The notes beneath the pieces were generated by a model that was not told the DNA's origin, made no database searches, and worked only from the letters and a program-made list of their open reading frames with translations. The translations under genes were made by a program, and so were the position numbers. 52,168 nt of DNA. It comes from an uncultured Candidatus Saccharibacteria bacterium. Lineage in GTDB: Bacteria > Patescibacteriota > Minisyncoccia > Phycocordibacterales > UBA9973. Numbering within the stretch: position 1 is the stretch's first letter; the number at the start of each line of letters is the position of its first letter. This document shows, one piece after another, positions 1-52,168 of this stretch. The stretch lies in contig CAYVZI010000002.1 in assembly GCA_964456475.1 (NCBI GenBank), positions 52,659-104,826 of the forward strand, written 5' to 3'.

Positions 1-27
1 AGTCTTAAGGCAAAATGATTTTTGGGT

Positions 28-303
28 TCAGGAAGATAAATTTAGTCTTTTCACCCACCTGATATACAAAATTAAGATCGCTATCATCGCAACAGGGGCT
101 GTTATCAAAAATATTGAATCATCCGCGCCAGGTGAAATTCGGTCCTTAATTAAAATGGAAAGGAGTCCAATACCAAGACCCCCAAAGAAAGTAAGCAGTG
201 CTCCGCCAAAAATTTGCGTGAAATACACAAAAATATTAAGTGCTTTGTAGTTCATGATATAAGCTTTTTCAAAGCTTATCACTAAACTACTGTATGTCAA
301 CAA
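28..303 (-). CDS. Small hypothetical membrane protein (2 predicted TM helices)
   Basis: 91-aa ORF with two hydrophobic stretches, start region overlapping the recJ 3' end. Confidence 0.55.
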   Translation of the reverse strand: MLTYSSLVISFEKAYIMNYKALNIFVYFTQIFGGALLTFFGGLGIGLLSILIKDRISPGADDSIFLITAPVAMIAILILYIRWVKRLNLSS

Positions 304-1996
304 TACGCAACCGTATCGTCGTTCGTCCTGCGAAGTAGGACTTTTCGAGCGTAGCGATCAAATTGATTGAATCCCCTATCTGTATCGGCTTAGAAAAACT
401 ATTTTCATCAGCAAAGAATGCAATAGCAATTTTTTCTGGGGCGCTCGCGTCAGCGAGCGCCAACTCTAAATGATTTTTTTCTTTACCGAAGAGTTTGATC
501 CGCTTCACAGTCACATTCTGAAAAAGGAATGTCGGTTTTGGATTACCCAAACCAAACGGTGCAAGTTGGGTAATCATTGCAGACGTTTTTTCGTTGATAT
601 CGGAAAGCGTGAGCGTAGCATCGATTGAACTTGCGGAGATTACACCTTTTTCCATGGTTTCAAAAATAACACAAAGTTTTTCTTCAAGAAAATGTACCGA
701 TTCTTGTGTCACCGAAAATCCACCGGCGAGTTCGTGTCCACCGAAATCAATGAAGTGCTCTTTGGCTGTCTCCATGAGTTGCACGACATTCACCGCTCCA
801 TTCGAACGACACGAGCCCTTTACTACAGTGTCGCCATTCGTTCCCTCCCTTCCCCACACAAACACCGGTCTATCGAATTCGTCCATTACTTTGCCTGCCA
901 CAAGCCCAAGAATGCCCACGCGCCACTTCGGATTGCCAATCACAATGATTGGACCGAGAGTGCGTTCCGCGAGCGCATGCTTCACCTCTTTCATGATTCC
1001 CGCAACGAGTGTTTTGCGTTCATCATTGATCTTGGTGAGATGTTCCGCAAGCGCGCCAGCTTTTGCCGGGTCACGCTCTGAGAGCATTTCAAATGCTCGC
1101 ATTGGAGAATCCATACGGCTCGCCGCATTAATGCGAGGGGTCACCATAAACGTGATATCGTCTTCCACGATTGTCGTCTGATCGATGTTGAGTTTGCGCA
1201 GGAGCTGTTGCAATCCAGGACGCGGAGATTTACGGAAAACCTGCATGCCAAATGAGGCGATCGTGCGATTCTCGCCCACAAGTGGCACCATATCCGAAAG
1301 GGTCGCAAGGCCGGCCATATCAAGAAGCCACTTTTCCCAGCCTTCGTTTATTTTGTAGTACTCGCCATACTTTTTTACAAACGCTTGGACGAGCTTAAAC
1401 ATTACCCCCGAGCCGCAAAGCATGGGTTCTGGGTAAGAACCGAGTTTCGGATTCACAATTGCAAATGCCGAAGGCAGTGTTTCGTGTGGGAGGTGATGAT
1501 CAGTCACAATAACGTCAATACCATTTGCTTGTGCCTCAGCAATGTCTTCATGGTCGGTCGTACCAAGGTCGATAGTAATGAGTAGCTGCACTTCTTGTTC
1601 AATGAATGTCTCAATCGCGTCCTTGTTGAGCCCATACCCTTCTTCGTGACGGTCAGGAATATACACAGAGAAATGTTCATACCCGATCTTCGTCAGCAAA
1701 TCATGCAAGATGACTGCGCCGGGAATTCCGTCACAGTCGTAGTCGGCATAGACTACAATCTTTTGTTTCGCTTCGATAGCTTCAAATATTCGCACAACCG
1801 CCTTTTCCATATCATGCATAAGAAGCGGATCATGCATGTGTTCTTCGTATTTAGGTTTCAAAAATCGTTCAGCATCTTCTTGTGTTCGAATTCCCCGGTT
1901 CAAAAGAAGTCGAGCAAGAAGCGGGTTAAACCCAACAAGCGTATGCTCCCCCTCCATGACTTCAGGAATATGATCAAAATTCTTCTGCATAGGCAC
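287..1996 (-). CDS. recJ: ssDNA-specific exonuclease RecJ (DHH/DHHA1)
   Basis: YADYDCDG motif I, ITIDLG, TDHH, LSDMVPL, PRINAASR, GSCRS, GGHELAGG, LAPFGLGNPKP. Confidence 0.96.
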   Translation of the reverse strand: MPMQKNFDHIPEVMEGEHTLVGFNPLLARLLLNRGIRTQEDAERFLKPKYEEHMHDPLLMHDMEKAVVRIFEAIEAKQKIVVYADYDCDGIPGAVILHDLLTKIGYEHFSVYIPDRHEEGYGLNKDAIETFIEQEVQLLITIDLGTTDHEDIAEAQANGIDVIVTDHHLPHETLPSAFAIVNPKLGSYPEPMLCGSGVMFKLVQAFVKKYGEYYKINEGWEKWLLDMAGLATLSDMVPLVGENRTIASFGMQVFRKSPRPGLQQLLRKLNIDQTTIVEDDITFMVTPRINAASRMDSPMRAFEMLSERDPAKAGALAEHLTKINDERKTLVAGIMKEVKHALAERTLGPIIVIGNPKWRVGILGLVAGKVMDEFDRPVFVWGREGTNGDTVVKGSCRSNGAVNVVQLMETAKEHFIDFGGHELAGGFSVTQESVHFLEEKLCVIFETMEKGVISASSIDATLTLSDINEKTSAMITQLAPFGLGNPKPTFLFQNVTVKRIKLFGKEKNHLELALADASAPEKIAIAFFADENSFSKPIQIGDSINLIATLEKSYFAGRTTIRLRIVDIQ

Positions 1997-2035
1997 TATT
2001 CTAGCACGGCGCTCTTATATGCTAGACTTATTCCT

Positions 2036-2452
2036 ATGAACGACACAAACTGTATTTTTTGCAAAATCGTTGCGGGCGAAATTCCGTGCAACAAGATATA
2101 TGAAGACGAGCAAACATTTGCATTTCTTGATATTCGACCAGTAAATCCTGGGCATGCACTCGTAATTCCAAAAGAACACCACGTGAATATCACTGAAACC
2201 CCTGATGCGATTCTTGGATCAATGATGAGTACCGCTAAAAAAATTGCACAGATATTCCCGACAGCGCTTGGAACAGAGCATTACAACCTCGAAGTGAATA
2301 CTGGTTCGATTGCTGGTCAAGTCGTATTTCACGCGCACCTCCATCTTATTCCCCGCCACGAAGGTGACGGACTTGAGCTCTGGCATGGAAAACCGTACGA
2401 GGAAGGTCAGTCACAATTACTTGCAGAAAAAATGAAAAATACGCTCAAATAG
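2036..2452 (+). CDS. HIT family nucleotide hydrolase
   Basis: CIFCKIVAGEIP N-terminus, PGHALVIPKEH, HAHLHLIP histidine triad; true start ATG 2036 inside the longer ORF call. Confidence 0.95.
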   Translation: MNDTNCIFCKIVAGEIPCNKIYEDEQTFAFLDIRPVNPGHALVIPKEHHVNITETPDAILGSMMSTAKKIAQIFPTALGTEHYNLEVNTGSIAGQVVFHAHLHLIPRHEGDGLELWHGKPYEEGQSQLLAEKMKNTLK

Positions 2453-2468
2453 AGCGTATTTTTTGTTT
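2435..2468 (+). terminator. Intrinsic terminator after HIT
   Basis: aaaaatacgctc-aaata-gagcgtattttt hairpin followed by T-tract. Confidence 0.75.
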
Positions 2469-2497
2469 TTGACATAGTAGATAAATAGTGTTAGAGT
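2469..2497 (+). promoter_or_regulatory. Sigma70-type promoter
   Basis: TTGACA-N17-TAGAGT upstream of ORF 2535. Confidence 0.55.
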
Positions 2498-2534
2498 TTG
2501 CCCGAAGAAATTCCTCTTCATTAAAAACATCTAT

Positions 2535-3773
2535 ATGAAATCAATAGCAGTATGGGTGCTTCGGCATCTCATTATTCCTGTTGGCTTCATATGGTCAACA
2601 GGATTTTTCTCATTACTTAGTTCAGTCGACTTTTCTGACAAAGCGCCAAGAGACGCCTATCACACGTTTACCAACGAAGAATTAGCGACTTTGGAAATCA
2701 ACCCCGCAAACGCTATTGCGTACTGCGATACATTAGTCGCCCTTCGTACTCGCCAAGTTGAACAGACGGGTTATTATAGCCCGATGGATTATTTCCGTGA
2801 TCTAAAGCAGTTACGTATGTTTGAAACTGTATACAAGGACTCACTCGATCGTTCAACAATGGGAAGATTCATCTATATGAACTGTGTTTCCTTAATGGGA
2901 GCAACCAACAGACTCTGTAATCTTCGCGACAGCAAACAAAGTGTGGCATGGAATCAAGCTGATTTGGAAAATGCACGACATCATTGGTTTCCACTTGAAG
3001 CAAAGCAAGATGCTGAAGCAAAGAAACACCCAATGCAATGGTGGAGAGATTTTTTTTCTCCCCTCTTTGGCTGGCTACTTCGTATTTATTTGCGAGGATT
3101 GCCATTTGCGCTTCTCATGTTGCTCATTTGGAGAAAAAGAGTTCGTAAGGATTGCGAGGAGATAGATTGGCAATATGAAAAAGTCTCAAAACCAAAATTG
3201 ATTTCGGGGTTTGCACCAATCTCATTACTTGTGTCGTTACTTTTGTGGCCAGTGATTCTCTATCTGGACATTCGTAGTCGCATAAAAGAGACGCTCTATC
3301 GTGCTGAACTTGCATCAAGGAGAAGCGAGGTACTCTATCTGTTTTCTGAAACGGATCAGATCATTTTGGAGACAGGAAGAAAAATGTCACTTCGTGAATT
3401 TCGCGCTTATTTGGAAAGCATCGGCAGAGTGCGAAAACATTCATTTGTTATTGCGCTTGCTGTTACAGTACTGCTCAGTGTCAGTCCACAAATCATAGCT
3501 CCGGTTATAGCGATTCAAACCTATACTGAATCAACTGTTTTTACACGAAGAGCTCAAACAGATCATGATGTTGGAAAAGTTCCACTGTACAAAGTGGAAT
3601 ATCATTCATACGAGGCAGTCATGCCTCAAAAGAATGGAGCAGAACCGGAAATTACACAAAGTATTCTTTATTTTTACTTCATTGAAATCGGTCGAATCCT
3701 CAAAGGATTTACCACCATCAATGATGGAGTTCCAAAAGTTGCAAATCAATTTCGACTGAAACTGATTTCGTAA
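2535..3773 (+). CDS. Hypothetical multi-pass membrane protein
   Basis: 412-aa ORF with an N-terminal hydrophobic segment and about 3 internal TM-like stretches; family not recognised. Confidence 0.7.
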   Translation: MKSIAVWVLRHLIIPVGFIWSTGFFSLLSSVDFSDKAPRDAYHTFTNEELATLEINPANAIAYCDTLVALRTRQVEQTGYYSPMDYFRDLKQLRMFETVYKDSLDRSTMGRFIYMNCVSLMGATNRLCNLRDSKQSVAWNQADLENARHHWFPLEAKQDAEAKKHPMQWWRDFFSPLFGWLLRIYLRGLPFALLMLLIWRKRVRKDCEEIDWQYEKVSKPKLISGFAPISLLVSLLLWPVILYLDIRSRIKETLYRAELASRRSEVLYLFSETDQIILETGRKMSLREFRAYLESIGRVRKHSFVIALAVTVLLSVSPQIIAPVIAIQTYTESTVFTRRAQTDHDVGKVPLYKVEYHSYEAVMPQKNGAEPEITQSILYFYFIEIGRILKGFTTINDGVPKVANQFRLKLIS

Positions 3774-3788
3774 TTTAAAAAACTCAAA

Positions 3789-4640
3789 ATGAAAATAATA
3801 CTTTTAGCATTACTTTGTGTTTTGCCAACACAACTCTTTGCACAGATAGAGTTAAAAGATTCTGTGCATCATACCGAAATGACTGTGTATGCCGGCACTC
3901 TTGCCGGACCAAGGGTTCTCCTTGAAAATGCCAAAATTTCTGGCATATACACACTCCGTGTCGGTGGGACTATTACCTACGCACCAGCAAAATGGATATC
4001 CATTTTCGCTTTGGGAGCCGGTGAAGTGGCTCAAATCGACACGAGTACGATCATTACTCCATTCACGCTTTTCGCAGTAAAAGTCCGGCCTATCAAGGCG
4101 CTTACGATTACTGTGGGAAAGATAGCTTCTCCTATGACCGAACTACGTCCAATCCCAACTACAGGGGCTGGCCAATTCGAACCTTGGACAAAAGCCCGCA
4201 TTCCGGGCTCTGCACTTGGTGGAAAGGCTTCGTTTTCTTTAAACAAAGACTTCTCCCTTACCGGAGGAATATTTGCACGAGGATTTGAATCTTCTTCTGA
4301 GCTATCTGTGGGAAATTCGCACATCAGAGTTGCTGGATACTACATGAACCAAACAAAAATGTATGGTGGAGCACTGCAAGTGACTTATCCGTATGTTTCA
4401 AACACGATCATGTATAACCACAATCAAAATTGTGGAATGCTCACTGTGATAACCATACCGAAAACTGAAGGTATCGCCGTCTATTCTGATGTTGGATTCA
4501 ACCCCAACAATTGGACTATGATTCGCGGTGAATGGGGATTGTTTAAAGCATTCTCTATCAACAAAATCTTCGGCCTCATCGGTGCTGGATATAACAATGA
4601 GCTACAAAGCATCAACGGATACATATTCATACATATCTAA
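3789..4640 (+). CDS. Hypothetical secreted, beta-strand-rich protein
   Basis: Signal peptide MKIILLALLCVLPTQLFAQ; alternating hydrophobic strands; ends GYIFIHI. Confidence 0.7.
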   Translation: MKIILLALLCVLPTQLFAQIELKDSVHHTEMTVYAGTLAGPRVLLENAKISGIYTLRVGGTITYAPAKWISIFALGAGEVAQIDTSTIITPFTLFAVKVRPIKALTITVGKIASPMTELRPIPTTGAGQFEPWTKARIPGSALGGKASFSLNKDFSLTGGIFARGFESSSELSVGNSHIRVAGYYMNQTKMYGGALQVTYPYVSNTIMYNHNQNCGMLTVITIPKTEGIAVYSDVGFNPNNWTMIRGEWGLFKAFSINKIFGLIGAGYNNELQSINGYIFIHI

Positions 4641-4646
4641 TAAACC

Positions 4647-4670
4647 AAAGCCCCGGATGTCCGGGGCTTT
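4647..4670. terminator. Bidirectional intrinsic terminator
   Basis: aaagccccgga-tg-tccggggcttt between convergent ORF 3789 and pgk. Confidence 0.8.
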
Positions 4671-4685
4671 CTTAATTCCAGTTTT

Positions 4686-4810
4686 TAAAATTTTCAGAAA
4701 CAGATGCAGTTCGAGGCGCAAGCGAGACTTGTGACCAAAATGTACTCCTGGTACATTGCGGGAACAAACGAGAGAAGCAACAATGAAATGCGCTGTTTAT
4801 GGAAATTTTA
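4686..4810 (+). repeat. 125-bp structured dispersed repeat, copy 1 (overlaps pgk stop codon)
   Basis: Gap-free alignment to 47376-47500 (24 mismatches in 125) and 29556-29680; terminal arms taaaattttca/tggaaatttta. Confidence 0.9.
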
Positions 4811-5923
4811 CTTTAGTGCTTTAATTCCGGGAAGAGTCCCTTTTGCCATAAATTCTAGTGCGGCGCCGCCGGCAGTAGAGACGAAGGTAAATTTGTCGGC
4901 CATTTTCTTTTTTTCAACAAGCACTGCCGTATCTCCCCCGCCAATAATTGTCTCTCCTTTTGCCGAAGCGAGGAGTTTGATCACCTCTTCTGTTCCTTTT
5001 GTATATCCGCCTTCGTACCAGCCCATCGGTCCATTCCAAACGATGAGCTTAGCTTTCTTGATGAGGCCAGCAAGCGCATCAATACTTGGAAGTCCGATAT
5101 CAAAGATGGATTCAGTATGACGAATATCGTGTATAGAAACTGTCTGCTTTTTTCCGTCTCTTTCAACCACAACGCTCTCTGGAACTATCAGCTTTTTGTT
5201 TTTCAAAAGAGTTTTGAGAAGTGGTGCTTCTGAATCTACTTTTGATTTTCCAACGTCAATTCCTTCTGCACGTAGAAAATCATCCGCCAAACCTCCGCCA
5301 ATAAATACATGGTCCGCTTCCTTGAGATATTTTTTTAAAAGTGGAATCTTGGTTTCTGCTTTTACTCCGCCTTGGATAAAAAGAAATGGGTGCTTCGGTT
5401 TGAGAAGCTTTGAAAGTTCTTTCACTTCGCGCTCAAACTGGAATCCAGCATATGAAGGAAGGAGCTTCGGCAAAAGCACGGTTGAAGCATCCTCTCGGTG
5501 AGAGACAGGAAATGCCTCATTCACATAGATATCACCGAGCTTGGCGAGTGCAAGAGCAAAAAGCTTGTCTCCATCCTTCTCACCAGCCACACTACGCAAA
5601 TTCTCAAGCATAAGAACATCACCGTTTTTCATATTTCCGACAGCCTTTTGAGCTTCAATACCGGTAATGTCAGTAACGTAACAGAGTGGAAAATACTTTT
5701 TTAGTAACAAAAAAACGGGTTTCAATGTTTCTTCAGGTTCACGACCGATATGACTCACAAGAATTACTTTTGCTCCTTTTTTACGAAGGAAATCAATCGT
5801 TTTCTGAGCAACAGTAATACGTGTAGTATCGAGAACTTTTGTTCCATTCAGTGGAACATTGAAGTCTGTACGTACAATCACTCGTTTTCCTTTGATATTT
5901 TTTAGTTCTTTAACAGATTTCAT
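4808..5923 (-). CDS. pgk: Phosphoglycerate kinase
   Basis: RVIVRTDFNVP, SHIGR, LENLR, YVNEAF..SHR, GGVKAETK, WNGPMG, GGGDT, STAGGAALEF. Confidence 0.97.
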   Translation of the reverse strand: MKSVKELKNIKGKRVIVRTDFNVPLNGTKVLDTTRITVAQKTIDFLRKKGAKVILVSHIGREPEETLKPVFLLLKKYFPLCYVTDITGIEAQKAVGNMKNGDVLMLENLRSVAGEKDGDKLFALALAKLGDIYVNEAFPVSHREDASTVLLPKLLPSYAGFQFEREVKELSKLLKPKHPFLFIQGGVKAETKIPLLKKYLKEADHVFIGGGLADDFLRAEGIDVGKSKVDSEAPLLKTLLKNKKLIVPESVVVERDGKKQTVSIHDIRHTESIFDIGLPSIDALAGLIKKAKLIVWNGPMGWYEGGYTKGTEEVIKLLASAKGETIIGGGDTAVLVEKKKMADKFTFVSTAGGAALEFMAKGTLPGIKALK

Positions 5924-5926
5924 ATA

Positions 5927-6694
5927 CTAGAGCTCATTAGCAGCTTTTAAAATAGAAAGAAACGATTTTGGATTAAGGCTCGCGCGTCCAGGAAGAAGTC
6001 CGTCAACATGACCAGCCGAGAGAAATCCAGATGCACTCTTCTCGTCCACCGATCCTCCATAGAGGATGGTCACTGCTTCAGCATTCGCACCGCCGTACGC
6101 ATCAGTGAGTACTTTTCGAATGTACATATGCATCTCTTGGCAGTCCTCTGGTGTTGCATCACGACGATTCGTCGTCGTAGAAATAGCCCATACTGGCTCA
6201 TATGCAATAACGATTCTTGAAATCATATTCTTCGAAATTCCAATGAGGCATTCTTCAAGCTGAGTTTTTACCGTGCCGAGGTATATCATTCCATGATCAC
6301 GATCACGTTCACCGATACACAAAATCGGTGTAATCCCGACAGCAAGCAATTGCTTGATTTTTTTGTTTATAAATTCATTTGATTCACCAAGTTCACGTCG
6401 TTCTGAATGTCCCACAATACAATACGTTGCTTTCAAACCAGAGAGCATTGATGCTGAGACTTCTCCAGTATATGCACCCTCCTTTTCGGCCGACACATTT
6501 TGGGAAGCAAGTCCGAGTCCCGTAGATTTCAATTTTGAGAGCTCAGACAAGTACACAAAAGGAGCTGCTACTACAGCTTCTACATTCTTGAACGAACCAA
6601 CGCCTTTTTTAATAGCAGTAAACTGTGCACGAGCAAGGGCGACTGTTTTTGGGTTCATCTTCCAGTTACCCACAATGAGTTTTTTCTTTCGCAT
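5927..6694 (-). CDS. tpiA: Triosephosphate isomerase
   Basis: IVGNWKMN, GAYTGEVS, GHSERR, AYEPVWAI, LYGGSV; likely start MRKKK at 6694. Confidence 0.97.
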   Translation of the reverse strand: MRKKKLIVGNWKMNPKTVALARAQFTAIKKGVGSFKNVEAVVAAPFVYLSELSKLKSTGLGLASQNVSAEKEGAYTGEVSASMLSGLKATYCIVGHSERRELGESNEFINKKIKQLLAVGITPILCIGERDRDHGMIYLGTVKTQLEECLIGISKNMISRIVIAYEPVWAISTTTNRRDATPEDCQEMHMYIRKVLTDAYGGANAEAVTILYGGSVDEKSASGFLSAGHVDGLLPGRASLNPKSFLSILKAANEL

Positions 6695-6718
6695 ACTGTC
6701 CAGTATATCATACTGAAA

Positions 6719-6800
6719 AACTCTAAATACCAAATTCTAAGTCCTAAAAATGCCGACCCGAATCCTTTTTAGAGTTTAGTATTTAGGTTCTAGAGTTTGA
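6719..6800. repeat. Inverted 7-mer array without ORF (empty element)
   Basis: ctctaaa/attctaa/gtcctaa units facing ttagagt/ttagtat/ttaggtt units across a short spacer. Confidence 0.75.
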
Positions 6801-6802
6801 TT

Positions 6803-8611
6803 TTATTGTGTTTCCTTCCACGAATCCACAGTATACGAACCTGAAGGGCCAAGTACAAAGTTCACGTTCGCAAGACCGGTATCATAGGTCAAAGTTGCGC
6901 TATTAGACATGCTAATCCTGTAAGCTACAGCCTCCTTGGCACCAGCTGTGTTAGAAAAAGTGATTGTTCCATTTGGTGCTACAAGAATAACCGTACCTGC
7001 ACTGTTTGCAACATTAATAGCCGAAGATGACGATGAGGTGGTGAGCATCATCATATAACTACCCGTAGTACCTGACCCAGCGAATGCAGCCGAGTTTGAT
7101 GTTGAAACAGTACCATCAGAGATAATCATTCCACTTCCCGTTCCATATCCGGACGCGAGCTTCACGATAGCATTATTTGAGAGAACAATATTCCCCGTCA
7201 CCCAAAGCGTTCCCGACAACGTAAGCACGCCATTGTTACTGACATACAAATCACCAACAATCTTTTTTGGGCCAAGCGTAGCCGCAGAAGTACCAGAGAG
7301 CGAATAGCTACCAGTGAGAGTTCCACCAGCAAGTGCATCCGCCTTCCAGTCAGTTATTTGTGATGTTGAAATCGGAAAATTGAGCGGTGTTGGATCAGCA
7401 AGTGATGTATTACAACTCTTATTGTTTCCGCTTCCTGTTTGACAATAGAGGCTTCCTGCAATCGTTGACCCAGTGACTGTATGAGCCCAGGCATTACCTA
7501 CACTACCGGTTCCAATTGTCATTCCGCTAATAGTAGAGTTTACCCCACCGAGCGAGAGTTTGAAAAATCCATCGAGTCCAGATGGGCTCGTATTGTTCCA
7601 AGTGGTCGTTCCATATGTTCCCGTCTTTCCAAGACCGCTGGCATACCCAGCACTGTTTGCGCCCCAAATATAATAGTTTGAGGCATTTGCACTTCCATCG
7701 AGCACGACCCAGTATGTCGTACCGGCAGTAAGCGTCACGTTCGGAGAAAGTGCAACCGTTGCCCAACCATATGATGTAGTCACGGTCGATGCAGAAATTG
7801 TCCCCGTAGTAAGAGAACTTGATGAGGGCTTTCCAGAGGAATCACTGGTGATTCGCACAGTGAGATTACTCGGACTGCCCACTTTTTTTATATACACTTC
7901 CACCTGTGTGGCAGTATCAGAAATACTTGTTTGAAAACTCTGAGCTGCATCTTGTGTAGCAGAAGCATTCGCAAACGTAATCGAATGAGAGGGTGTACCC
8001 GTATCGTTGACTTGGTCAACGACTTGAGTGCTACGATCAGCGGCAAAAGCCGCTCCGGTGATTGAAGCACTCCCCGTTCCTGAAATATCACCATTCGCAT
8101 ATACATTACCGATAATCTGAGAAGAATTTGCCATAGAGAGTCCTCCATTCCCTACCTGCATACCATAGTTAAAAGAAACACCGGCTCCAGTGGTAACGAC
8201 GACATCGACAGCTCGATTGAAATCAGAGACATCACCAATACTGGTAATTTGTTTTTGTCCTCCGCTGAGATTGGTGATTGTCGTGACCGTCGAAGAACTT
8301 CCGAGCACAAGAGTAACACTCGAAGGTAGCGTCAAATTATTTTTCAAACGGTAGAATGCATCTTCGGCTCCAGACTCAGACAAAAAATAACTCTGTCGTG
8401 AAGTAAGAGCATCATTCGCAATTTTATACTCGCGAGCTGCCGGACCAGTGAGACCAAGAACAACAAGTACTGATGCCAAAATAAAGAAAATAAGCGAAAT
8501 CATCATCGCCGCTCCGCGCTCGTGGTTTGGTATTAGGTGTTTGGTGTTTGGTGATAGCTTATCCAAAACCATTTTTATTTTTTCTATGAAATTATTTTTT
8601 GAGTTTTGCAT
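6803..8611 (-). CDS. PilX/GspK-like minor pilin with large Ser/Thr/Gly-rich passenger (candidate adhesin)
   Basis: ERG|AAMMISLIF pilin-like helix lacking E5, FLSESGAEDA motif, last gene of the minor-pilin cluster, beta-rich C-terminus. Confidence 0.75.
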   Translation of the reverse strand: MQNSKNNFIEKIKMVLDKLSPNTKHLIPNHERGAAMMISLIFFILASVLVVLGLTGPAAREYKIANDALTSRQSYFLSESGAEDAFYRLKNNLTLPSSVTLVLGSSSTVTTITNLSGGQKQITSIGDVSDFNRAVDVVVTTGAGVSFNYGMQVGNGGLSMANSSQIIGNVYANGDISGTGSASITGAAFAADRSTQVVDQVNDTGTPSHSITFANASATQDAAQSFQTSISDTATQVEVYIKKVGSPSNLTVRITSDSSGKPSSSSLTTGTISASTVTTSYGWATVALSPNVTLTAGTTYWVVLDGSANASNYYIWGANSAGYASGLGKTGTYGTTTWNNTSPSGLDGFFKLSLGGVNSTISGMTIGTGSVGNAWAHTVTGSTIAGSLYCQTGSGNNKSCNTSLADPTPLNFPISTSQITDWKADALAGGTLTGSYSLSGTSAATLGPKKIVGDLYVSNNGVLTLSGTLWVTGNIVLSNNAIVKLASGYGTGSGMIISDGTVSTSNSAAFAGSGTTGSYMMMLTTSSSSSAINVANSAGTVILVAPNGTITFSNTAGAKEAVAYRISMSNSATLTYDTGLANVNFVLGPSGSYTVDSWKETQ

Positions 8612-8656
8612 ATATATGTATTTCTAAGACCAAAAACCTTACACCAAAAACCAGGG

Positions 8657-9181
8657 TTAATACCCCCCTCGAAGCACAATAGTATTATAAAGCGTAATAC
8701 TCTTCCCTGTTCCCGAACGAGTAGATTGTACTGTCATTTCAACTCGCACAGCAGTGTCGTTTGTAGTTACCACGTTCCGGAAAATGAGCGACGTGACGGA
8801 AACCTTACTTCCGGTCAAATCTCGCACAGTGCCGTCCGTACTGTCGGTTATCTGCAGCACTCCGCTTGAAAGGCCAAAACGTACTGTCTTTGCAGCACCG
8901 CTACTATCGAGAGAGTTAAGAAGCAATACTCCAGGACTAGTTGCAAAAGTACTTGATCCGGTATTTACACTCACTGCCCCGCGGATTTCACGAGTCATGC
9001 GCTCCATTGCTACTTGTCCGGAATCGAGAAGGTCGTTGTTGATTCGCGTTCCATTGTAGCCCTTCATCATTCCCAAAAGCGATCCTATAAGCATGGCAGA
9101 AATTGTAATAAACAAAGCGCAATACAAGAGTACTTCGATTATCGTAAAACCAGATGATTGTGGAAGAGAAGACTTAATCAT
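8657..9181 (-). CDS. Type IV minor pilin (PilW/GspJ-like)
   Basis: SG|FTIIEVLLY prepilin motif; MERMTREIRGA. Confidence 0.88.
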   Translation of the reverse strand: MIKSSLPQSSGFTIIEVLLYCALFITISAMLIGSLLGMMKGYNGTRINNDLLDSGQVAMERMTREIRGAVSVNTGSSTFATSPGVLLLNSLDSSGAAKTVRFGLSSGVLQITDSTDGTVRDLTGSKVSVTSLIFRNVVTTNDTAVRVEMTVQSTRSGTGKSITLYNTIVLRGGY

Positions 9182-9189
9182 TGTAATAA

Positions 9190-9732
9190 CTAAAAGATAT
9201 TTAAAATATAAAATTGCAGTGATTTTGAAACAGTAGCGCCGGTGTTTTCAACCCACGAAACAGTCACCGTCACCAATTTTGTACCCGAGTCAGTTGTTCC
9301 AGAGCTCGCGATATTACTCGAACCATCACGTGTTACCGCCGAAAGGACGACTGATCGAGTATATTTACCCACAACGCCATCAGATGAGGTAGTCGTTAGA
9401 CTCCATGTATTTGCACCTGTATTGTATTTTGGATAATACGTCGTACCGACAGTTAGACCAGAAATGTTTGTCCAAGCACCATCTCTTTGGATTCGAACAA
9501 CCTCAGCCCCTTCTTCTAGAAGAGCTGCTGCCTCATATGTGTTGACCGAACGATGTGAGATAGACAAGGCCTGGCCTGCAACCACAATAACGGAAAGTAA
9601 CGAGACTGTCAGAATCGAACTCGCAACCAAAATCTCCACAAGACTGAATCCTCGCTCGCGTGAAGTATGTATGAATTGAAAGCCTTTCAACCCGGATTTG
9701 TTTTTTTGAATTGTATTTGTATTTTTTTGCAT
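9190..9732 (-). CDS. Type IV minor pilin (PilV/GspI-like)
   Basis: RG|FSLVEILVA prepilin motif; C-terminal KLVTVTVSW. Confidence 0.88.
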   Translation of the reverse strand: MQKNTNTIQKNKSGLKGFQFIHTSRERGFSLVEILVASSILTVSLLSVIVVAGQALSISHRSVNTYEAAALLEEGAEVVRIQRDGAWTNISGLTVGTTYYPKYNTGANTWSLTTTSSDGVVGKYTRSVVLSAVTRDGSSNIASSGTTDSGTKLVTVTVSWVENTGATVSKSLQFYILNIF

Positions 9733-9757
9733 CCGCTTTACAAACTTTACAAACTTC

Positions 9758-10243
9758 TTAGTTACCGCTTGCGATCCCAGTCTTCGATAGCGTGATAGTC
9801 TTTTGGCCGACGGTCGTAGTACTGTCTTTTATTACAATCGTGCCGTATTGATTTGTATCACCAGTCATCTGTGCAAATACAACATCAGTTCCACCTCCTG
9901 CAATCGATACAACTGTGGCGATTCCACTCGGCAATGCAACTATCTTGTTTGTACTTGCGCTCGAATACGTACTGCCCGTAAACAATTCCAAACTACTACT
10001 TCCCACTCGAACCCCGTATTGATTTCCACCATCTGCAGAAAGTGTTCGAGATCGTGCTTCGTTCAATAGAGCTATAGATACGTCGACGGAATTATCGATT
10101 TTCTGTTTTTTTGCAAATGAACTTACTTGCATCGCAACAATTGTAGAAATGACCACAATAATCGTAACCCCAATCAGAGTTTCAATGAGAGTAAATCCGT
10201 TTATTCGTTTTGTATTCGTGTACATATGCTTTTTATTATACAC
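9758..10243 (-). CDS. Type IV minor pilin (FimT/GspH-like)
   Basis: NG|FTLIETLIG prepilin motif; LLNEARSRTL. Confidence 0.88.
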   Translation of the reverse strand: MYNKKHMYTNTKRINGFTLIETLIGVTIIVVISTIVAMQVSSFAKKQKIDNSVDVSIALLNEARSRTLSADGGNQYGVRVGSSSLELFTGSTYSSASTNKIVALPSGIATVVSIAGGGTDVVFAQMTGDTNQYGTIVIKDSTTTVGQKTITLSKTGIASGN

Positions 10244-10261
10244 AATACGGAAATGTAATTG

Positions 10262-11476
10262 TTATCCAATCGCACTTACCAAGCCATACATTGGTGAAAT
10301 CATCGAAATAGCGAAGAACCCTACAGCTCCACCGATAAACACCATGAGCACTGGCTCAATAATAGTCGACATATCCTTGGTCTTTGCGTCGACTTCCTCT
10401 TCATAATAAATCGCAATATCAGAAAGCATCTGTGAAAGCGCACCTGTCTCCTCCCCCACAGCAATCATTTCACCCATCATTACAGGGTACAAGTCTTGAT
10501 TGTCTTTAAACACGGAAGAAAGAGATGAACCTTTTTGCACGGCGAGATTAGCTTTTTCAATAACTTCTCGATAGTGCACATTTTGCAAAACTTCCTTGGT
10601 GATTGTGAGAGCACGAGTCATCTCCACACCAGAAGTAAGGAGCGTGGAGAGCGTTCGTGCCGTACGAGCTGTATTTACTTCTTTAATAAGCATACCTATT
10701 GCTGGAAGTTTGAGTGTTAGGGCATCAATTTTTGGTTTCAATTTTTCAGACCGGAAGATATACATTCCTCCGACGACAATCACGCCGACGACACCCAAAA
10801 ATATGAATGGGTGATTTGCCACCGAATCCGAAATGAAGATGACAAACTTGGTTGATGCAGGCAAAGCGGTTCCGAATTCTTTAAAAATCTTGGTGAGTGT
10901 CGGCACCACAAACATGAGCATAAGTGTAGCGATAATAAAGATAGCCGCGACGATAATTGACGGATACATCATCGCACTTTTAATTTTGCGATTGAGGTCG
11001 TATGTCTTTTGTAAATTGACACCGATATCACCGAGTGTGTTGGATAGATTTCCTGACTCTTCTCCGGCACGCACCATTGAGACCATTAGCGGACTGAATA
11101 CTTTTGGAAATTTTGCAAAACCATCCGAAAGAGTCCCACCCTTGTCTATTGTAGAAAGCAGTCCAACAAACACATCCTCGAGAGCAGGATTTTTATTTTG
11201 CTTCTTGAGTACCTCAATTGCACGAAAGAGCGGCAGTCCCGCCTTGAGCATTCCGGCAAGATTATGTGTAAAAATTATTTTTTCATGCAACTTTACTTTG
11301 CCAAAAAACTTGGCGAATTTGTCCGAAAAACTCACTTCTGTTTTGATTTCAGTCAGCGAAAGAGGCAAGATCCCTCGATCGCGCAATTCTTTGGCTGCAG
11401 TAAACCGACTCACTGAGTCAATCACGCCTTGTAAAGTTTTTCCTTGCGCATCACGCGCAGTATAAGTAAATTGCAT
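10262..11476 (-). CDS. pilC: Type IV pilus platform protein PilC (T2SS F family)
   Basis: LAGMLKAGLPL, AGEESGNL, KIKSAMMYP, VGEETGAL, IIEPVLMV. Confidence 0.96.
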   Translation of the reverse strand: MQFTYTARDAQGKTLQGVIDSVSRFTAAKELRDRGILPLSLTEIKTEVSFSDKFAKFFGKVKLHEKIIFTHNLAGMLKAGLPLFRAIEVLKKQNKNPALEDVFVGLLSTIDKGGTLSDGFAKFPKVFSPLMVSMVRAGEESGNLSNTLGDIGVNLQKTYDLNRKIKSAMMYPSIIVAAIFIIATLMLMFVVPTLTKIFKEFGTALPASTKFVIFISDSVANHPFIFLGVVGVIVVGGMYIFRSEKLKPKIDALTLKLPAIGMLIKEVNTARTARTLSTLLTSGVEMTRALTITKEVLQNVHYREVIEKANLAVQKGSSLSSVFKDNQDLYPVMMGEMIAVGEETGALSQMLSDIAIYYEEEVDAKTKDMSTIIEPVLMVFIGGAVGFFAISMISPMYGLVSAIG

Positions 11477-11480
11477 AAAT

Positions 11481-11901
11481 AAAATCTAAGTCCTAAATTC
11501 TAAAACCTAAAGAGAACTGGCTGTTTTTGTTACTATCGCACCAAGAATTTTCATCAATTCGGTATTTTCTTGTACTATAATGTTTTTTTCATTCAAAAAA
11601 TTCCCTTCTTCAATTAAATCAAGCCAAAATATGGACTCTTTGGCTTCCTTTCGACAAATTTTGACCCTCATCAAAAAATCTTTTCTACTCAACGATTCCG
11701 CGGCTTCAATAAAGTTGGCTCCGATTGATGCAGACGATCGAATTAATTGTTTAGAATATTCCAGATTACTTTGAGAGCGCGGAATCAATTTTAAAAAATC
11801 ACGTACTGTTTTTGCAAATACTCTTGTCCTATCTTCTAGTTTATATTGTTTAGGCTCGGTTTGCATTCTTTAGAATTTAGAACTTAGGATTTAGAATTTT
11901 G
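11481..11901 (-). mobile_element. Four-helix-bundle cassette flanked by inverted 7-mer arrays, between pilB and pilC
   Basis: Left aatctaa-gtcctaa-attctaa-aacctaa; right ttagaat-ttagaac-ttaggat-ttagaat; mobility is inferred only. Confidence 0.55.
11507..11866 (-). CDS. Four helix bundle protein (TIGR02436 / 23S rRNA IVS-protein-like)
   Basis: KQLIRSSASIGANFIEA, SRKDFLMRVKICRKEAKESIFWL. Confidence 0.92.
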   Translation of the reverse strand: MQTEPKQYKLEDRTRVFAKTVRDFLKLIPRSQSNLEYSKQLIRSSASIGANFIEAAESLSRKDFLMRVKICRKEAKESIFWLDLIEEGNFLNEKNIIVQENTELMKILGAIVTKTASSL

Positions 11902-11922
11902 AAGTTCTCCGTGTTATTTCCG

Positions 11923-13680
11923 CTACTCGGAAATAACACGGAGAACTTCTTCCGTTGTTGTTTGCCCTTGCACTGCCAAGAAGAATCCATCTTCGATCAT
12001 AGTCATCATTCCCTCCTTCTTTGCCTGTTCTTCGATTTGCGCTTGCGACGAACCCTTCAAAATAAGCTCTTTGATGGTGTTTGAAACTTCAAGCACCTCA
12101 TGGATACCCACGCGGCCTTTATATCCATCTTCTGACTCTTCATTTTTCTTCGCTCGATACAGTGGAATTGTGTCCCAGGTAGCATCATCAGCTACGACTT
12201 TTTCGGCTTTAAGGAACGTGAGTACTCGATCAAGGTCCACAATCTTTCCGATTGAATCAATCTCGGCCTTTGTCGGAGTATACTTTTCTTTTATTGAAGT
12301 AAGTTTACGCACGAGACGTTGAGCGATGATAGTTTTGACTGTCGAGACAATAAGGAACGGTTCGACTCCCATATCAATCATACGGGGAATCGCACCGGCG
12401 GCTGAGTTTGTATGGATTGTCGAAAGCACAAGATGTCCAGTGAGTGATGCATTAACCGCAAGACTTGCCGTCTCGCCATCACGAATTTCCCCGACCATGA
12501 TAATGTCCGGGTCTTGACGAAGTAACGTGCGCAAACCGTTGGCAAATGTGAGTCCTATCTCGGGCTTCACCTGTGTCTGATTGATGCGTGGCATCTGATA
12601 TTCGATTGGATCTTCTACCGTCGAAATATTCACATCTGTGGTATTGAGCAAATCAAGGACAGTATAGAGTGTCGTTGTCTTACCTGACCCGGTCGGTCCA
12701 GCAGCAAGGATCATTCCTGTTTTCTTTTTCATTGCAGTATGAATGCGTTCGAATGCTTCTCCGTGAAAACCAAGTCCTTCGAGTGAGTACCCGTGCGAGT
12801 TCTCGCGGAGTAGACGCATGACGACTTTCTCACCATAGTATGTAGGAAGTGTTGAGACACGAAATGAGACTTTTTCTCCTTCATTACTGATTTTGAAACG
12901 TCCATCTTGTGGTAAACGTTTTTCATCAAGCTTCAAATTGGAAAGTACTTTGATACGAGCAACAATTCCCGGTGCCACATCCTTTGGAAGCGTCATCGCA
13001 TCATGCAAAATACCATCAATACGATATCGCACCACCATCGCATCCTCTTCCGGCTCAATATGAATATCAGAAGTCCCCTGGCTCACTGCATGAGCAATGA
13101 GCGTGTCCACGATTTTGACAATTGGCAAATCTTCAGCAAGTTCCTTGAGATCCTTTTCGCTCTTTTCAGATCCTTCATCATCATTTTCAGTTTGAACAGA
13201 AACAGATTCCTTTGAGATGATAGTGTCGAAGTCGGCTTTCAGACTTTTTTTGTATTGCTGCAATGCACCTTTGATTGAAATCTCATCTGTAAGTACAGGT
13301 ATAATCTTGAGTCCTGTTTTCTTTTTTACGAAATCGATTGTAGGCAAATCATCTACGTCGAGCATTGCCACTTCAAGTGTATTGTCGGTCTTTTTGAATG
13401 CAATAACATTATTTGTGCGAGCAATCGGCTCAGGGATGAGCGAAAGTGTAGCAAAATCGATTTTTTCAGTACCCAAATTTACAAAAGGTATTCCTATGAT
13501 ATACGCCTCAATTCGTTTCAGTTCGCTCATCTTCAACTTTCCAGCAGAGACGAGTGCGCTTCCCAGATTTCCTTTGTTTGATTGTACCTCGGGAGACTGT
13601 TCAGCATTCGCAATATCAGTCGGCGAAACAAGTCCGGACTCTACGATAAACTTTTTTAATTGGGTGGCATCAATTTGCAT
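11923..13680 (-). CDS. pilB: Type IV pilus assembly ATPase PilB (GspE/PulE family)
   Basis: SDIHIEP, RLPQDGR, Walker A GPTGSGKTTT, LRQDPDIIMVGEIRD, STIHTNSA; probable start MQIDATQL at 13680. Confidence 0.96.
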   Translation of the reverse strand: MQIDATQLKKFIVESGLVSPTDIANAEQSPEVQSNKGNLGSALVSAGKLKMSELKRIEAYIIGIPFVNLGTEKIDFATLSLIPEPIARTNNVIAFKKTDNTLEVAMLDVDDLPTIDFVKKKTGLKIIPVLTDEISIKGALQQYKKSLKADFDTIISKESVSVQTENDDEGSEKSEKDLKELAEDLPIVKIVDTLIAHAVSQGTSDIHIEPEEDAMVVRYRIDGILHDAMTLPKDVAPGIVARIKVLSNLKLDEKRLPQDGRFKISNEGEKVSFRVSTLPTYYGEKVVMRLLRENSHGYSLEGLGFHGEAFERIHTAMKKKTGMILAAGPTGSGKTTTLYTVLDLLNTTDVNISTVEDPIEYQMPRINQTQVKPEIGLTFANGLRTLLRQDPDIIMVGEIRDGETASLAVNASLTGHLVLSTIHTNSAAGAIPRMIDMGVEPFLIVSTVKTIIAQRLVRKLTSIKEKYTPTKAEIDSIGKIVDLDRVLTFLKAEKVVADDATWDTIPLYRAKKNEESEDGYKGRVGIHEVLEVSNTIKELILKGSSQAQIEEQAKKEGMMTMIEDGFFLAVQGQTTTEEVLRVISE

Positions 13681-13780
13681 AACTATATACATATAGTATA
13701 TCAACAAAACACAAGAACATGAAAACAAAATTAAAAAAACCTTACACGAATGTGTAAGGTTTTTTACTAACGAACAGAAG

Positions 13781-15016
13781 TTAATAAGGAAACATTTTTC
13801 CGGCACGCGGATTAGCCCAAACATAGTTTCCTTCATCTTGAGATGATCGACAATACTGGTATGGAGTGATTGTGCCTTCGTTTTGATAATAGTTATCACG
13901 CCAACCTGAACCTGGTCCTGCCCAAAGCCAGTTGCCTGAGAGAGATGTCGAACTGGAGAGGCCTGCACAAGCACGATACGGTTGACCAGCAGTACCACTG
14001 CGAGCGTCACCTTGTGGCACAACCATGTACATAGTATTAAACGCATAATCACCTGGGTGTTTACAATTCGTACCGTCCTGACGACAGACGCTCTGTCCGC
14101 CAACGGTGAGGTTTCCGCTGATATCTGCATTGCCAGTGACAGAGAGTTGGTTCGAAGGAGCTCCTCCTGCACCGAGACGAAGACCTGTTGAAATGATTCC
14201 AACGCCAGATACATATAGATTTCCACGACCATTAATTACTCCATCCACATCAAGCTTATGAAGTGGTGCAGCGACTCCGATACCGACAGATCCAGTATTG
14301 TTGCTGTAAATATTTGCACCAGAAACTGTCCATGGACCAGCTCCTGTTGTTGTGCCTGTTCCTGTACTTGTTGGACATCCTGCTCCGCTTTGATTACAAA
14401 CAGGATAGCCTCCTACATAGAGCCAGTGCTTTGTTGTAGTTGGATTTGATCCAAATGGACCCTTCACCACAACCTGTCCGTCAAAAACTGCTGCGGCACG
14501 ACTGAAGCGATATCCAGCTGGAACACTTTCAGAATCTGGACCATCAACATACAACATTGGTGCTGGTGTACCCGATGCCGAAGTGTAGATTGATGATGAT
14601 AGTGCACCGATTGAGGTTACACCTTGCAAGAAAGTTGATCCCCAGTTTGAAAATCCAGTCGTATCAGTGATTCCGTTTACTGTAAGTGCTGAACCTGGAG
14701 TCCATCCTGAAGTTGGCATTGGACAAGGAACAGATCCGAGTGTGAGCTTACCTGGTTTCCATTGTGCTGTTCCGCTTACATTCACTGGTGCAGCAACATT
14801 GCCTCCCGGTGCGAGTGGTGTACTTCCTGGTGCAGTCCATGTCGAACCCGAACCAGATCCACCTCCACAAGGATCAGTATATGTAGTAGTTGCCGTAGCA
14901 CCCCCAGAGGTCGTACCACTACCGATTGGTCCGGCCGCTCCTACTACCCCAGCCATTCCGAGAATGACACTGAGTGAGAGAACTATTTTTGCACTGTTTG
15001 TAATTGTAGCTTTCAT
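13781..15016 (-). CDS. Secreted fibre-like surface protein
   Basis: N-terminal signal/anchor; GNVAAPVNVSGTAQ, SVGIGVAAPLHKLDVDG fibre-type repeat; Cys-containing C-terminal module. Confidence 0.75.
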   Translation of the reverse strand: MKATITNSAKIVLSLSVILGMAGVVGAAGPIGSGTTSGGATATTTYTDPCGGGSGSGSTWTAPGSTPLAPGGNVAAPVNVSGTAQWKPGKLTLGSVPCPMPTSGWTPGSALTVNGITDTTGFSNWGSTFLQGVTSIGALSSSIYTSASGTPAPMLYVDGPDSESVPAGYRFSRAAAVFDGQVVVKGPFGSNPTTTKHWLYVGGYPVCNQSGAGCPTSTGTGTTTGAGPWTVSGANIYSNNTGSVGIGVAAPLHKLDVDGVINGRGNLYVSGVGIISTGLRLGAGGAPSNQLSVTGNADISGNLTVGGQSVCRQDGTNCKHPGDYAFNTMYMVVPQGDARSGTAGQPYRACAGLSSSTSLSGNWLWAGPGSGWRDNYYQNEGTITPYQYCRSSQDEGNYVWANPRAGKMFPY

Positions 15017-15079
15017 GGTTTTATAAAAAATTTATTAATAATATTTGTATCCCTACTTTCTATTTTCTACTAACTAGTT

Positions 15080-16684
15080 TTAGATTTCTATCCACGGTGG
15101 ACGAACACGACCTCCGGGACCTCCCGCACCTGGCTTAGCAATCTTGTAAGTGAATGGATCACAAATGATTGGTGTTCCAGTGTATCCAGTACCTGATCTC
15201 GCATTAATGGTGACAGTCTGTGAAGCAGGGGATGTGGGCATTGTGCCAGTGAGTCCAACCTTGAATGTATCCGAAATCGATCCAATAGTTGACGGCGTGA
15301 TTGTATTGGTAATGTTTGCGGTTCCACCAGTTGGAGTCATTGTCAGATACATCGTGGTTGGAATAGTAGAAGAACTCAGTCCTGTCCACGAAATTTTGAG
15401 TGTAGATAATGAAAGGGGTGGGAGAGAAGCACCAGGAGTAAACACATCGGTCGCACTAGTGTAGTTAGCAGAATCAACAACTGCACATGAAGGTGGCACA
15501 ACTAGGACTCGAAGAGTCTTCACAATTGGTGCCCCACCGATTGCCGGAGTACACGACATCGTAAAAGTACTATTACCACTAATACCTCCAAAGATTTCGT
15601 TGTGCGGTCCGTTCGATGATGGTTTTGAAGTACCTGTCCATAATGAGTATCCAAATCCTGATGTTCCTGTACATGAACTCATTTGATTAGTGGTCCAAAC
15701 AAAGTTGATCGGAGCCCCGTGTGCAACAGAAAGAGTTGGAAGAGATCCACCTGGAGTAACTCCAGTCACCCCATTCGCCTTAAAATCAAGAGATGGCGCA
15801 GCAGGCTGTACGGTGATAATGACTGTGTCAGTTGCGGTCGCGGGAGTTGCGCCGACGGCACTCGTACAAGTAATAGTGTAGCTGTATGTTGCCGATGTTG
15901 TTGTTGAGGTATTTGCTGGCACAACGACGGCAACGCCCGTACTAGCACTAGTTGCAGTCCGTGCACCAGTCCAATTACCAGAGGCTGTACATGGTGTAGT
16001 GGTTGTAGTATCAAGACTCGATGAAACCCAAGTAAGATTTGCGGTTCCACCAGCCGAGCTCATTGTGAGAGCATCTGATCCATCAGCTTTGATATCTACC
16101 ATTGGTGTTCCGATAGTTGGAGTCATAGTCACGCCAGTGAAATTCACCCAGCCTACGTTTGTAGAACCCCAAGCGAATCCTCCGAATGCTCCCGTGGTTG
16201 GATTTGCAGTGACTCCGTATGTTGAACCTGTGGCACCTGATTTCAAGCTAATACATCCGTCAGCACCAGACGCCGGAGTTCCAGACATTACCCAAGCGAA
16301 TCCTGAAACAGTTCCGTCTGCCGCGATTGTCGGAGCTGAAGCACAATGTGCTGTGACCTGCGAAGCATTAAAACTAACCCATCCTACGTTAGAACTCCAT
16401 GCATATCCAGAAAAAGCACCGGTTGTTGCATCAATCGATACTGCGTAGGGAGAAGCAGTACAAACACTTCCTCCGACTGAGTTACCTTCAAGACAGTTTG
16501 TACTAATCCAGCCAATGGTCGAACTCCATGCATATCCATGCAATTCACCGCCGAGAGTCCCCGCCGCTTGTGATTTTTGAGAAAAAGCGACCGTGAGGCC
16601 AATAGCTCCAACCAATACAGCCATAACAAGTCCAAAAACATGAAGATGTGCTTTTTTTGTCGATGAAATGTGCAATGTATTCAT
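15080..16684 (-). CDS. Secreted Thr/Ser-rich surface protein with G(Y/F)AW repeats and Ig-like modules
   Basis: GYAWSSTIGWIS, GYAWSSNVGWVS, GFAWGSTNVGWVN repeats; paired-Cys xYTITC modules. Confidence 0.8.
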   Translation of the reverse strand: MNTLHISSTKKAHLHVFGLVMAVLVGAIGLTVAFSQKSQAAGTLGGELHGYAWSSTIGWISTNCLEGNSVGGSVCTASPYAVSIDATTGAFSGYAWSSNVGWVSFNASQVTAHCASAPTIAADGTVSGFAWVMSGTPASGADGCISLKSGATGSTYGVTANPTTGAFGGFAWGSTNVGWVNFTGVTMTPTIGTPMVDIKADGSDALTMSSAGGTANLTWVSSSLDTTTTTPCTASGNWTGARTATSASTGVAVVVPANTSTTTSATYSYTITCTSAVGATPATATDTVIITVQPAAPSLDFKANGVTGVTPGGSLPTLSVAHGAPINFVWTTNQMSSCTGTSGFGYSLWTGTSKPSSNGPHNEIFGGISGNSTFTMSCTPAIGGAPIVKTLRVLVVPPSCAVVDSANYTSATDVFTPGASLPPLSLSTLKISWTGLSSSTIPTTMYLTMTPTGGTANITNTITPSTIGSISDTFKVGLTGTMPTSPASQTVTINARSGTGYTGTPIICDPFTYKIAKPGAGGPGGRVRPPWIEI

Positions 16685-16686
16685 AA

Positions 16687-17046
16687 TTATTGTGAAGATG
16701 ACGACATAATACTATCAATAACTGATTGTTTTTCCTCCAAAGTAACGGTATTTTCGGGAGTTGCCTTTTTTTGAGAAGGAACAGTGCTTTCTTTTTGGAT
16801 TTGGTCGAGTATAGGACGTTTTGTTACATTTGTGGTTTCCCCATACTGAATCGATTCATTCGCGATCTGATCAATAATTACCGCACGCTCTTCGTAGATT
16901 GAAGAATTACTCGATCCAAAGTTCTGATACAGAAGCCACCCAACGACAACTGCCGCACAGAGAACAAACGCAACCGCTACCATTCGTCGCTTTTTTGCAT
17001 CTGGAATTGAAGAAGGAACACTTGAGATAGGTGTTTGAGAATCCAT
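16687..17046 (-). CDS. Hypothetical single-pass membrane protein
   Basis: KKRR followed by a 20-residue hydrophobic helix; co-oriented with the pilus locus. Confidence 0.7.
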   Translation of the reverse strand: MDSQTPISSVPSSIPDAKKRRMVAVAFVLCAAVVVGWLLYQNFGSSNSSIYEERAVIIDQIANESIQYGETTNVTKRPILDQIQKESTVPSQKKATPENTVTLEEKQSVIDSIMSSSSQ

Positions 17047-17141
17047 ATACTATATATAGTACCACCTATTCAAAAAATCTATTTGTGTTTTAGGGTGTGG
17101 AAAACCAAAACTAGTGAACAATTTTTCTTTTTTAGTATTAT

Positions 17142-17170
17142 TTGACACCTTTTCCCCTTCGGAGTATACT
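17142..17170 (+). promoter_or_regulatory. Sigma70 promoter of nusA
   Basis: TTGACA-N17-TATACT. Confidence 0.75.
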
Positions 17171-17266
17171 AATTTCGTTACCAATTAATGTATTTGCAGG
17201 TATGTCGGCCAATTTGGACCGGCAATTTTTTTATCAAAATTTAATAGTTTGGAATGTATTGTATAG

Positions 17267-17303
17267 ACTAAACCCTATCCCCTACACCCTAACCCCTAAT
17301 CCC
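17267..17303 (+). repeat. 7-mer tandem array abutting nusA start
   Basis: ccctatc-ccctaca-ccctaac-ccctaat-ccc-ATG. Confidence 0.7.
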
Positions 17304-18494
17304 ATGTTAGACCTCAAAGCCCTCAATATCGCACTCGATCAGCTCGAAGCTGAGAAGCATGTGCCTCGTGAAAAGATCATCGACGCCATCGAGCAAGCGC
17401 TCGCTGCTGCGTACAAAAAAGACTACGGTAAACGTGGTCAGATCGTTCGCGCCCATTTCAATCTTGAAACAGGTATCACTGAATTTTCTCAAATCAAAGT
17501 CGTTGCTGATGAATCGACTGTGTACTTCATCGAAGAAGGTGAAGACGCTCCGGAACTTCCTGAAGGCGACGAACGCGTTCGCTACAATCCAGAGCACCAC
17601 ATTCTTCTCGAAGATGCTCGCATCATGAAATCAAACGCCGAAGTCGGCGAAGAAATCGCATTCCCTCTTGAATCAAAGGAAGATTACGGACGTATCGCAG
17701 CCCAGACAGCAAAGCAGGTTATCATCCAGCGCATTCGAGAAGCTGAACACGGCGCAATCATGACTGAATTCGGCGGACACGAAGGCGACGTTATTTCTGG
17801 AATCATTCAGAAATTGGAACGCGGAATCGTGTACATCGAAATCGGTCGCGTCACTGCAATCCTTCCAAAAGAAGAGCAGATTCCAAACGAATTCTATCGT
17901 CGTGGCGAACGCATCCGTGCATATCTCTATGCAGTGGAAGAATCTCCACGCGGAGTATCACTCAAGGTTTCTCGCACACATCCAAAATTCATCCAAGCGC
18001 TCTTTGCACAAGAAGCTCCGGAAATCGCATCAGGTACGGTTGAGATCAAATCAATCGCCCGCGAAGCAGGTGCTCGCACAAAGATCGCAGTCTACTCTGC
18101 AGACGAACATGTTGATCCAGTCGGATCATGTGTGGGTCAAAAAGGAATTCGCGTAACTACAGTCATGAGCGAACTCGGCAATGAAAAGATCGACATCATC
18201 GAATGGAATCAAGACGCAGCAAAATTCGTTTCAGCTGCACTCTCTCCTGCAAAAGCACTCTCTGTAGTCATCGACGACACACAACACACCGCATCAGTTG
18301 AAGTTGCAGAAGACCAGCTCTCACTCGCAATCGGAAAAGGCGGACAGAACGTTCGTCTCGCAGCAAAACTTACTGGTTGGAGAATCGACATCAAGGGCGT
18401 AGGCGGTGCAACAGTTTCATCTGACGGTGATTCTGTAGAAATTCCAGAAGAAGTAGTTGAAGCTGTCGAAGAAACACCAAAAGACGAAGCGTAA
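17304..18494 (+). CDS. nusA: Transcription termination/antitermination factor NusA
   Basis: FGRIAAQTAKQ-like YGRIAAQTAKQVIIQRIREAE, AREAGARTKIAV, CVGQKG, LSLAIGKGGQNVRLAAKLTGWRIDIK. Confidence 0.98.
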   Translation: MLDLKALNIALDQLEAEKHVPREKIIDAIEQALAAAYKKDYGKRGQIVRAHFNLETGITEFSQIKVVADESTVYFIEEGEDAPELPEGDERVRYNPEHHILLEDARIMKSNAEVGEEIAFPLESKEDYGRIAAQTAKQVIIQRIREAEHGAIMTEFGGHEGDVISGIIQKLERGIVYIEIGRVTAILPKEEQIPNEFYRRGERIRAYLYAVEESPRGVSLKVSRTHPKFIQALFAQEAPEIASGTVEIKSIAREAGARTKIAVYSADEHVDPVGSCVGQKGIRVTTVMSELGNEKIDIIEWNQDAAKFVSAALSPAKALSVVIDDTQHTASVEVAEDQLSLAIGKGGQNVRLAAKLTGWRIDIKGVGGATVSSDGDSVEIPEEVVEAVEETPKDEA

Positions 18495-18608
18495 TTTGTA
18501 TTTCCCCTCATTTACTAAGGAGGGGTGGCGGTACTCAGACGGGGTGGTTCCAAAATTTCATTCCTAATTCCTAATTATTAATTATTAATTCCTAATTATT
18601 TTTAGCCC

Positions 18609-19193
18609 ATGGCCAACATCAATCACGAACCATCAAAATACATGCTCAATCTTTTGCATGTCCTTCCTCCATTCGTAGACGAATCAACAAATGTAATTAA
18701 TGCAATTGTTGAAGTCTCTGCCGGATCAATCAATAAATACGAACTTATCACCGAAAGCGGACAACTCAAGCTCGATCGCGTTGGATATTCATCAATGGCA
18801 TATCCATTCTCATACGGTGCGATTCCAATGACTTGGGATTATGACAATGACCCACTCGATGTAGAAATTGTAAATATTACAGAACCGCTTGTCCCTGGAT
18901 CACTTGTAGAGGTACGTGTCATCGGTGTAATGAAATTCATCGACGGCGGAGAAGTAGACGACAAAATCATTGCAGTTGTTGCAAGCGACAAACGCCAAGA
19001 ACACACCACTCACGTTGATCAGCTTGGTGAATACTTCAAAACAGAAACAAAATATTTCTGGGAAAATATCAAAGCTCTCAAGAAGCCAGGCACGGGAGTC
19101 GTAGAGACTTTCCATGGACCGGAAGAAGCAATGAAAGTAATTAAAGAATGTGCTGAAAAATATCAAACCGAATACGCCTCAAAAGTGAAATAA
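18609..19193 (+). CDS. ppa: Family I inorganic pyrophosphatase
   Basis: NKYE, KLDR, YPFSYGAIP, DNDPLD, DGGEVDDKIIAV. Confidence 0.93.
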   Translation: MANINHEPSKYMLNLLHVLPPFVDESTNVINAIVEVSAGSINKYELITESGQLKLDRVGYSSMAYPFSYGAIPMTWDYDNDPLDVEIVNITEPLVPGSLVEVRVIGVMKFIDGGEVDDKIIAVVASDKRQEHTTHVDQLGEYFKTETKYFWENIKALKKPGTGVVETFHGPEEAMKVIKECAEKYQTEYASKVK

Positions 19194-19226
19194 CTACTCC
19201 CTTATCACTAATCCCTTTTCCCTAGA

Positions 19227-20270
19227 ATGAAAAAAACAATCAAAAAATTACCTAAAAGCGAGACGGCTATTGAAGTCTCAATCCCTGCAGATGTATTTGA
19301 ATCATATCGTGCAAAGGCTGTGGCTCGCGCTGGCGCAGAGATGGAATTCCCTGGATTCCGCAAAGGTAAAGCTCCTGCTGAAGTAATCGAAAAGAACCTC
19401 GTCCCTATGGCACTTCTCGAGGAGATGGCCGACCTTGCTATTAATGAGCACTTCCCGAAAATCCTTGTCGATGAAAAGATTGATGCCGTTGGACGACCAA
19501 AGATCCAGATCACCAAGATCACCAAAGGTGACGATCTCGAATTCACCGCGACTGTAGCTGTCCTCCCAGAGCTCAAACTTCCAGACTACAAAAAGATTGC
19601 TGCAAAAGAGAATGAAACGGTAACCGACAATGAAGTGAATGACGACGAACTCGATGGAGCAATCAAAGAATTGAAGAAAGCTCGCGCTCATGACGAGATT
19701 CACAAGAGTGGAGCAGATCACGATCATGCAGAATTCGAAAAACAGGAATTCGATTCGACCCTCACCGATGAATACGTGAAACAGCTTGGGCCATTCGAAA
19801 CTGTAGAAGACTTCAAAGAAAAGTTCCGCGAAAACATCAAGATGGAAAAAGATGGTCGTGATCGAGAAAAGCGTCGCGTCGCAATCCTCGAAGCAATCGG
19901 TGAAAAAGTAGAAGTCGACCTCCCAGATGTTCTTGTAGAAAGCGAACTCCAAAATCTCATTGCTCGCTTGAAAGCTGATATCGCAAACGCCGGCGTACCG
20001 TTCGAGGAATATCTCAAGCACATCAAGAAGACGGAGGCAGACATGGCCAAAGACTTGCGTCCTGATGCCGAGAAGCGTTCAAAGATGGAGCTCATCATGG
20101 TCAAGATTGCCGAAGCGGAAAACATCAAACCAAAAGATGAGGATGTCGAAGCAGAGACCAAGCGTCTCATCCAGACCTACCAAGACGCCGATCCTTTCCG
20201 CGCTGCACAGTATGTAGCTCACATGCTCATGAACGAAGAGATATTTAAGTTTCTTGAATCGCAAAAGTAG
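19227..20270 (+). CDS. tig: Trigger factor (no FKBP/PPIase domain)
   Basis: PGFRKGKAP ribosome-binding loop; C-terminal chaperone domain; upstream of clpP. Confidence 0.93.
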   Translation: MKKTIKKLPKSETAIEVSIPADVFESYRAKAVARAGAEMEFPGFRKGKAPAEVIEKNLVPMALLEEMADLAINEHFPKILVDEKIDAVGRPKIQITKITKGDDLEFTATVAVLPELKLPDYKKIAAKENETVTDNEVNDDELDGAIKELKKARAHDEIHKSGADHDHAEFEKQEFDSTLTDEYVKQLGPFETVEDFKEKFRENIKMEKDGRDREKRRVAILEAIGEKVEVDLPDVLVESELQNLIARLKADIANAGVPFEEYLKHIKKTEADMAKDLRPDAEKRSKMELIMVKIAEAENIKPKDEDVEAETKRLIQTYQDADPFRAAQYVAHMLMNEEIFKFLESQK

Positions 20271-20277
20271 GTATAAG

Positions 20278-20304
20278 AAAATCCCGGCTAGCCGGGATTT
20301 TTTT
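20278..20304 (+). terminator. Intrinsic terminator after tig
   Basis: aaatcccggc-ta-gccgggatttttt. Confidence 0.8.
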
Positions 20305-20320
20305 CATAAAACACAATTAT

Positions 20321-20455
20321 TTATCTTCGGTGTGGAACACCGGGAGTGTGGGGTTTAAAAAACAGGTCCCAAATTATTGAAACCAGAAGAATTCCAATCG
20401 CCGAGGCTGTTATCACATCGACTTTTGTTGCCGTCAAAAACAGTTGTGTGCTCAT
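20321..20455 (-). CDS. Putative 44-aa single-TM peptide (not in ORF track)
   Basis: MSTQLFLTATKVDVITASAIGILLVSIIWDLFFKPHTPGVPHRR*, read manually. Confidence 0.4.
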   Translation of the reverse strand: MSTQLFLTATKVDVITASAIGILLVSIIWDLFFKPHTPGVPHRR

Positions 20456-20573
20456 AAGAATGTTTTTATTAATTTCAGTATACAAGATTCCACAAAATTG
20501 TCTATACTCCTTTTTTAATATTGTATCTGAGCCAGACTGAATTGCATTAAATAAAAAAATACCTCCCTGATTA

Positions 20574-20765
20574 TCAGGTTGGTATTTTTAGATTTTTTAG
20601 ATGTTTACGGTACGCTATAACTGCTAGGTAGAGCCACGCGATCACTTTAATAACTACTAAAATAAATACGGTCCCCATTTGTAATGGTGAATGAACGATT
20701 ACGGGACCATCAAAGCCATACGCAATAATACGACCTTCACTGCCAAACAAGAATAGATAATGCAT
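20574..20765 (-). CDS. Putative small membrane protein
   Basis: MHYLFLFGSEGRIIAYG...VFILVVIKVIAWLYLAVIAYRKH, hydrophobic helix with basic tail. Confidence 0.4.
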   Translation of the reverse strand: MHYLFLFGSEGRIIAYGFDGPVIVHSPLQMGTVFILVVIKVIAWLYLAVIAYRKHLKNLKIPT

Positions 20766-20842
20766 AAAGAATAATTTAGATCTTAAATATACAAGCGAAA
20801 CGTAATATTGTCCAGTGCGCAAAATTCTGCTATAGTATCCGG

Positions 20843-20868
20843 GTCATCCTCGACCTGATCGAGGATCC
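20843..20868. repeat. REP-like palindrome (GTCATC-hairpin-GATCC family)
   Basis: gtcatc-ctcga-cctga-tcgag-gatcc; compensatory variant of the copies at 42911, 46589 and 51181. Confidence 0.75.
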
Positions 20869-20937
20869 AGGTCTGAATTCCTTTATTCGTATTAAAAAGC
20901 TTGAAAGCTGTAAAGCTTGAAAGCTGTAAAGCTTCCC

Positions 20938-21528
20938 ATGCTTATCCCAACAGTTATAGAAAAATCACAATTCGGCGAGCGTGCGTACGACATCTACTCA
21001 CGCCTTCTTCGCGAACGCATCATCTTCCTTGGTGGCCCTATCGATGACCATATGGCCAATCTGGTCATCGCTCAACTCCTTTTCCTTGAAAACGAAGACC
21101 CAAAAAAGGACATCAAACTCTACATCAACTCTCCAGGAGGATCAGTCAGTTCCACACTCGCCATGGTTGACACGATGAATCACATCAAATGCGATGTCTC
21201 AACAGTGTGTGTAGGTATGGCCGCTTCTGGTGGCGCACTTCTACTTTCAGCAGGAACTAAAGGCAAGCGTTTTATTCTCCCTCATGCCGAGGTAATGATT
21301 CACCAAGTTCTCTCTGGTGTCGAAGGTCAAGGAACCGATATTGAAATCGGCGCGCGTCATATCCTCCGAACCAAAGCAACCCTCAACCAAATACTTGCAA
21401 AAAATACCGGCAAGACCGCCGCTCAAGTAGAAAAAGATACAGAACGAGACAATTGGATGTCTCCTGATGAAGCAAAAAAATACGGCATCGTCGACGAAAT
21501 CATCGTCAAATCAAAATCTGGAAAATAG
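20938..21528 (+). CDS. clpP: ATP-dependent Clp protease proteolytic subunit
   Basis: [46 protein letters not shown]. Confidence 0.98.
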
Positions 21529-21543
21529 TTCTCTCGTGTCACA

Positions 21544-21575
21544 CAAAAACAAACGCCCAATGGCGTTTGTTTTTG
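21544..21575 (+). terminator. Intrinsic terminator after clpP
   Basis: caaaaacaaacgcc-caat-ggcgtttgtttttg. Confidence 0.8.
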
Positions 21576-21596
21576 TATTGGGGTAAAATCGGAAGT

Positions 21597-23879
21597 ATGA
21601 ATGAGATGGAAAAAATGCTTCTCAGTGGCAATACAACACAAAAGAATATTAATGGAAGCCTTTTAGAAAAAGAAAGGGTAACTCCTATAGCTGAATCAAA
21701 AAACGAGTACAATGAACAAAAAGAACAGCTTCTTGCGTATCTTGAAAAAAAAGAGATTGTTGTATCAAAAAACCCGTACGTCCTAGATATCGACAAATTT
21801 AAAAATATAGTAAAATCCAGAATACAAATAAAGCAGAAATTTTTGAATCAGGATGAAATTATAAATGCCTTAGTTGGAGTAAAGTGCATATCAAAGGCAG
21901 ATATAGAATCCAACAAAACCGAAGATTCCACTTTAATTATAGAAAAACCCCTGCTTAATATACCCACAAATATTGAAGACGTCTTGAAGGGAAACATTGC
22001 TAATCCTGGCTATTTAAATCCTTGGGAGATACAAGAGAATACAAAATGGGATATACGCATTCCTCTTAGCGAAGGCAAAAATACAACCTTGGCGGAAATT
22101 TTTATCGCTCAAAAACTTAATGAACTTGGTGCACACAGAAACAATATGGGCGATTTGGAAATTATCGATCCAGCCAACAACAAACCAAAAAAGATTTCTG
22201 GATATCTTTTTCAAAAGTTAATCAAAGAACTCGGCGGAAAAGAACTGCGTATCCGAACAACACTACCCAATGAAAAAGAATACCAAACAGGCTTTGGATC
22301 AAGGGCTTTTTCTGAAAAAGTTTTACCCAATCTTTTTTCATCAGGAATTTTAAAAAACGAGGATTTTAAAACTATAGGCGGAAGTGCAGTCAGCGAATTA
22401 TACGCCATAAACGAACGGAAATTGGACCCCAAAAGTCCATACATAGGACTATCTGGTAAATATGGTTTTACACGATACTATCTCGGTAGAGACAAAATTG
22501 TCGGAACAAAAACTGAAACAAACGAGTTTATGAGCGTTATACAACTAGATCCAAATACCTTCGGCATTGTCGAAAAACTCCCTGGCAGAAATAGCCGACT
22601 CTTATACACATTCGACGGATTAAATGAGCAAGAAATAGCAAATCTACGAAGCAAGACTTCTGCTAATCTTTTATCAAAAAGTATCGAACCCACAGAAGCA
22701 AAGATTTCTGCATATTCCCTGACCGGTGGCGCAGAAATGAAAAAAAGAATCAGAGAATACAAAATCACAGAATTATTTCCTCAAAAAAAAGATGAGACTA
22801 GTGAAGTGTACGCCACACGACTATCTAATCTTAGTGATACGGATTATGTTTTAAATAATTTTAGAGAGTTTTTTAAGGACGCAAATATTGGGGTCCATAA
22901 CCTGTCTTGGATAGATCAACTTTCCATTGCTAATGCGATTTTGGAAGAAAAAAACAAAAAAAGGCTGGTTTCCTTCGCGTCAGATTATAAACTTGATGGA
23001 GTCAGAACATTTCTTTCCCTCGAACACGGTGGCAAAGAAATGAGTGACAAAATCCTTACGCTTGGTGAAAAATTACCGAGGCAAAACGCTGAATTGTTAT
23101 TCAAAAAATATGGTGAAATCATTGACGAGGTCAACAATGTGGCTGAATACTTTTCTGTATCACTCGCAAAAAATGCCACCCCAGAAATCATCGAACAAAC
23201 AAAGGAACAACTCCTCATTAAAGGCAAAGAAATGCTCGCCTACTATGCCGACCATGCAAAGACATGCGCCGAACAAGAGTGTGTTGATCTCGGCACTGAG
23301 CTCGAGACACGTCTAAAAGATTTAAAAGCATCAGTTGTATTACTTGGTTCTGCAGTCAAAACACTCGTCGAACGCGGTGAGTTCAATCTGCAAGATTTGA
23401 AAGATATCGAAATCTCATACGACGAGCATGGCTTGCAAGAAAAAGACAAAGCGGCAATCAGTGCAATGTCACACGAGAACACAAAACAGTATCCTGAAAA
23501 ACTTCGCGATTATTGGCGTGGTACCGCCGAGCAAGCACTCGAACATCCTGCTCCGGGCGAAACATTCATCAGTGTCAAATACCAAGGCGAAATCGTAGTT
23601 GTCATGCGTGTGATTCCACAAAACGACGGGTCTTTTTATGGTGCATCATTCAACGTCAATCCAAACATTCGTGGGTCACGCATCGGCACCGAACTCATGA
23701 AAGAGGTCATCGACAACTATACGAAACAAGGAGATTTTGTTGCAGATTGTTATGAGCACAATCCGATGCTCGAAAACTACACGGGCAAATTCGGTTTTGA
23801 AATAATCGACACCATCGAAAACTATCACGACACTGGTGCAACAATCAAAAAAATTATTCGTCGAAAGCAGGCGAACTAG
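21597..23879 (+). CDS. Large hypothetical protein with C-terminal GNAT-like acetyltransferase domain
   Basis: YGASFNVNPNIRGSRIGTELM acetyl-CoA binding motif A, then NPMLENYTGKFGFE motif B; N-terminal ~600 aa unassigned. Confidence 0.7.
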   Translation: MNEMEKMLLSGNTTQKNINGSLLEKERVTPIAESKNEYNEQKEQLLAYLEKKEIVVSKNPYVLDIDKFKNIVKSRIQIKQKFLNQDEIINALVGVKCISKADIESNKTEDSTLIIEKPLLNIPTNIEDVLKGNIANPGYLNPWEIQENTKWDIRIPLSEGKNTTLAEIFIAQKLNELGAHRNNMGDLEIIDPANNKPKKISGYLFQKLIKELGGKELRIRTTLPNEKEYQTGFGSRAFSEKVLPNLFSSGILKNEDFKTIGGSAVSELYAINERKLDPKSPYIGLSGKYGFTRYYLGRDKIVGTKTETNEFMSVIQLDPNTFGIVEKLPGRNSRLLYTFDGLNEQEIANLRSKTSANLLSKSIEPTEAKISAYSLTGGAEMKKRIREYKITELFPQKKDETSEVYATRLSNLSDTDYVLNNFREFFKDANIGVHNLSWIDQLSIANAILEEKNKKRLVSFASDYKLDGVRTFLSLEHGGKEMSDKILTLGEKLPRQNAELLFKKYGEIIDEVNNVAEYFSVSLAKNATPEIIEQTKEQLLIKGKEMLAYYADHAKTCAEQECVDLGTELETRLKDLKASVVLLGSAVKTLVERGEFNLQDLKDIEISYDEHGLQEKDKAAISAMSHENTKQYPEKLRDYWRGTAEQALEHPAPGETFISVKYQGEIVVVMRVIPQNDGSFYGASFNVNPNIRGSRIGTELMKEVIDNYTKQGDFVADCYEHNPMLENYTGKFGFEIIDTIENYHDTGATIKKIIRRKQAN

Positions 23880-24654
23880 ACTTTTTTTCTTCTCCAGCAA
23901 CCGGAGTAGAATTTTTCCAATATCCGTCAAAAATAATTTTCATAGTTTCTGCAATTTCTTTGTCTTCAATAATAAGACCCACAATTTTTTCTTTTGAAAA
24001 TGTAAGCATACTCGTCTTGTTATCGTACGTCAAAAGTGCGGTTGGAAATGATTTGACTCCAGAAGCTGTTCGAAACGAAGTGAGTTCAGTTCCCTTTTTT
24101 GCATACTCAGCATTGAAGTCATTATCGGAGACAATCATGCGTTTCTGTATTCCATTCGCAACTCTCTTCTTCAGATGTCGTACTGTCTCCTCAGGAAACT
24201 GGTTCATTGCAAGCTGCATGTCTGTAATCTGGCGAATTTCCTTGTCTACAGAAGGAAGATCCCCCGTTATTTTCAGTATGGCTTCTTCTCCTTCATAAAA
24301 CTGCACGTTTGGCTTACCGGCGATCAGATTGTATTTCGAAGCAAGCGATCCGAGTGAATGCTCGAGCATATCTTTGGCAAGGGCCAATTCTTTTTCCTTA
24401 CGTTCAATATTGCCCATAAGAAGGGACGGATGTCCGGCCACGAACACAGCCACGCTTCCCTCTCCACCCCGCTTCTCTACTAGACCGATAGCCTCAAGCT
24501 GTTCCAAGACCTTGTACGTAAGGCCTCTTTTGATGCCAGTCCAGTCGGCAAGTGCACTTGCTCTCTGTGGCCCCTTGTCCAATAGAGCCTCGTACGTAAG
24601 TGCCTGCTCTTCAGAGAGTCCAGCTTCTATAAGTAGATTGTTGCTGTTTTGCAT
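23854..24654 (-). CDS. TrmB-family HTH transcriptional regulator (copy 1)
   Basis: AGLSEEQALTYEALL..G..ASALA..TGIKRGLTYKVLEQL..IGLV wHTH; PNVQFYEG linker. Confidence 0.88.
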   Translation of the reverse strand: MQNSNNLLIEAGLSEEQALTYEALLDKGPQRASALADWTGIKRGLTYKVLEQLEAIGLVEKRGGEGSVAVFVAGHPSLLMGNIERKEKELALAKDMLEHSLGSLASKYNLIAGKPNVQFYEGEEAILKITGDLPSVDKEIRQITDMQLAMNQFPEETVRHLKKRVANGIQKRMIVSDNDFNAEYAKKGTELTSFRTASGVKSFPTALLTYDNKTSMLTFSKEKIVGLIIEDKEIAETMKIIFDGYWKNSTPVAGEEKKSSSPAFDE

Positions 24655-24676
24655 ATGAATATCGTATCATATTCGT

Positions 24677-24700
24677 CTTTGTCATACAAACATGACAAAG
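24677..24700. promoter_or_regulatory. Palindromic operator candidate upstream of TrmB copy 1
   Basis: ctttgtcat-N6-atgacaaag perfect 9-bp arms. Confidence 0.55.
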
Positions 24701-24767
24701 TGGATAACCTAATTATCCTTATTTATAAAGCTTTTTTAGCGATTTTAGATTAAATAATTATGTTATG

Positions 24768-24796
24768 TTGACAAATCATAATATAAATGCTATAGT
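24768..24796 (+). promoter_or_regulatory. Strong sigma70 promoter driving orphan array 1
   Basis: TTGACA-N17-TATAGT with extended -10 TG. Confidence 0.8.
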
Positions 24797-25390
24797 ATAA
24801 GCAAGAAAGTTCATTGATTAGGTGATTCGAGAAAAGTGCGGAGCAGTGAATGGTCAGGGGAGCCAAAAATCGCCATAACTAAGAACTGCTACGAGGAGAG
24901 CTTCTCTCGCATCATGTTTCCAAGATGGAGGCACAAGAATACAGGCTGGAAACCCATATTACTTCTGCCGTTACCCCATCACATCGGACACCAAACAGAT
25001 CCACCAAGGATTCGTTAGGACATCCAGTGAAAGAAAGAGACTAACCCCCTTTTGCTTTCACAAATGTCTTTGCGAAGGAGCTTCGTAACAAAGAGGAGAG
25101 AGAACTACTTTGAAACGAAGAGTATAGATGAAGGAGAGAGACCTGCACTATAGCAAAGAAGTGAACCTTAAAAACTAAACATGCCCGGAGACAATACTCG
25201 CGAAAGCGTATTATTTACTCCGGCAGATTCTGCACAAAACACAAACCTGTCATTCCGGAGTACACATCCGGAATCCATGCGTATTTTGTTGTGTGTAGAT
25301 ATGTTCCGTAAAGAAATTCGCGGAGTGCATAGTTGTTTTAGTTCTTTCAGAACGCCAGCATGGTTTTCTGAAAGAACTAAAACAAAAAAT

Positions 25391-25579
25391 ATGGAAAAAA
25401 TAATATTCGTAATACTGTTTCTAGTTATAGGGATAGTATTTACTATAGCCTCAATCATGGGGCTATACAAAATATGTAATAGGGTGCCCAGCAAGGCACC
25501 ACCATTCCCCGAAATATACGGGGAAACGAAAATTGGCCGAATTCTGGCCAATATAATATCCCTTGTTATTGGGATATAG
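25391..25579 (+). CDS. Small membrane protein, array 1 ORF1
   Basis: MEKIIFVILFLVIGIVFTIASIMGLYK..., ATG follows a 20-bp stem and A-rich tract. Confidence 0.6.
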   Translation: MEKIIFVILFLVIGIVFTIASIMGLYKICNRVPSKAPPFPEIYGETKIGRILANIISLVIGI

Positions 25580-25680
25580 GCGTTCATTGTTTGCTTTAAT
25601 ATTTAGCAGTATAGCAATGAACATTTGTCCCCGGATGACACAAACTGCCGGCGGTCTGATTTCTGCGAGAAGAAATCGAT

Positions 25681-25763
25681 GGGTAAAAAGGGTAAACATA
25701 TTCCCCGATTGGAAACAATCGGGGCCTTATTCAGCTCACGAAATTTTCGTTGGCTGATTGGGA
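25681..25763 (+). repeat. Intergenic module A (partial: hairpins 1 and 2)
   Basis: ccccgattg/caatcgggg then cttattcagctcacgaa..tcgttggctgattggga. Confidence 0.85.
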
Positions 25764-25859
25764 GGAAAGCCAAAATGTGCAAGCCTGTCGTGTACCGCGC
25801 CGACATAAAAAAAGCGGGATAGTAATACGTGTGCGAAGATCAGTACCACACTTACTCGA

Positions 25860-26690
25860 ATGGAAAGCAACTCGATATATTGCTTTTGCGGCGCCATGTC
25901 CAAGAAAAATACATGGCAACAATTCCGAGGCTCTCATATCGGGAGGTCAAACCAAACCCAGGCTCGGCTGGTGATTTTATTTATGACACAGTCATCAAAT
26001 ATTTTCGGAAAAAAAGTAGTTATTAGTAAAAAATCCCAAGAAATTGGGAGATATGTTAATTACAAAATTCAAATCGGGAGCGACGACCCGATTTTTGTTT
26101 CGAAGGATGCCGCCCGACAAGGACGGTGGTCCTTCGACACAAAAAGTTTTTTCAAAGGGGGTTCTTCCCCTTTGGACCAAGACGAATTGGAGATCATTCT
26201 CCAATTCGTAAAATTCTTAATCGTCTTCCAAGCGTATGAGTATACGCTTGGAACAAGGAGGAATTTCCTCCTGTCAGTAGAGACCACTGGGGTCGAAAAG
26301 GCCTCCGACGGTTACCATGACTTTGACTACCGAAAGGAAGTTAAGCTGGAGTCGGTAAACTCCAATTGGGGCAGCCGCTCCGCAATGAGTATCTACGCCC
26401 AATTCGACGGTCATGTGACCAACGAAGGAGGCAATCAATTGTTGGAGCGGTATTATTCGGCTCCAATACCTTTTATCAATATGACGCTTCAGGCAACTGA
26501 AGAGTCAATGATACGAAGGCTCGGTGAGCCAATCGGTCAAATGGAAATCTTTAACCCTCGGCCGAGGGAAAAGGAATACATTGAAAACTTCGGCACGGCC
26601 GAAGTAATTGATGGAAACAACCCGCTGGCAACGGCGTGGTTTGTTTTAAAAATTTTGCCAACATACTATATGTTGGCAAATATGAGGTAG
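25860..26690 (+). CDS. Hypothetical protein, array 1 ORF2 (start may be 25986)
   Basis: 276-aa open frame; family not recognised. Confidence 0.6.
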   Translation: MESNSIYCFCGAMSKKNTWQQFRGSHIGRSNQTQARLVILFMTQSSNIFGKKVVISKKSQEIGRYVNYKIQIGSDDPIFVSKDAARQGRWSFDTKSFFKGGSSPLDQDELEIILQFVKFLIVFQAYEYTLGTRRNFLLSVETTGVEKASDGYHDFDYRKEVKLESVNSNWGSRSAMSIYAQFDGHVTNEGGNQLLERYYSAPIPFINMTLQATEESMIRRLGEPIGQMEIFNPRPREKEYIENFGTAEVIDGNNPLATAWFVLKILPTYYMLANMR

Positions 26691-26846
26691 GGGTTTAGGG
26701 TTACAAAAAAAATGGCTCCGATTTTCTAATCGGAGCCCTTATTCAGTTCACGAAGCAATTCGTTGGCTGATAGGGATTCATACCTAGAATTTTGGTTCAC
26801 TTAGTTTTTCAATTTTGGAAAGTTAAGTGAACCAAAATTTAATAAA
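26691..26846 (+). repeat. Intergenic module B (hairpins 1, 2, 3)
   Basis: ggctccgatt/aatcggagcc; cttattcag..ctgatagg; aattttggttcactta/taagtgaaccaaaatt directly before ATG. Confidence 0.9.
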
Positions 26847-27071
26847 ATGTTGATCAGAAAAATCCACCTGTATAAGGTGGAACACCGCTACCACCATAGT
26901 GTAGCGGGATATTTAAATGGGCCGAGATCCTATTGGACAGCCCTGAAACCCGACCTCAGCCGGGTGTACGTAGTTGAGGAAAAAAACGACACCCTCGTAA
27001 GAGGGTGGGTTTGGTTTGTATTTGGGGCACTAGCCTCAGGCGCTGTTTGCTTTTTGACAGCAAACATCTAA
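26847..27071 (+). CDS. Small protein with C-terminal TM helix, array 1 ORF3
   Basis: 74 aa, ends WVWFVFGALASGAVCFLTANI. Confidence 0.6.
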   Translation: MLIRKIHLYKVEHRYHHSVAGYLNGPRSYWTALKPDLSRVYVVEEKNDTLVRGWVWFVFGALASGAVCFLTANI

Positions 27072-27162
27072 CCATCTGTCACCGAATGACATTAACTGCC
27101 GGCGCGTATTCTGAAATTGCGAGAAGTGAGTAAGAAAAGTACAAACTCAAAAATTTATTGTG

Positions 27163-27696
27163 ATGAACAAGAAAATTTTTAGTTTTGATGCCGAGACCAA
27201 CGGTCTTTGGGGCCGGGCGTTTTCGATTGCCGCTATCGTCTATGACGAGAACGGTGCGGAGACGATCCGCTTCATTGGCCGGTGTCCAATCGAAGGCGAA
27301 ACAAACAGCTGGGTAGCTGAAAATGTTTTGCCAAAGATGATGGACATCGCCGAGTCTCACGGCTCGTATGATGAACTGCTAAAAGCTTTTGCGGATTTTT
27401 ACAAATCCAACAAAGCCGATGCAGATATCATTGTGCATATGGGCGTGCCTGTGGAGTCAACACTTCTCAAGGATACTCATAGCCGTGGGTATATCGGCGA
27501 TTGGGACGGTCCGTTCCCCCTCATCGACATTGCAGGCAATCTGCAACAAGCCGGTGAGAATCCTACTTCAGTCGACGAATACGTCGCCAAGTATGGATTG
27601 GAGGTGCGCGATTTTGGCACGACACACAACCCGCTGTATGACAGCGAAGTTGCTGCAGTAGTGTATCGCCACCTTCAGGGACGGATTACTCAGTAA
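27163..27696 (+). CDS. DnaQ-like DEDDh 3'-5' exonuclease
   Basis: FSFDAETNG ExoI, PLIDI, THNPLYD ExoIII. Confidence 0.8.
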   Translation: MNKKIFSFDAETNGLWGRAFSIAAIVYDENGAETIRFIGRCPIEGETNSWVAENVLPKMMDIAESHGSYDELLKAFADFYKSNKADADIIVHMGVPVESTLLKDTHSRGYIGDWDGPFPLIDIAGNLQQAGENPTSVDEYVAKYGLEVRDFGTTHNPLYDSEVAAVVYRHLQGRITQ

Positions 27697-27762
27697 TCGG
27701 TCAGGCATTTGAGTGAGACTCCGAGCATGATACCAGCTTGGGAACAGAAGGTATCACAATAA

Positions 27763-27920
27763 GGGGTTACGGGTTATCGTATTTCCCCGATTGAGTAATC
27801 AATCGGGGCCTTATTCAGCCCACGAAATTTTCGTGGGCTGATAGGGATTGCTTACTTTCTGGTTGTTTTAGTTTTTTCAGAATGCCTAATTGGTTCTTTG
27901 AGAAAACTAAAACAACAAAA
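27763..27920 (+). repeat. Intergenic module C (hairpins 1, 2, 3)
   Basis: ccccgattg/caatcgggg; cttattcagcccacgaa/ttcgtgggctgatagg; gttgttttagtttt/aaaactaaaacaac before ATG. Confidence 0.9.
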
Positions 27921-28202
27921 ATGAAAGAAAGATCAATGAGCGAACTTGAATTCGCTCAGATAGTTTTTGAAAATGGGCTCTTTCTAGAGAGTCCATTAAA
28001 TTCAAAATCCTTTATGGCAGAAAATGCCACAGAGGAGAGCAAGGTGACTGAGAAACATGGGTGCTTCTCGTTTATGGGATCAATATACTTGATCTCATTC
28101 TCGGTTTCCTACGGGGAACCGAGTAAATCATGCAATCCCAGCAGTGGGTATTGCAAGGAGACAAAAATAATATCCGAGATTACCCGGATTATTTTACCCT
28201 AA
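27921..28202 (+). CDS. Hypothetical protein, array 1 ORF5
   Basis: 93-aa ORF starting MKERSMSELEF after module C. Confidence 0.55.
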   Translation: MKERSMSELEFAQIVFENGLFLESPLNSKSFMAENATEESKVTEKHGCFSFMGSIYLISFSVSYGEPSKSCNPSSGYCKETKIISEITRIILP

Positions 28203-28358
28203 GGGTTACTATGGTTTAAAAAACGGCCGAACAGAATATCGTTCGGCCTCTTATTCAGTCCGCGAAGCAATTCGTTGGCTGATAGGAATTCATACCTATA
28301 ATTTTAGTTCACTTAGTTTTTCAAGTTTGGAATATTAAGTGAACTAAAATTCAAAAAT
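28203..28358 (+). repeat. Intergenic module D (hairpins 1, 2, 3)
   Basis: ggccgaac/gttcggcc; cttattcag..ctgatagg; aattttagttcactta/taagtgaactaaaatt before ATG; closely similar to module B. Confidence 0.9.
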
Positions 28359-28544
28359 ATGAAAAACACAAAGCAACTTAAAAACGCGGCTTACAATGCT
28401 GCGTATGAAATTATTTCCTCAAGTTATTTTTTTGAGGGAACAAAAATTTTGGCTATGAAAGTAGCCAAAGATACAGGTTACAGGTATTGGTACAGCCAAT
28501 ACTTAAAAGCCTACTACGATTGCAGGCGAGAAAATGCCTCGTAG
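28359..28544 (+). CDS. Small Tyr-rich hypothetical protein, array 1 ORF6
   Basis: 61-aa ORF immediately after module D, followed by gggttgggtta and a terminator-like hairpin. Confidence 0.55.
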   Translation: MKNTKQLKNAAYNAAYEIISSSYFFEGTKILAMKVAKDTGYRYWYSQYLKAYYDCRRENAS

Positions 28545-28761
28545 GGTTGGGTTAATATATTTGAGGGGAAGTAGTTCCCCTCTCTTCACTCGCGCTTCTT
28601 CTGAAGCTGTGTGTCATTCCACAAAAGTTTCCTAAAGGAAACTTTTGTGGAACAAATCTCTCTCCTCGCACATAGTATCAATCTATATTCAAGGAGCGCG
28701 AATGAAGAGAAGTATAAAACAATAGAAAAAAAGCCGTTGCGATTCGCAACGGCTTTTTGTT

Positions 28762-29304
28762 TTATAAAAATATTTTTACGTGGTGCCAAATGGCAAAAGG
28801 ATTCATTGCGCAGTGCCAGAGCCAAACATCGACATTTTCGCCTGTATCATTTTTTGTCGTAAACAAACGAGCATGCATGGTGACCGACACATACTCATCA
28901 TGAAATGATGTATAGCCAATTATGTTCGGCAATCCATACCTTAGCAAATCTCCTTTCCCGTTTCCTGGTTGAGCCCTACCGAGGACACTTGCTCGCCAAA
29001 TAATTGATTCGTAGTTCGGAAAATGCGTTCCAAAATTCACAGCGCCCGTGTTCCAATCTTTTATTTGTCCACAAATCTCTTTGTCACTCATTACTTTTTC
29101 GTCATACAAGGTACCGTGCAGGTCTTCAGTTTCCATTATTTTGAACGGTGTGCGTTTGTCTACAAAACTTGCAAAGTCTTCACTGAGACTAAAAATGTGT
29201 GCTGGAAATAGCTTCTCGGCATTCCAAGGCTCAAAAACAGAAGGTATGTGGGTGATTTTTCCATTTTTCCCTGCGTTTATAACAACACTCGATTCATTGA
29301 TCAT
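28762..29304 (-). CDS. Hypothetical protein
   Basis: 180-aa ORF with protein-like composition; family not recognised. Confidence 0.6.
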   Translation of the reverse strand: MINESSVVINAGKNGKITHIPSVFEPWNAEKLFPAHIFSLSEDFASFVDKRTPFKIMETEDLHGTLYDEKVMSDKEICGQIKDWNTGAVNFGTHFPNYESIIWRASVLGRAQPGNGKGDLLRYGLPNIIGYTSFHDEYVSVTMHARLFTTKNDTGENVDVWLWHCAMNPFAIWHHVKIFL

Positions 29305-29555
29305 AAGCGGTCATTTTAGAAAGGTGAAATTTACTTATTTTTACTCCTCTTACAGACGGCTGTCAAACTTACCTCTTCTTTCTCGACATTATCAAGATAT
29401 TCTGGTATTCTGAAAATATCGAACTTTAATATATTAGTTTGCCCGTTCGTATAGAAAAAGCCTTGTTTGTCACTCAAACCATTATGAAATTCGGAACTTC
29501 CCTTTGTGCCTTCAATAGCAATCCTGTCATCTTGATTCGAATCAATCGAGCTTTT

Positions 29556-29680
29556 TAGAAATTTCAGAGACGAGTACAGTTCAAGGCGTAAGCGAGGCTT
29601 GCGACCAAGGTGTAGTAATCCTACTCCGCGGGAGCAAACGAGCGAAACAACGAAGAAATGTGCCGTATATGAAATTTCTA
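29556..29680 (+). repeat. 125-bp structured dispersed repeat, copy 2 (rny leader)
   Basis: Perfect 11-bp terminal arms tagaaatttca/tgaaatttcta; colinear with the other copies. Confidence 0.9.
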
Positions 29681-29707
29681 ATCTAAACGGCTGGCTGGTC
29701 GTTTACC

Positions 29708-31237
29708 ATGTCTACATTTACTATATTGCTGATTGCAGCAGGCGCCCTCGTAGCGGGTCTTTTTTGCGGATACTATCTCCGCAAGATCACCGCGCTTGGA
29801 CAGCGTCGCTCAATCGAAATCGACATCAAACAGATGTTGGTTGGTGCCAAAGAAGAAGCGGCTCGCATCACTGATGAAGCCAAGAAAAAAGCTGAGGAAA
29901 CCGAATCTGACCTTCGTATGATGGAACGTCAGAAGAACGAAGACTTCAAAAAGACGGAAGATCGCTTGATTAAAAAGGAAGAATTGCTCGATGCTCGTCA
30001 AACCGAAATCGACAAGGAAACCGAGCTCCAAAAGATGAAGATCGAGGAGATCAAGAAGATCAAAGAAAAGGGCGACGCCATGCTCGCAGAGCGTGTTGCC
30101 ACACTCGAAAAAGTAGCTGGTCTTTCACGTGAAGACGCAAAAAACGAACTCGTTCGCGAAATCGAACGCGAGTCTGAAGAAGACCTCATGATTCGCATGC
30201 AGAAGCTTGAGCAAAATTCTCAAGAACGCATGGATCGCCGTGCAAAGGATATCCTTGCAACCTCTATCCAGCGTCTCGCCTCTTCGACTGCAGCTGAGAT
30301 TATGACGACCAACGTCGCCATCCCATCTGACGACATCAAGGGCAAGATCATTGGAAAGGAAGGACGCAACATTCGCGCATTCGAACGCGCAGCCGGTGTT
30401 GAACTCATCGTCGATGAAACTCCTGGAGTCATCATCATTTCAGCCTTTGATCCTGTACGCCGACAAATCGCTCGCGTCGCTCTTGAGAATCTCATTCTCG
30501 ATGGACGCATTCAGCCAGCCAAAATCGAAGAAGTGGTAGAAAAAGCCAAGGAAGACATCAATAAGATCATCAAAGAAAAGGGTGAGCAGGCAGTGTACGA
30601 ATGTGGAATCTTCAATTTCGACCCACGCATCATCGCCATCTTGGGACGCCTCTACTTCCGCACATCATACGGACAAAACGTGCTTCAGCACTCAATCGAG
30701 ATGACACACATTGCCGGAATGATTGCCGAAGAGCTCGGTGCCGACGTTGCAATCGCCAAGCAAGGTGCACTCGTACACGACATCGGAAAAGCGCTCGACC
30801 ATGAAGTACAAGGTACGCACATCGATATCGGTATCCGCATCCTCCAGAAATTCGGTGCTGATCCTCGTGTGATTCAAGCAATGAAATCTCACCACGACGA
30901 CTGTCCACATGAAACAATCGAAGCCGTAATCGTGCAGACTGCCGACAATATTTCCGGCGGACGCCCAGGTGCACGACGCGACAGTGTTGAGAACTACCTC
31001 AAGCGCTTGCACGAAATGGAAGCACTCGTAAACGCTTTCCCAAATATCGACAAGTCATACGCGCTCTCTGCCGGCCGTGAAATCCGCATCTTCGTCACTC
31101 CAGAAAAAGTCACCGATGTCGAAGCAAAAGAAATGGCCCGTGAGATAGCGAAGAAAATGGAAACTGAACTCAAGTACCCAGGCGAAATCAAAGTGACGAT
31201 GATAAGAGAGACTCGAATCATCGAGTACGCCCGTTAG
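29708..31237 (+). CDS. rny: Ribonuclease Y
   Basis: N-terminal TM, coiled coil, KH domain (GKIIGKEGRNIR), HD domain (LVHDIGKA), YPGEIKVTMIRETR. Confidence 0.98.
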   Translation: MSTFTILLIAAGALVAGLFCGYYLRKITALGQRRSIEIDIKQMLVGAKEEAARITDEAKKKAEETESDLRMMERQKNEDFKKTEDRLIKKEELLDARQTEIDKETELQKMKIEEIKKIKEKGDAMLAERVATLEKVAGLSREDAKNELVREIERESEEDLMIRMQKLEQNSQERMDRRAKDILATSIQRLASSTAAEIMTTNVAIPSDDIKGKIIGKEGRNIRAFERAAGVELIVDETPGVIIISAFDPVRRQIARVALENLILDGRIQPAKIEEVVEKAKEDINKIIKEKGEQAVYECGIFNFDPRIIAILGRLYFRTSYGQNVLQHSIEMTHIAGMIAEELGADVAIAKQGALVHDIGKALDHEVQGTHIDIGIRILQKFGADPRVIQAMKSHHDDCPHETIEAVIVQTADNISGGRPGARRDSVENYLKRLHEMEALVNAFPNIDKSYALSAGREIRIFVTPEKVTDVEAKEMAREIAKKMETELKYPGEIKVTMIRETRIIEYAR

Positions 31238-31356
31238 TCTCTTCAGACATTACAAAAGACGCCCAATAGCATTAGGGGCGGCTTTTGTGATATTAAAAAA
31301 GCACACTCTTTATTTTAAGGTGTGCTTTTGTGAACAATTTTATGTTTCTCTTAATC

Positions 31357-31794
31357 TTATTTTCTATACAATGCTATCCTTGCTCCTTTACGAAATCCAT
31401 CTGGTGCTGAGATTCTTGTTATTTCAGAAGCTTTTCCGTCATTGTGGAATTTATAAAAACACATGCAACGAACGTCCATTCCGCGAAACCCCCTGCCATG
31501 ATCGCAATACAACAGACTTCCAATAAAATGGATGTACTCATCTGTATTTTTTGCATTAGCTGGAATTTCTTCTGGATGATTCATCAGGAAATCATAAACG
31601 GTTGCATTCAAAGGAATTTTTTCCTTTTGCATCTCTAAATATTTCACAAGATCATCCCAACTTGTATCCTCTTTGCATACATATAATTCAAAGTTTTGGG
31701 AATTCCACTCGATTACCCCATGTTTATCATGACTAAATAACATATCATTTGTGCGAAGATTCGGTACTTCATTGGTATTGATTATGTGTTTCAT
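31357..31794 (-). CDS. Hypothetical protein, array 2 ORF3
   Basis: 145 aa; PLNATVYDFLMNHPEEIP..IHFIGS resembles a recurrent uncharacterised CPR family (from memory, unverified). Confidence 0.7.
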   Translation of the reverse strand: MKHIINTNEVPNLRTNDMLFSHDKHGVIEWNSQNFELYVCKEDTSWDDLVKYLEMQKEKIPLNATVYDFLMNHPEEIPANAKNTDEYIHFIGSLLYCDHGRGFRGMDVRCMCFYKFHNDGKASEITRISAPDGFRKGARIALYRK

Positions 31795-31800
31795 ATATTT

Positions 31801-31855
31801 GTTTTAAAAGGTTACCCAAATTTCCCAGAGAGAATCTCGGGTAACCTTTTAAAAC
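31801..31855. repeat. Long palindrome directly upstream of ORF 31794 start
   Basis: gttttaaaaggttaccc/gggtaaccttttaaaac, 17-bp perfect arms. Confidence 0.8.
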
Positions 31856-31870
31856 TTTGGAAAAGAGCTT

Positions 31871-31920
31871 CTGTTTCGTCCTTTTGGACTCATCAGGCAA
31901 AGCAGTTCACTTTGCGACAG
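31871..31920 (-). ncRNA. Type III hammerhead ribozyme HHR-1
   Basis: Minus strand: CUGUC^GCAAAG-UGAACUG-CUUUGC-CUGAUGA-GUCC-AAAA-GGAC-GAAA-CAG; full core, three stems, GUC cleavage triplet. Confidence 0.93.
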
Positions 31921-32015
31921 TGCGGTAGAATTATCTCCACCGCTTTTATGTTAGGCACGTTTACGAAAGGCTGTGTCCATTTACCTTTTGCTCTGTCCCC
32001 AAGAGCCGGGCATCT

Positions 32016-32414
32016 TTAGGCTTCGACGGCCGTTTTCTGGAATTCAACTTTCTGCAAAAAATCTATCAGGTACTGATCGACAAAACCGGAAGCCCCGTTT
32101 TTGTTTATTGATCCGTCCCAGATGTCGTCTTTTGATTCTGACGTTGAATACAAAAATGTCTTTGCCGTGTCGTTGGCTAATTTCACCCGCAAGGTCAGCT
32201 GAGGGCCCTGCTCTTCCTGGGAAGTCCATGTTTTTCCGAGGACGACCAGGCAATTCTTCTGTCGTTGCGCTTTCAGCACAATTTCCTCGGAATTGCTGGA
32301 GATGAAAATTCTCTCGGCCACTTCCTGAGAAAAATGTGCCGCAACGGCTTGTTTGATCGTGCGGACATCGCTCGCCAAAGTCTGGCCGATAAAAATACAA
32401 GATATGTTCCTCAT
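32016..32414 (-). CDS. Hypothetical protein, possibly a degenerate receiver (CheY-like) fold, array 2 ORF2
   Basis: Start MRNISCIFIG at 32414 (the longer call runs through HHR-2); alternating beta/alpha pattern, GPQL..VK...TFLYS..DG.INK. Confidence 0.6.
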   Translation of the reverse strand: MRNISCIFIGQTLASDVRTIKQAVAAHFSQEVAERIFISSNSEEIVLKAQRQKNCLVVLGKTWTSQEEQGPQLTLRVKLANDTAKTFLYSTSESKDDIWDGSINKNGASGFVDQYLIDFLQKVEFQKTAVEA

Positions 32415-32438
32415 GCTATTAAATTTTTTGAAAGAATT

Positions 32439-32490
32439 ACTGTTTCGCTCTTTTGAGCTCATCAGGAGAAGCAATACACTTCTCGACAGT
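32439..32490 (-). ncRNA. Type III hammerhead ribozyme HHR-2
   Basis: Minus strand: ACUGUC^GAGAAG-UGUAUUG-CUUCUC-CUGAUGA-GCUC-AAAA-GAGC-GAAA-CAGU; compensatory stems relative to HHR-1. Confidence 0.94.
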
Positions 32491-32552
32491 GCCATGATTT
32501 TTTACATGGCCTTGATTTATAAAGCATTTTACGATTAGGCTGCTTCGTTTTC

Positions 32553-32849
32553 CTAGGTTTTGGGTACAACACAAAACATGTGGGCTATCGATCTAGGCTT
32601 GAAACCCGACATCTTCTGGCCGTCAGGCAAAAGCAGAGAAAGCTCCTTTACCTCTACCCATGTAGAACCTATAAATTCAGCGTCTTCAGGGATGTCAGTA
32701 TTTTCTTTTACATACCCTTTTATATGCTTAGCAACAGAACCACCCTCCTGGATGAAAATAACCTCTGATACTTCTCTCACTAGAGTATTTTCTCTCGGAT
32801 CGTTTTCTGTACGTTCGTATACTATGTAGTACCAGTTACCGACACTCAT
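32553..32849 (-). CDS. Hypothetical protein, array 2 ORF1
   Basis: Probable start MSVGNWYYIVYE at 32849. Confidence 0.6.
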   Translation of the reverse strand: MSVGNWYYIVYERTENDPRENTLVREVSEVIFIQEGGSVAKHIKGYVKENTDIPEDAEFIGSTWVEVKELSLLLPDGQKMSGFKPRSIAHMFCVVPKT

Positions 32850-32940
32850 GCTTTCGTTTTTTATGAATGAACAATTTATTTCGTATACATTATGCAATGG
32901 TTTTCCATTTCTGTCATATATGTCGTCATTTATTGAAATA

Positions 32941-32993
32941 TTGACAAAAATTCCATATTTTATATACTATTATTGTTGTCGAAATTTTCGACA
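32941..32993 (+). promoter_or_regulatory. Promoter and palindromic operator of TrmB copy 2
   Basis: TTGACA-N16-TATACT (32941-32968); tgtcgaaa-t-tttcgaca (32977-32993). Confidence 0.65.
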
Positions 32994-32999
32994 TAAAAT

Positions 33000-33743
33000 A
33001 TGAAAAACGAGAAACTATACGGAATATTGAAAGAAATAGGGCTAACCGACGATGAATCGGCTGTGTATTTGGCGAGCCTTTCGCTTGGAATTACGACTGT
33101 GCTCAAAATAGCCAAGGCTACAAACATCAAAAGAACGACAATCTATGGGATTATTGATTCGCTTAAAGAAAAAGGTCTTATGCGCATTGAGCTCAAAGGA
33201 TTAAAACAGCTCTATGCAGTCGAAAGCCCTGAGCGCTTGAATCTCATGCTCGAACGCAAAAAAGACGAGTTTGCAAAAAATCTGCCAGAATTCATGGCTC
33301 TCTATAAACTCGATGGGGGCGAAAGCGTCATCAAGTACTACACTGGCCTTCAGACAATGAAAGATATCTATCGTGACACACTCAAAGAAATAAAACCACA
33401 TCAAGACTATCTTGTAATCGCAAACGAAGAAAAATGGAGAAGCTTGGATCCGGGATTTGCTCTCTCGTATACAGAAGAACGAGCAAAACTACCGATAAAG
33501 ACTCGAATGCTCTTCCAAGACTCCCCTGTTGCACGTGAAGAAAAGAAATTTGAACGCAACTTCAACCACGAAATCAAAATCCTTCCGGAGAGCACCCCGC
33601 TCAACGTCGACACTCTCCTTCTCCCGAACAAACTCATCACATTTGAAATGACCCCGCCGTACATGACGGTAGTGATAGAAAACAAAAGCATCATTGAACT
33701 CCACCGCGAAATGTTCGAGATAATTTGGAAATCAATCAAGTAA
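33000..33743 (+). CDS. TrmB-family HTH transcriptional regulator (copy 2)
   Basis: IGLTDDESAVYLASL, IAKATNIKRTTIYGIIDSLKEKGL, SVIKYYTG. Confidence 0.88.
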   Translation: MKNEKLYGILKEIGLTDDESAVYLASLSLGITTVLKIAKATNIKRTTIYGIIDSLKEKGLMRIELKGLKQLYAVESPERLNLMLERKKDEFAKNLPEFMALYKLDGGESVIKYYTGLQTMKDIYRDTLKEIKPHQDYLVIANEEKWRSLDPGFALSYTEERAKLPIKTRMLFQDSPVAREEKKFERNFNHEIKILPESTPLNVDTLLLPNKLITFEMTPPYMTVVIENKSIIELHREMFEIIWKSIK

Positions 33744-33901
33744 TTCTCTATTTTTGGCACAAAAAAATACCCTTCCGGGTTGTGAGGCGACACCCCTTGT
33801 TCACTCCACGAACCAATGCTCATGAGTTGAATAAAGGGCGAGTGAGTCTGTTTGCGGTTTTGATACCACAAACTTCGCAGTCGCCGATTTTTATTACTTC
33901 T

Positions 33902-34624
33902 TTAATTACAGTTTCCACACCGTCTTTTTTCTCCAAGTCCGAGCCCGATTACAATTTGTCCTATCGGATCCTGTGTATGGTATATAGCACTCTTTTCGTG
34001 AGAGCCTCCATCTCCCCATTTAAATTCGGGGAGAATGTACCATCCATAATTGAAGCCTATATACATCGATCCGAAAGAAACGCGTAGATATGGCCCCAGG
34101 TATTCACGAAATGACATTGCACCAATACCGAGTTTGCTTTTTGTCCCAGGTATCTCTGTACAATATAAGCCCTCAAATACGAAATCGATCCTTTCAAGCT
34201 GGACAGTGACAAACGTAAACATATTCAACCTTCCGTCTTTTGTTTCTACATATGCATATGGAGTAAGCGAAACGTATGGAGAATCATTCACATACGTGAC
34301 CATAAGGCCAACATTTGCGTGTTCTCTGCTGTAAGCAATGCCTGCTCCTGCAATAAGAAGAGTAGAATTATCTACCAGTGCCTTTCTGTGGAAATCGTAT
34401 TCCACTTCAGAAAAAAGTATTTCGATTAATGCAAACCGACGTGCTATTTTCTGTTTTGCAAATCCAAACATTCCCGTATAAGAAGTATTTGCATTTCCAA
34501 TCCCAACAACTTCCAGTGTAAGCTTTTCTCCAGCTTGCTGTGTAGTGTCAAATTTTTTTTCTGCGAAAGCAGAAGGTGTGTGGAACATTCCCACGCCTGC
34601 GAGTGTGAGTAGTAATTTTTTCAT
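33902..34624 (-). CDS. Hypothetical secreted, beta-strand-rich protein
   Basis: Signal peptide MKKLLLTLAGVGMFHTPSAFA; amphipathic strands. Confidence 0.65.
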   Translation of the reverse strand: MKKLLLTLAGVGMFHTPSAFAEKKFDTTQQAGEKLTLEVVGIGNANTSYTGMFGFAKQKIARRFALIEILFSEVEYDFHRKALVDNSTLLIAGAGIAYSREHANVGLMVTYVNDSPYVSLTPYAYVETKDGRLNMFTFVTVQLERIDFVFEGLYCTEIPGTKSKLGIGAMSFREYLGPYLRVSFGSMYIGFNYGWYILPEFKWGDGGSHEKSAIYHTQDPIGQIVIGLGLGEKRRCGNCN

Positions 34625-34760
34625 CTATATGAACTTTTTAAGGTGTATGTTTAATTTTTTTTCGGATTTATTGTAGCATACATATTTTATTTTACAAATC
34701 CAAATATACGCCCTAAAATAACGGTTTTTTGCCATCGACTCCAAAAAAGCCTTGTAATCA

Positions 34761-34788
34761 TTGCATTATTGTCCCCCACAGCTATAAT
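34761..34788 (+). promoter_or_regulatory. Promoter candidate for hup
   Basis: TTGCAT-N16-TATAAT. Confidence 0.55.
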
Positions 34789-34915
34789 ACGCTTAGTTTT
34801 AAGCACTTACCTTAAAACGTATACGTTTACTAGCTCGGTCGAATTTTAGTTTCGTTTTTCTTTTTGCAAGAAGAAAAACGTTAGGAATTTTTGAAAATTA
34901 ATTCCTCTATAGTTT

Positions 34916-35188
34916 ATGAACAAAGCAGCTATCGTAGAGTTGGTTCACGGAAAAATCGGTGGAACCAAAGTGCAAGCTGAAGAAGTCGTGGACGGCATCA
35001 TGGATGCAATCGTCGGAACTCTCAAAAAGGGTGGCGAAGTATCCATCGCAGGCCTCGGAATCTTCTCAGTCAAACAACGTGCAGCCCGTATGGCTCGCAA
35101 TCCAAAGACTGGAGAGCAAGTCAAAGTGGCAGCAATGAAAGTGCCAAAGTTTCGTGCAGCGAAGGCACTCAAAGACGCAGTCAAATAA
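34916..35188 (+). CDS. hup: DNA-binding protein HU
   Basis: MNKAAIVE, GLGIFSVKQRAARMARNPKTGEQV, VPKFRAAKALKDAVK. Confidence 0.97.
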   Translation: MNKAAIVELVHGKIGGTKVQAEEVVDGIMDAIVGTLKKGGEVSIAGLGIFSVKQRAARMARNPKTGEQVKVAAMKVPKFRAAKALKDAVK

Positions 35189-35220
35189 TCTGAAAGATTA
35201 TTTGACCCGTTTCTCAATTC

Positions 35221-35256
35221 AAAAAAGTCCAGTTGCCTATCAGCTGGGCTTTTTTG
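35221..35256 (+). terminator. Intrinsic terminator after hup
   Basis: aaaaaagtccag..ctgggctttttt. Confidence 0.7.
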
Positions 35257-35324
35257 TTGCCTGATCGTGCAGAAATGCTAGAGTTAAGAAAAATAAAACT
35301 ATTTTTCTTTTAAAAATACATATT

Positions 35325-36443
35325 ATGGAACATGCAATAAAGATTCACTTTAATCCCGGCAAGACCGGCCCATTCTATACCGCCGTTTCTCGTGAGGTAT
35401 ACCAATATTTTTCGACCAACAAGATTGACCCCACTGGTAACTTCGCACTTTATGTAAAGACGGCAATACTGCTCACTCTCTTCCCTGTTTTTTACATTGC
35501 CTGGTTGTACTTTCATGATTACTTCTGGCTTTCAGCTGTAATCAATTTTCTTCTCGGCATGGATTTTGCTGGAATTGGATTCTGTGTCATGCACGATGGA
35601 AACCATGGTAGTTACAGTACAGACAAACGAGTAAACAAATTAATGGGACTCACCCTTAATTTACTTGGTGGAATTAATTTCTTCTGGGTAGACAAGCATA
35701 ATGTAAAACATCACACGTATGTGAATGTTGAGGGAAAGGATGAGGATATTTCGTTTGGCAAAGCAATGCGCATGAGTCCGGAACAACCATGGTACTGGTG
35801 GCATCGATATCAGGCTTATTACGTTGTTATTCTATACGGGATATTCTATTTCGGTTGGATATGGCTGCTTGATTTTATCAAATACGTGAAATTCTGCAGG
35901 GCTACGTACAATCCCAAGATGACATTTCATGCTTATTTCAGGAAATACGGAGGTAAACATGCAAATTTTTGGCTCACCAAGATTCAATATGCAACCATAT
36001 GGTTCATATTGCCGACAATCTTGATCGGATGGCAAGCAATGCTTATCGGATACCTCATTCGTGGCGTGACATGCGGAATAATCATAAGTTTTGTGTTTCA
36101 GCTAGCGCACGTCGTCGACGGCACTGCATTCGCCGTACCGGATACGCAAACAGGTAAACTGCCAGATGAATTTGCCGTTCATCACCTAAAAAGCACTAGT
36201 AATTTCTCACGAAAAAACTGGTTTGCAACATGGTTTCTTGGCGGACTCAATTATCAAATTGAACACCACATCTTTCCGGAAATCTCACATGTCCATTATT
36301 CAAAAATAAGCAATATAGTAAAAAAGGTGGCGATGCAATTTAATGAAAAATATAATGAACAACCCACTTTTCTTAGTGCGATTGTTTCCCACTTCCGGCA
36401 TTTACAGACACTCGGTAAAAAGCCAAAGCCTGCATATGCATAA
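35325..36443 (+). CDS. Membrane fatty acid (acyl-CoA) desaturase
   Basis: Three His boxes HDGNH, HNVKHH, QIEHH; several TM helices. Confidence 0.93.
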   Translation: MEHAIKIHFNPGKTGPFYTAVSREVYQYFSTNKIDPTGNFALYVKTAILLTLFPVFYIAWLYFHDYFWLSAVINFLLGMDFAGIGFCVMHDGNHGSYSTDKRVNKLMGLTLNLLGGINFFWVDKHNVKHHTYVNVEGKDEDISFGKAMRMSPEQPWYWWHRYQAYYVVILYGIFYFGWIWLLDFIKYVKFCRATYNPKMTFHAYFRKYGGKHANFWLTKIQYATIWFILPTILIGWQAMLIGYLIRGVTCGIIISFVFQLAHVVDGTAFAVPDTQTGKLPDEFAVHHLKSTSNFSRKNWFATWFLGGLNYQIEHHIFPEISHVHYSKISNIVKKVAMQFNEKYNEQPTFLSAIVSHFRHLQTLGKKPKPAYA

Positions 36444-36504
36444 CAAAACTACAAAGCTTCGGTTTTATACCGAGGCTTTTTTATTTACACCAAGAGAAAC
36501 TGGC

Positions 36505-36788
36505 GAGGCGGTCAGTAATAATTTTTTCGCCGTCGCTAAAAATTTTTCACGACCCTGCCTCGGCAACGACCACTACTGTGGTCGGCTCCGCGCCTACGGC
36601 TTTCGAATCTCCTGTCCCCGCCTAACAAAGAGTGCGGATAAGGGAGTCGGCGATTACATCGCCAGGTACTTTTCTCGTTTTGTAAACAAAAAATAGAAAA
36701 GTCTTTCGACTCTCCTGCGTAACTGAAGCAATTCAGTTACTACCCTGCACAAATGAAAAAGACGGCATAATGCCGTCTTTTTCATTTG
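36505..36788 (-). repeat. tRNA 3'-associated foldback element (tRNA-Gly TCC)
   Basis: Antisense copy of the tRNA T-arm/acceptor split by a hairpin, then AGACTTTTC-N21-GAAAAGTACCTGGCGATGTAATCGCCGA motif shared with 39760-39900. Confidence 0.8.
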
Positions 36789-36859
36789 TGCGGGGTAGGA
36801 GAGTCGAACTCCTCACCACAGTTTGGAAAACTGTTGTTTTACCGATAAACTAACCCCGC
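36789..36859 (-). tRNA. tRNA-Gly(TCC)
   Basis: gcgggg/ccccgc acceptor, acagt-tt-TCC-aa-actgt anticodon arm, ggag-ttcgact-ctcc T-arm. Confidence 0.95.
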
Positions 36860-37081
36860 TTATTAATATAAAGATGAGAACTCTGTCGGAATACAGGGTG
36901 AATGATGGGATGGGACCCATCCTGCAAGACCTTCTTGAGATATTTTATAATAATCTATGAAATATCCAAAAGGTGTACAGATCCTGTAAGGATTCGCCTG
37001 CCCTCTTTCGCAAGCAACCACGGAGACACCCCATGTCTCCGGAGAATCCCTTTTTTAAAAAATAACAAAACAAAACCTCCG

Positions 37082-37152
37082 TCGGGGTGCCGGGAATCGA
37101 ACCCGGCCCTCTTGTTCCCAAAACAAGTATACTACCGATATACTACACCCCG
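37082..37152 (-). tRNA. tRNA-Pro(TGG)
   Basis: cggggtg/caccccg acceptor, cttgt-tt-TGG-ga-acaag, ccggg-ttcgatt-cccgg. Confidence 0.95.
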
Positions 37153-37196
37153 ACGGAACCCTCGTCTACCTGTTATTTTTTAAAAAAGAAATTCTC

Positions 37197-37233
37197 CCCA
37201 AAACAAGTATACTACCGATATACTACGCCCCGA
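37197..37233 (-). pseudogene. Duplicated 5' half of tRNA-Pro
   Basis: 37 bp with 1 mismatch to 37117-37153; breaks at the anticodon loop. Confidence 0.85.
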
Positions 37234-37319
37234 AGACCTCGATAATATAGCAGTATTAAGGCATAAAGACAAATCCAAAATCTTCTGCTATAGTGCGACC
37301 AAACAAAAACCCTTTTAAG

Positions 37320-37820
37320 ATGCCACAGACATACACGATCGAGCATGAACTCGATCAAAAAAAGATACAGTCCCTTCGTGATTCAAATAGACTTATTGAA
37401 TACGAGAACAAGATTGTCCGCTACCGCGGAATTGAGTTCTCAAACGATGATGACATTTCTGACCAGAATAAATTACTCATCTTGCCTGGTCTCATGAGAA
37501 GAGATGAGCGTAGGTCAGAAAATAGGGTGTACATCAACATGCGCAACCCAAAAGCAGCACCGCCAAAATACATTGAAAATGTATTTTACTACAGAGATTC
37601 AAAGTCATTTAGCGAGTCCTCACTCAAACCTAAGGATAATTTTGTTCTTGTACTGGCACGTAGCATACTTTGGTTTGAAGTAGAAAAGTTCAACAGCTCG
37701 CTCGTGAGAAAGCACGAAATCGATAACAGAAGGAGGGATGTACTACTTTTCTTCCCAACAGATAGACTTTTACGGCTAAAATTTGTAGAAAACGTGATTG
37801 AAGAATTTCCATTCAGTTAA
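37320..37820 (+). CDS. Hypothetical protein
   Basis: Open frame of about 166 aa followed by a terminator hairpin at 37828-37855. Confidence 0.6.
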   Translation: MPQTYTIEHELDQKKIQSLRDSNRLIEYENKIVRYRGIEFSNDDDISDQNKLLILPGLMRRDERRSENRVYINMRNPKAAPPKYIENVFYYRDSKSFSESSLKPKDNFVLVLARSILWFEVEKFNSSLVRKHEIDNRRRDVLLFFPTDRLLRLKFVENVIEEFPFS

Positions 37821-37857
37821 AAACTGGAAAAACACCAACAAATTGGTGTTTTTTTAT

Positions 37858-45770: not shown

Positions 45771-45867
45771 CAAAACATACTCTTGCGAAACACGAAAATC
45801 CCTTGCTAGGGATTTTCTCCTTTCAGCGCCAGTCGCGCTTGCAGAGGTTTCGCAAGAGTATGTTTTG
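45771..45867. repeat. Long branched palindrome after rpsO
   Basis: 21-bp perfect arms caaaacatactcttgcgaaac/gtttcgcaagagtatgttttg enclosing gaaaatccct/agggattttc. Confidence 0.8.
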
Positions 45868-46054
45868 ACTCCGCAGAGTCGGTAGCCCGAATACAAACCC
45901 TTTTGTGTTACACTTATTATGTTCTCTTTTTCATAAGTCGTGTTCAATTTTTTATAAGTCGAATTATTTTAATAACAATTTAGATCATTAGGCACTAGGC
46001 TCTAGCAGAAAATCTGCATTCCCTAAATCCTAATTATCTAGAGCCTAATTTTCT

Positions 46055-46573
46055 ATGAGTATAATTAAACATCCGGATCAGCGTGTCGCCGTTTTTATCG
46101 ACACGCAAAACATCTATCACAGTGCCCGCAATCTCTATAAGTCGTACGTAAACTTCGGTAATGTCTTAAAGGAAGCCATTGCCGGACGCAAACTCATTCG
46201 TGCCGTTGCTTATGTCATTACCTCTGAAGCAGGGGATGAGAAAGCGTTCTTTGATGCACTCACCAAGGTTGGAATCGAAACCAAAACCAAAGACCTCCAG
46301 GTGTTCTCGAGTGGCGCAAAGAAAGCCGACTGGGACGTAGGTCTCGCAGTCGACGCAATCAAAATGTCTCACAAAGTCGATACGGTCATCATCATCTCCG
46401 GCGATGGCGACTTCATCCCGCTTGTCGAATATCTTCAGATGAACGGAGGGACACAGGTCGAAGTCGTAGCCTTCGGCAAATCAACTTCGATGAACCTCAA
46501 AGAAGCCTGCGACGACTTCCTCGACCTCTCTGAAAATCCAAACAAATATCTCATGCGTGCGGGGCGACGCTAG
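46055..46573 (+). CDS. NYN domain (LabA/DUF88, PIN-like) protein
   Basis: VFIDTQNI, KKADWDVGLAVD, ISGDGDFIPL, VEVVAF. Confidence 0.92.
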   Translation: MSIIKHPDQRVAVFIDTQNIYHSARNLYKSYVNFGNVLKEAIAGRKLIRAVAYVITSEAGDEKAFFDALTKVGIETKTKDLQVFSSGAKKADWDVGLAVDAIKMSHKVDTVIIISGDGDFIPLVEYLQMNGGTQVEVVAFGKSTSMNLKEACDDFLDLSENPNKYLMRAGRR

Positions 46574-46588
46574 TCGCAAATTAGGAAT

Positions 46589-46634
46589 CGACATGTACTC
46601 ATGTCGTCCCAGACTTGATCCGGGATCCACGAAT
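46589..46634 (+). repeat. REP-like element, inverted partner of 51181-51226
   Basis: 46 bp, 2 mismatches to the reverse complement of 51181-51226. Confidence 0.85.
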
Positions 46635-46711
46635 CTGATCTGAATGAAGAATAAAAATACCTTTAGAAATAAGGGTATTTTTTGACGCAGGAAAAGAATC
46701 TGGAAAAATGC

Positions 46712-46740
46712 TTGACAAAATCAAGTTAAGATGCTATCAT
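46712..46740 (+). promoter_or_regulatory. Strong sigma70 promoter
   Basis: TTGACA-N17-TATCAT with extended -10 TG. Confidence 0.75.
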
Positions 46741-46746
46741 ATATTT

Positions 46747-47245
46747 AATTCGGTTACCTTCATTTTTGAAGAGTAACTGAAGGCATCGAGGATCCAACGA
46801 GAGATGTGCCACTGCGCCATCAATTTTTGACCTCATTCGTTTTGCCGGAGGTGGATTGCACAGCAGTGCAATATTACCTGCCAGGTGTTGGATTGCCGGA
46901 TGGAAACCGGTGGGAAGTATTCCCGAAGTCATCAACTGAGTTCCCGTTTTGTTCTTTCCTTTCTTGAAAAATAAAAAAGGAAAATCAAACCACGTAATGT
47001 TGATGTCCCGGACAGAGCGTCCAAAATCGGTAGCCTAATAGAAGGGTAGGCTCGCACCACGGAGTGCAATACTGATGAGGAGTGCAGCGTGTGCTTAATA
47101 AAGATTTCTTTCGTTTTTGTGAAAAGAAAAGCTGCAAAAGCATCATTGCTCAACAATGGGAAAGAAGTTGTTGAGAAGTTTGCGGGAAAAACCTGCAAAG
47201 CATACTAAAGAGCCATCCGGGTAAAACTGGATGGCTCTCTTACAT
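46747..47245 (+). ncRNA. Candidate structured non-coding RNA of about 490 nt
   Basis: Bounded by the promoter and a terminal hairpin (gagccatcc/ggatggctc); many short stems; no convincing ORF. Confidence 0.4.
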
Positions 47246-47375
47246 TTTAGATGTACTTTTTTGGGATTTAGAGTAGAATCGAATTGGGCGACATTATTAC
47301 ATAATTGTTCGCGTTCGGACGTATAGAATTGCATTAGATTGGCAATTTTACGGTCCGAATACGAACTCTAACTCA

Positions 47376-47500
47376 TAGAACTTACAGAGGCGGATGCAGT
47401 TCACGACGCGAGCGAGGCTTGTGACTAAAATGTACATGGGGTACATTGCGGGAACAAACGAGCGAGGCAACAAAGAAATGCGCCGCATATGGAAGTTCTA
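47376..47500 (+). repeat. 125-bp structured dispersed repeat, copy 3 (pnp leader)
   Basis: Arms tagaacttaca/tggaagttcta; ends 8 nt before the pnp ATG. Confidence 0.9.
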
Positions 47501-47508
47501 TCAAACAT

Positions 47509-49656
47509 ATGCATTCCAAGGAATACTCTTTAGAAGTAGGTGGTCATACCATGACTGCGGTTTTTTCTGATCTTGCCGATCAGGCCAATGGTTCGGTGAT
47601 CCTCAAATGTGAGGACACTATTATTCTCGCAACTGCTGTCATCAGCAAAAGTGACAAAAACAATCCGGGCTTCTTCAACCTCACCGTTGAATACCTTGAA
47701 AAGTTTTACGCGTCAGGCCTCATCTTGGGGGGACAATACAACAAGCGTGAAGGTCGCCCTTCTGACGAAGCGATTCTTTCAGCGCGAATCATCGACCGTA
47801 CCATTCGCCCACTCTTTGCACATCACATCAAAAACGCCGTGCAAGTCGTCGCGACAGTGCTTTCTGTCGGTCGCATGGATCCAGGCGTCATGGCGGTCAA
47901 TGCATGTTCGCTCGCACTCGCTGTTTCAGATATTCCATGGGCAGGACCAGTGGGAGCAGTACTCGTCTCAAAACCAAAAACAGGTGGCGAAATGGCACTT
48001 GATCAATACGTGCCAAACACTGGTGAATCAAATTACGAACTCGACCTCACGATCTGTGGAAAGGAAGGAAATGTTGTCATGATCGAATCAATGACATACG
48101 AATACGATGAGTCATTAATGAACACTGCACTCGACATGGCAATGCCAGCAATCAACGCGCTCGAGAAATGGCAGCGCGACATCGTCGCAGAAATCGGTAA
48201 ACCAAAGAAAGACATGCCGGCTCCAGTACTTCCGGAGGAGGTCAAAAATCTTTTCGCATCGACTGTCGGACCAAAGCTTCCAACTATTTTCGGTACAGAA
48301 CCAAAGAAAGTAACAATGGCACTCGAAGAAGAATGGAAAAATATTCTCTCTGAAAAGTTTCCAGGTGAAGAAAACGAAAAAATGTTGGAAGTTGCAGAAG
48401 ACTATTTCAACGAAATGGTAGACGAGTTGTTCCACGTCAAAGCGCTCAAAGAAAACGCGCGTGCCGATGGACGCGCGCTCGACCAAGTTCGTGCACTCTA
48501 TGCCAAGGCTGGAGACTTTTCTCCGGTGCTTCACGGAACAGGAATCTTTTACCGTGGAGAAACTCACGTGCTTTCAATTCTCACACTCGGTGGACCAGAA
48601 ACTGCGACTGCAATTGAGGGAATGGAAATTCGCGGAACCAAACGTTTCACTCATCACTACAACTTCCCAGGATATTCTGTGGGCGAGACTGGACGCTTCG
48701 GTGGAATCAACCGTCGCGAAATGGGACATGGATTTCTCGCCGAGAAAGCATTGTATCCAATGATTCCGGACAAGATGGATTTTCCATACACCATCCGCGT
48801 CGTTTCAGAATCGACTGCATCAAACGGATCAACATCACAAGCATCAATCTGTGCATCAACCATCGCACTCATGGACGGAGGCGTGCCAATGAAGCGACCA
48901 GTTGCCGGAGTGGCAATGGGACTCGTACTCAACGTACAGAATCCGACTGAATACAAAATCCTCACCGACATCCAAGGACTCGAAGATCATCATGCCGATA
49001 TGGACTTCAAAGTTGCCGGAACACGAAATGGAGTCACTGCACTTCAGCTCGATATCAAAGTAGGTGGCGTACCAGTACAAGCAATCAAAGACGCAATGGT
49101 ACAAGCAAAGAAAGGACGTCTTGAAATCCTCGACGTGATCGAAAAAGAAATTTCTGCACCACGTGCTGACATTTCAGCAAGTGCTCCAAAGATTCTCGTC
49201 ATGCACATTCGTCCAGATCAGATTGGGGGAGTGATTGGTAGCGGAGGAAAGACCATCAAAGCAATCCGTGAAAAGACTGGTGCCGAACTCACCATCGAAG
49301 ATGACGGAACAGTCTACATCACGGGCAAGAACGGCGCAGCAGAAGCAGCACTCGTGATAGTTCAAGAGATGACACACGAATATAAGATTGGCGAAGAGAT
49401 GGAAGGGGAAGTGGTAAAACTTCTTGAAGTTGGAGCGATCGTAAAGATCAGTTCTTCAGCTGACGGAATGGTGCACATTTCCGAACTCGCTCCATGGCGC
49501 GTCAACAAAGTGACCGATCTTGTGAAAGAAGGAATGAAAGTGCCGGTCAAAGTCGTAGGCGTAGACCTCGAACGAGGACGTATCTCGCTTTCGATCAAGG
49601 CTGCAAAACCAGACTTCTTCCCGAAGCCTGCAGCACCTGAAGCTCCGAAAGTATAA
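47509..49656 (+). CDS. pnp: Polyribonucleotide nucleotidyltransferase (PNPase)
   Basis: KREGRPS..ARIIDRTIRPLF, HHYNFPGYSVGE, RREMGHG, SNGSTSQAS, DMDFKVAGT, KH and S1 domains. Confidence 0.98.
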   Translation: MHSKEYSLEVGGHTMTAVFSDLADQANGSVILKCEDTIILATAVISKSDKNNPGFFNLTVEYLEKFYASGLILGGQYNKREGRPSDEAILSARIIDRTIRPLFAHHIKNAVQVVATVLSVGRMDPGVMAVNACSLALAVSDIPWAGPVGAVLVSKPKTGGEMALDQYVPNTGESNYELDLTICGKEGNVVMIESMTYEYDESLMNTALDMAMPAINALEKWQRDIVAEIGKPKKDMPAPVLPEEVKNLFASTVGPKLPTIFGTEPKKVTMALEEEWKNILSEKFPGEENEKMLEVAEDYFNEMVDELFHVKALKENARADGRALDQVRALYAKAGDFSPVLHGTGIFYRGETHVLSILTLGGPETATAIEGMEIRGTKRFTHHYNFPGYSVGETGRFGGINRREMGHGFLAEKALYPMIPDKMDFPYTIRVVSESTASNGSTSQASICASTIALMDGGVPMKRPVAGVAMGLVLNVQNPTEYKILTDIQGLEDHHADMDFKVAGTRNGVTALQLDIKVGGVPVQAIKDAMVQAKKGRLEILDVIEKEISAPRADISASAPKILVMHIRPDQIGGVIGSGGKTIKAIREKTGAELTIEDDGTVYITGKNGAAEAALVIVQEMTHEYKIGEEMEGEVVKLLEVGAIVKISSSADGMVHISELAPWRVNKVTDLVKEGMKVPVKVVGVDLERGRISLSIKAAKPDFFPKPAAPEAPKV

Positions 49657-49670
49657 TAAAACTGAACACA

Positions 49671-49706
49671 GAAAAATCGTCTTACATTAGTAAGACGATT
49701 TTTCTT
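49671..49706 (+). terminator. Intrinsic terminator after pnp
   Basis: gaaaaatcgtcttac-atta-gtaagacgatttttc. Confidence 0.8.
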
Positions 49707-49713
49707 TTATGCT

Positions 49714-50676
49714 ATGATAATTAAATATATGGAACCAAACGGACTCGTCGACATCAATGCGCCAACGCCAGAAATAAATCCTGACGTAATGCCTACTCCG
49801 GCAATTACTCCACATTCTGAAAAGGCTATTTACATTGCAAAACACAATAGTCACATTCAACCAGTGCGCACTTTTTCGTCTGACTTAGCTGATGCAGTAC
49901 GCGAACATGGAGGCTCTGTGGTAAAAATCGCGATTGCAGAAAATGAAAAAAAGCAGAAGGAGTATGAGGAGGTGTCTATTACTTCACGCAAAAACATCGT
50001 CTTCAGTACACTTGGAATAATTCTTCTGGTCGGAGCAATCATTGGAGGCGTTTGGGTATACAAAGTCAAAACAAAGCCGGTGGAAGTCGTGCAAACACCC
50101 GTAGTACAACAGTCGCTTATCTTTTCTGAAAGCAATCAAATTATCGACGTCGTTGATGCAAGCAGTATGGAATCGGCAGGCCTTCTTACTTCAATCAATA
50201 CAATCGTCAATGCTCCAAATATTCAATCCGGTACAATAAAAAATATCGTCGTCACACAGAACGGACAGCGAATTGCTGCTTCACAATTCCTTGAGGGAAT
50301 TCGTGCAGAGCATGCACCTTCGGATTTCCTTCGAACGCTTTCAAATGAGTACATGCTCGGCACGTATCTCTACACTGACAACAATCTCTTTTTTGTACTC
50401 AAAGGATCGGCTCATGATTTCCTGCTTTCGGGAATGCTTGAATGGGAGCCGTTTATGTTAGCAGACCTCGCACCACTTTTTGCAATCGATGTCACAGGAG
50501 AAAACGCTCGACTTCTTGATACCAAAATGAGTGATGTCGTACTCGACAATCATGACGCACGCGCCGTGCTCGACACGAGCGGGAAGCCAGTATTCTTCTA
50601 TTCCTTCATTGATCCAAATACTATCCTCTTTGCCAAAAATCCGAAGATCATTACCACGCTCGTATCACGAATGTGA
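49714..50676 (+). CDS. Hypothetical single-pass membrane protein
   Basis: 320 aa; TM helix IVFSTLGIILLVGAIIGGVWVY followed by a large external domain. Confidence 0.75.
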   Translation: MIIKYMEPNGLVDINAPTPEINPDVMPTPAITPHSEKAIYIAKHNSHIQPVRTFSSDLADAVREHGGSVVKIAIAENEKKQKEYEEVSITSRKNIVFSTLGIILLVGAIIGGVWVYKVKTKPVEVVQTPVVQQSLIFSESNQIIDVVDASSMESAGLLTSINTIVNAPNIQSGTIKNIVVTQNGQRIAASQFLEGIRAEHAPSDFLRTLSNEYMLGTYLYTDNNLFFVLKGSAHDFLLSGMLEWEPFMLADLAPLFAIDVTGENARLLDTKMSDVVLDNHDARAVLDTSGKPVFFYSFIDPNTILFAKNPKIITTLVSRM

Positions 50677-50677
50677 C

Positions 50678-50750
50678 AAACTCTAATTTCTAAGTCCTAA
50701 ACTCTAAAAATACGGATTCTATAGAACTTAGATTTTAGTGTTTAGAGTTT
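50678..50750. repeat. Inverted 7-mer array without ORF (empty element)
   Basis: Shares tctaagtcctaaa with the arms at 6737 and 11485. Confidence 0.75.
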
Positions 50751-50775
50751 TCTTTTTTCGTGATATATTGTCTAC

Positions 50776-51126
50776 ATGACTACCGAATACAAACGAAAAC
50801 TTGAAGAGGAAAAAGCTGTGCTCATGTCCGAACTTGCAAATCTTGGAAATAGAGATCCCAAGAGTCACGAGTGGGAAGCGACTATCAGCGAAGCAGTAAC
50901 AGAAAATGCCGACATGAATAGTTCAGCTGACCGCTTCGAAGATTTTGAAGAAAAGAGCGCGCTCATCACTCCACTTGAAGCAAAACTTACACAAGTAGAA
51001 CAAGCACTTGAGAGAATTGAAAAAGGCACATTCGGTAAATGCCGAGTATGCCATGGACCAATCGAAGAGGCTCGACTCAACGCAAATCCCGCAGCAGAAA
51101 CTTGCATCGCACACCTCGAAGCCTAA
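50776..51126 (+). CDS. TraR/DksA family C4-type zinc finger protein
   Basis: ALERIEKGTFGKCRVC..IEEARLNANPAAETCIAH. Confidence 0.9.
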   Translation: MTTEYKRKLEEEKAVLMSELANLGNRDPKSHEWEATISEAVTENADMNSSADRFEDFEEKSALITPLEAKLTQVEQALERIEKGTFGKCRVCHGPIEEARLNANPAAETCIAHLEA

Positions 51127-51180
51127 GGCTTCGAGGTGTGTTTGTTTATGGGCAGACTTTATAAACTTTACGACTAGAAT

Positions 51181-51226
51181 ATTCATGGATCCCGGATCAA
51201 GTCCGGGACGACATGAGTACATGTCG
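51181..51226 (-). repeat. REP-like element, inverted partner of 46589-46634
   Basis: attcatggatcccggatcaagtccgggacgacatgagtacatgtcg. Confidence 0.85.
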
Positions 51227-51242
51227 CTTTAAACTATTTCTT

Positions 51243-52168
51243 ATGTCATTCGCTCGAGTATTCTCAGCTCAAACCGAACTTCTTTCTGGAAGGATTGTTT
51301 CCGTAGAAGTCGACACTTCAAAAGGTATGAACAACTTTTCGATTGTGGGACTCGGTGACCGAGCAGTGGACGAAGCTCGCGACCGTGTGGGATCAGCGCT
51401 CAAAAATTCTGGTTTTGAATCTCCAAAACACAAAAATCAAAAAACAATCGTTTCATTGTCGCCAGCCGATTTGAAGAAAGAAGGTTCACATTTTGACCTT
51501 GCGATCGCAGTTGGATATCTCATCTCCGAAGGACTCTCGACAAAGAACCTTGATAAGTCCTTGTTTATAGGGGAACTCGCACTCGATGGAGGCATTCGAC
51601 CAACTCGCGGGATCTTGGCAATTGCGCTCAAAGCAAGAGAACAGGGTTTCACAGAGATTTTTGTACCTAAAGAGAACGCGCTCGAAGCGACACTCGTTGA
51701 GGGACTCGCGGTATTTCCCGTGTCGAAACTTGATGAATTAGTGAAGAATCTGAATACAAAAACGGAATCACAAAACAGACTTGTGCCTTTTTCTAGAGAT
51801 ACTGGTGCGACTCCATTTTCAAAACCGGAAACAGACTTCGGCGACATTATCGGACAAGAGTCTGCAAAGCGTGGTCTCCTCATCGCAGCCGCTGGTGGAC
51901 ACAACATCATCATGTACGGACCACCAGGATCTGGAAAGACAATGCTTGCACGCGCACTTGCTGGAATCTTGCCAGAACTTTCACAGAACGATGCCATGGA
52001 AGTCACCGCAATTCATTCAATCGCTGGTGGCAAAAATATTACAGGCCTCCAATCCATCGCTCCGTTTCGATCACCCCACCACACTTCATCATATGTTTCC
52101 GTGATCGGTGGAGGCACATTTCCAAAACCAGGCGAAGTTACACTCGCACATCGCGGAGTTTTGTTTCT
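51243..52168 (+). CDS. comM: YifB/ComM family Mg-chelatase-like AAA+ ATPase (partial, runs off window; not in ORF track)
   Basis: Manual translation: IVGLGDRAVDEARDRV, SLSPADLKKEGSHFDLAIA, GELALDG, GHNIIMYGPPGSGKTMLA, PFRSPHH, PGEVTLAHRGVL. Confidence 0.95.
   Translation, partial: MSFARVFSAQTELLSGRIVSVEVDTSKGMNNFSIVGLGDRAVDEARDRVGSALKNSGFESPKHKNQKTIVSLSPADLKKEGSHFDLAIAVGYLISEGLSTKNLDKSLFIGELALDGGIRPTRGILAIALKAREQGFTEIFVPKENALEATLVEGLAVFPVSKLDELVKNLNTKTESQNRLVPFSRDTGATPFSKPETDFGDIIGQESAKRGLLIAAAGGHNIIMYGPPGSGKTMLARALAGILPELSQNDAMEVTAIHSIAGGKNITGLQSIAPFRSPHHTSSYVSVIGGGTFPKPGEVTLAHRGVLF

Follow-up and report, generated by a model that had tools for sequence, protein, structure and literature searches.

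A probable new MITE family in Parcubacteria and related Patescibacteria, with a conserved rod-like interior possibly co-opted by its hosts

The repeat that lies before rny and pnp and behind pgk in the window (the whole stretch of 52,168 nucleotides analyzed here) is very probably a MITE: a non-autonomous transposable element of ~125 bp, native to Parcubacteria and related Patescibacteria. The case for this reading is made by the inverted repeats at its ends, 5-bp target duplications, the dispersal of its copies, a second interior found between identical ends, and the presence or absence of individual copies in different strains. The family is new, and co-option by the host is possibly to be added to the account. 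A preliminary description of this DNA had offered two alternatives, a MITE/REP-like element or a cis-regulatory RNA of RNA-decay genes; it is the MITE part of the first that is borne out by ends, duplications, dispersal and apparent polymorphism.

The terminal inverted repeats coincide with the outer stem of the folded element and run from TA to TA. Their consensus in recently active copies is TAGGACKTACGC...GCGTAMGTCCTA; the terminal T, the A and the fifth base are conserved in 51-58 of 66 copies. Perfect 5-bp direct repeats flank 14 of these 66 (0.5% in a cross-copy control), and the flanks of seven more match at 4 of 5 positions (control: 4.2%). The duplicated 5 bp are AT-rich and variable, and lie beyond the TA termini. 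A blind search for TA..TA ends combined with inverted repeats of 12 nt and a perfect duplication of 5 bp returned this end family and no other (n=18); one of the 18, at positions 1181-1312 of locus L042, has the same ends enclosing a different interior. Copies seem to be polymorphic as well: two of those in L042 (2 and 3) are missing from a co-occurring strain, and a relative whose rny start is 94% identical has 125 nt instead of 263 nt upstream of that gene, with no matching copy. The junctions at the L042 and rny sites have diverged, and they yielded no clean empty site in which the target is present once.

Half-element HMM and end-only searches of 145 loci for an autonomous partner found no ends or halves bracketing a transposase-sized insert, and the ORFs that are paralogous between the L042 copies encode VWA-domain or unknown proteins, no transposase. 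Insertion duplicates 5 bp of AT-rich target DNA; we infer a transposase that would act in trans and recognize the ends. Landing sites are the short intergenic spacers of compact genomes, often precisely at the end of a gene, where the TAG or TAA terminus of the element can be used as a stop codon (pgk in the window is a case in point). If included in a neighbor's mRNA, a copy would become a stable 5' or 3' hairpin in the manner of Correia, ERIC and REP elements.

The element has been located in 63 loci of 30 assemblies, nearly all of them labelled Patescibacteria or Parcubacteria. A strict pattern search detects several copies per assembly, up to 7-10; a covariance model makes 74 matches, among them extra, diverged copies. 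The elements measure 121-129 nt; longer variants reach 167-196 nt. In metagenomes containing host genomes, the depth of the element relative to its flanks is 5-6x, 9-20x and 12-28x, and Logan contigs end within it. Two core patterns have zero matches in viral contigs. No Rfam family matches the element, although the preliminary description had allowed for a match that would remove its novelty: across the window and 15 further element-bearing loci, Rfam 15 finds just tRNAs at gathering scores, and at E<=10 (tested with copy 1) no family falls on the element. (Weak Rfam matches at 4600-4750 come from the pgk terminator hairpin.) A search of the literature on MITEs and structured RNAs in Patescibacteria, and on the core sequence, turned up no matching paper.

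In the window itself the repeat is present as three gap-free copies of 125 nt, all direct and on the + strand (Table 1), exactly where they had first been placed; the arm sequences and inner-stem variants quoted for them agree with the window letter for letter. Copies 2 and 3 are 74% and 81% identical to copy 1, and no fourth copy was found elsewhere in the window. The final TTA of copy 1 (4808-4810), read on the minus strand, is indeed the TAA stop codon of pgk. Each copy folds as a single long imperfect hairpin whose energy is -37 to -42 kcal/mol (z scores relative to dinucleotide shuffles: -4.5 to -5.3); the covariation reported earlier is real, 10 of 41 predicted pairs being altered on both sides in the three window copies alone. 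Their 5-bp flanks match at just 2-3 of 5 positions. On the MITE reading all three are old insertions whose target duplications have decayed and whose ends have drifted with compensation, and their sites before rny and pnp and after pgk reflect tolerated insertion rather than a link with RNA decay. A related strain, in run X4, has a contig that extends from the upstream flank of copy 3 into the element.

Table 1. Positions of the repeat copies, of the parts of copy 2 and of adjacent hairpins in the window.
Feature	Position	Strand	Remarks
Copy 1	4686..4810	+	134.7 bits; between pgk stop codon and pgk terminator; antisense to pgk
Copy 2	29556..29680	+	140.2 bits; 27 nt upstream of rny; sense to rny; orthologous copy in L060
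Copy 3	47376..47500	+	135.0 bits; 8 nt upstream of pnp ATG; sense to pnp
Copy 2, P1 5' arm (outer stem, left terminal inverted repeat)	29556..29573	+	TA start
Copy 2, P2 5' strand TACAGTTC	29575..29582	+	Site of the conserved U·G pair; also a G·A mismatch
Copy 2, conserved core, 5' half AAGGCGTAAGCGAGGCTTGCGACCAA	29583..29608	+	3 of 4 GA dinucleotides intact, the fourth is AA
Copy 2, variable apical hairpin GGTGTAG-TAATC-CTACTCC	29609..29627	+	
Copy 2, conserved core, 3' half GCGGGAGCAAACGAGCGAAACAACGAA	29628..29654	+	
Copy 2, P2 3' strand GAAATGTG	29655..29662	+	
Copy 2, P1 3' arm (right terminal inverted repeat)	29663..29680	+	TA end
pgk terminator-like hairpin, T-rich tail	4647..4670	-	Element lies between pgk stop and this hairpin
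Small hairpin AAACGGC...GGTCGTTT	29685..29704	+	Between copy 2 and rny start; counterpart in L060

The interior of the element folds, on one strand only, into a conserved rod; four tandem G·A loops and a U·G pair that is itself conserved belong to it, while its tip varies. Throughout the family the GA dinucleotides in the 5' half of the core face GA or GAA in the 3' half. In the family alignment 95.6% of cells are paired, versus 82% when shuffled and 29-41% when slid, and 32 of 42 pairs show double changes. The + strand is the more stable in 53 of 57 copies (G·U 72 versus A·C 30), and the one-strand fold is retained in every gene context, antisense copies included (G·U 30 versus A·C 9). In the old copies (n=28) the ends have diverged by 48% from the consensus and the 5' core, which lay outside the search pattern, by just 4.7%, while the outer stem is still 88% paired, versus 59% for arms taken from different copies. 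Conservation of the core and pairing of the stem being what they are, a purely selfish, decaying MITE does not account for the old copies.

Several other interpretations of the interior were considered and set aside. A reading frame runs through the consensus and might have encoded a conserved small protein; it is ruled out because indels of 1-3 nt in the tip break the frame, the differences in tip length not being multiples of three. A K-turn at the P2/core junction would, by reasoning alone, place the register in conflict with covarying P2 pairs. The stretch CGCGAGC-GAG-GCTTGCG could form a local hairpin instead of entering into the long-range pairing of the core; the rod is preferred because the diverged subfamilies of L084, L090 and L106 maintain the long-range helix by compensation. 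(L043 has this stretch swapped for another hairpin.) As for an intrinsic terminator or an internal promoter, the flanks are AT-rich with no consistent T-tract, and neither a promoter nor a terminator is called on the element.

What, then, is to be made of its position in front of two genes for RNA decay? According to the preliminary description the element might be a cis-acting leader RNA through which rny and pnp are subject to feedback control, and some of the evidence is congenial: two of the window copies have the sense orientation and precede the ATG codons at 29708 and 47509 by 27 and 8 nt (spacings that had been given correctly); the copy before rny is common to the window and to L060, which represents a distant species, with conserved flanks; and in Logan contigs, unstranded and taken from runs that are RNA by guess, rny is continuous with the 3' half of copy 2, neither direction nor ends being specified. 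As a general role such control is nevertheless largely refuted by the company that the element keeps. The 124 ORFs that neighbor it represent 136 Pfam families, it is never upstream of rny in 80 rny loci from metagenomes (76 of the 80 carry no element), and just 22 of 62 copies, about a third, are sense to the downstream gene. Antisense to adjacent genes is the commoner disposition (orientation classes: 26 opposite/opposite, 13 same/opposite, 11 opposite/same, 10 same/same). PNPase adjoins the element in the window only; at other loci with rny as a neighbor the element is downstream of rny and beside hup; and the close relative without the rny copy has a spacer that is 138 nt shorter. Many copies at unrelated gene boundaries are, moreover, what the preliminary description had itself named as evidence against an rny/pnp link. 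Feedback control of the two genes by a leader RNA is thus very unlikely, and adjacency to two RNA-degrading enzymes is mostly accidental. A putative lineage-specific leader role of the copy before rny survives, because that copy is common to the window and L060. One could also imagine a multicopy gene for an independently transcribed small RNA or a self-cleaving ribozyme, with its conserved core between covarying stems and a strand-specific fold indifferent to the direction of the host gene. This is highly improbable: the ends are without conserved promoter or terminator (the flanks are merely AT-rich), copy 1 matches no Rfam ribozyme or sRNA down to E<=10, and the target duplications, together with shared ends around a different interior, indicate transposition of DNA. 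Mobilization of single-stranded hairpins by a RAYT (TnpA-REP), as for REP/BIME elements, would fit a palindromic repeat with a one-strand fold and an orientation bias with respect to GC skew (in 49 of 67 copies the + strand coincides with the C-rich one). Against it stand a length of 125 nt, three to five times that of a REP unit, the absence of a head of the GTAG or CGTC type, target duplications of a fixed 5 bp, which are foreign to the RAYT mechanism, and the lack of an HUH transposase among the scanned neighbors; the probability that it applies is minimal.

The remaining proposal adds to the MITE explanation instead of competing with it: the MITE would spread a structural module, the rod, that the host then uses, perhaps as a putative binding platform or cruciform for proteins of the nucleoid and of DNA topology (HU, gyrase), perhaps as a hairpin in leaders or trailers on which mRNA stability would depend, and copies before hup (and, in some lineages, before rny and pnp) would have been kept for the regulation of those genes. 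The core of old copies is ~10x better conserved than their ends, with the outer stem still paired, and the rny copy shared with L060 between conserved flanks points the same way. The gene for HU adjoins the element in 8 loci; in five of them (L013, L049, L058, L090, L106) the element is situated 8-22 nt before hup, and these orthologous copies, which belong to distant species and lie in surroundings of 38% and 57% GC, have diverged in the core by compensated changes that keep the helix. Other topology genes among the neighbors are gyrA (L010, and two copies in L026), gyrB (L017) and topA (L009); hup, gyrA, gyrB and topA are in excess among neighbors, as a category picked after the data had been seen. 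On the other side of the ledger, 44 of 52 hup matches, like the 76 rny loci, are without the element, the rny copy is missing from a close relative, and gene conversion between copies might mimic purifying selection. Precedents are similarly divided: for E. coli there is a report that REP325 RNA and HU act on cruciform DNA (PMC4550694), and an IHF site is present in Correia elements (PMC10969869), yet the role of REP325 and HU in the chromosome has been questioned (bioRxiv 10.64898/2026.03.23.713779). We consider co-option of this general kind possible but unlikely. One can go further and suppose that the G·A-loop rod is a functional module, MITE-spread and host-co-opted, that offers nucleoid and topology proteins, HU and gyrase among them, a candidate structure-specific site (cruciform or single strand), that pre-hup copies give HU control over its own synthesis, and that copies before rny, pnp and gyrA are lineage-specific leaders; this fuller version is speculative and must be called doubtful.

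The probable MITE nature of the repeat has consequences of its own. The genomes of Patescibacteria are among the smallest and most streamlined of any bacteria, and to our knowledge few mobile or regulatory non-coding elements have been described in them. A MITE family that occurs in many lineages, with tens of copies in a genome of ~1 Mb, provides a marker of strain variation and is a practical source of broken assemblies; it also bears on gene annotation, by giving stop codons and by occupying leaders and trailers. If the host uses the one-strand core, the element would be a rare handle on gene or nucleoid control in bacteria that cannot be cultured alone. The fuller version of co-option, if true, would amount to a counterpart of the REP/HU system with another element as its basis, and we know of almost no regulatory RNA or DNA elements in Parcubacteria. 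For the finding from which this analysis started the chief value is negative: adjacency to the genes for RNase Y and PNPase is not to be taken as a decay-gene feedback circuit.

Among the known repeat families nearest to it, the Correia elements of Neisseria (CREE/NEMIS) have a similar organization: they too are MITEs (100-155 bp) with terminal inverted repeats around a conserved core, present in many intergenic copies and forming long RNA hairpins, often co-transcribed with neighboring genes. They bind IHF, and RNase III cuts or protects them (PMC2649163, PMC10969869). The differences are nonetheless plain. A TA target is duplicated there and 5 bp here; an informal comparison noticed no sequence resemblance; the host here is parcubacterial; and the core here forms, on one strand, a rod containing tandem G·A loops. 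Of the two marks of membership of that family, the TA duplication is absent from the element and the Correia inverted-repeat sequence was not noticed in it.

ERIC sequences are imperfect palindromes of comparable length (~125-127 bp), located in transcribed intergenic regions and conserved across genera, and orientation-dependent effects would be expected of both. In Yersinia, ERIC at 3' ends alters mRNA decay via RNase E (PMC10969869). ERIC belongs to another phylum and has another sequence, and the Parcubacteria element has a clear 5-bp duplication and an alternative interior. The REP/BIME elements of enterobacteria are likewise dispersed extragenic palindromes at gene ends, and a link to gyrase, or binding of it, has been proposed for them. 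Ties to HU, to IHF and to 3' mRNA stability have also been proposed (PMC4550694; bioRxiv 10.64898/2026.03.23.713779). REP units are 20-40 bp long, begin with a head (GTAG or CGTC) and owe their movement to RAYTs, which leave no target duplication (PMC3733652); the element has none of these defining features, with its 125 nt, TA termini and 5-bp duplication. High MITE densities have been reported in endosymbionts and DPANN archaea, in a survey whose main text does not mention Patescibacteria (PMC11602168). With the palindromic elements of Rickettsia and other MITEs of reduced genomes the Parcubacteria element shares long persistence in a small, streamlined genome; the Rickettsia elements often lie in frame inside genes, whereas its own copies are intergenic or abut stop codons.

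The three copies of the element in the window are direct repeats, all on the + strand, and every one of them folds into a single long imperfect hairpin (z of -4.5 to -5.3, with no shuffled sequence folding equally well); identity to copy 1 is 74% and 81% for the other two. Their gap-free 125-nt extent and positions, the arm and inner-stem sequences quoted for them in the preliminary description (exact), their flanking genes and spacers, and the provision of the pgk stop codon by the final three bases of copy 1 are all as that description had them. Comparing these three copies only, both-side changes are found in 10 of 41 pairs. Copy 1 separates the stop codon of pgk from its terminator hairpin, which is what a gene-end insertion would look like.

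Coordinates of the element copies, their neighbouring genes and other features in the window
Feature	Position	Strand	Remarks
Element copy 1	4686-4810	+	gap-free, 125 nt; -37.1 kcal/mol
Element copy 2	29556-29680	+	gap-free, 125 nt; -41.9 kcal/mol
Element copy 3	47376-47500	+	gap-free, 125 nt; -41.7 kcal/mol
pgk terminator hairpin	4647-4670
pgk	4808-5923	-	then tpiA
rny	29708-31237		27 nt spacer from copy 2
GGTCG in rny leader	29697-29701
pnp	47509-49656		8 nt spacer from copy 3
NYN-domain (PIN-like nuclease) protein	46055-46573		precedes copy 3 and pnp by ~0.8 kb
44-49 nt repeat	42893-42939	+
44-49 nt repeat	46586-46634	+
44-49 nt repeat	51181-51230	inverted
XerC/D-like tyrosine recombinase	44420-45478	-	between the 42893 and 46586 repeat copies
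Duplicated module	25332-28372
123-nt direct repeat of module	26738-26860, 28250-28372		86%
51-69 nt repeats of module	25332/27862, 25713/27797		contain perfect hairpins
hup leader	~34770-34915		without element

The element is a MITE, with TA-ended inverted repeats, a 5-bp target duplication, many dispersed copies and an interior that forms a rod on one strand; of the two alternatives offered in the preliminary description, the mobile element was the right one. With the element's ends set at TA...TA, identical 5-base flanks (e.g., TTAAA, TTATT, ACAAG, AAACT, TCTTG) precede and follow 14 of 66 copies, and 7 more match at four of the five bases; when the left flank of one copy is set against the right flank of another, the corresponding frequencies are 0.5% and 4.2%. 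The palindrome does not extend into these flanks, whose repeats are direct. A blind search of all the collected loci for TA..TA ends, 12-nt inverted repeats and an exact 5-bp duplication yielded 18 elements, every one with the ends TAGGACKTACGC. By their interiors, 16 are copies with the G·A core and one is a 178-nt variant (in locus L115); the last (132 nt, at 1181-1312 of the groundwater locus L042) has terminal inverted repeats TAGGACGTACGCACTTGG and a TTTAT duplication surrounding an unrelated interior with GGGAATCC hairpins, and its depth in four groundwater runs is 15-60x that of its flanks. Since the same ends enclose different interiors, it is the outer stem that serves as terminal inverted repeat, with the G·A rod as cargo.

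Dispersal is also evident in metagenomes (read as unstranded assembled contigs), where the interior of the element is a breakpoint of assembly and its depth relative to its flanks is 5-6x in wastewater run X1, which holds the window's organism, 9-20x in wastewater run X2, and 12-28x in the groundwater runs that hold L042 (X27-X30). Copies 2 and 3 of L042 are absent from a co-occurring strain in X30, and a relative in X2 (94% identity at the start of rny) has 125 nt upstream of rny vs 263 nt in the window, with nothing matching the element even at 80% likeness; the junctions in X30 and X2 being diverged, neither provides a clean empty site. A search of 145 loci found no transposase-bearing element with matching ends. 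L042 also holds, at 2936-3040, a high-copy repeat (~33x depth) with the same left end as the element and a 31-bp perfect hairpin; its AATCCAGAG loop motif recurs in the loose ends of many contigs.

The fold is well supported by an alignment of 57 copies. An outer stem of ~17 bp (P1), highly variable in sequence, starts and ends with TA; the second stem (P2) pairs TGCA-G-TTC with GAA-A-TGCG, with one G·A mismatch and a U·G pair that is conserved; a well-conserved core of ~55 nt follows, capped by a variable hairpin tip. Standard pairs occupy 95.6% of the alignment's cells, falling to 82.3% when partners are shuffled and to 29-41% when they are slid; 32 of 42 pairs have changes on both sides (332 cells), and none of 500 shuffles matches any of these measures. 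Four times along the core rod, GA on the 5' strand stands opposite GA or GAA on the 3' strand. Each motif is found in 49-57 of the 57 copies, the exception being the 3' GAA opposite the first loop (GAA in 31, AAA in 23). Among the core motifs is the context C-GA-G/C-GA-G, known to form sheared tandem G·A pairs. In the diverged subfamilies (L084, L090, L106) the core sequence is another, and compensated changes keep the long-range helix; an additional hairpin module is present in some copies (L012, L025, L032, L047, L059), and in L043 one is replaced. The fold is specific to one strand: in 53 of 57 copies it is the + strand that folds more stably (mean -51.2 vs -44.3 kcal/mol), and there are 72 G·U against 30 A·C, not counting the conserved U·G.

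How widely is the element distributed? A 20-base core pattern, run against one genome per bacterial and archaeal species, matched 63 loci in 30 assemblies, nearly all labelled Parcubacteria, Nomura-, Taylor- or Kaiserbacteria, Paceibacterota, Patescibacteria or Saccharibacteria; several of the assemblies are hit many times (VMGT01, seven loci with nine pattern matches; JAHFNO01, seven loci), and copy numbers from this strict pattern, like those from contig depth, are lower bounds. A covariance model made from the 57 full copies finds 74 matches in these loci and the window, six of them more diverged copies missed by the pattern. The window is accordingly a Parcubacteria-type genome, and the copies make up a dispersed family with no special tie to rny and pnp. 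A 2.8-kb contig bearing the element is labelled Bacteriovoracaceae (CAYHPW010000116.1, locus L003), probably through a binning error rather than true occurrence outside Patescibacteria; the remaining hits are Patescibacteria or unlabelled. Rfam has no family for the element, whether the whole window is scanned at gathering score or copy 1 at E<=10, and a literature search with the core sequence found nothing. As a family the element is new; its kind is known.

The preliminary description's other alternative, a cis-regulatory RNA exerting feedback control of RNA-decay genes, drew on the placement of two copies just before rny and pnp. As a general property this link fails. The 124 flanking ORFs have matches to 136 Pfam families, copies lie at unrelated gene boundaries, and PNPase is a neighbour in the window only. 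Four loci of the first set have RNase Y as a neighbour, and in L013 and L058 the element is found on the downstream side of rny, immediately ahead of hup. Of 80 metagenomic rny loci (577 kb), only four carry the element, all adjoining hup, and none has it upstream of rny. Even as a local role, feedback control is highly improbable. Gene context was read with a simple ORF rule. Relative to the element's + strand, both neighbours are on the opposite strand for 26 copies, the downstream one only for 13, the upstream one only for 11, and neither for 10, so that between co-directional genes the element is antisense 26 times vs 10 in sense (two-sided binomial, ~0.01). In 49 of 67 cases the element's + strand coincides with the strand rich in C, and 59% of the coding bases within 4 kb belong to the opposite one; in 21 of 67 copies the 3' end falls at -4 to +5 nt from a convergent gene's stop codon, as at pgk.

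A plain selfish MITE leaves some observations unexplained. In 28 old copies with decayed duplications, the ends have moved 48% away from the active consensus, while the 5' core, which lies outside the search pattern, is only 4.7% diverged (the pattern required an intact 3' core, so that some ascertainment bias attaches to core conservation); their outer stems are 88% paired, vs 59% with arms from different copies. No context class lacks the one-strand asymmetry; copies antisense to both neighbours show it too (G·U 30, A·C 9), and the direction of host transcription therefore cannot select the one-strand fold. Distant species also have copies at matching sites. The rny copy is common to the window and L060, whose RNase Y is 68% identical to the window protein over its available N-terminal stretch: the flank on the left is conserved, the cores share ~90% identity, and changes in the outer stem are compensated. 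The element stands in sense 8-22 nt before the start of hup in L013, L049, L058, L090 and L106, and near hup in other arrangements in three more loci (L012, L084, L115); gyrA (L010, and twice in L026, with a copy at each end), gyrB (L017) and topA (L009) are also neighbours. Genes for HU, gyrase A/B and topoisomerase I are thus over-represented, in a category chosen after seeing the data: chance would supply well under one among 124 ORFs, assuming ~800 genes per genome. Orthologous copies, moreover, are not independent events. Co-option of the core by the host, added to the MITE reading, is a tentative and rather unlikely proposition. The strand-specific conserved core, the long-retained old copies and the recurrence at hup and topology genes make specialist follow-up worthwhile; taken by itself, the family is unremarkable biology from a little-studied phylum.

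Other repeats and motifs are also present. The 44-49 nt repeat consists of two adjacent hairpins, CGACATG..CATGTCG and TCCCRGA..TCCGGGA; its 46586 and 51181 copies, 94% complementary, bracket 4.5 kb containing element copy 3, pnp and two more genes. Leaders of hup without the element (most of L065-L138, and the window's own) have a TATATAAT-like box, a hairpin and then a conserved AGGTCGAA 30-70 nt before the start codon, which may be a separate conserved leader motif; GGTCG is present in the rny leaders of the window and L060.

One can picture the MITE at work as follows. A transposase acting in trans would recognise the element's ends and make a 5-bp staggered cut in AT-rich spacers; insertions would survive at the least harmful sites of compact genomes, gene ends and short leaders, with TAG/TAA termini that restore a stop codon aiding survival. 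The three copies in the window are old insertions that have survived in this way. Within the leaders of rny and pnp, and in the trailer of pgk, they would fold into stable hairpins with a possible influence on how stable the mRNA is or how it is translated; any such effect follows from position, not from a dedicated decay-gene circuit.

The element fails the defining features of REP/RAYT systems in unit size, head motif and lack of duplication (PMC3733652), and its possible link to HU and gyrase recalls proposals for REPs that are disputed (PMC4550694; bioRxiv 10.64898/2026.03.23.713779). The main text of a large MITE survey does not mention Patescibacteria (PMC11602168). Closest in manner of working are Correia (Neisseria) and ERIC (enterobacteria), MITEs of ~100-155 bp with a conserved core that are transcribed with their neighbours and have orientation-dependent effects via RNases and IHF (PMC2649163, PMC10969869). 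The element belongs to neither: it has a 5-bp duplication in place of TA, another sequence and another host.

What the first reader, a model, noticed from the sequence alone, without database searches (positions are those of the whole stretch)
23854..33743. Two parallel TrmB-divergent islands with related TGTC...GACA operators
Seen: both structured-RNA-punctuated orphan arrays are transcribed divergently from a TrmB-family regulator (23854-24654 with array 1; 33000-33743 with array 2). Each regulator has a palindrome just upstream: ctttgtcat-N6-atgacaaag (24677-24700) and tgtcgaaa-t-tttcgaca (32977-32993), sharing TGTC/GACA ends, beside near-consensus sigma70 promoters. Inference: a repeated regulatory architecture in which a ligand-sensing TrmB gates an inducible polycistron of small unknown proteins that is then processed at RNA level. 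Possible roles are host interaction or anti-phage response.
Basis: partly seen in the sequence, partly recalled or inferred. Interest (0 to 1): 0.68.

Follow-up and report, generated by a model that had tools for sequence, protein, structure and literature searches.

The report
TrmB-like repressors beside ribozyme-punctuated gene arrays
Two distantly related copies of a small DNA-binding regulator, each with its own conserved palindromic binding site, sit at the edge of fast-changing strings of tiny unknown genes separated by self-cleaving and other RNA structures. One of the two is always partnered with a ~400-base structured RNA that matches no Rfam family.

Summary
ORFs 23854-24654(-) and 33000-33743(+) carry the TrmB winged-helix domain, and both palindromes and both strong promoters are exactly where stated.

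Comparison with about 100 related Patescibacteria loci shows each palindrome is a footprint specific to one ortholog group:
- TGTC-N10-GACA occurs in 36 of 39 TrmB1 orthologs. It overlaps the -35 of a leaderless trmB1 promoter.
- TGTC-N9-GACA occurs in 46 of 55 TrmB2 orthologs, between the -10 and the ATG.

Its half-site is the -35 of the divergent promoter, so TrmB2 probably represses itself and its variable divergent cargo.

TrmB1's constant partners are a convergent 770-aa GNAT protein and a divergent ~400-nt covarying non-coding RNA with an invariant promoter and no Rfam match. The variable ORFs follow that RNA.

The arrays are punctuated by type III hammerheads with intact catalytic cores, a new two-hairpin "X" motif, 25-bp hairpins, and GGGUUA boxes complementary to the RNA's invariant loop.

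"Ligand-sensing" is unsupported, because the fold is the short TrmBL2 type. An anti-phage role has no support.

Verdict: partly supported; a new variant of known kinds with new RNA parts.

The parts
21597..23879 (+). 770-aa protein with a C-terminal GNAT acetyltransferase domain. It is the convergent partner of TrmB1 and their 3' ends overlap.
   Evidence: Pfam Acetyltransf_1 at residues 636-744. A homolog lies convergent to TrmB1 in 26 related loci. Only the GNAT fold is recognisable in the structure model.
23854..24654 (-). TrmB1: short TrmB-family winged-helix regulator, 266 aa.
   Evidence: PF01978 E 6.6e-11. 169 homologs in Patescibacteria.
24661..24689 (-). Predicted trmB1 promoter: -35 TTGTAT at 24684-24689, 17-nt spacer, -10 TACGAT at 24661-24666. 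The ATG lies 7 nt after the -10, so the mRNA would be leaderless.
   Evidence: The same geometry (TTGCAT-17-TATAAT/TATACT, ATG 6-8 nt later) holds in orthologs.
24677..24700 (.). TrmB1 operator O1. The palindrome core TGTC-N10-GACA is at 24680-24697 and overlaps the -35 of the trmB1 promoter.
   Evidence: Present with at most 1 mismatch in 36 of 39 orthologous loci, against a background of 0.30 per kb. Alignment A10.
24699..24707 (-). TTATCCACT, a motif matching the DnaA-box consensus (TTATCCACA), next to O1.
   Evidence: TTATCCACA (at most 1 mismatch) lies 10 nt upstream of O1 in 27 of 39 orthologs.
24768..24796 (+). Promoter of the non-coding RNA and array 1: TTGACA-17-TGnTATAGT.
   Evidence: 11/12 match. 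Nearly invariant as TTGACA-N17-TGCTATACT across 23 loci. It lies 75-77 bp from O1 in nearly all orthologs.
24803..25200 (+). Conserved structured non-coding RNA of about 400 nt; the ends are approximate. Its best-supported hairpin is at 25017-25071, with an invariant loop UAACCC at 25042-25047.
   Evidence: nhmmer E down to 6e-37 in 36 TrmB1 loci and no hit in the TrmB2 loci. 20 of 30 pairs show compensatory changes; 93.9% of cells pair, against 79% when shuffled and 34-52% when slid. No Rfam match at E<=10.
25333..28544 (+). Array 1.
- ORFs: a1 25391-25579, a2 25983-26690, a3 26847-27071, a4 27160-27696 (DEDDh-exonuclease-like), a5 27921-28202, a6 28359-28544.
- P1 hairpin plus X motif at 25703-25765, 26714-26778, 27785-27849 and 28225-28290.
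- 25-bp hairpins at 25333-25385, 26788-26839, 27863-27916 and 28300-28351, ending 4-8 nt before start codons.
- GGGTTA boxes at 26698, 27764, 27771, 28203 and 28549.
   Evidence: Repeats. X model hits at 55-65 bits. a4 matches phrog_192 and recurs in 7 loci. a2 has only 5 representatives among 1.84 billion proteins. Boxes.
28728..28758 (.). Bidirectional intrinsic terminator that closes array 1.
   Evidence: 14-bp stem with T runs on both strands.
31357..32849 (-). Array 2.
- b1 32553-32849.
- Hammerhead HH1 32437-32492.
- b2 32016-32414.
- Hammerhead HH2 31868-31923.
- Hairpin 31801-31855.
- b3 31357-31794.
   Evidence: RF00008 at 41.9 and 38.7 bits, E 2e-6 and 1.5e-5. The core is intact and stems I and II show compensatory changes. 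The stretch 31801-32855 is absent from the related strain L002.
32889..32917 (-). Divergent promoter of array 2: -35 ATGACA at 32912-32917, 17-nt spacer, -10 CATAAT at 32889-32894.
   Evidence: 10/12 match. The same -35/17/-10 geometry holds in about 25-33 of 42 orthologous loci.
32912..32928 (.). Distal TrmB2 operator TGTCATATATGTCGTCA. It covers the -35 of the divergent promoter.
   Evidence: Present in 44 of 55 orthologs, always 65 bp from the proximal site.
32941..32968 (+). trmB2 promoter: TTGACA-16-TATACT.
   Evidence: 11/12 match.
32977..32993 (.). Proximal TrmB2 operator TGTCGAAATTTTCGACA (TGTC-N9-GACA), between the -10 and the ATG.
   Evidence: Present in 46 of 55 orthologs, against a background of 0.35 per kb.
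33000..33743 (+). TrmB2: short TrmB-family regulator, 247 aa.
   Evidence: PF01978 E 7.8e-12. 326 homologs. AF2 pLDDT 85, with best fold matches TrmBL2 5BOX/5BQT/5BPD at E 4e-14.

Best explanation
The window comes from a wastewater Patescibacteria (CPR) genome. It holds two paralogous regulators (24% identical) of the short, TrmBL2-like TrmB type. Each belongs to its own widely conserved ortholog group and has its own palindromic operator.

**TrmB2 works like a TetR/tetA-type divergon.**
- Two TGTC-N9-GACA sites, 65 bp apart, bracket its own promoter.
- The proximal site covers roughly +2 to +19 of trmB2.
- The distal site provides the -35 of the divergent promoter.
- A bound dimer pair would therefore shut off both trmB2 and whatever cargo sits on the other side. 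Here the cargo is three small unknown ORFs separated by two self-cleaving hammerheads. In relatives it is often ABC transporters or enzymes.

**TrmB1 binds TGTC-N10-GACA on the -35 of its own leaderless promoter, so it autoregulates.** It belongs to a conserved module:
- a convergent 770-aa GNAT protein;
- a divergent, invariant strong promoter 76 bp away;
- a ~400-nt structured non-coding RNA made from that promoter;
- a hypervariable run of small ORFs. These are separated by modules of GGGUUA boxes, a terminator-like hairpin, the X motif and a 25-bp hairpin.

**The transcripts are then probably cut or partly terminated at these RNA elements.**

**Shown:**
- the sequence features;
- their conservation;
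- RNA covariation;
- the protein fold.

**Inferred:**
- DNA binding by these proteins;
- repression as the direction of control;
- ribozyme activity;
- any control of the RNA/array promoter by TrmB1;
- the effector signal, which is unknown.
For: **Family and fold**
-.

**Operator conservation**
- Upstream alignments.
- 46/55 proximal and 44/55 distal TrmB2 sites at a fixed 65 bp, against 0.35 per kb background.
- 36/39 TrmB1 sites, against 0.30 per kb background.

**Evidence that the sites are read as DNA, not RNA**
- The half-sites are conserved, but the spacer is neither conserved nor self-complementary.
- The distal site and O1 lie at -35 positions, which are not transcribed.

**Divergent promoter**
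- It is built on the distal operator in about 25-33 of 42 loci.

**Leaderless geometry of trmB1**
-.

**Module conservation**
- GNAT partner in 26 loci.
- Non-coding RNA in 36 loci, with covariation.

**RNA punctuation**
- Hammerhead cores and covariation.
- Hammerheads also occur in TrmB1-linked arrays.
- X motif: 47 hits. All non-window hits are on the array strand, and all but one lie upstream of the regulator. 95.9% of cells pair, with many G-U pairs.
- GGGTTA boxes: 19 observed against about 1 expected upstream of X, and 0 in controls.

**Variability**
- The ClpP-RNase Y-TrmB2 gene order is conserved while the contents between them differ.
- A 1055-nt cassette block is absent in L002.
Against: - There is no binding, expression or cleavage data.
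- Only two short low-depth contigs, from runs guessed to be RNA, touch the non-coding RNA. No RNA runs were found for array 2.
- TrmB1's operator is centred about 114 bp upstream of the RNA start site. No conserved second site lies at that promoter, so gating of array 1 is unproven.
- Both hammerheads score below Rfam's gathering threshold.
- The loci examined were chosen through the regulators. The enrichment of arrays therefore rests on an internal control: the upstream divergent side against the other flank.
- TrmBL2, the closest fold, binds DNA non-specifically as a chromatin protein in archaea. That is unlike the sequence-specific role proposed here.
Confidence: 0.65

Rival explanations
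1. The regulators only autoregulate. The variable arrays simply accumulate next to them because these intergenic borders tolerate insertions. TrmB then has no role in array expression.
For: - TrmB1's operator is far (about -114) from the RNA/array promoter, which is a constitutive-looking consensus promoter.
- The gene content next to TrmB2 differs in almost every lineage.
Against: - The distal TrmB2 operator supplies the -35 of the divergent promoter in most orthologs, whatever the cargo.
- The O1-to-promoter distance is fixed at 75-77 bp over 45-65% protein identity.
- The non-coding RNA was found only beside TrmB1 in about 1 Mb of related DNA.
Confidence: 0.22
2. The palindromes are RNA hairpins (5'-UTR structures or terminators), not protein-binding DNA sites.
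For: - The window is rich in hairpins: 58 perfect palindromes against about 8 expected.
- The proximal TrmB2 site would be transcribed in the 5' UTR.
Against: - O1 and the distal TrmB2 site sit at -35 positions, outside the predicted transcripts.
- The 7-8-nt centre varies freely without keeping complementarity, while the outer TGTC/GACA stays fixed.
- The proximal stem would have a 1-nt loop.
- Some orthologs have an asymmetric left half, TGACG, which would break an RNA pair.
Confidence: 0.04
3. The arrays are integron-like or otherwise mobile gene-cassette arrays. Their repeated structured elements (hairpins, X) would be DNA recombination sites, and the regulator and strong promoter play the part of the integron platform.
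For: - The layout resembles an integron: a divergent gene, a strong outward promoter, then promoterless small ORFs separated by imperfect palindromes.
- A block of cassettes is present or absent between related strains.
- The TrmB1 module sits at different genome positions: between ClpP and RNase Y here, elsewhere in L037.
Against: - No recombinase was found among the island ORFs.
- The X motif keeps many G-U pairs, so it is strand-specific as expected for RNA.
- No GTTRRRY/RYYYAAC cores are visible.
- The hammerheads are RNA devices.
- The indel ends share only an AAAAC microhomology.
Confidence: 0.06
4. The islands are prophage remnants or anti-phage defence islands.
For: - Multiple hammerheads flanking single genes of changing identity were first described in prophages (PMC3088659).
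- a4 resembles a phage DNA polymerase exonuclease subunit (phrog_192, E 5e-6).
Against: - No PADLOC family matches any array protein.
- There are no other PHROG hits.
- Neither regulator has a relative in 2.9 million viral contigs.
- The flanks are core genes: ClpP, RNase Y, NusA.
- Both modules are conserved chromosomal features across the phylum.
Confidence: 0.05

Closest known systems
Archaeal TrmBL2 (PDB 5BOX/5BQT/5BPD) and TrmB/TrmBL1 of Thermococcales
   Same: - N-terminal TrmB winged helix, a long dimerisation helix, then a PLD-like alpha/beta domain.
- The size (247-266 aa) and the full-length fold match TrmBL2 (E 4e-14).
- TrmB and TrmBL1 also bind palindromes near promoters and autoregulate (established knowledge).
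   Different: - These proteins are bacterial (Patescibacteria).
- They lack the C-terminal sugar-binding subdomain of TrmB/TrmBL1.
- Their operators are TGTC-N9/10-GACA. The published sites, recalled from memory, are TATCAC-N5-GTGATA (TGM) and TACT-N3-AGTA.
- TrmBL2 is a non-specific chromatin protein, whereas these proteins have sharply conserved specific sites.
TetR/tetA-type divergons (a repressor transcribed divergently from its target, with operators overlapping both promoters)
   Same: - Two operators lie in one short intergenic region.
- One operator sits on the regulator's own promoter region and the other on the -35 of the divergent promoter.
   Different: - The protein family is different.
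- The two sites are 65 bp apart and bracket the regulator's promoter.
- The target gene is not fixed; it changes between lineages.
- The inducer is unknown.
Tandem hammerhead ribozymes flanking single genes in prophage polycistronic RNAs (Perreault et al. 2011, PMC3088659)
   Same: - Several hammerheads lie between small genes of changing identity on one transcript.
- The catalytic core is canonical.
   Different: - The setting is a chromosomal island between core genes of a CPR bacterium, not a prophage.
- The hammerheads are tied to a conserved regulator/operator platform.
- They are mixed with other, non-hammerhead RNA modules: X, long hairpins and GGGUUA boxes.
RNase III processing hairpins between genes of phage T7 early mRNA
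   Same: Stems of about 25 bp sit in intercistronic positions just before start codons. They are long enough for RNase III (established knowledge).
   Different: - No cleavage evidence exists here.
- The hairpins end 4-8 nt before the ATG in an organism without visible Shine-Dalgarno sequences, so they may serve translation or 5'-end formation instead.
Integron platform with cassette array
   Same: A divergent gene, an outward strong promoter, then variable small ORFs separated by structured repeats, with cassettes present or absent between strains.
   Different: - No integrase and no attC core sites.
- The repeats behave as RNA, with G-U pairs and ribozymes.

Membership tests
TrmB family of transcription regulators (Pfam PF01978 HTH; archaeal TrmB/TrmBL1/TrmBL2) | N-terminal TrmB-type winged helix-turn-helix above the Pfam gathering score | tested here: met
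   42.3 and 45.3 bits against a cut-off of 25.6.
TrmB family of transcription regulators (Pfam PF01978 HTH; archaeal TrmB/TrmBL1/TrmBL2) | Dimerisation helix followed by a PLD-like effector-domain N-subdomain | tested here: met
   AF2 model of TrmB2 (pLDDT 85) aligns over its full length to TrmBL2 and TrmB: E 4e-14 and 2.5e-11. PLD3 and F13 also match. TrmB1 was not modelled.
Sugar-sensing TrmB/TrmBL1 (NCBIfam NF040851, NF047390) | C-terminal sugar-binding subdomain, a length of about 340 aa, and the equivalog score | tested here: not met
   - No TrmB_C hit.
- 19-39 bits against cut-offs of 600-650, matching only residues 1-114/166.
- Only 140 columns align to 2F5T.
- The proteins are 247-266 aa long.
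Sugar-sensing TrmB/TrmBL1 (NCBIfam NF040851, NF047390) | Binding released by sugars | not testable with these tools
   Needs biochemistry.
Hammerhead ribozyme type III (Rfam RF00008) | Conserved core CUGAUGA ... GAAA, an A15.1-U16.1 pair and an NUH cleavage triplet | tested here: met
   All 8 copies (2 in the window, 6 in relatives) keep the core, with a GUC or GUA cleavage triplet.
Hammerhead ribozyme type III (Rfam RF00008) | Stems I and II closed by loops and stem III open, supported by covariation | tested here: met
   Stem I varies GCAAAG/CUUUGC, GAGAAG/CUUCUC and GCGAAG/CUUCGC. Stem II varies GUCC/GGAC and GCUC/GAGC.
Hammerhead ribozyme type III (Rfam RF00008) | Score at or above Rfam's gathering threshold | tested here: not met
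   41.9 and 38.7 bits against 48.5; E 2e-6 and 1.5e-5.
Hammerhead ribozyme type III (Rfam RF00008) | Self-cleavage | not testable with these tools
   Needs an in vitro transcription assay.
Integron | IntI tyrosine recombinase next to the array | tested here: not met
   No recombinase domain in any island ORF.
Integron | attC sites with RYYYAAC/GTTRRRY cores that fold as DNA | tested here: not met
   The repeats lack these cores. The X motif has abundant G-U pairs on one strand.
Any Rfam 15 family (for the ~400-nt RNA and the X motif) | Covariance-model match | tested here: not met
   No match at E<=1 over 12.5 kb or at E<=10 over 561 nt.
Known anti-phage defence systems (PADLOC-DB 2.0) | Match of array or partner proteins to a defence family | tested here: not met
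   Only the HTH of the two regulators weakly resembles CasR/Csa3. The array proteins have 0 hits.

The most novel reading that the evidence does not exclude
The TrmB1 module may be a previously undescribed, phylum-wide RNA-centred system. It comprises a GNAT-domain giant protein, a TrmBL2-like repressor and a new ~400-nt structured RNA. The invariant UAACCC loop of that RNA would pair with the GGGUUA boxes placed before every terminator-like hairpin/X junction of the cassette array it heads. In this reading the RNA acts on its own downstream transcript, or in trans, to license read-through or to guide processing of each cassette. That would resemble a tracrRNA-like or processive-antitermination logic applied to a hypervariable set of small genes. 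Hammerheads would be an interchangeable alternative form of punctuation.
Probability: 0.2. Interest if true: 0.85.

Novelty: new variant of a known kind. Interest (0 to 1): 0.62.

Why it matters
- **Regulation in Patescibacteria.** Gene regulation in these bacteria is almost unstudied; full-text searches found no paper linking TrmB, or hammerheads in a relevant way, to this phylum. This locus yields two concrete, testable regulator-operator pairs that hold across dozens of lineages. It also yields promoter geometry, including leaderless starts, for organisms that seem to lack Shine-Dalgarno sequences.
- **Variable-gene hot spots.** Hot spots of strain-variable small genes are tied to fixed regulatory platforms and to RNA-level punctuation. 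This extends the prophage hammerhead picture to core chromosomes of ultra-small symbionts.
- **Candidate new RNAs.** The work exposes two candidates with good covariation: a ~400-nt RNA and the X motif. It also exposes a possible RNA-RNA recognition code. If these are real, they may explain how such bacteria express and diversify accessory proteins, possibly ones aimed at their hosts.

Tried and rejected
1. **X motif as terminator plus internal promoter.** TTGGCT-16-TATAAT was flagged. I rejected this reading because the -35 is not kept in diverged copies, whereas the helix covaries with G-U pairs.
2. **The ~400-nt RNA as RNase P, 6S, SRP or tmRNA.** There is no Rfam match even at E<=10 and no ARAGORN tmRNA. 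Superficial resemblances such as GAAAGUUC and GGUAAGCC did not give a consistent P4 pairing.
3. **A second TrmB1 operator on the -35 of the RNA promoter.** TRTCA-N8-TGACA is seen in some orthologs, but it is weak in the window and not general.
4. **A divergent promoter using the left half of O1.** No conserved -10 follows it.
5. **Cross-regulation.** The N10 site occurs once in the window, at trmB1. The N9 site occurs at trmB2 and once more at 13104-13120 (not followed up), and neither type lies upstream of the other regulator.
6. **Phage or defence origin.** There are no viral relatives and no PADLOC hits.
7. **Function of the GNAT protein's N-terminal 600 aa.** Nothing came from Pfam, NCBIfam or PDB sequence searches. 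The AF2 model has pLDDT <50 for residues 1-300, and Foldseek finds only the GNAT domain.
8. **Expression evidence.** Only two ~150-nt contigs from runs guessed to be RNA lie inside the non-coding RNA. No RNA run holds array 2.
9. **Literature.** Full-text searches found nothing on TrmB or hammerheads in Patescibacteria.

Full report
**1. What is in the window**

ORF 23854-24654(-), here TrmB1, is 266 aa. ORF 33000-33743(+), here TrmB2, is 247 aa. Both match the Pfam TrmB winged helix (PF01978) above its cut-off, in residues 10-75 only. They are 24% identical over their full length.

Both 11/12 sigma-70-like promoters exist. The one at 32941-32968 faces TrmB2 itself, not array 2.

The flanking genes are core genes: NusA, pyrophosphatase, trigger factor and ClpP on the left, and RNase Y (29708-31237) between the two arrays. 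The sequence comes from a wastewater metagenome. All relatives are Patescibacteria MAGs.

**2. Is it more than chance?**

Perfect palindromes (arm >=8, spacer <=8) are frequent here: 58, against 7.8 +/- 2.7 in shuffles. The bare pattern TGTC-N9-GACA occurs twice and TGTC-N10-GACA once, each against 0.9 expected. Inside this window alone the "shared ends" are therefore weak evidence. The case rests on comparison with other genomes.

**3. TrmB2**

*Distribution.* TrmB2 is a well-conserved protein: 326 homologs, many at 50-80% identity, nearly all about 247 aa. I fetched 61 genome loci.

*Proximal operator.* Upstream of the orthologs, the motif ATGTTGTCG-N7-CGACA lies 5-12 nt before the ATG. With at most one mismatch, TGTC-N9-GACA is present within 60 nt of the start in 46 of 55 loci. 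The background in the same loci is 0.35 per kb.

*Distal operator.* A second site (TGTCA-N7-CGWCA) is present in 44 of 55 loci, always 65 bp upstream of the first. In the window it is TGTCATATATGTCGTCA at 32912-32928.

*Divergent promoter.*
- Read on the other strand, the outer half of the distal site (ATGACA or TTGACA) is followed by a 17-nt spacer and then CATAAT, TATAAT or TATACT.
- This holds in about 25 of 42 loci, or 33 of 42 with one more mismatch.
- In the window this gives -35 at 32912-32917 and -10 at 32889-32894, the same promoter the scan had flagged.
- The inferred start is near 32882, so b1 begins at the ATG at 32849.

*Layout.* The distal operator sits on the -35 of the divergent promoter. 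The trmB2 promoter lies between the two operators. The proximal operator covers about +2 to +19 of trmB2. This is the arrangement expected of a repressor that controls both itself and its divergent neighbour. That reading is inference from position.

**4. What lies divergent from TrmB2**

A minus-strand gene starts 115-280 nt upstream in almost every locus, but its family changes:
- periplasmic binding proteins;
- a NitT/TauT-like ABC operon;
- a class V aminotransferase;
- a DAO oxidoreductase;
- a 580-aa Cys-rich protein;
- small orphans.

The gene order trigger factor-ClpP-RNase Y-[0.7-4 kb variable]-TrmB2 is kept in several relatives. The space between RNase Y and TrmB2 is therefore a hot spot.

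In the closest clade (L003, L004, L005, L007; 70-78% identity) the space holds small ORFs and hammerheads homologous to those of the window. The related strain L002 is 97% identical in protein and about 90% in DNA. It has only b3 there. The block b1-HH1-b2-HH2-hairpin (31801-32855, 1055 nt) is missing, with an AAAAC microhomology at both ends.

**5. The hammerheads**

Rfam gives 41.9 and 38.7 bits (gathering score 48.5; E 2e-6 and 1.5e-5) at 32437-32492(-) and 31868-31923(-).

The alignment of eight copies shows:
- the full core CUGAUGA...GAAA;
- a GUC or GUA cleavage triplet;
- a 4-bp stem III;
- compensatory changes in stems I and II.

I take them as genuine type III hammerheads; activity is untested. 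Cleavage would separate b1, b2 and b3. It would leave each downstream mRNA with a structured 5'-OH end. Multiple hammerheads flanking single genes of changing identity were described for prophage transcripts (PMC3088659).

**6. TrmB1**

*Distribution.* TrmB1 is also conserved: 169 homologs at 45-76% identity. I fetched 50 metagenome loci.

*Operator and promoter.*
- The upstream regions share GTTATCCACA-TTGTCAT-ATTTGC-ATGACAA.
- TGTC-N10-GACA (at most 1 mismatch) is found in 36 of 39 loci, against 0.30 per kb background.
- TTGCAT, straddling the spacer and the right arm, is followed by 17 nt and then TATAAT or TATACT. The ATG comes 6-8 nt later.
- The operator therefore overlaps the -35 of a promoter that should make a leaderless mRNA.
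- In the window these elements are TTGTAT (24684-24689), TACGAT (24661-24666) and the ATG at 24654.

This supports autoregulation; it is inferred from position.

**7. TrmB1's constant partners**

*The GNAT protein.* A homolog of the 770-aa C-terminal-GNAT protein (21597-23879) lies convergent to TrmB1 in 26 loci. Its N-terminal 600 aa remain unassigned.

*The non-coding RNA.*
- The roughly 400 nt downstream of the strong divergent promoter (about 24803-25200) are conserved at the DNA level in 36 loci, with nhmmer E down to 6e-37. The regulator itself is only 45-65% identical in those loci.
- No hit occurs in about 600 kb of TrmB2 loci.
- The promoter is nearly invariant (TTGACA-N17-TGCTATACT).
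- No ORF is conserved on that strand.
- On a sequence-only alignment, RNAalifold predicts 30 pairs, 20 of them with compensatory changes.
- 93.9% of cells pair, against 79.1% after shuffling and 34-52% with slid partners.
- No Rfam family matches at E<=10.

This is a structured non-coding RNA with no Rfam match and, as far as I can tell, not previously described. Two short contigs from runs guessed to be RNA lie inside it. That is weak evidence of expression.

*Link to the operator.* O1 is 75-77 bp from the RNA promoter's -35 in nearly all orthologs, but it is centred about 114 bp upstream of the start. No general second operator exists at that promoter. Control of the RNA or array by TrmB1 is possible but not shown.

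*Position in the genome.* Relatives such as L006, L016 and L050 have ClpP directly followed by RNase Y. The whole GNAT-TrmB1-RNA-array 1 block (about 8.2 kb) is therefore inserted here, and it sits elsewhere in L037.

**8. Array 1 and its punctuation**

*Contents.* After the RNA come six small ORFs.
- a2 has only 5 representatives among 1.84 billion proteins.
- a4 is DEDDh-exonuclease-like and recurs in 7 loci.

*Junction modules.* Between ORFs lie repeated modules, in this order:
- tandem GGGTTA boxes;
- a GC-rich terminator-like hairpin (P1);
- the "X" motif, YCUUAUUCAG-[11-12-bp stem with a variable apex]-UUGAUAGGR;
- often a 25-bp hairpin ending 4-8 nt before the ATG.

*The X motif.*
- A covariance model of X finds 47 hits in about 1 Mb.
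- All non-window hits are on the array strand, and all but one lie upstream of the regulator. Some of these hits are in TrmB2 loci.
- 95.9% of cells pair. 14 of 15 pairs show double changes, and there are many G-U pairs.
- X is therefore a strand-specific RNA motif, not a promoter or a DNA site.

*Hammerheads in TrmB1-linked arrays.* A hammerhead model also hits TrmB1-linked arrays in seven loci, always on the array strand. The two kinds of array thus draw on a common stock of RNA punctuation.

**9. An unexplained link**

The best-supported hairpin of the ~400-nt RNA (25017-25071) has an invariant apical loop UAACCC (25042-25047).
- Its complement, GGGTTA, occurs 8 times on the + strand of the window. 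Five of these are in array 1, each just upstream of a P1 or terminal hairpin.
- In other TrmB1 loci, 15 of 27 X hits have at least one exact box within 100 nt upstream. That is 19 boxes against about 1 expected.
- None of 32 control stretches has a box, and none of the X hits in TrmB2 loci does.

Pairing between the loop and the boxes is therefore a reasonable hypothesis. It cannot be tested by covariation, because both sides are invariant.

**10. The proteins**

The AF2 model of TrmB2 (pLDDT 85) is most like TrmBL2 over its full length (E 4e-14), then TrmB (3QPH). Only 140 columns align to the TrmB sugar-binding domain, and PLD-like folds also match. NCBIfam TrmB and TrmBL1 models match only the N-terminal 114-166 residues, far below their cut-offs.

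The proteins are thus members of the TrmB family in the broad sense, with the short TrmBL2 architecture. They are not members of the sugar-sensing TrmB/TrmBL1 group. "Ligand-sensing" is not supported, although the PLD-like domain could still bind something.

**11. Are the two operators related?**

They share TGTC/GACA but differ in three ways:
- spacing (N10 versus N9);
- inner bases;
- position relative to the promoter.

Each type occurs only with its own ortholog group. Other paralogs in the fetched loci also show GTC...GAC-type palindromes with N9-N12. A family-wide half-site preference with subfamily-specific spacing is the most economical reading. No cross-site is present in the window.

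**12. Function of the arrays**

- No array protein matches a defence family.
- Only a4 matches a phage family.
- Neither regulator has a relative in viral contigs.
- Some products have predicted membrane segments (a1, a3), judged by eye from the translations.

A role in host interaction remains a guess.

**13. Verdict**

- Operator status and the repeated "regulator platform plus RNA-punctuated variable array" architecture hold.
It is open for TrmB1.
- Ligand sensing and an anti-phage role are unsupported.

The most novel content lies beside the finding: the GNAT-TrmB1-RNA module, the X motif and the loop-box complementarity.

Noticed in passing
window 24803-25200 (+): A conserved non-coding RNA of about 400 nt with covarying structure. 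It is made from an invariant consensus promoter, was found only beside TrmB1 orthologs, and has no Rfam match.
   Followed up: yes
window 25725-25765, 26737-26778, 27809-27849, 28249-28290 (+); 43 more hits in L004-L111: A new two-part RNA motif, "X" (YCUUAUUCAG-stem-UUGAUAGGR), preceded by a GC hairpin. It has strong covariation with many G-U pairs and always lies on the array strand.
   Followed up: yes
window 26698, 27764, 27771, 28203, 28549 (+) and 25042-25047: Tandem GGGTTA boxes lie just upstream of the intercistronic hairpins of array 1 and of arrays in other TrmB1 loci. They are exactly complementary to the invariant UAACCC loop of the ~400-nt RNA and are absent from TrmB2-linked arrays.
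   Followed up: partly
window 24699-24707 (-): A sequence matching the DnaA-box consensus (TTATCCACA; TTATCCACT here) is conserved 10 nt upstream of the TrmB1 operator in 27 of 39 orthologous loci. No dnaA or dnaN gene is nearby.
   Followed up: partly
window 24716-24730: A further conserved palindrome, CCTTAT-N-ATAAGG, lies between the TrmB1 operator and the RNA promoter in many orthologs. Its binding partner is unknown.
   Followed up: no
window 21597-23879 (+): A 770-aa protein with only a C-terminal GNAT domain recognisable. It is always convergent with TrmB1 and their 3' ends overlap. The N-terminal ~600 aa have no detectable relatives with known function.
   Followed up: partly
window 21529-29707: Relative to related genomes in which ClpP is directly followed by RNase Y (L006, L016, L050), the whole GNAT-TrmB1-RNA-array 1-ORF 28762-29304 block is an insertion of about 8.2 kb. 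No recombinase, tRNA or flanking repeats were seen.
   Followed up: partly
window 31801-32855 versus L002 2093-2096: The block b1-HH1-b2-HH2-hairpin is absent from a related strain. The junctions share only AAAAC, and the 5' UTR is kept and fused to b3.
   Followed up: yes
window 25333-25385, 26788-26839, 27863-27916, 28300-28351 (+), 31801-31855 (-): Near-perfect 25-bp hairpins end 4-8 nt before the start codons of five small ORFs. No Shine-Dalgarno sequences are visible anywhere in the region, and trmB1 looks leaderless. The hairpins may be RNase III sites or aids to translation start.
   Followed up: no
window 25634-25680 and 27085-27130 (+): A further two-copy element (GATGACAYWAACTGCCGGCG...TGCGAGAAG) lies upstream of a2 and a4. 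It was not characterised and has no Rfam match.
   Followed up: no
window 27160-27696 (+): a4 looks like a stand-alone DEDDh 3'-5' exonuclease (phrog_192, E 5e-6). It is the only array gene that recurs in several TrmB1-linked arrays.
   Followed up: partly
window 32850-32882 (-): The 5' UTR of the divergent transcript (CGAAAUAAAUUGUUCAUUCAUAAAAAAC) is conserved among the closest TrmB2 loci, even when the first ORF differs.
   Followed up: no
window 11901-11949 and 36747-36791: Two very long perfect palindromes (21-nt and 19-nt arms, 7-nt loops) lie elsewhere in the window, the second abutting tRNA-Gly. They are probably strong terminators but were not examined.
   Followed up: no

What the first reader, a model, noticed from the sequence alone, without database searches (positions are those of the whole stretch)
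25333..28585. Cassette-like array of orphan ORFs separated by a recurring triple-hairpin module
Seen: modules of about 155 bp (B 26691-26846, C 27763-27920, D 28203-28358; partial A 25681-25763; hairpin 3 alone at 25333-25385; partial at 28545-28585). Each reads: stop codon, GGGTT..GGGTTA, variable GC hairpin 1, conserved hairpin 2 (CTTATTCAG...CTGATAGG), 16-20 bp AT-rich hairpin 3, A-tract, ATG. Stems show compensatory changes (hairpin 3 G-C in B vs A-T in D; C-G at 25333 vs T-A in C). Modules are mosaic: A and C share hairpins 1-2, B and D share hairpins 2-3, and C shares hairpin 3 with 25333. The ORFs are unrelated to one another. Inference: a gene-capture or shuffling array, integron-like in layout but without attC cores, or a standardised expression and processing cassette.
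Basis: partly seen in the sequence, partly recalled or inferred. Interest (0 to 1): 0.82.

Follow-up and report, generated by a model that had tools for sequence, protein, structure and literature searches.

The report
Variable gene array with RNA-processing spacers
A strain-variable operon of small accessory genes in a Paceibacteria (CPR) genome has its genes separated by a standard set of RNA hairpins; in sister genomes the middle hairpin's place is taken by self-cleaving hammerhead ribozymes, so the spacers most likely cut and insulate the messages and also serve as swap points for genes.

Summary
Four modules (A-D), a lone hairpin 3 and a terminal partial module lie at the stated coordinates. 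They are mosaic and far beyond chance.

The region is one transcription unit:
- a conserved promoter beside a TrmB-like regulator
- a ~530-nt structured leader
- six unrelated ORFs
- a structured terminal element and a terminator

The same locus, usually near RNase Y, carries such arrays in at least nine other Paceibacteria contigs. A strain with a 98%-identical flank carries almost entirely different genes, and the homology breaks fall at the modules.

Hairpin 2 is a sense-strand RNA hairpin: 94% of cells pair, 10 of 17 pairs covary, and G·U pairs are frequent. It matches no Rfam family. In five modules of four sister arrays a type III hammerhead ribozyme occupies exactly its slot.

I conclude that the module is an RNA processing and insulation unit: a 3' hairpin, a cleavage element and a 5' hairpin. 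Cassette turnover probably runs through recombination between the repeated modules. It is not an integron: no nearby integrase, no attC cores, and the wrong strand folds.

Also new: the GGGUUA tag after each stop codon is complementary to an invariant leader loop.

What cleaves hairpin 2 is unresolved, and cleavage itself is inferred.

The parts
23854..24654 (-). TrmB-family regulator gene, divergent from the array. It is the syntenic anchor of the arrays in relatives.
   Evidence: Pfam PF01978, E=6.6e-11. 168 homologues. Every homologue contig examined has an array beside it.
24680..24697 (.). Conserved palindrome TGTCATACAAACATGACA. Candidate operator for the TrmB-like regulator (inferred).
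   Evidence: Conserved in six genera in alignment A4. Coordinates.
24768..24796 (+). Array promoter: TTGACA, 17 nt, TGcTATAGT (extended -10).
   Evidence: Best promoter-like site in the region, 11 of 12 matches. Both hexamers are conserved in all six aligned leaders.
24803..25332 (+). Long structured leader RNA with no convincing ORF and no Rfam match.
   Evidence: 68% identity to L016, with blocks conserved in L017 including a 29-nt exact block. Alignment A4. No Rfam family at E<=1.
25012..25076 (+). Leader hairpin whose loop CUAACCC (25041-25047) is invariant as YUAACCC. The loop is complementary to the GGGUUA tags of the modules.
   Evidence: 24 pairs, 13 with compensatory changes. The loop is present in all eight AT-rich arrays.
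25093..25103 (+). Leader purine tract GAGGAGAGAGA, complementary to the terminal element tract at 28657-28667.
   Evidence: Conserved in all AT-rich arrays.
25333..25385 (+). Hairpin 3 copy preceding ORF1. It marks the left homology breakpoint with strain L012.
   Evidence: 25-nt arms, 92% complementary. z=-8.6. BLAST identity of 98% ends at 25354.
25391..25579 (+). Cassette ORF1: 62 aa, hydrophobic, no homologue found.
25580..25685 (+). Type II spacer element, copy 1 (small hairpin, then ..ATGACA..AACTGCCGGCG..TGCGAGAAG). Function unknown.
   Evidence: Read directly. Core at 25643-25653. Fold is not significant, z=-2.1. A third copy is in L012.
25681..25764 (+). Module A: GGGTAAAAAGGGTAAAC, hairpin 1 (25703-25724), hairpin 2 (25724-25764). 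No hairpin 3; followed by GGAGG.
25983..26690 (+). Cassette ORF2: 235 aa from the start supported by homologues. Near-orphan.
   Evidence: Only 5 clusters among 1.84 billion representatives, all aligning from residue ~42 of the 276-aa ORF.
26690..26846 (+). Module B: GGGGTTTAGGGTTA (26690-26703), hairpin 1 (26714-26737), hairpin 2 (26736-26777), hairpin 3 (26788-26839), A-rich run, ATG.
26847..27071 (+). Cassette ORF3: 74 aa. The only cassette shared with strain L012 (78% aa, 85% nt).
27040..27145 (+). Type II spacer element, copy 2. It overlaps the end of ORF3.
27163..27696 (+). Cassette ORF4: 177 aa, DEDD-type exonuclease-like, from a widespread Patescibacteria family.
   Evidence: phrog_192 (DNA polymerase exonuclease subunit) E=4.9e-6 and phrog_2259 (RNase H) E=6.8e-5. 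910 homologues. First cassette in L024 and L026.
27763..27920 (+). Module C: GGGGTTACGGGTTA, hairpin 1 (27785-27808), hairpin 2 (27808-27848), hairpin 3 (27862-27915).
27921..28202 (+). Cassette ORF5: 93 aa, no homologue found.
28203..28358 (+). Module D: GGGTTACTATGGTTTA, hairpin 1 (28225-28248), hairpin 2 (28248-28289), hairpin 3 (28300-28351).
28359..28544 (+). Cassette ORF6: 61 aa.
28544..28720 (+). Terminal element E: GGGTTGGGTTAA, a GC hairpin (28563-28582), and a long-range stem (28582-28596 with 28695-28709) enclosing a variable hairpin and the conserved tract UCUCUCUCCUC (28657-28667).
   Evidence: z=-11.4. Conserved with L012 (92%) and L016 (73%), with the inner hairpin replaced. The pyrimidine tract ends each array where an end is held, as the shorter CTCTCTCC in L020; the L024 locus does not reach an array end.
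28728..28758 (.). Bidirectional intrinsic terminator closing the array.
   Evidence: 14-bp stem with T-runs on both strands.

Best explanation
The region is a single operon of small accessory genes. It sits at a conserved chromosomal site in Paceibacteria, beside a TrmB-like regulator and usually near RNase Y.

Transcription:
- Transcription starts at one conserved promoter (24768-24796).
- It passes through a ~530-nt structured leader and continues through all cassettes.
- It ends at a structured terminal element and an intrinsic terminator.

Each spacer module acts on the sense RNA:
- Hairpin 1 is a GC hairpin with a poor U-tract. It is a leaky terminator and, after cleavage, the protective 3' end of the upstream message.
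- Hairpin 2 is the cleavage or recognition element. It has a conserved base, CCUUAUUCAG...CUGAUAGGG, with a bulged U, and a freely covarying upper stem. It is the positional equivalent of the type III hammerhead ribozymes in sister arrays.
- Hairpin 3 is a 20-25 bp AT-rich hairpin. It becomes the 5' structure of the downstream message, just ahead of an A-rich leader with no Shine-Dalgarno sequence and the ATG.

The result would be one message per gene, or per short gene block, each with standard ends. This resembles the engineered hammerhead-plus-hairpin insulator RiboJ.

Because the modules are repeated and similar, homologous recombination between them deletes, replaces and reorders cassettes. 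That would account for the mosaic modules and the strain differences.

Shown: the anatomy, RNA-level covariation, strand bias, synteny, the strain polymorphism with its breakpoints, and hammerheads in the same slot.

Inferred: that hairpin 2 is actually cut, by what (RNase III is my first guess, then RNase Y or another nuclease, then self-cleavage), that read-through occurs, and that recombination is homologous.
For: Hairpin 2 is a sense-strand RNA structure:
- All 14 first copies fold 3.5-10 kcal/mol better on the sense strand than on the antisense strand.
- On 25 copies from 9 loci, 94.1% of cells pair and 10 of 17 pairs change on both sides. None of 500 shuffles reaches this, and slid controls pair at 36-46%.
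- G·U pairs are abundant, so the structure only works on the sense strand.

Hammerheads occupy the same slot:
- Rfam Hammerhead_3 matches, all below the 48.5-bit gathering score: L012 6409-6463 (40 bits) and 7149-7215 (37.9 bits), both with a complete core in the cmscan alignment (GUC, CUGAUGAG or CUGACGAG, CGAAAC).
- L022 8237-8292 (42.4 bits) and L024 5141-5195 (42.8 bits).
- One more in L026, identified by eye.
- Each is embedded in the same order: GGGTTA, hairpin 1, hammerhead, hairpin 3, ATG.

Distribution:
- Of 43 internal spacers in 9 arrays, 21 carry hairpin 2 and 4 carry a hammerhead. Most spacers with neither are under 100 nt or are overlapping genes; five longer ones (179-220 nt) also lack both.

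One transcription unit:
- A conserved promoter and leader, a terminal element and a closing terminator.
- Hairpin 1 scores as a terminator mainly on the antisense strand. On the sense strand its tail is CTTATTC.

Cassette turnover at module boundaries.

Independent hint that hairpin 2 creates an RNA end:
- In L001, L004 and L011 it lies inside the 3' end of an ArfA-like/DUF7230 gene.
- In arfA and brfA, an in-ORF hairpin or terminator produces a non-stop mRNA (PMC8012679).

Literature:
- Clustered hammerheads flanking single genes, or short gene blocks of inconstant identity, were proposed to process long transcripts (PMC3088659).
Against: - No transcript or end-mapping data exist, so cleavage at hairpin 2 is purely inferred.
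- The window itself has no hammerhead.
- The hammerhead matches are below Rfam's gathering score.
- Hairpin 2's base is conserved in sequence across genera. That is unusual for a plain RNase III site and could instead mark a binding site for a non-nucleolytic protein.
- Modules B and D contain a promoter-like TTGGCT-16-TATAAT/TAGAAT, so some cassettes might have their own promoters.
- Module A lacks hairpin 3.
- The high-GC clade (L001, L004) lacks both hairpin 3 and the GGGTTA tag, so the three hairpins are not an obligate unit.
- Only one close strain pair was informative. The other contig pairs were identical.
Confidence: 0.6

Rival explanations
1. Promoter-terminator cassettes like the PeSLs of T4-type phages. 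Each module would be a terminator (hairpin 1) followed by a promoter, so every cassette is its own transcription unit. Shuffling would occur by recombination between these DNA-level regulatory cassettes. Hairpins 2 and 3 would be incidental or 5'-UTR structure.
For: - Hairpin 1 is terminator-like.
- Modules B and D have TTGGCT-16-TATAAT/TAGAAT spanning the 3' arm of hairpin 2.
- The layout and the strain-level replacement of orphan genes match the PeSL description (PMC2839356, PMC4122927).
Against: - Promoter-like hits are not above chance in the region: 17 found vs 10.4 +/- 3.2 expected.
- Modules A and C have none.
- The conserved positions are the paired base of hairpin 2, not the promoter hexamers.
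- Covariation with G·U pairs indicates selection on RNA structure.
- Hammerheads in the same slot make sense only inside a read-through transcript.
- In L001 and L004 only 10-25 nt separate hairpin 2 from the ATG.
Confidence: 0.13
2. Hairpin 2 is not cleaved. It would be a binding site for a regulatory protein or a cis-acting control element, for example for translational control, antitermination at hairpin 1, or transcript stabilisation. The hammerheads in sister arrays would then do a different job.
For: - The sequence at the base of the hairpin (UUAUUCAG / CUGAUAGGG, with a bulged U) is conserved across genera differing by ~15% in G+C. This is typical of protein recognition.
- In some copies the 3' base strand overlaps the Shine-Dalgarno sequence.
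- Hairpins 1-2 also occur before ordinary genes.
Against: - Hairpin 2 and the hammerhead are exact positional substitutes within otherwise identical module grammar.
- Hairpin 2 lies inside the 3' end of the ArfA-like ORF. In that gene family, RNA 3'-end formation is the known logic (PMC8012679).
Confidence: 0.15
3. An integron-like or other site-specific gene-capture system. The modules would be recombination sites folded as single-stranded DNA, and cassettes would be inserted or excised by a dedicated recombinase.
For: - Co-oriented, mostly orphan ORFs separated by structured repeats.
- Cassette content differs between close strains.
- G·T pairs are also tolerated in single-stranded DNA hairpins.
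- The GGGTTA motif is strand-specific and sits at cassette ends.
Against: - No recombinase lies next to any of ten arrays. The only tyrosine recombinase in the window is a Xer orthologue at 44420-45478, linked to rpsO-pnp in relatives.
- Only one of five G-motifs fits the GTTRRRY core (direct reading).
- The sense strand is the folding strand.
- Breakpoints between strains fall at different parts of the module rather than at one fixed nucleotide.
- Ribozymes and RNA-only covariation point to RNA.
Confidence: 0.06
4. Selfish dispersed repeats (REP or MITE-like) that happened to accumulate in a tolerant intergenic region.
For: - Hairpins 1-2 occur at a few other intergenic sites in relatives.
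- The window does contain an unrelated MITE-like element.
Against: - All copies lie in one orientation, between co-directional genes, at a fixed distance from start codons.
- There are no terminal inverted repeats or target duplications.
- The order of sub-elements is conserved across genera.
- All four window copies are confined to one operon.
Confidence: 0.03

Closest known systems
Clustered hammerhead ribozymes flanking single genes or short gene blocks in prophage-like regions (Perreault et al. 2011, PMC3088659)
   Same: - Arrays of co-oriented genes of inconstant identity, separated by self-cleaving elements.
- Proposed processing of a long transcript into gene-length mRNAs.
- Sister arrays here carry bona fide type III hammerhead cores.
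- Gene content has a phage flavour: DEDD exonuclease, STIV_B116-like, radical SAM.
   Different: - The window's own modules carry no hammerhead. They carry an undescribed hairpin (hairpin 2) in that slot.
- The array is chromosomal and syntenic across genera of CPR bacteria, with no integrase.
- It has a dedicated promoter and regulator, a long leader and a terminal element.
- The cleavage element is embedded in a fixed grammar: G-tag, 3' hairpin, element, 5' hairpin.
PeSL regulatory cassettes of T4-type phages (PMC2839356, PMC4122927)
   Same: - Short conserved regulatory cassettes with stem-loops between orphan genes in hyperplastic regions.
- Recombination between the cassettes causes insertion, deletion and replacement of genes between close relatives.
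   Different: - A PeSL is a strong early promoter plus a terminator acting at the DNA/transcription level. Here the conserved parts are RNA hairpins and ribozymes inside one operon.
- The host is a bacterial chromosome, not a phage.
Intercistronic RNase III processing sites of the phage T7 early region; the engineered insulator RiboJ (both from my own knowledge, not tested here)
   Same: - Hairpins or ribozymes between cistrons cut a polycistronic RNA.
- They leave a 3' hairpin on the upstream message and a defined, structured 5' end on the downstream message.
- RiboJ is literally a hammerhead followed by a hairpin before the ribosome-binding site.
   Different: - No cleavage has been shown here.
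- The base of hairpin 2 is conserved in sequence, unlike typical RNase III sites.
- The modules also mark the boundaries of gene turnover.
Integron cassette arrays (attC / IntI)
   Same: - Co-oriented, promoterless, mostly orphan cassettes expressed from one upstream promoter.
- Structured repeats between them.
- Strain-level variation in content.
   Different: - No IntI.
- No R''/L''-L'/R' architecture or GTTRRRY cores.
- The folding strand is the sense strand.
- The elements include ribozymes and also occur between ordinary genes.
arfA / brfA non-stop-mRNA control (PMC8012679)
   Same: In relatives L001, L004 and L011, hairpin 2 lies inside the 3' end of a small basic ArfA-like/DUF7230 ORF. 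This mirrors the RNase III hairpin of arfA and the terminator of brfA.
   Different: - That gene is absent from the window.
- Family membership is only borderline: DUF7230 scores 26.3 bits against a cut-off of 27, and one relative matches ArfA at E=3e-4.

Membership tests
Integron (IntI + attC cassette array) | An integron-type tyrosine recombinase gene adjacent to the array | tested here: not met
   tblastn with relatives' tyrosine recombinases finds only one gene in the window, at 44420-45478 (-). It lies 16 kb away and is 67% identical to the Xer-like gene linked to rpsO-pnp in L020 and L022. None lies next to any of ten arrays. IntegronFinder was not available.
Integron (IntI + attC cassette array) | attC sites with inverse core RYYYAAC and core GTTRRRY at the two ends of one imperfect hairpin, folded from the bottom strand | tested here: not met
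   By direct reading, only 1 of 5 G-motifs (GTTGGGT at 28546) fits GTTRRRY, and there is no partner inverse core. The module is three separate hairpins. The sense strand folds better in 14 of 14 copies.
Integron (IntI + attC cassette array) | Co-oriented promoterless cassettes downstream of a single promoter | tested here: met
   Six + strand ORFs lie downstream of the conserved promoter at 24768-24796.
Hammerhead ribozyme type III (Rfam RF00008) | Three-way junction with core CUGAnGA ... GAAA and a cleavage triplet NUH | tested here: not met
   For the window: no hammerhead hit at E<=1. Hairpin 2 reads CUGAUAG, lacks GAAA and lacks stem II (direct reading). For relatives: complete cores are present, at 37.9-42.8 bits, below the 48.5-bit gathering score.
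PeSL (promoter-early stem-loop) cassettes | A strong sigma-70-type promoter plus a terminator stem-loop in each cassette | tested here: inconclusive
   A terminator-like hairpin 1 is present. Promoter-like hexamers occur only in modules B and D (9-10 of 12 matches), and the regional count is not above shuffles.
PeSL (promoter-early stem-loop) cassettes | Gene insertions, deletions and replacements between close relatives bounded by the cassettes | tested here: met
   Window vs L012. L001 vs L004.
RNase III intercistronic processing site | An imperfect double-stranded stem of about 20 bp in an intercistronic position on the transcribed strand | tested here: met
   A 17-bp consensus stem (up to ~30 bp) with one bulge, on the sense strand.
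RNase III intercistronic processing site | Cleavage by RNase III | not testable with these tools
   Needs an enzyme assay or end mapping.
Any described RNA family (Rfam 15) | Covariance-model match to hairpin 2, hairpin 3, the leader or the terminal element | tested here: not met
   Only chance-level microRNA or sRNA hits at E 0.02-1.
REP / MITE dispersed repeats | Many dispersed copies in both orientations, with terminal inverted repeats or target duplications | tested here: not met
   The 4 window copies all lie in one operon and in one orientation. Only 4 copies outside arrays in about 330 kb of relatives' flanking DNA, all between co-directional genes.

The most novel reading that the evidence does not exclude
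The array may be a leader-guided RNA system. The invariant UAACCC loop of the leader would pair with the GGGUUA tag that follows every cassette's stop codon. The leader's GAGGAGAGAGA tract would pair with the UCUCUCUCCUC tract of the terminal element. In this reading the leader co-ordinates processing, stability or termination of all cassette messages, in a way loosely comparable to tracrRNA pairing with CRISPR repeats. Hairpin 2 would be either a new self-cleaving motif or the recognition site of a lineage-specific endonuclease that substitutes for hammerheads.
Probability: 0.2. Interest if true: 0.85.

Novelty: new variant of a known kind. Interest (0 to 1): 0.7.

Why it matters
The biological role of bacterial self-cleaving ribozymes is still largely unknown (PMC6765202). 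This locus offers a clean, recurrent natural setting to study it.

- It is a syntenic, regulator-linked operon found across genera of CPR bacteria.
- Hammerheads and an undescribed conserved hairpin are interchangeable parts of one fixed spacer grammar.
- That makes 'ribozymes as intercistronic processing and insulation devices' directly testable.
- By the guilt-by-association logic that led to pistol, hatchet and twister-sister (PMC4604425), it nominates hairpin 2 and several neighbouring elements as candidate new RNA motifs.
- It shows how regulatory RNA repeats can double as recombination substrates for rapid turnover of accessory genes in organisms with very small genomes.
- It provides natural analogues of synthetic insulator parts.

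Tried and rejected
- **Collection scans with the hairpin-2 pattern.**
  - Genome contigs gave one real locus, L001.
  - Metagenome contigs gave one real locus, L004. L002 (inside a coding region) and L003 (a terminator) are chance matches.
  - Viral contigs gave only a chance coding match, L006. The motif was therefore not found in IMG/VR with that pattern.
- **Rfam.** Nothing for hairpin 2, hairpin 3, the leader or element E, at gathering threshold or at E<=1.
- **Hairpin 2 as a degenerate hammerhead.** Rejected. The core reads CUGAUAG, there is no GAAA and no stem II, and H17 would have to be G.
- **An ArfA-like gene in the window.** An HMM of five family members against all six frames gave no hit. 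The apparent similarity in module A is only the peptide encoded by hairpin 2.
- **Genes a and b of the high-GC arrays.** Absent from the window.
- **Exact-protein look-up of ORF2.** Not on record. L005 is simply the same sequence as the window.
- **Further strain comparisons.** L017/L018/L019, L022/L023, L020/L021 and L024/L025 are identical pairs and so uninformative.
- **A complement of the high-GC clade's GGCAACAGAA spacer motif in its leader.** Not found.
- **Type II element as structured RNA.** Not supported: z=-2.1 and z=-0.4.
- **PADLOC.** No defence-system match for any window cassette.
- **DNA inversion between TAACCC and GGGTTA (shufflon-like).** Rejected, because all cassettes in ten arrays are co-oriented.

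Full report
**1.

The hairpin-2 pattern CTTATTCAG..GGCTGAT occurs four times in 52 kb, only here and only on the + strand, against zero expected.

Repeat finding confirms the mosaic:
- B and D share hairpins 2-3 (86% over 123 nt).
- A and C share hairpins 1-2 (92%).
- C shares hairpin 3 with 25332-25400 (80%).

Hairpin 3 copies have 25-nt arms and fold with z-scores of -7.7 to -8.6. The six ORFs are unrelated to one another and have no Pfam match.

- The G-rich motif overlaps the stop codon.
- ORF2 probably starts at 25983.
- ORF4 belongs to a large Patescibacteria family and resembles a DEDD exonuclease.
- A second recurring spacer element follows ORF1 and ORF3 (25580-25685 and 27040-27145).

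**2. Genomic setting.**

The window is cellular: four tRNAs, RNase Y, ClpP, trigger factor. Relatives are annotated as Candidatus Paceibacteria or Paceibacterota.

The array lies between a divergent TrmB-family regulator (23854-24654) and a 180-aa gene followed by RNase Y. Homologues of the regulator led to nine further contigs, and each has an array of co-oriented small genes next to the regulator.

**3. The array is one transcription unit with defined ends.**

Alignment of six leaders shows, in order:
- a conserved palindrome next to the regulator's start, TGTCATACAAACATGACA (24680-24697)
- a conserved TTGACA-17-TGcTATAGT promoter pointing into the array (24768-24796), the best promoter-like site in the region
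- about 530 nt of conserved non-coding sequence with no Rfam match

The array ends with a strongly structured element (28544-28720, z=-11.4). That element is conserved in L012 and L016, with its inner hairpin replaced. A bidirectional terminator follows.

**4. Hairpin 2 is an RNA structure on the sense strand.**

- Fourteen copies from three loci all fold better on the sense strand than on the antisense strand, by 3.5-10 kcal/mol.
- A covariance model recovered 25 copies at E<=1e-4 in nine loci.
- On these copies, 94.1% of cells pair and 10 of 17 pairs change on both sides. G·U pairs are common, no shuffle reaches the observed values, and slid controls pair at 36-46% (hand alignment). The alignment was fitted to the model, which leans it towards that structure.
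- The conserved part is the base, YCCUUAUUCAG...YUGAUWGGGR, with a bulged U.
- The upper stem is free in sequence and runs from 11 to about 30 bp.
- In L016 the upper stem consists entirely of A/U pairs.

**5. Hammerhead ribozymes occupy the same slot in sister arrays.**

Rfam finds type III hammerheads between cassettes:
- two in L012, with complete cores in the alignment
- one in L022 and one in L024
- one in L026 that I read by eye

All Rfam scores are 37.9-42.8 bits, below the 48.5-bit gathering score.

In every case the context is GGGTTA motif, hairpin 1, hammerhead, hairpin 3 (or a shorter hairpin), ATG. This is the window's module with hairpin 2 swapped for a ribozyme.

Across nine arrays, 21 of 43 internal spacers carry hairpin 2 and 4 carry a hammerhead. 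Most spacers with neither are short or are overlapping genes; five of 179-220 nt also lack both.

The pattern matches published clusters of hammerheads that flank single genes of inconstant identity and were proposed to process long transcripts (PMC3088659). The biological role of such ribozymes remains open (PMC6765202).

**6. Cassette turnover is bounded by the modules.**

Strain L012 has a regulator protein 98% identical to the window's. Its alignment to the window:

| Window segment | Identity to L012 | Note |
|---|---|---|
| 20938-25354 | 98.3% | homology ends inside hairpin 3 |
| 26708-27105 (hairpin 1 of module B through ORF3) | 85% | the only shared cassette |
| 28542 onward | 91-92% | resumes at the terminal GGGTT motif |

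Everything else differs. L012 carries a 77-aa membrane protein, a STIV_B116-like protein, 184- and 189-aa proteins and a radical SAM enzyme.

In the high-GC pair L001/L004, the first two genes and the last gene are shared and the middle ones differ. The left breakpoint lies about 20 nt after hairpin 2.

The ORF4 family is the fourth cassette here, the first in L024 and L026, and absent from L012.

**7. Not an integron.**

- The only tyrosine recombinase in the window is a Xer orthologue 16 kb away.
- No array has a neighbouring recombinase.
- The G-motifs do not fit attC cores.
- The sense strand is the folding strand.
- Breakpoints are spread over the module.
- Hairpins 1-2 also occur between ordinary co-directional genes in relatives.

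**8. A further layer: complementarity between the leader and the modules.**

- GGGTTA is enriched 22-fold on the sense strand of array spacers: 25 in 7.7 kb against 48 in 332 kb, p=6e-23. It never occurs there in antisense.
- The leader contains a hairpin with 24 pairs, 13 of them compensatory, whose loop is invariant as YUAACCC. That is the exact complement of the tag. Complementarity extends to 9-12 nt in some modules (direct reading).
- The leader tract GAGGAGAGAGA is complementary to UCUCUCUCCUC in the terminal element. The leader tract is conserved in all eight AT-rich arrays. The terminal tract is found in the seven whose end is held, shortened to CTCTCTCC in L020.
- I cannot say what these pairings do. 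I report them as the basis of the novel case.

**9. Supporting hint from relatives.**

In L001, L004 and L011, hairpin 2 lies inside the 3' end of a small basic gene.
- The gene scores just under the DUF7230 cut-off.
- A relative of it matches Pfam ArfA weakly and is named ArfA by JGI.
- Other members of the family carry a GC hairpin at the same place.
- In arfA and brfA such a structure creates a non-stop mRNA (PMC8012679).

This fits hairpin 2 being a site where an RNA end is made. The window has no such gene.

**10. Conclusion.**

The module is best read as an RNA processing and insulation unit. Its repetition also drives cassette shuffling, as PeSLs do in T4-type phages (PMC2839356). Cleavage at hairpin 2, the agent that performs it, and the role of the leader pairings remain inferences.

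Noticed in passing
window 4686-4810, 29556-29680, 47376-47500: An unrelated 125-nt repeat (74-81% identity). It forms a long imperfect hairpin with terminal inverted repeats (TAGAAATTTCAGA...TATGAAATTTCTA), and the + strand is the more stable. Each copy sits just upstream of a + strand gene. The copy before RNase Y is precisely absent from strain L012, so the element is MITE-like and recently mobile. No Rfam match.
   Followed up: partly
window 24803-25332: The ~530-nt conserved leader of the array looks like an undescribed structured RNA. One block (AGTGAATGGTCAGGGGAGCCAAAAATCGCC, 24846-24874) is identical in L017, whose regulator is only 65% identical.
   Followed up: partly
window 28544-28720: The terminal element E is a ~130-nt structure with a long-range stem, an inner hairpin that is replaced between genera, and an invariant single-stranded AUCUCUCUCCUCG tract.
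   Followed up: partly
window 25580-25685 and 27040-27145; L012 8560-8640 (-): A second recurring spacer element follows the two membrane-protein cassettes. Three of its five differing codons are synonymous in one frame (HLSP[D/N]D[T/I]NCRR), so it may be a short coding relic rather than an RNA element.
   Followed up: partly
L001 3710-3901 (-), L004 2828-3028 (-), L011 152-322, L010 3167-3346, L007 8001-8168: A family of small basic proteins (DUF7230, ArfA-like) in CPR and phage-like contigs. Every member carries a hairpin inside the 3' end of its ORF. This suggests arfA/brfA-style non-stop-mRNA control in a lineage where no alternative rescue factor is described.
   Followed up: partly
window 27163-27696: ORF4 belongs to a highly conserved ~175-aa family: 910 homologues in the search, the 120 listed at 63-92% identity, with no Pfam domain. 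The motifs FDAETNGL and HNPLYD fit a DEDDh exonuclease.
   Followed up: partly
L024 4738-5100 (-); L026 7852-7960 and 6004-6090 / 7232-7330: More conserved spacer elements in sister arrays.
- One is shared between L024 and L026 (CCTGTCTCGATGGCATAACAGGG...GCCTTCATCGAGA).
- A ~90-nt element is repeated after two stop codons in L026.
- An uncalled small zinc-ribbon ORF in L024 has its ATG inside the 3' arm of hairpin 3.
   Followed up: no
window 37112-37153 vs 37192-37233: The 3' part of tRNA-Pro is duplicated 80 nt away at 93% identity. This is the kind of scar left by integration at a tRNA gene.
   Followed up: no
window 6725-6748, 11474-11511, 50678-50701: The motif TCTAAGTCCTAAA recurs at the start-proximal ends of several genes. 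It may be a promoter or translation-initiation motif of this organism.
   Followed up: no
L012 (rc) 1498-6786 vs window ~20270: Strain L012 carries about 5 kb that is absent from the window at this point. The inserted DNA holds two Na+/H+ exchanger genes and a second TrmB/MarR regulator.
   Followed up: no

What the first reader, a model, noticed from the sequence alone, without database searches (positions are those of the whole stretch)
27809..27850. Bulged hairpin 2 occupies the same slot as the hammerheads: candidate new RNA cleavage element
Seen: in array 2 the layout is hairpin, hammerhead, long palindrome (31801-31855), ATG. In array 1 it is hairpin, CTTATTCAG-hairpin, long palindrome, ATG. 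Hairpin 2 is the most sequence-conserved part (four copies near 25725, 26738, 27809, 28250), with a 12-bp upper stem, one unpaired U and a 5-bp lower stem, followed by GGGATT/GGAATT. It does not match hammerhead, twister, pistol or HDV cores by eye. Inference: positional equivalence suggests an analogous processing function, either a novel self-cleaving RNA or a nuclease or recombinase recognition site with an extrahelical base.
Basis: inference. Interest (0 to 1): 0.72.

Follow-up and report, generated by a model that had tools for sequence, protein, structure and literature searches.

The report
Conserved bulged RNA hairpin replacing hammerheads
A small bulged RNA hairpin, unmatched in RNA databases, sits between genes of variable operons in tiny "candidate phyla" bacteria in the slot that hammerhead ribozymes fill elsewhere, so it is probably a new mRNA cutting or stabilising signal, though more likely cut by an enzyme than by itself.

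Summary
Four copies of the hairpin lie on the + strand at 25725-25762, 26737-26775, 27809-27846 and 28249-28287. Each directly follows a variable GC-rich hairpin 1, inside one predicted operon of small ORFs.

With a covariance model I found 24 distinct copies, plus 2 weaker ones, in 10 loci from Patescibacteria and Saccharibacteria metagenome genomes.
- 94% of cells pair, and 11 of 17 pairs show compensatory changes.
- There are 65 G·U cells against 5 A·C cells, and every copy is sense to its genes. The structure therefore belongs to the sense strand, and most likely to the RNA.
- The bulged U is kept in 23 of 24 copies. The "GGG" of GGGATT is simply the covarying 3' strand of the lower stem.

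In three arrays (L001, L129, L144) the hairpin and type III hammerheads occupy the same slot after hairpin 1, on the same strand. Positional equivalence is therefore well supported.

Rfam 15, phage, plasmid and IMG/VR searches gave no match, and no RNA-seq data were available.

The element is an almost fully paired hairpin without a conserved unpaired core. I therefore favour a nuclease-dependent processing or stability signal (about 0.4) over self-cleavage (about 0.08) or a DNA recombination site (about 0.12). It is a new RNA motif of untested function.

The parts
27809..27846 (+). Hairpin 2, copy C (the finding). Lower stem 27809-27813 with 27842-27846, bulged U at 27814, upper stem 27815-27826 with 27830-27841, loop 27827-27829.
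   Evidence: R2 57.1 bits, E 1e-11; the antisense strand scores only 26 bits.
25725..25762 (+). Hairpin 2, copy A. It has a U·U mismatch in the lower stem and a C·U mismatch in the upper stem, and no long palindrome downstream.
   Evidence: 52.4 bits.
26737..26775 (+). Hairpin 2, copy B.
   Evidence: 59.9 bits.
28249..28287 (+). Hairpin 2, copy D.
   Evidence: 59.5 bits.
27785..27808 (+). Hairpin 1 of module C: a GC-rich stem whose sequence varies between modules, abutting hairpin 2 with no spacer. The equivalents are A 25703-25724, B 26714-26736 and D 28225-28248.
   Evidence: Every module folded shows a hairpin directly 5' of hairpin 2, with 0-1 nt between them.
27765..27778 (+). GGGGTTACGGGTTA motif just after the stop codon of the upstream ORF. 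Related copies: 25693-25709 (GGGTAAAAAGGGTAAAC), 26691-26704 and 28204-28218.
   Evidence: The motif precedes hairpin 1 in 10 of 26 hairpin-2 modules and 3 of 11 hammerhead modules, against a background of 0.006 per 75 nt.
27861..27917 (+). Long AT-rich palindrome between hairpin 2 C and the likely start codon at 27921. The equivalents are B 26790-26838 and D 28302-28349.
24768..24796 (+). Best promoter-like site for array 1 (TTGACA-17-TATAGT with TG), downstream of the divergent TrmB gene.
   Evidence: 11 of 12 matches. This is a consensus match only.
28728..28758 (+). Strong bidirectional terminator-like hairpin closing array 1.
   Evidence: 14 pairs followed by a T-run.
23854..24654 (-). 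TrmB-family wHTH regulator, divergent from array 1.
   Evidence: PF01978, E 7e-11.
33000..33743 (+). Second TrmB-family regulator, divergent from array 2.
31868..31923 (-). Type III hammerhead of array 2, directly preceded by a hairpin 1 and followed by a long palindrome and the ATG at 31794.
32437..32492 (-). Second type III hammerhead of array 2, directly preceded by a hairpin 1.

Best explanation
Hairpin 2 is a cis-acting structured RNA element that punctuates polycistronic mRNAs of TrmB-linked variable operons in Patescibacteria.

Each gene unit ends with its own GC-rich hairpin 1. Immediately after it comes either a type III hammerhead or hairpin 2. I propose that hairpin 2 does by recruitment what the hammerhead does by itself: it directs an endonucleolytic cut at or next to the conserved junction (5'-UUAU(U)/3'-AUWG, bulged U8, U5·G48 wobble).

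The cutting enzyme would be a host enzyme.
- RNase III is the first candidate, because the element is a 17-bp helix that can stack on hairpin 1.
- RNase P is a second candidate, because a U precedes a helix of about 12 bp.
- RNase Y is a third candidate.

After the cut, the upstream mRNA ends in protective hairpin 1, and the downstream mRNA starts at or inside a stable 5' structure.

Shown here: the structure, its strand, its conservation and its interchangeability with hammerheads. Inferred: that cleavage occurs, where it occurs and which enzyme does it.
For: - Real and conserved: 24 distinct copies in 10 loci across Parcubacteria-like, Saccharibacteria and higher-GC lineages.
- Structure under selection: 94.3% of cells pair, and 11 of 17 pairs change on both sides. 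The covariation score is 0.496 against 0.239 for shuffles (0 of 500 reach it) and at most 0.158 for slid partners.
- Sense-strand structure, most likely RNA: 65 G·U cells against 5 A·C cells. The sense strand is more stable in 24 of 24 copies, on average -16.2 against -9.2 kcal/mol. Sense CM scores are 28-66 bits against at most 26 bits antisense.
- All copies are sense to the flanking ORFs and lie inside operon-like arrays. For array 1 a promoter-like site lies at 24768 and a terminator at 28728.
- Same slot as hammerheads, after hairpin 1 and on the same strand, in L001, L129 and L144. The hammerhead cut lies 6 nt after hairpin 1. The bulged U lies 5-6 nt after hairpin 1.
- In L118 the hairpin sits 10-25 nt before the ATG, and in two copies its 3' lower strand is the Shine-Dalgarno sequence. 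This fits a role in the mRNA.
- Precedent: self-cleaving ribozymes have been suggested to process polycistronic transcripts, and ribozyme-neighbouring structured RNAs that did not self-cleave are on record (PMC6765202).
Against: - No transcript data exist. No RNA run holds the window or L118, so neither transcription through the element nor any cleavage is shown.
- RNase III normally needs little sequence, so the strong conservation of UUAUUCAG/CUGAUWG is not explained by RNase III alone.
- There is no single-stranded linker between hairpin 1 and hairpin 2 for RNase Y.
- No T-loop or CCA is present for RNase P.
- The element could act without being cut, as a stabiliser or a protein-binding site.
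- The alignment used for the largest covariation count was fitted to the model. The MAFFT-based count on 14 sequences agrees, however.
Confidence: 0.4

Rival explanations
1. Hairpin 2 is a new, very small self-cleaving ribozyme that substitutes for the hammerhead.
For: It occupies exactly the same slot as hammerheads in three arrays. This is the same guilt-by-association logic that led to the discovery of twister, pistol, hatchet and twister-sister (PMC6765202). The junction nucleotides are conserved while the helices covary. A conserved U·G wobble and a conserved bulge could mark an active site.
Against: - The element is one nearly perfect hairpin with a single bulged base, a variable loop of 3-7 nt and no conserved unpaired core, junction or pseudoknot partner. 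All known natural self-cleaving classes need such features (established knowledge).
- The flanks are not conserved.
- No Rfam ribozyme family matches even at E up to 10 on a 201-nt query.
- Other ribozyme-associated motifs have failed to cleave.
Confidence: 0.08
2. Hairpin 2 is not cut. It is a 5'-UTR or inter-cistronic regulatory or stability hairpin. It would protect the downstream mRNA from 5' exonucleases, or bind a conserved regulatory protein that controls translation or read-through of each gene unit.
For: - It is always in the sense strand upstream of an ORF.
- In L118 it lies next to, or overlaps, the Shine-Dalgarno sequence.
- Conserved base pairs in a helix plus a bulged base are typical of protein-binding operators (established knowledge: MS2/PP7 operators, TAR, IRE).
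- Patescibacteria encode RNase Y; the gene lies in the window at 29708-31237.
Against: - A 5' protective hairpin works only at a 5' end, which again needs a cut or a promoter. Promoter-like sites exist only for copies B and D.
- The distance to the ATG ranges from about 10 to about 150 nt, which is odd for a translational operator.
- Interchangeability with a self-cleaving ribozyme points to cleavage.
Confidence: 0.25
3. Hairpin 2 is a DNA-level recombination site. It would be a folded single-strand site with an extrahelical base, analogous to integron attC or REP/RAYT elements, that shuffles gene cassettes.
For: - Arrays are mosaics. Related strains in other metagenomes carry different ORFs.
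- Similarity breaks at the edges of hairpin 2 (26737, 27847), and one contig joins copy A to the flank of copy B, skipping 1017 bp.
- L131 and L133 differ in cassette content.
- attC sites likewise conserve structure and extrahelical bases rather than sequence (established knowledge).
Against: - Hammerheads, which are RNA devices, fill the same slot.
- The fold is favoured on the sense strand in 24 of 24 copies, whereas attC recombines through the bottom strand.
- There are no RYYYAAC/GTTRRRY cores (sequence).
- No integrase is adjacent to any array. The only tyrosine recombinase seen lies about 16 kb away, next to rpsO, in conserved synteny.
- Orientation is always sense (6 independent arrays or more), unlike REPs.
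- Breakpoints at the edges of conserved linkers are what ordinary homologous recombination between repeats would give.
Confidence: 0.12
4. Hairpin 1 plus the U-rich 5' strand of hairpin 2 (YUUUAUU) is merely a leaky intrinsic terminator, and hairpin 2 is a by-product or a second, tandem terminator.
For: Hairpin 1 is GC-rich and is followed by CUUAUU or CUUUAUU. One copy (D) passes a simple terminator scan on the + strand.
Against: - Hairpin 2 is followed by AGGGAUU-type sequence, not a U-run.
- In hammerhead modules hairpin 1 has no U-tract at all.
- Covariation shows that hairpin 2 itself is selected.
- Three of the four window copies fail the + strand terminator scan.
Confidence: 0.07

Closest known systems
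Type III hammerhead ribozymes in bacterial and phage intergenic regions (Rfam RF00008)
   Same: Hairpin 2 has the same genomic slot, strand and neighbours: after hairpin 1, before the 5' UTR and ATG, in the same arrays. It has a similar size (about 40-55 nt). The presumed role, separating cistrons, is the same.
   Different: There is no three-way junction, no CUGANGA...GAAA core and no Rfam match. Hairpin 2 is a single bulged helix, so any cleavage would probably need a protein or RNP.
RNase III processing hairpins between phage T7 early genes (R1.1 type)
   Same: Both are intergenic hairpins in a polycistronic mRNA with a small internal loop or bulge that splits the helix into upper and lower stems. 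In T7, processing leaves a 3' hairpin that stabilises the upstream mRNA (established knowledge).
   Different: Hairpin 2 is shorter (17 bp), has strongly conserved junction sequence across phyla, and is always coupled to a separate hairpin 1. Cleavage is not shown.
Ribozyme-associated structured RNAs that did not self-cleave (Weinberg et al. 2015 and 2017, as summarised in PMC6765202 and PMC5737381)
   Same: Both are conserved, covarying RNA motifs found near self-cleaving ribozymes, with unknown function.
   Different: None of those motifs, which are expected to be in Rfam, matches hairpin 2. Hairpin 2 is simpler and is found in Patescibacteria arrays linked to TrmB regulators.
Integron attC sites
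   Same: Both are imperfect palindromes with an extrahelical base at the boundaries of small, variable, same-orientation ORFs. In both, structure is more conserved than helix sequence.
   Different: Hairpin 2 lacks the R''/R' core sequences and an adjacent IntI. Its fold is favoured on the coding strand, and hammerhead ribozymes alternate with it.
REP/BIME extragenic palindromes
   Same: Both are short imperfect palindromes within operons that can stabilise upstream mRNA and promote rearrangements.
   Different: REPs are species-specific, genome-wide, occur in both orientations and carry a 5' GTAG for RAYT. In the loci examined, hairpin 2 is array-restricted, always sense, conserved across phyla and lacks GTAG.

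Membership tests
Hammerhead ribozyme (types I-III) | Three-way junction with the conserved core CUGANGA ... GAAA and an NUH cleavage triplet | tested here: not met
   Rfam cmscan at E up to 10 on 201 nt lists no hammerhead over 27809-27846. The same models find the array 2 hammerheads. By eye, CUGAUAG is present but no stem II or GAAA follows.
Twister, twister-sister, pistol, hatchet, HDV-like, hairpin, VS and glmS ribozymes | A match to the family covariance model (multi-helix fold, pseudoknots, conserved core) | tested here: not met
   No such family appears among 68 weak matches at E up to 10 or in the 14-kb scan.
Any Rfam 15 family | A score at or above the gathering threshold | tested here: not met
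   Only generic miRNA-like hairpin matches appear, far below threshold, and mostly on the neighbouring palindrome.
Structured RNA under selection (generic criterion) | Compensatory base changes beyond controls, with strand specificity | tested here: met
Integron attC | R'' RYYYAAC and R' GTTRRRY cores at the ends of the palindrome | tested here: not met
   The ends are YYUUAU... and ...AUWGRG in all 24 copies.
Integron attC | An adjacent integron integrase (IntI) with attI and Pc | tested here: not met
   Arrays are flanked by TrmB regulators. The only Phage_integrase gene lies next to rpsO in conserved synteny, about 16 kb away.
Integron attC | The recombinogenic fold is on the bottom strand (antisense to the cassette ORFs) | tested here: not met
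   The sense strand is more stable in 24 of 24 copies, with 65 G·U against 5 A·C cells.
Intrinsic (Rho-independent) terminator | A GC-rich hairpin followed directly by a U-run | tested here: not met
   Hairpin 2 is followed by AGGGAUU-type sequence and is not listed by the scan.
RNase III substrate | About two turns of dsRNA, often with an internal loop, and staggered cleavage that leaves a 2-nt 3' overhang | tested here: inconclusive
   The helix has 12 + 5 bp with one bulge and can stack on hairpin 1. Cleavage is not testable with these tools.
RNase P minihelix-type substrate | A helix of about 12 bp preceded by N(-1), preferably U, with a 3' RCCA or a T-loop mimic | tested here: inconclusive
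   The upper stem has a modal length of 12 bp (range about 11-15), and U8 precedes it in 23 of 24 copies. There is no CCA and no 7-nt T-loop.
REP / RAYT elements | A 5' GTAG, both orientations, many genome-wide copies and a RAYT gene | tested here: not met
   There is no GTAG, and all copies are sense and lie within arrays. The genome-wide count is not testable because only partial loci are held.

The most novel reading that the evidence does not exclude
Hairpin 2 is the smallest natural self-cleaving RNA yet seen, or the dedicated substrate of an undescribed site-specific RNA nuclease. It would be one of several interchangeable 'punctuation' RNAs that cut cassette-like operons of candidate-phyla bacteria into single-gene mRNAs. 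The others are the hammerhead and at least two further conserved hairpin classes seen in the same slots.
Probability: 0.1. Interest if true: 0.9.

Novelty: new variant of a known kind. Interest (0 to 1): 0.62.

Why it matters
The biological role of bacterial hammerheads and their relatives is still unclear (PMC6765202). Here a structurally unrelated, much simpler RNA alternates with hammerheads in an otherwise identical module, in organisms with tiny genomes.

This gives a direct handle on what the slot requires. If hairpin 2 is cut by a host RNase, then hammerheads in these arrays are simply protein-independent processing sites. That would support the idea that mRNA punctuation is their function. 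If hairpin 2 cuts itself, it would be a new ribozyme class.

Either way, the TrmB-linked, strain-variable operons with modular RNA boundaries found in these searches appear to be an undescribed organisation in Patescibacteria.

Tried and rejected
- Exact-pattern scans of IMG/VR gave only chance hits in coding DNA. BLAST against phage and plasmid collections gave nothing.
- The single genome-collection and metagenome-collection scans gave few loci. I switched to fetching contigs through the TrmB neighbours.
- A home-made structural scan for bulged hairpins was too noisy (545 hits) and was dropped in favour of covariance models.
- RNA-seq look-ups for the window and for L118 found no runs.
- Literature searches for hammerheads in Patescibacteria, Saccharibacteria or CPR found nothing relevant. 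PMC4509812 is not held.
- Considered and rejected:
  - A variant or degenerate hammerhead. CUGAUAG and CGAA are present, but no stem II or GAAA follows. A partial resemblance of the L001 downstream flank to a hammerhead core is not shared by other copies.
  - A K-turn or box C/D. UCAG/CUGA are Watson-Crick paired and covary.
  - A TrmB DNA operator. Covariation with G·U pairs and variable loop length argue for RNA.
  - A sigma-70 promoter. TTGGCT-16-TATAAT is found only in copies B and D.
  - A CRISPR-like repeat. The units between copies are ORFs.
- Pfam and PADLOC gave nothing for the cassette ORFs.

Full report
**1. Observation**

Reading 25000-32500 and aligning the four modules confirms four + strand copies of CTTATTCAG-N4-CGAA-loop-TTCG-N3-GCTGAT-AGG. 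The helix coordinates are 25725-25762, 26737-26775, 27809-27846 and 28249-28287.

A pattern built on the conserved letters matched copies B and D exactly and nothing in 100 shuffles.

RNA folding gives the described shape for every copy: a 5-bp lower stem, one unpaired U and a 12-bp upper stem. The z-scores run from -4.8 to -7.2. Copy C is perfect. Copies A, B and D carry a C·U mismatch in the upper stem.

Each copy abuts a GC-rich hairpin 1 of unrelated sequence. B, C and D are followed by a long AT-rich palindrome and then the ATG. Copy A is not.

The array 2 hammerheads are real: Rfam Hammerhead_3 at 31868-31923 and 32437-32492 on the minus strand, with E 1.7e-5 and 2.2e-6 and an intact core. 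Each is likewise preceded by a hairpin 1.

**2. Context in the window**

Array 1 looks like one operon.
- The best sigma-70-like site lies at 24768-24796.
- A strong terminator-like hairpin lies at 28728-28758.
- In between are six small ORFs without Pfam or PADLOC matches.

Divergent from array 1 is a TrmB-family wHTH regulator (23854-24654, minus strand). Array 2 is divergent from a second, distantly related TrmB regulator (33000-33743, plus strand). RNase Y (29708-31237) lies between the arrays. The source is a wastewater metagenome.

**3. Relatives**

One exact-pattern scan of the genome collection found the motif in a Saccharibacteria MAG (L001) and a Parcubacteria MAG (L002). The metagenome scan found L118, a higher-GC 98-kb contig.

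A covariance model built from 8 sequences revealed six copies in L118. They form an array of small ORFs in which hairpin 2 lies 10-25 nt before each ATG, and in two copies its 3' lower strand is the Shine-Dalgarno sequence.

Fetching contigs through TrmB homologs showed a recurring pattern in Patescibacteria: ClpP, RNase Y, a variable ORF array and a TrmB gene, often several times per locus.

A second model (R2) found further copies in L129, L131, L144, L148, L149 and L152. In total there are 24 distinct copies at E below 5e-4, plus two weaker ones.

IMG/VR, phage and plasmid collections have none. Rfam 15 has no matching family even at E up to 10 on a 201-nt query. Literature searches found no description.

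**4. Is it a structure, and on which strand?**

On a MAFFT alignment of 14 copies, 94.1% of cells pair and 8 of 17 pairs change on both sides. The covariation score is 0.398, against 0.231 for shuffles (0 of 500 reach it) and at most 0.183 for slid partners.

On the 24-copy model-fitted alignment, 94.3% of cells pair and 11 of 17 pairs change on both sides. The score is 0.496 against 0.239 for shuffles and at most 0.158 for slid partners. This alignment leans towards the model, but it agrees with the MAFFT result.

Both stems covary, including the lower stem (C-G to U-A and A-U at columns 3-50 and 4-49).

There are 65 G·U cells against 5 A·C cells. The sense strand folds better in 24 of 24 copies, on average -16.2 against -9.2 kcal/mol. 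CM scores are 28-66 bits on the sense strand against at most 26 bits on the antisense strand. All copies are sense to the flanking ORFs.

The fold therefore belongs to the sense strand, most simply to the mRNA.

**5. What is conserved**

- 5' side: U5, U6, A7, the bulged U8 (23 of 24), U9, C10, A11, G12.
- Apical pairs: A19 and A20 with U34 and U35.
- 3' side: U43, G44, A45, U46, W47, G48.
- U5·G48 is a wobble pair in 19 of 24 copies.
- The loop varies in length (3-7 nt) and in sequence.
- The 3' 'GGG' is the covarying lower-stem strand, and the next three bases are only weakly conserved.

The 'invariant GGGATT' does not hold.

**6. Equivalence with hammerheads**

In L001, three intergenic modules on one strand share the form [GGTTT..GGTTT]-hairpin 1-X-a conserved structured 5' UTR-ATG. 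X is Hammerhead_3 at 4416-4362 and 466-412, and hairpin 2 at 1842-1796.

In L144, the sister strain of the window (TrmB 98% identical), hairpin 2 at 8947-8902 and hammerheads near 7190 and 6437 lie in successive slots of one array.

In L129, a hammerhead and a weak hairpin-2 variant (E 0.078) lie in one intergenic region.

All 11 hammerheads seen are preceded by a hairpin; in L129 9005 it lies some 20 nt upstream. The hammerhead cut falls 6 nt after hairpin 1. The bulged U lies 5-6 nt after hairpin 1.

Positional equivalence is therefore shown. Functional equivalence is inferred.

**7. Mechanism**

The anatomy is a single, nearly perfect helix with one bulged base and no conserved junction, pseudoknot or loop. 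This is unlike every known natural self-cleaving class (established knowledge), and ribozyme-neighbouring motifs that fail to cleave are on record.

I therefore favour a nuclease-dependent processing site (0.40). In this reading a host endoribonuclease cuts at the conserved junction. The upstream mRNA is left capped by hairpin 1, and the downstream mRNA is left with a structured 5' end, as after hammerhead cleavage.
- RNase III fits the helix-bulge-helix shape and the T7 precedent, but it does not explain the sequence conservation.
- RNase P fits U(-1) plus a helix of about 12 bp, but the element lacks CCA and a T-loop.
- RNase Y lacks a single-stranded target unless the weak lower stem opens.

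Rival explanations:
- An uncut stabiliser or protein operator (0.25).
- A DNA recombination site (0.12).
- A ribozyme (0.08).
- A terminator by-product (0.07).

**8. DNA-level evidence**

I laid contigs from other metagenomes on array 1.
- Related strains carry different ORFs.
- Similarity breaks at 26737 (the 5' edge of copy B) and at 27847 (the 3' edge of copy C).
- One contig joins copy A to the flank of copy B, skipping 1017 bp.
- L131 and L133 are 99.7% identical up to a conserved intergenic hairpin and then diverge.

This shows cassette-like turnover with the conserved linkers as boundaries. It is expected from homologous recombination between repeats. It does not by itself indicate a site-specific system. 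No recombinase is linked to the arrays, and the attC core sequences are absent.

**9. Verdict**

This is a real, conserved, sense-strand-specific (most likely RNA) motif, absent from Rfam 15 and from every collection and paper search I ran, which alternates with hammerhead ribozymes in TrmB-linked variable operons of Patescibacteria. Its interpretation is partly supported: processing is plausible, self-cleavage is unlikely, and a recombinase site is unlikely.

Noticed in passing
window 23854-24654 (-), 33000-33743 (+); L127, L129, L131, L137, L144, L149, L152: Each variable ORF array is paired, usually divergently, with a TrmB-family wHTH regulator of about 250 aa. Some loci carry 3-5 such units in 20 kb. 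In L137 the partner operons hold toxin-antitoxin, RhuM and HATPase genes, so the units look like an accessory or defence-island organisation in Patescibacteria.
   Followed up: partly
window 24600-29400 against runs X2-X5; L131 against L133: The gene content of the arrays differs between closely related strains, while the flanks and intergenic linkers are kept. Breakpoints fall at the edges of hairpin 2 or the palindromes.
   Followed up: partly
window 26691-26704, 27765-27778, 28204-28218; L148, L149, L152, L144, L001: A telomere-like GGGTTAGGGTTA motif (variants GGGGTTACGGGTTA and GGGGTTGGGTTA) sits right after the stop codon and before hairpin 1. It occurs in 10 of 26 hairpin-2 modules and 3 of 11 hammerhead modules, against a background of 0.006 per 75 nt. 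Its function is unknown.
   Followed up: partly
L131 about 9491 and 7314 (-); L129 about 9105 (-); L133 about 9491 (-): A second conserved hairpin class, AGATTTTTGAGAAC-loop-GTTCTCAAAATGAAA, also directly follows a hairpin 1 in the same kind of slot.
   Followed up: no
L131 about 8138, 5824 and 5439 (-): A third recurring intergenic motif, CCGAGACAYGAAAGACGG-N-AAAAGAnnUCGAGUAGUA, has no Rfam match. It is another candidate processing element.
   Followed up: no
window 25625-25700 and 27070-27140 (+): Two related stretches (UGUCNCCGNAUGACA..AACUGCCGGCG...UGCGAGAAG) lie downstream of the ORFs at 25392-25579 and 26847-27071. They have no Rfam match at E up to 10.
   Followed up: no
L001 about 540-500 (-) and L002 about 2470-2420 (-): A shared element, CTGAGTTGGCAGG-hairpin-AACAGTCCAAC, lies upstream of hairpin 1 in a Saccharibacteria MAG and a Parcubacteria MAG.
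   Followed up: no
L001 4350-4243 and 1780-1668 (-): A conserved structured 5' UTR of about 110 nt (CGAGCAYCCCTGCTC...GTCCGTCGCAAGAYGGAAAGTCC...GAGCAGGGGTGGGA) follows both a hammerhead and hairpin 2 before different ORFs.
   Followed up: no
window 31868-32492 (-): Two same-strand hammerheads flank one small ORF (about 32016-32415). The excised RNA would carry a 5'-OH and a 2',3'-cyclic phosphate. Whether it is circularised was not examined.
   Followed up: no
window 26763-26790 and 28275-28302 (+): Promoter-like TTGGCT-16-TAGAAT and TTGGCT-16-TATAAT sites have their -35 box in the 3' arm of hairpin 2. They occur only in the near-identical linkers B and D.
   Followed up: partly
window 21567-28760: The block made of a GNAT-domain protein, a TrmB gene and array 1 lies between ClpP and RNase Y here and in L144, L148 and L152. 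It is absent in L129, L131 and L135, where ClpP is followed by RNase Y with at most one small gene between. It is an insertion or deletion polymorphism among relatives.
   Followed up: partly

What the first reader, a model, noticed from the sequence alone, without database searches (positions are those of the whole stretch)
31357..32849. Tandem type III hammerhead ribozymes punctuate a three-gene orphan operon
Seen: both intergenic gaps of the minus-strand operon (32553-32849, 32016-32414, 31357-31794) hold a complete hammerhead (31871-31920 and 32439-32490). Each has an intact CUGAUGA/GAAA core, a GUC triplet, a U-started 7-nt loop I and an AAAA loop II. Stems covary: GCAAAG/CUUUGC vs GAGAAG/CUUCUC, and GUCC/GGAC vs GCUC/GAGC. 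Each is preceded by a separate hairpin (31922-31943; 32491-32510). Established: hammerhead cleavage leaves 5'-OH and 2',3'-cyclic phosphate ends. Inference: the polycistron cuts itself into monocistronic units, each upstream piece ending in a protective 3' hairpin and each downstream piece carrying a 5'-OH that resists 5'-monophosphate-dependent decay. Covariation argues for maintained function in a chromosomal locus with no mobile genes nearby.
Basis: partly seen in the sequence, partly recalled or inferred. Interest (0 to 1): 0.92.

Follow-up and report, generated by a model that had tools for sequence, protein, structure and literature searches.

The report
Hammerhead ribozymes separating three orphan genes
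Two genuine self-cutting hammerhead RNAs sit between three small orphan genes, a known kind of arrangement, here in a large, apparently undescribed family found mostly in Patescibacteria-labelled genomes.

Summary
Two canonical type III hammerheads lie on the minus strand at 32439-32490 and 31871-31920. Each has an abutting 5' hairpin and predicted cleavage at 32485/32484 and 31916/31915. No other copy exists in the window. They belong to a large family: 132 distinct copies, with stems I and II 99.5% paired and 4-5 pair types per position. Among the genome hits, most come from Patescibacteria-labelled MAGs. The same subtype is also frequent in IMG/VR viral contigs. In 43 of 120 genome loci, several same-strand hammerheads lie about 0.5-1.1 kb apart, each interval about the size of one small gene. 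Self-processing of a polycistron into single-gene RNAs is therefore the best reading. That idea, with in vitro cleavage of tandem bacterial hammerheads, was published in 2011, so this is a new member of a known kind. The claim that a 5'-OH protects the downstream RNA is doubtful. In Bacillus subtilis the glmS ribozyme's 5'-OH product is degraded by RNase J1. A 5'-terminal stem I is the more plausible shield. The locus differs between close strains, like a shuffled cassette array. In passing I found a second, covarying hairpin motif absent from Rfam. It occupies the same junction slot four times at 25725-28287.

The parts
33000..33743 (+). Divergently transcribed TrmB-family HTH regulator, likely controlling the operon promoter
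   Evidence: Pfam PF01978 E 7.8e-12. The orthologue in L005 is 97% identical and the one in L002 is 70% identical, and each heads a small-ORF array.
32889..32917 (-). Sigma-70-like promoter candidate (ATGACA-17-CATAAT) upstream of ORF A
   Evidence: Consensus scan, 10 of 12 matches. This is a pattern match only.
32553..32849 (-). ORF A, 98 aa, orphan
   Evidence: Matches only itself among 5.8 billion proteins. No Pfam, PHROG or PADLOC hit. Its frame scores best of the six frames on codon usage.
32521..32546 (-). Lineage-specific junction sequence (GAAGCA-GCCUAAUCGUAAAA-UGCUUU), shared with the HH2 junction and with L002
   Evidence: Alignment A1. The motif is found only in this lineage, and its fold is no more stable than that of shuffled sequences.
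32491..32510 (-). Hairpin abutting stem III of HH1 (GCCAUG-8 nt-CAUGGC); it becomes the 3' end structure of the ORF A RNA after cleavage
   Evidence: Folding. The feature is conserved across the family, 69% against 22% in controls.
32439..32490 (-). Hammerhead 1, type III; predicted cleavage between 32485 and 32484
   Evidence: Rfam RF00008 at 41.9 bits. Family model R1 at 69.7 bits. Sequence read directly.
32431..32436 (-). UUCUUU box directly 3' of HH1, followed by an A-rich leader up to the ORF B start codon
   Evidence: A TCTTT box follows 41% of family copies in genome loci, against 3% of control windows and 4% of viral loci.
32016..32414 (-). ORF B, 132 aa, orphan with a CheY/REC-like predicted fold that lacks a conserved acidic pocket
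   Evidence: three relatives at 29-35% identity. AlphaFold2 pLDDT 72 and Foldseek TM about 0.6 to receiver domains. Alignment A2.
31954..31978 (-). Second copy of the lineage-specific junction sequence (with a 1-nt deletion)
   Evidence: Alignment A1.
31922..31943 (-). Hairpin abutting stem III of HH2 (GCGGUGGA-6 nt-UCUACCGC)
   Evidence: Folding, z-score -4.65 together with the ribozyme.
31871..31920 (-). Hammerhead 2, type III; predicted cleavage between 31916 and 31915
   Evidence: Rfam at 38.7 bits. R1 at 67.5 bits. The orthologous copy in L002 at 9866-9921 keeps the fold, with one loop I change.
31861..31868 (-). GCUCUUUU box 3' of HH2
31801..31855 (-). Long leader hairpin (20-bp main stem, capped by a short apical helix) 6 nt before the ORF C start codon; conserved in L002 before three genes
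   Evidence: -31.9 kcal/mol, z-score -6.0. L002 copies at 6806-6860, 7441-7495 and 9936-9990.
31357..31794 (-). ORF C, 145 aa, a real protein-coding gene under purifying selection; function unknown
   Evidence: dN/dS 0.057 against L002, the same level as the adjacent RNase Y at 0.047. Only two homologues. The AlphaFold2 model is unusable, pLDDT 40.
31295..31329 (-). Intrinsic terminator (13-bp stem plus U6) ending the operon, convergent with RNase Y
   Evidence: Folding, z-score -5.2.

Best explanation
The three genes are transcribed as one RNA from the promoter they share with the divergent TrmB regulator gene. As each intergenic hammerhead emerges it folds into a 6-bp stem I, a 4-bp stem II and a 4-5-bp stem III, with stem III stacked end-to-end on the abutting upstream hairpin. 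It then cuts itself after C17, at 32485 and 31916. Because stem III is so short, the two halves separate. This would give three single-gene RNAs. The ORF A and ORF B RNAs end in a stable hairpin plus ACUGUC with a 2',3'-cyclic phosphate, which blocks 3' exonucleases such as the PNPase encoded in this window. The ORF B and ORF C RNAs begin with a 5'-OH nucleotide already paired in stem I, followed by the rest of the ribozyme, a UCUUU box and an A-rich, Shine-Dalgarno-less leader. The effect would be to uncouple the stability and translation of neighbouring, unrelated cassette genes. Status of each step: the ribozyme identity, its family-wide structural conservation, the conserved hairpin and the array architecture are shown; the cleavage chemistry is established for the class; co-transcription, in vivo cleavage and the stabilising effects are inferred.
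For: The catalytic core and topology are canonical. A family-specific model gives 69.7 and 67.5 bits, with no other site in the window above 11.7 bits. Across 132 distinct relatives, stems I and II are 99.5-99.6% paired with 4-5 pair types per position, and 0 of 500 shuffles reach the observed covariation. The orthologous hammerhead upstream of ORF C is retained in L002, where synonymous sites are saturated (dS 1.75). A hairpin ends 0-2 nt before the ribozyme in 69% of copies, in both genome and viral loci, against 22% of controls. 43 of 120 genome loci carry two to nine hammerheads on the same strand at a median spacing of 721 nt, and only 4 loci have them on both strands; the window's spacing is 569 nt. 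Flanking open frames favour the ribozyme strand (p about 1e-3). There is one promoter-like site, one terminator, and no promoter-like site placed to drive ORF B or ORF C (the one weak internal match, 31808-31781, has its -10 hexamer inside ORF C). Two of the three distant ORF B homologues are also preceded by a hammerhead plus box. Tandem bacterial hammerheads in comparable arrangements cleaved efficiently in vitro (PMC3088659). The window encodes PNPase and RNase Y.
Against: No transcript data were available. Co-transcription, cleavage in the cell and any stability effect are therefore untested. Both copies score below Rfam's curated threshold. Loop I-loop II tertiary contacts, which are needed for fast cleavage at cellular Mg2+, could not be assessed. 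A 5'-OH is a decay signal in B. subtilis, so cleavage might destabilise rather than protect the downstream genes. The closest strain does without both ribozymes, so they are not essential for ORF C expression.
Confidence: 0.65

Rival explanations
1. Circular RNA production. The 569-nt RNA released between the two cuts (32484 to 31916, carrying ORF B) is re-closed by the reverse hammerhead reaction or by an RtcB-type ligase, as in viroid-like RNAs and retrozymes.
For: The two ribozymes are direct repeats with the same stem III strands (ACUGU / ACAG). The excised RNA's 3' end (ACUGUC>p) could therefore pair with its own 5'-proximal hammerhead body and rebuild a complete, nicked ribozyme. CUGU/ACAG is also the most common stem III among the 35 hammerheads in these loci that fall outside the exact CUGUC/ACAG class (11 of 35, with H17 = A or U). 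The inter-ribozyme spacing is 0.5-1.1 kb. Perreault et al. raised this possibility.
Against: Perreault et al. looked for circular or spliced products in their tandem arrays and found none. 72 of 120 loci have a single hammerhead, which cannot excise a circle. The segment is an ordinary ORF with a leader, not a non-coding repeat unit. No RtcB gene was seen in the window, though only part of it was annotated.
Confidence: 0.1
2. 3'-end maker or insulator only. The hairpin-plus-hammerhead unit serves to define and protect the 3' end of the upstream gene, as a terminator substitute. The downstream genes would be expressed mainly from their own promoters, or the cleaved 5'-OH downstream RNA would be degraded, so cleavage would down-tune distal genes.
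For: The conserved partner of the ribozyme is the upstream hairpin, present in 69% of copies in both phage and cellular loci. The downstream UCUUU box, by contrast, is host-specific: 41% in genome loci against 0-4% in viral loci. 5'-OH ends are RNase J1 substrates in B. subtilis. One ORF B homologue has a sigma-70-like promoter directly before the same box and leader (L129).
Against: No promoter-like site is placed to drive ORF B or ORF C. After cleavage the new 5' nucleotide is paired in stem I, which should hinder a 5' exonuclease. ORF C is under strong purifying selection downstream of HH2.
Confidence: 0.12
3. Hitch-hiking junction of mobile or phage-derived gene cassettes. The hammerheads came in with horizontally acquired cassettes and persist as part of a roughly 200-nt repeated junction module. 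That module promotes recombination, with little benefit to the host operon.
For: The same hammerhead subtype is abundant in IMG/VR viral contigs (at least 120 hits). Junction modules are homologous over about 200 nt within and between genomes. Cassette content differs between near-identical strains, and the L005 arrangement corresponds to loss or gain of ORF A-HH1-ORF B-HH2 between two similar A-rich leaders. ORF B has a deviant GC3 of 0.56, against 0.31-0.41 for ORFs C and A. Downstream genes are extremely heterogeneous: 125 clusters among 143 ORFs.
Against: This explains the distribution, not the conservation. Stems I and II covary perfectly while the core stays invariant, which means selection for catalysis. 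Few downstream genes match phage families. No recombinase lies in the window near the locus.
Confidence: 0.1

Closest known systems
Clustered or tandem hammerheads flanking genes in bacterial and prophage polycistrons (Perreault et al. 2011, PMC3088659: Agrobacterium tumefaciens ardA locus, Clostridium scindens, Azorhizobium caulinodans)
   Same: Several same-orientation hammerheads bracket single genes or short gene blocks of varied, often hypothetical, function. Processing into gene-length mRNAs was proposed, and all ribozymes in about 2-kb transcripts cleaved in vitro.
   Different: Those cases lay mostly in prophages or near integrases, and many were type II. Here the setting is a chromosomal, TrmB-headed array with no phage genes in the window. 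All copies are type III with a very short stem III, an abutting 5' hairpin and a 3' UCUUU box. I did not find those composite features mentioned in that paper.
Rfam RF00008 Hammerhead_3 (viroid and satellite type III hammerheads)
   Same: Same core, same topology, and a GUC cleavage triplet.
   Different: Stem III is 4-5 bp instead of 7, and loop II is a tetraloop, a 4-nt deletion relative to the model. Scores therefore fall below the gathering cut-off. The context is DNA-encoded and between genes, not a rolling-circle replicon.
RNase III processing sites between the early genes of phage T7 (from my own knowledge, not checked here)
   Same: A polycistronic RNA is cut between each gene, leaving hairpins at the 3' ends of the upstream products.
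   Different: T7 uses a host protein enzyme, whereas here the RNA cuts itself. The second motif noticed at 25725-28287 may be the protein-dependent counterpart.
glmS ribozyme of Bacillus subtilis
   Same: Self-cleavage in an mRNA leader gives a 5'-OH downstream product.
   Different: There the 5'-OH triggers RNase J1 decay and the ribozyme is metabolite-dependent. Here there is no ligand pocket, and the new 5' end is base-paired.
Retrozymes and viroid-like circular RNAs with type III hammerheads (PMC5680766)
   Same: Direct-repeat type III hammerheads lie about 0.6-1 kb apart and could excise a unit-length RNA with ligatable ends.
   Different: No long terminal repeats were seen, and primer-binding or polypurine sites were not looked for. 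The unit here encodes a protein, and the host is bacterial.
Synthetic ribozyme insulators such as RiboJ (from my own knowledge, not checked here)
   Same: A hammerhead is followed by a hairpin in front of a coding sequence, standardising the 5' end of each cistron.
   Different: RiboJ is an engineered part, whereas this would be a natural equivalent.

Membership tests
Hammerhead ribozyme, type III | Core strand C3-U4-G5-A6-N7-G8-A9 between stems I and II | tested here: met
   CUGAUGA is present in both copies and invariant in 132 relatives.
Hammerhead ribozyme, type III | G12-A13-A14 plus the A15.1-U16.1 pair between stems II and III | tested here: met
   GAAA is followed by CAG, and A15.1 pairs with the U of GUC.
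Hammerhead ribozyme, type III | Cleavage triplet N-U-H, where H is not G | tested here: met
   GUC in both copies, with C17 at 32485 and 31916.
Hammerhead ribozyme, type III | Three helices around the core, with stems I and II closed by loops, stem III open, and no mispair next to the core | tested here: met
   Stem I is 6 bp, stem II 4 bp and stem III 5 bp (HH1) or 4 bp (HH2). Pairs 1.1-2.1, 10.1-11.1 and 15.2-16.2 are G-C or C-G. Covariation across the family: 12 of 17 pairs show double changes and 93.6% of cells are paired.
Hammerhead ribozyme, type III | Rfam RF00008 curated gathering score of 48.5 bits (a database inclusion threshold, not a biochemical criterion) | tested here: not met
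   41.9 and 38.7 bits, with whole-window E-values of 8e-6 and 6e-5. The shortfall comes from the short stem III and the 4-nt loop II.
Hammerhead ribozyme, type III | Loop I-loop II tertiary contact that supports fast cleavage at cellular Mg2+ | not testable with these tools
   Loop I (about UGUGUA) and loop II (AAAA or GAAA) are conserved in the family, which suggests a contact but does not prove one.
Hammerhead ribozyme, type III | Site-specific self-cleavage giving 2',3'-cyclic phosphate and 5'-OH ends | not testable with these tools
   This needs an in vitro transcription assay or RNA end mapping.
Clustered intergenic hammerhead arrays (Perreault 2011) | Two or more same-strand hammerheads flanking single genes inside one transcription unit | tested here: met
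   The two copies are 569 nt apart in the sense orientation, with one promoter-like site and one terminator. The same holds in 43 of 120 related loci.
Clustered intergenic hammerhead arrays (Perreault 2011) | Prophage or integrase neighbourhood | tested here: not met
   No phage or recombinase domains were found in the annotated neighbours. Relatives L002 and L131 do have recombinases 4-10 kb away.
Retrozyme / viroid-like circular RNA | A non-coding unit bounded by hammerhead-containing repeats, accumulating as circular RNA | tested here: not met
   The unit is a 132-codon ORF whose frame scores best of six. Circularity is not testable here.

The most novel reading that the evidence does not exclude
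The two hammerheads would be one instance of a modular gene-junction system found mostly in Patescibacteria-labelled genomes. In it, interchangeable RNA devices occupy the same slot, between an abutting 5' hairpin and a GUUCUUU/A-rich leader. One device is the type III hammerhead. The other is a bulged hairpin absent from Rfam, CUUUAUUCAG-[7-9 bp hairpin]-CUGAUAGAG. It occurs four times in this window (25725-28287) and sits between the small ORFs next to RNase Y in a sister strain (L135). Under this reading the second device is a new class of self-cleaving ribozyme, following the logic by which new ribozyme classes have been sought next to known ribozymes, as done for hairpin ribozymes in PMC10085705. 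The repeated junction modules would also drive shuffling of orphan-gene cassettes between strains.
Probability: 0.15. Interest if true: 0.85.

Novelty: new member of a known kind. Interest (0 to 1): 0.42.

Why it matters
Natural roles of bacterial hammerheads remain largely unproven. This locus offers a clean and small test case: two ribozymes, three genes, one promoter and one terminator. It belongs to a very large family that my literature searches did not find described for Patescibacteria. If cleavage and end-protection are confirmed, it would show that reduced-genome bacteria use ribozymes as routine operon punctuation for fast-turnover orphan genes. The composite design (stacked hairpin, short stem III, 5'-terminal stem I) would explain how both products are stabilised. 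The co-located second motif gives a concrete candidate for a new RNA-processing element.

Tried and rejected
- **Rfam at gathering thresholds:** no hammerhead reported. The E-value mode was needed.
- **UCUUU box pairing with the ribozyme or with upstream sequence** (an alternative fold or an extended stem III): duplex energies equal those of cross-locus and shuffled controls. Rejected.
- **UCUUU box as a general leader signal of this genome:** present upstream of 13 of 37 genes against 19% of random windows, which is too weak to claim. It is absent after viral hammerheads, so it is host-specific rather than part of the ribozyme.
- **Hairpin with a conserved 14-nt loop (GCCUWWUCGUAAAA) upstream of each ribozyme:** found only in this lineage, with a fold no better than shuffles. 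I treat it as shared ancestry of the junction modules.
- **Second motif as a variant or permuted hammerhead:** rejected. Its 'CUGAU' covaries with 'AUCAG' as a helix (UUGGU with AUCCAA), and no GAAA block is in place. No Rfam family matches it.
- **L002 gaps 7340-7440 and 7795-7870** (terminator-like hairpin plus a second hairpin): no Rfam match, not pursued.
- **ORF function:** the ORF C model is unusable, pLDDT 40. ORF B has only a generic REC-like fold, with no conserved Asp after strand 3. PADLOC gives nothing for the ORFs.
- **Taxonomy of the window:** The Patescibacteria assignment is an inference from the shared RNA families, the type IV pilus genes and the relatives' records.
- **Contig ends of Logan assemblies as a proxy for RNA ends:** L001 starts inside HH1 but not at the cleavage site, so this is uninformative.
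Full report
**1.

Read on the minus strand, both intergenic gaps contain a textbook type III hammerhead. HH1 spans 32490-32439 and reads ACUGUC|GAGAAG-UGUAUUG-CUUCUC-CUGAUGA-GCUC-AAAA-GAGC-GAAA-CAGU. HH2 spans 31920-31871 and reads CUGUC|GCAAAG-UGAACUG-CUUUGC-CUGAUGA-GUCC-AAAA-GGAC-GAAA-CAG.

The two copies differ by two compensatory pair exchanges in stem I and two in stem II. None of the differences is disruptive. The preceding hairpins at 32491-32510 and 31922-31943 fold as described.

Rfam's default scan reports only four tRNAs. In E-value mode RF00008 matches both sites end to end at 41.9 and 38.7 bits, with whole-window E-values of 8e-6 and 6e-5. These scores fall below the 48.5-bit gathering score. 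The shortfall comes from stem III, which is only 4-5 bp, and from loop II, which is a tetraloop. The core pattern occurs only at these two sites, against 0.06 expected by chance. A model built from relatives scores them 69.7 and 67.5 bits, with the next best site at 11.7 bits.

**2. The transcription unit**

- A TrmB-family regulator gene (33000-33743, plus strand) diverges from the operon.
- A promoter-like site, ATGACA-17-CATAAT, lies at 32917-32889.
- No promoter-like site is placed to drive ORF B or ORF C. The one weak internal match (31808-31781) has its -10 hexamer inside ORF C.
- A strong intrinsic terminator at 31295-31329 (z-score -5.2) follows ORF C and faces the convergent RNase Y gene.
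- A long hairpin of -31.9 kcal/mol, with a 20-bp main stem (31801-31855), sits between HH2 and the ORF C start codon.

ORFs A and B have no relative in a word-seeded search of 5.8 billion proteins. An exhaustive HMMER search finds three relatives of ORF B at 29-35% identity. ORF C has two close relatives. It is under purifying selection as strong as that on RNase Y, with dN/dS 0.057 against 0.047. The annotated frame scores best of six for all three ORFs, with atypical codon usage.

ORF B is predicted to have a CheY/REC-like fold without a conserved acidic pocket. Nothing matches Pfam, PHROGs or PADLOC. The window is otherwise ordinary chromosome: RecJ, PGK, type IV pilus PilB and PilC, NusA, PNPase, RNase Y, HU, a CCA-adding enzyme and tRNAs. 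None of about 40 genes has a Shine-Dalgarno motif.

**3. The family**

Of the first 80 record titles, 59 name Patescibacteria/CPR lineages, 10 are unnamed 'bacterium' records, and 11 name other phyla.

Of 150 pattern matches, 141 pass stem checks. In 132 distinct sequences:

- Stem I is 99.5% paired and stem II 99.6% paired, with 4-5 pair types per position.
- The core is invariant.
- 0 of 500 shuffles reach the observed covariation.

Stem III has the four fixed pairs plus a fifth pair in 71% of copies. A hairpin ends 0-2 nt before the ribozyme in 69% of copies, against 22% of control windows. The most common spacing places the hairpin directly against the fifth stem III pair. That geometry suits coaxial stacking, which is my inference.

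A GUUCUUU box followed by an A-rich run lies 3-7 nt after the ribozyme. TCTTT occurs in 41% of copies against 3% of controls. The box shows no excess complementarity to the ribozyme or to upstream sequence.

A structural descriptor finds 199 hammerheads in these loci. 43 of 120 loci have two to nine copies on one strand, only 4 loci have copies on both strands, and the median spacing is 721 nt (interquartile range 512-1136). The window's spacing of 569 nt is typical. Flanking open frames favour the ribozyme strand.

Downstream genes are very diverse. 143 ORFs form 125 clusters, no Pfam family has more than 3 members, and few match phage families.

The same subtype is also abundant in IMG/VR viral contigs, with at least 120 hits. 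There the abutting hairpin is equally frequent (69%), but the GUUCUUU box is absent (0-4%). The hairpin therefore belongs with the ribozyme, and the box belongs with the cellular host.

**4. Strain variation**

- In L002 (RNase Y dS 1.8) the hammerhead upstream of ORF C is retained with one loop change. A second copy sits in the array headed by the orthologous TrmB.
- In L005 (TrmB 97% identical, ORF C 96% identical) ORF C follows the promoter leader directly. ORF A, HH1, ORF B, HH2 and the leader hairpin are all absent, and the breakpoints fall in two similar A-rich leaders.
- Strains with at least 90% identical RNase Y carry quite different small-ORF arrays at this position. One has its hammerheads on the other side of RNase Y.
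- The junction modules are homologous over about 200 nt.

The locus therefore behaves as a shuffled cassette array rather than a fixed operon.

**5. Mechanism**

The best reading is co-transcriptional self-cleavage that resolves the polycistron into single-gene RNAs. Upstream products would end in a hairpin plus ACUGUC with a cyclic phosphate, a block to PNPase-type exonucleases. Downstream products would begin with a nucleotide already paired in stem I.

In B. subtilis the glmS ribozyme's 5'-OH product is degraded by RNase J1. Rival readings are circular RNA formation, a pure 3'-end maker, and a hitch-hiking cassette junction. They are listed with their evidence in the rival explanations.

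Two of the three distant ORF B homologues are also preceded by a hammerhead plus box. The third is preceded by a sigma-70-like promoter plus the same box. This suggests that cleavage produces a 5' leader equivalent to that of a primary transcript.

**6. Comparison with what is known**

Perreault et al. 2011 described multiple hammerheads flanking single genes or short blocks in prophage polycistrons. They proposed processing into gene-length mRNAs, showed complete cleavage of three tandem arrangements in vitro, and looked without success for spliced or circular products. The present case is a new member of that kind.

What I did not find described is threefold: the association with Patescibacteria, the abutting hairpin, and the GUUCUUU box. 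The literature I could search is limited to open-access papers.

**7. Noticed on the way: a second junction motif**

The neighbouring array, headed by a second TrmB gene at 23854-24654, has no hammerheads. Instead it carries four copies of another element, at 25725-25762, 26737-26775, 27809-27846 and 28249-28287. Each consists of a variable abutting hairpin, then CUUUAUUCAG-[hairpin]-CUGAUAGAG with a bulged U and one internal mismatch, usually followed by a long leader hairpin and the start codon.

A model of this element (R2) finds 28 distinct copies in 14 loci. They are 94% paired, and 12 of 15 pairs show compensatory changes, although the alignment was fitted to the model. In 12 of 13 other loci that carry both elements it is co-oriented with the hammerheads. 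In other genomes it is followed by the same GUUCUUU box.

In strain L135 it sits between the small ORFs next to RNase Y. It has no Rfam match and is absent from 80 hammerhead-bearing viral loci. It is either a protein-nuclease site, for which the bulged, stacked helices fit RNase III substrates, or a candidate new ribozyme.

**8. Verdict**

This is a real and neatly organised pair of ribozymes. Interest is moderate for the finding itself and higher for the family-wide architecture and the second motif.

Noticed in passing
window 25725-25762, 26737-26775, 27809-27846, 28249-28287 (+ strand): Four copies of a conserved bulged hairpin absent from Rfam, CUUUAUUCAG-[7-9 bp hairpin]-CUGAUAGAG. Each is preceded by an abutting variable hairpin, the same slot the hammerheads occupy. 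Model R2 finds 28 distinct copies in 14 mostly Patescibacteria loci, with 94% of cells paired and 12 of 15 pairs showing compensatory changes. It is co-oriented with hammerheads, has no Rfam match and is absent from viral hammerhead loci. It is a candidate RNase III-type site or a new ribozyme.
   Followed up: partly
window 23854-24654 (-) and 25860-28202 (+): A second TrmB paralogue heads another divergent array of small ORFs with no Pfam hit (25860-26690, 27160-27696, 27882-28202). Two of these (27160-27696, 27882-28202) and a short unlisted ORF at about 28359 are preceded by a long leader hairpin (about 26782-26838, 27858-27918, 28294-28350). ORF 27160-27696 is 68% identical to an ORF that lies downstream of a hammerhead in L008.
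   Followed up: partly
window 25635-25653 and 27086-27104 (+): A repeated 19-nt sequence, ATGACANNAACTGCCGGCG (2 matches against 0.01 expected), lies inside GC-rich, apparently structured intergenic stretches of 300-400 nt upstream of two array genes. No Rfam match.
   Followed up: no
whole window, regions upstream of gene starts: None of about 40 genes has a GGAG-type Shine-Dalgarno motif correctly placed upstream of its start codon. Leaders are A/U-rich.
   Followed up: no
L002 7340-7440 and 7795-7870: Two gene junctions in the related array lack a hammerhead. Instead they carry a terminator-like hairpin (GGGCG..CGCCC-UGAUUUUU) followed by a second hairpin (UUUUGAGAACA..UGUGUUUUCAAAA), with a G:C to C:G compensatory change between the two copies. 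No Rfam match.
   Followed up: partly
L005, L131, L135 compared with window 31200-33000: The region beside RNase Y is hypervariable between strains whose RNase Y is at least 90% identical. The small-ORF sets differ entirely. In L131 a large serine recombinase lies about 3.5 kb away. In L135 the hammerheads are on the opposite side of RNase Y.
   Followed up: partly
L017 (contig CAXXBX010000061.1, labelled Dehalococcoidia): An 8-kb stretch carries nine to eleven same-strand type III hammerheads, each separating an ORF of about 110-190 aa. This is the densest array seen.
   Followed up: no
L138-L257 (IMG/VR viral contigs): The same hammerhead subtype with the abutting 5' hairpin is frequent in predicted viral contigs, but these copies lack the GUUCUUU box. 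Loop I there is mostly UGUGUG rather than UGUGUA.
   Followed up: partly
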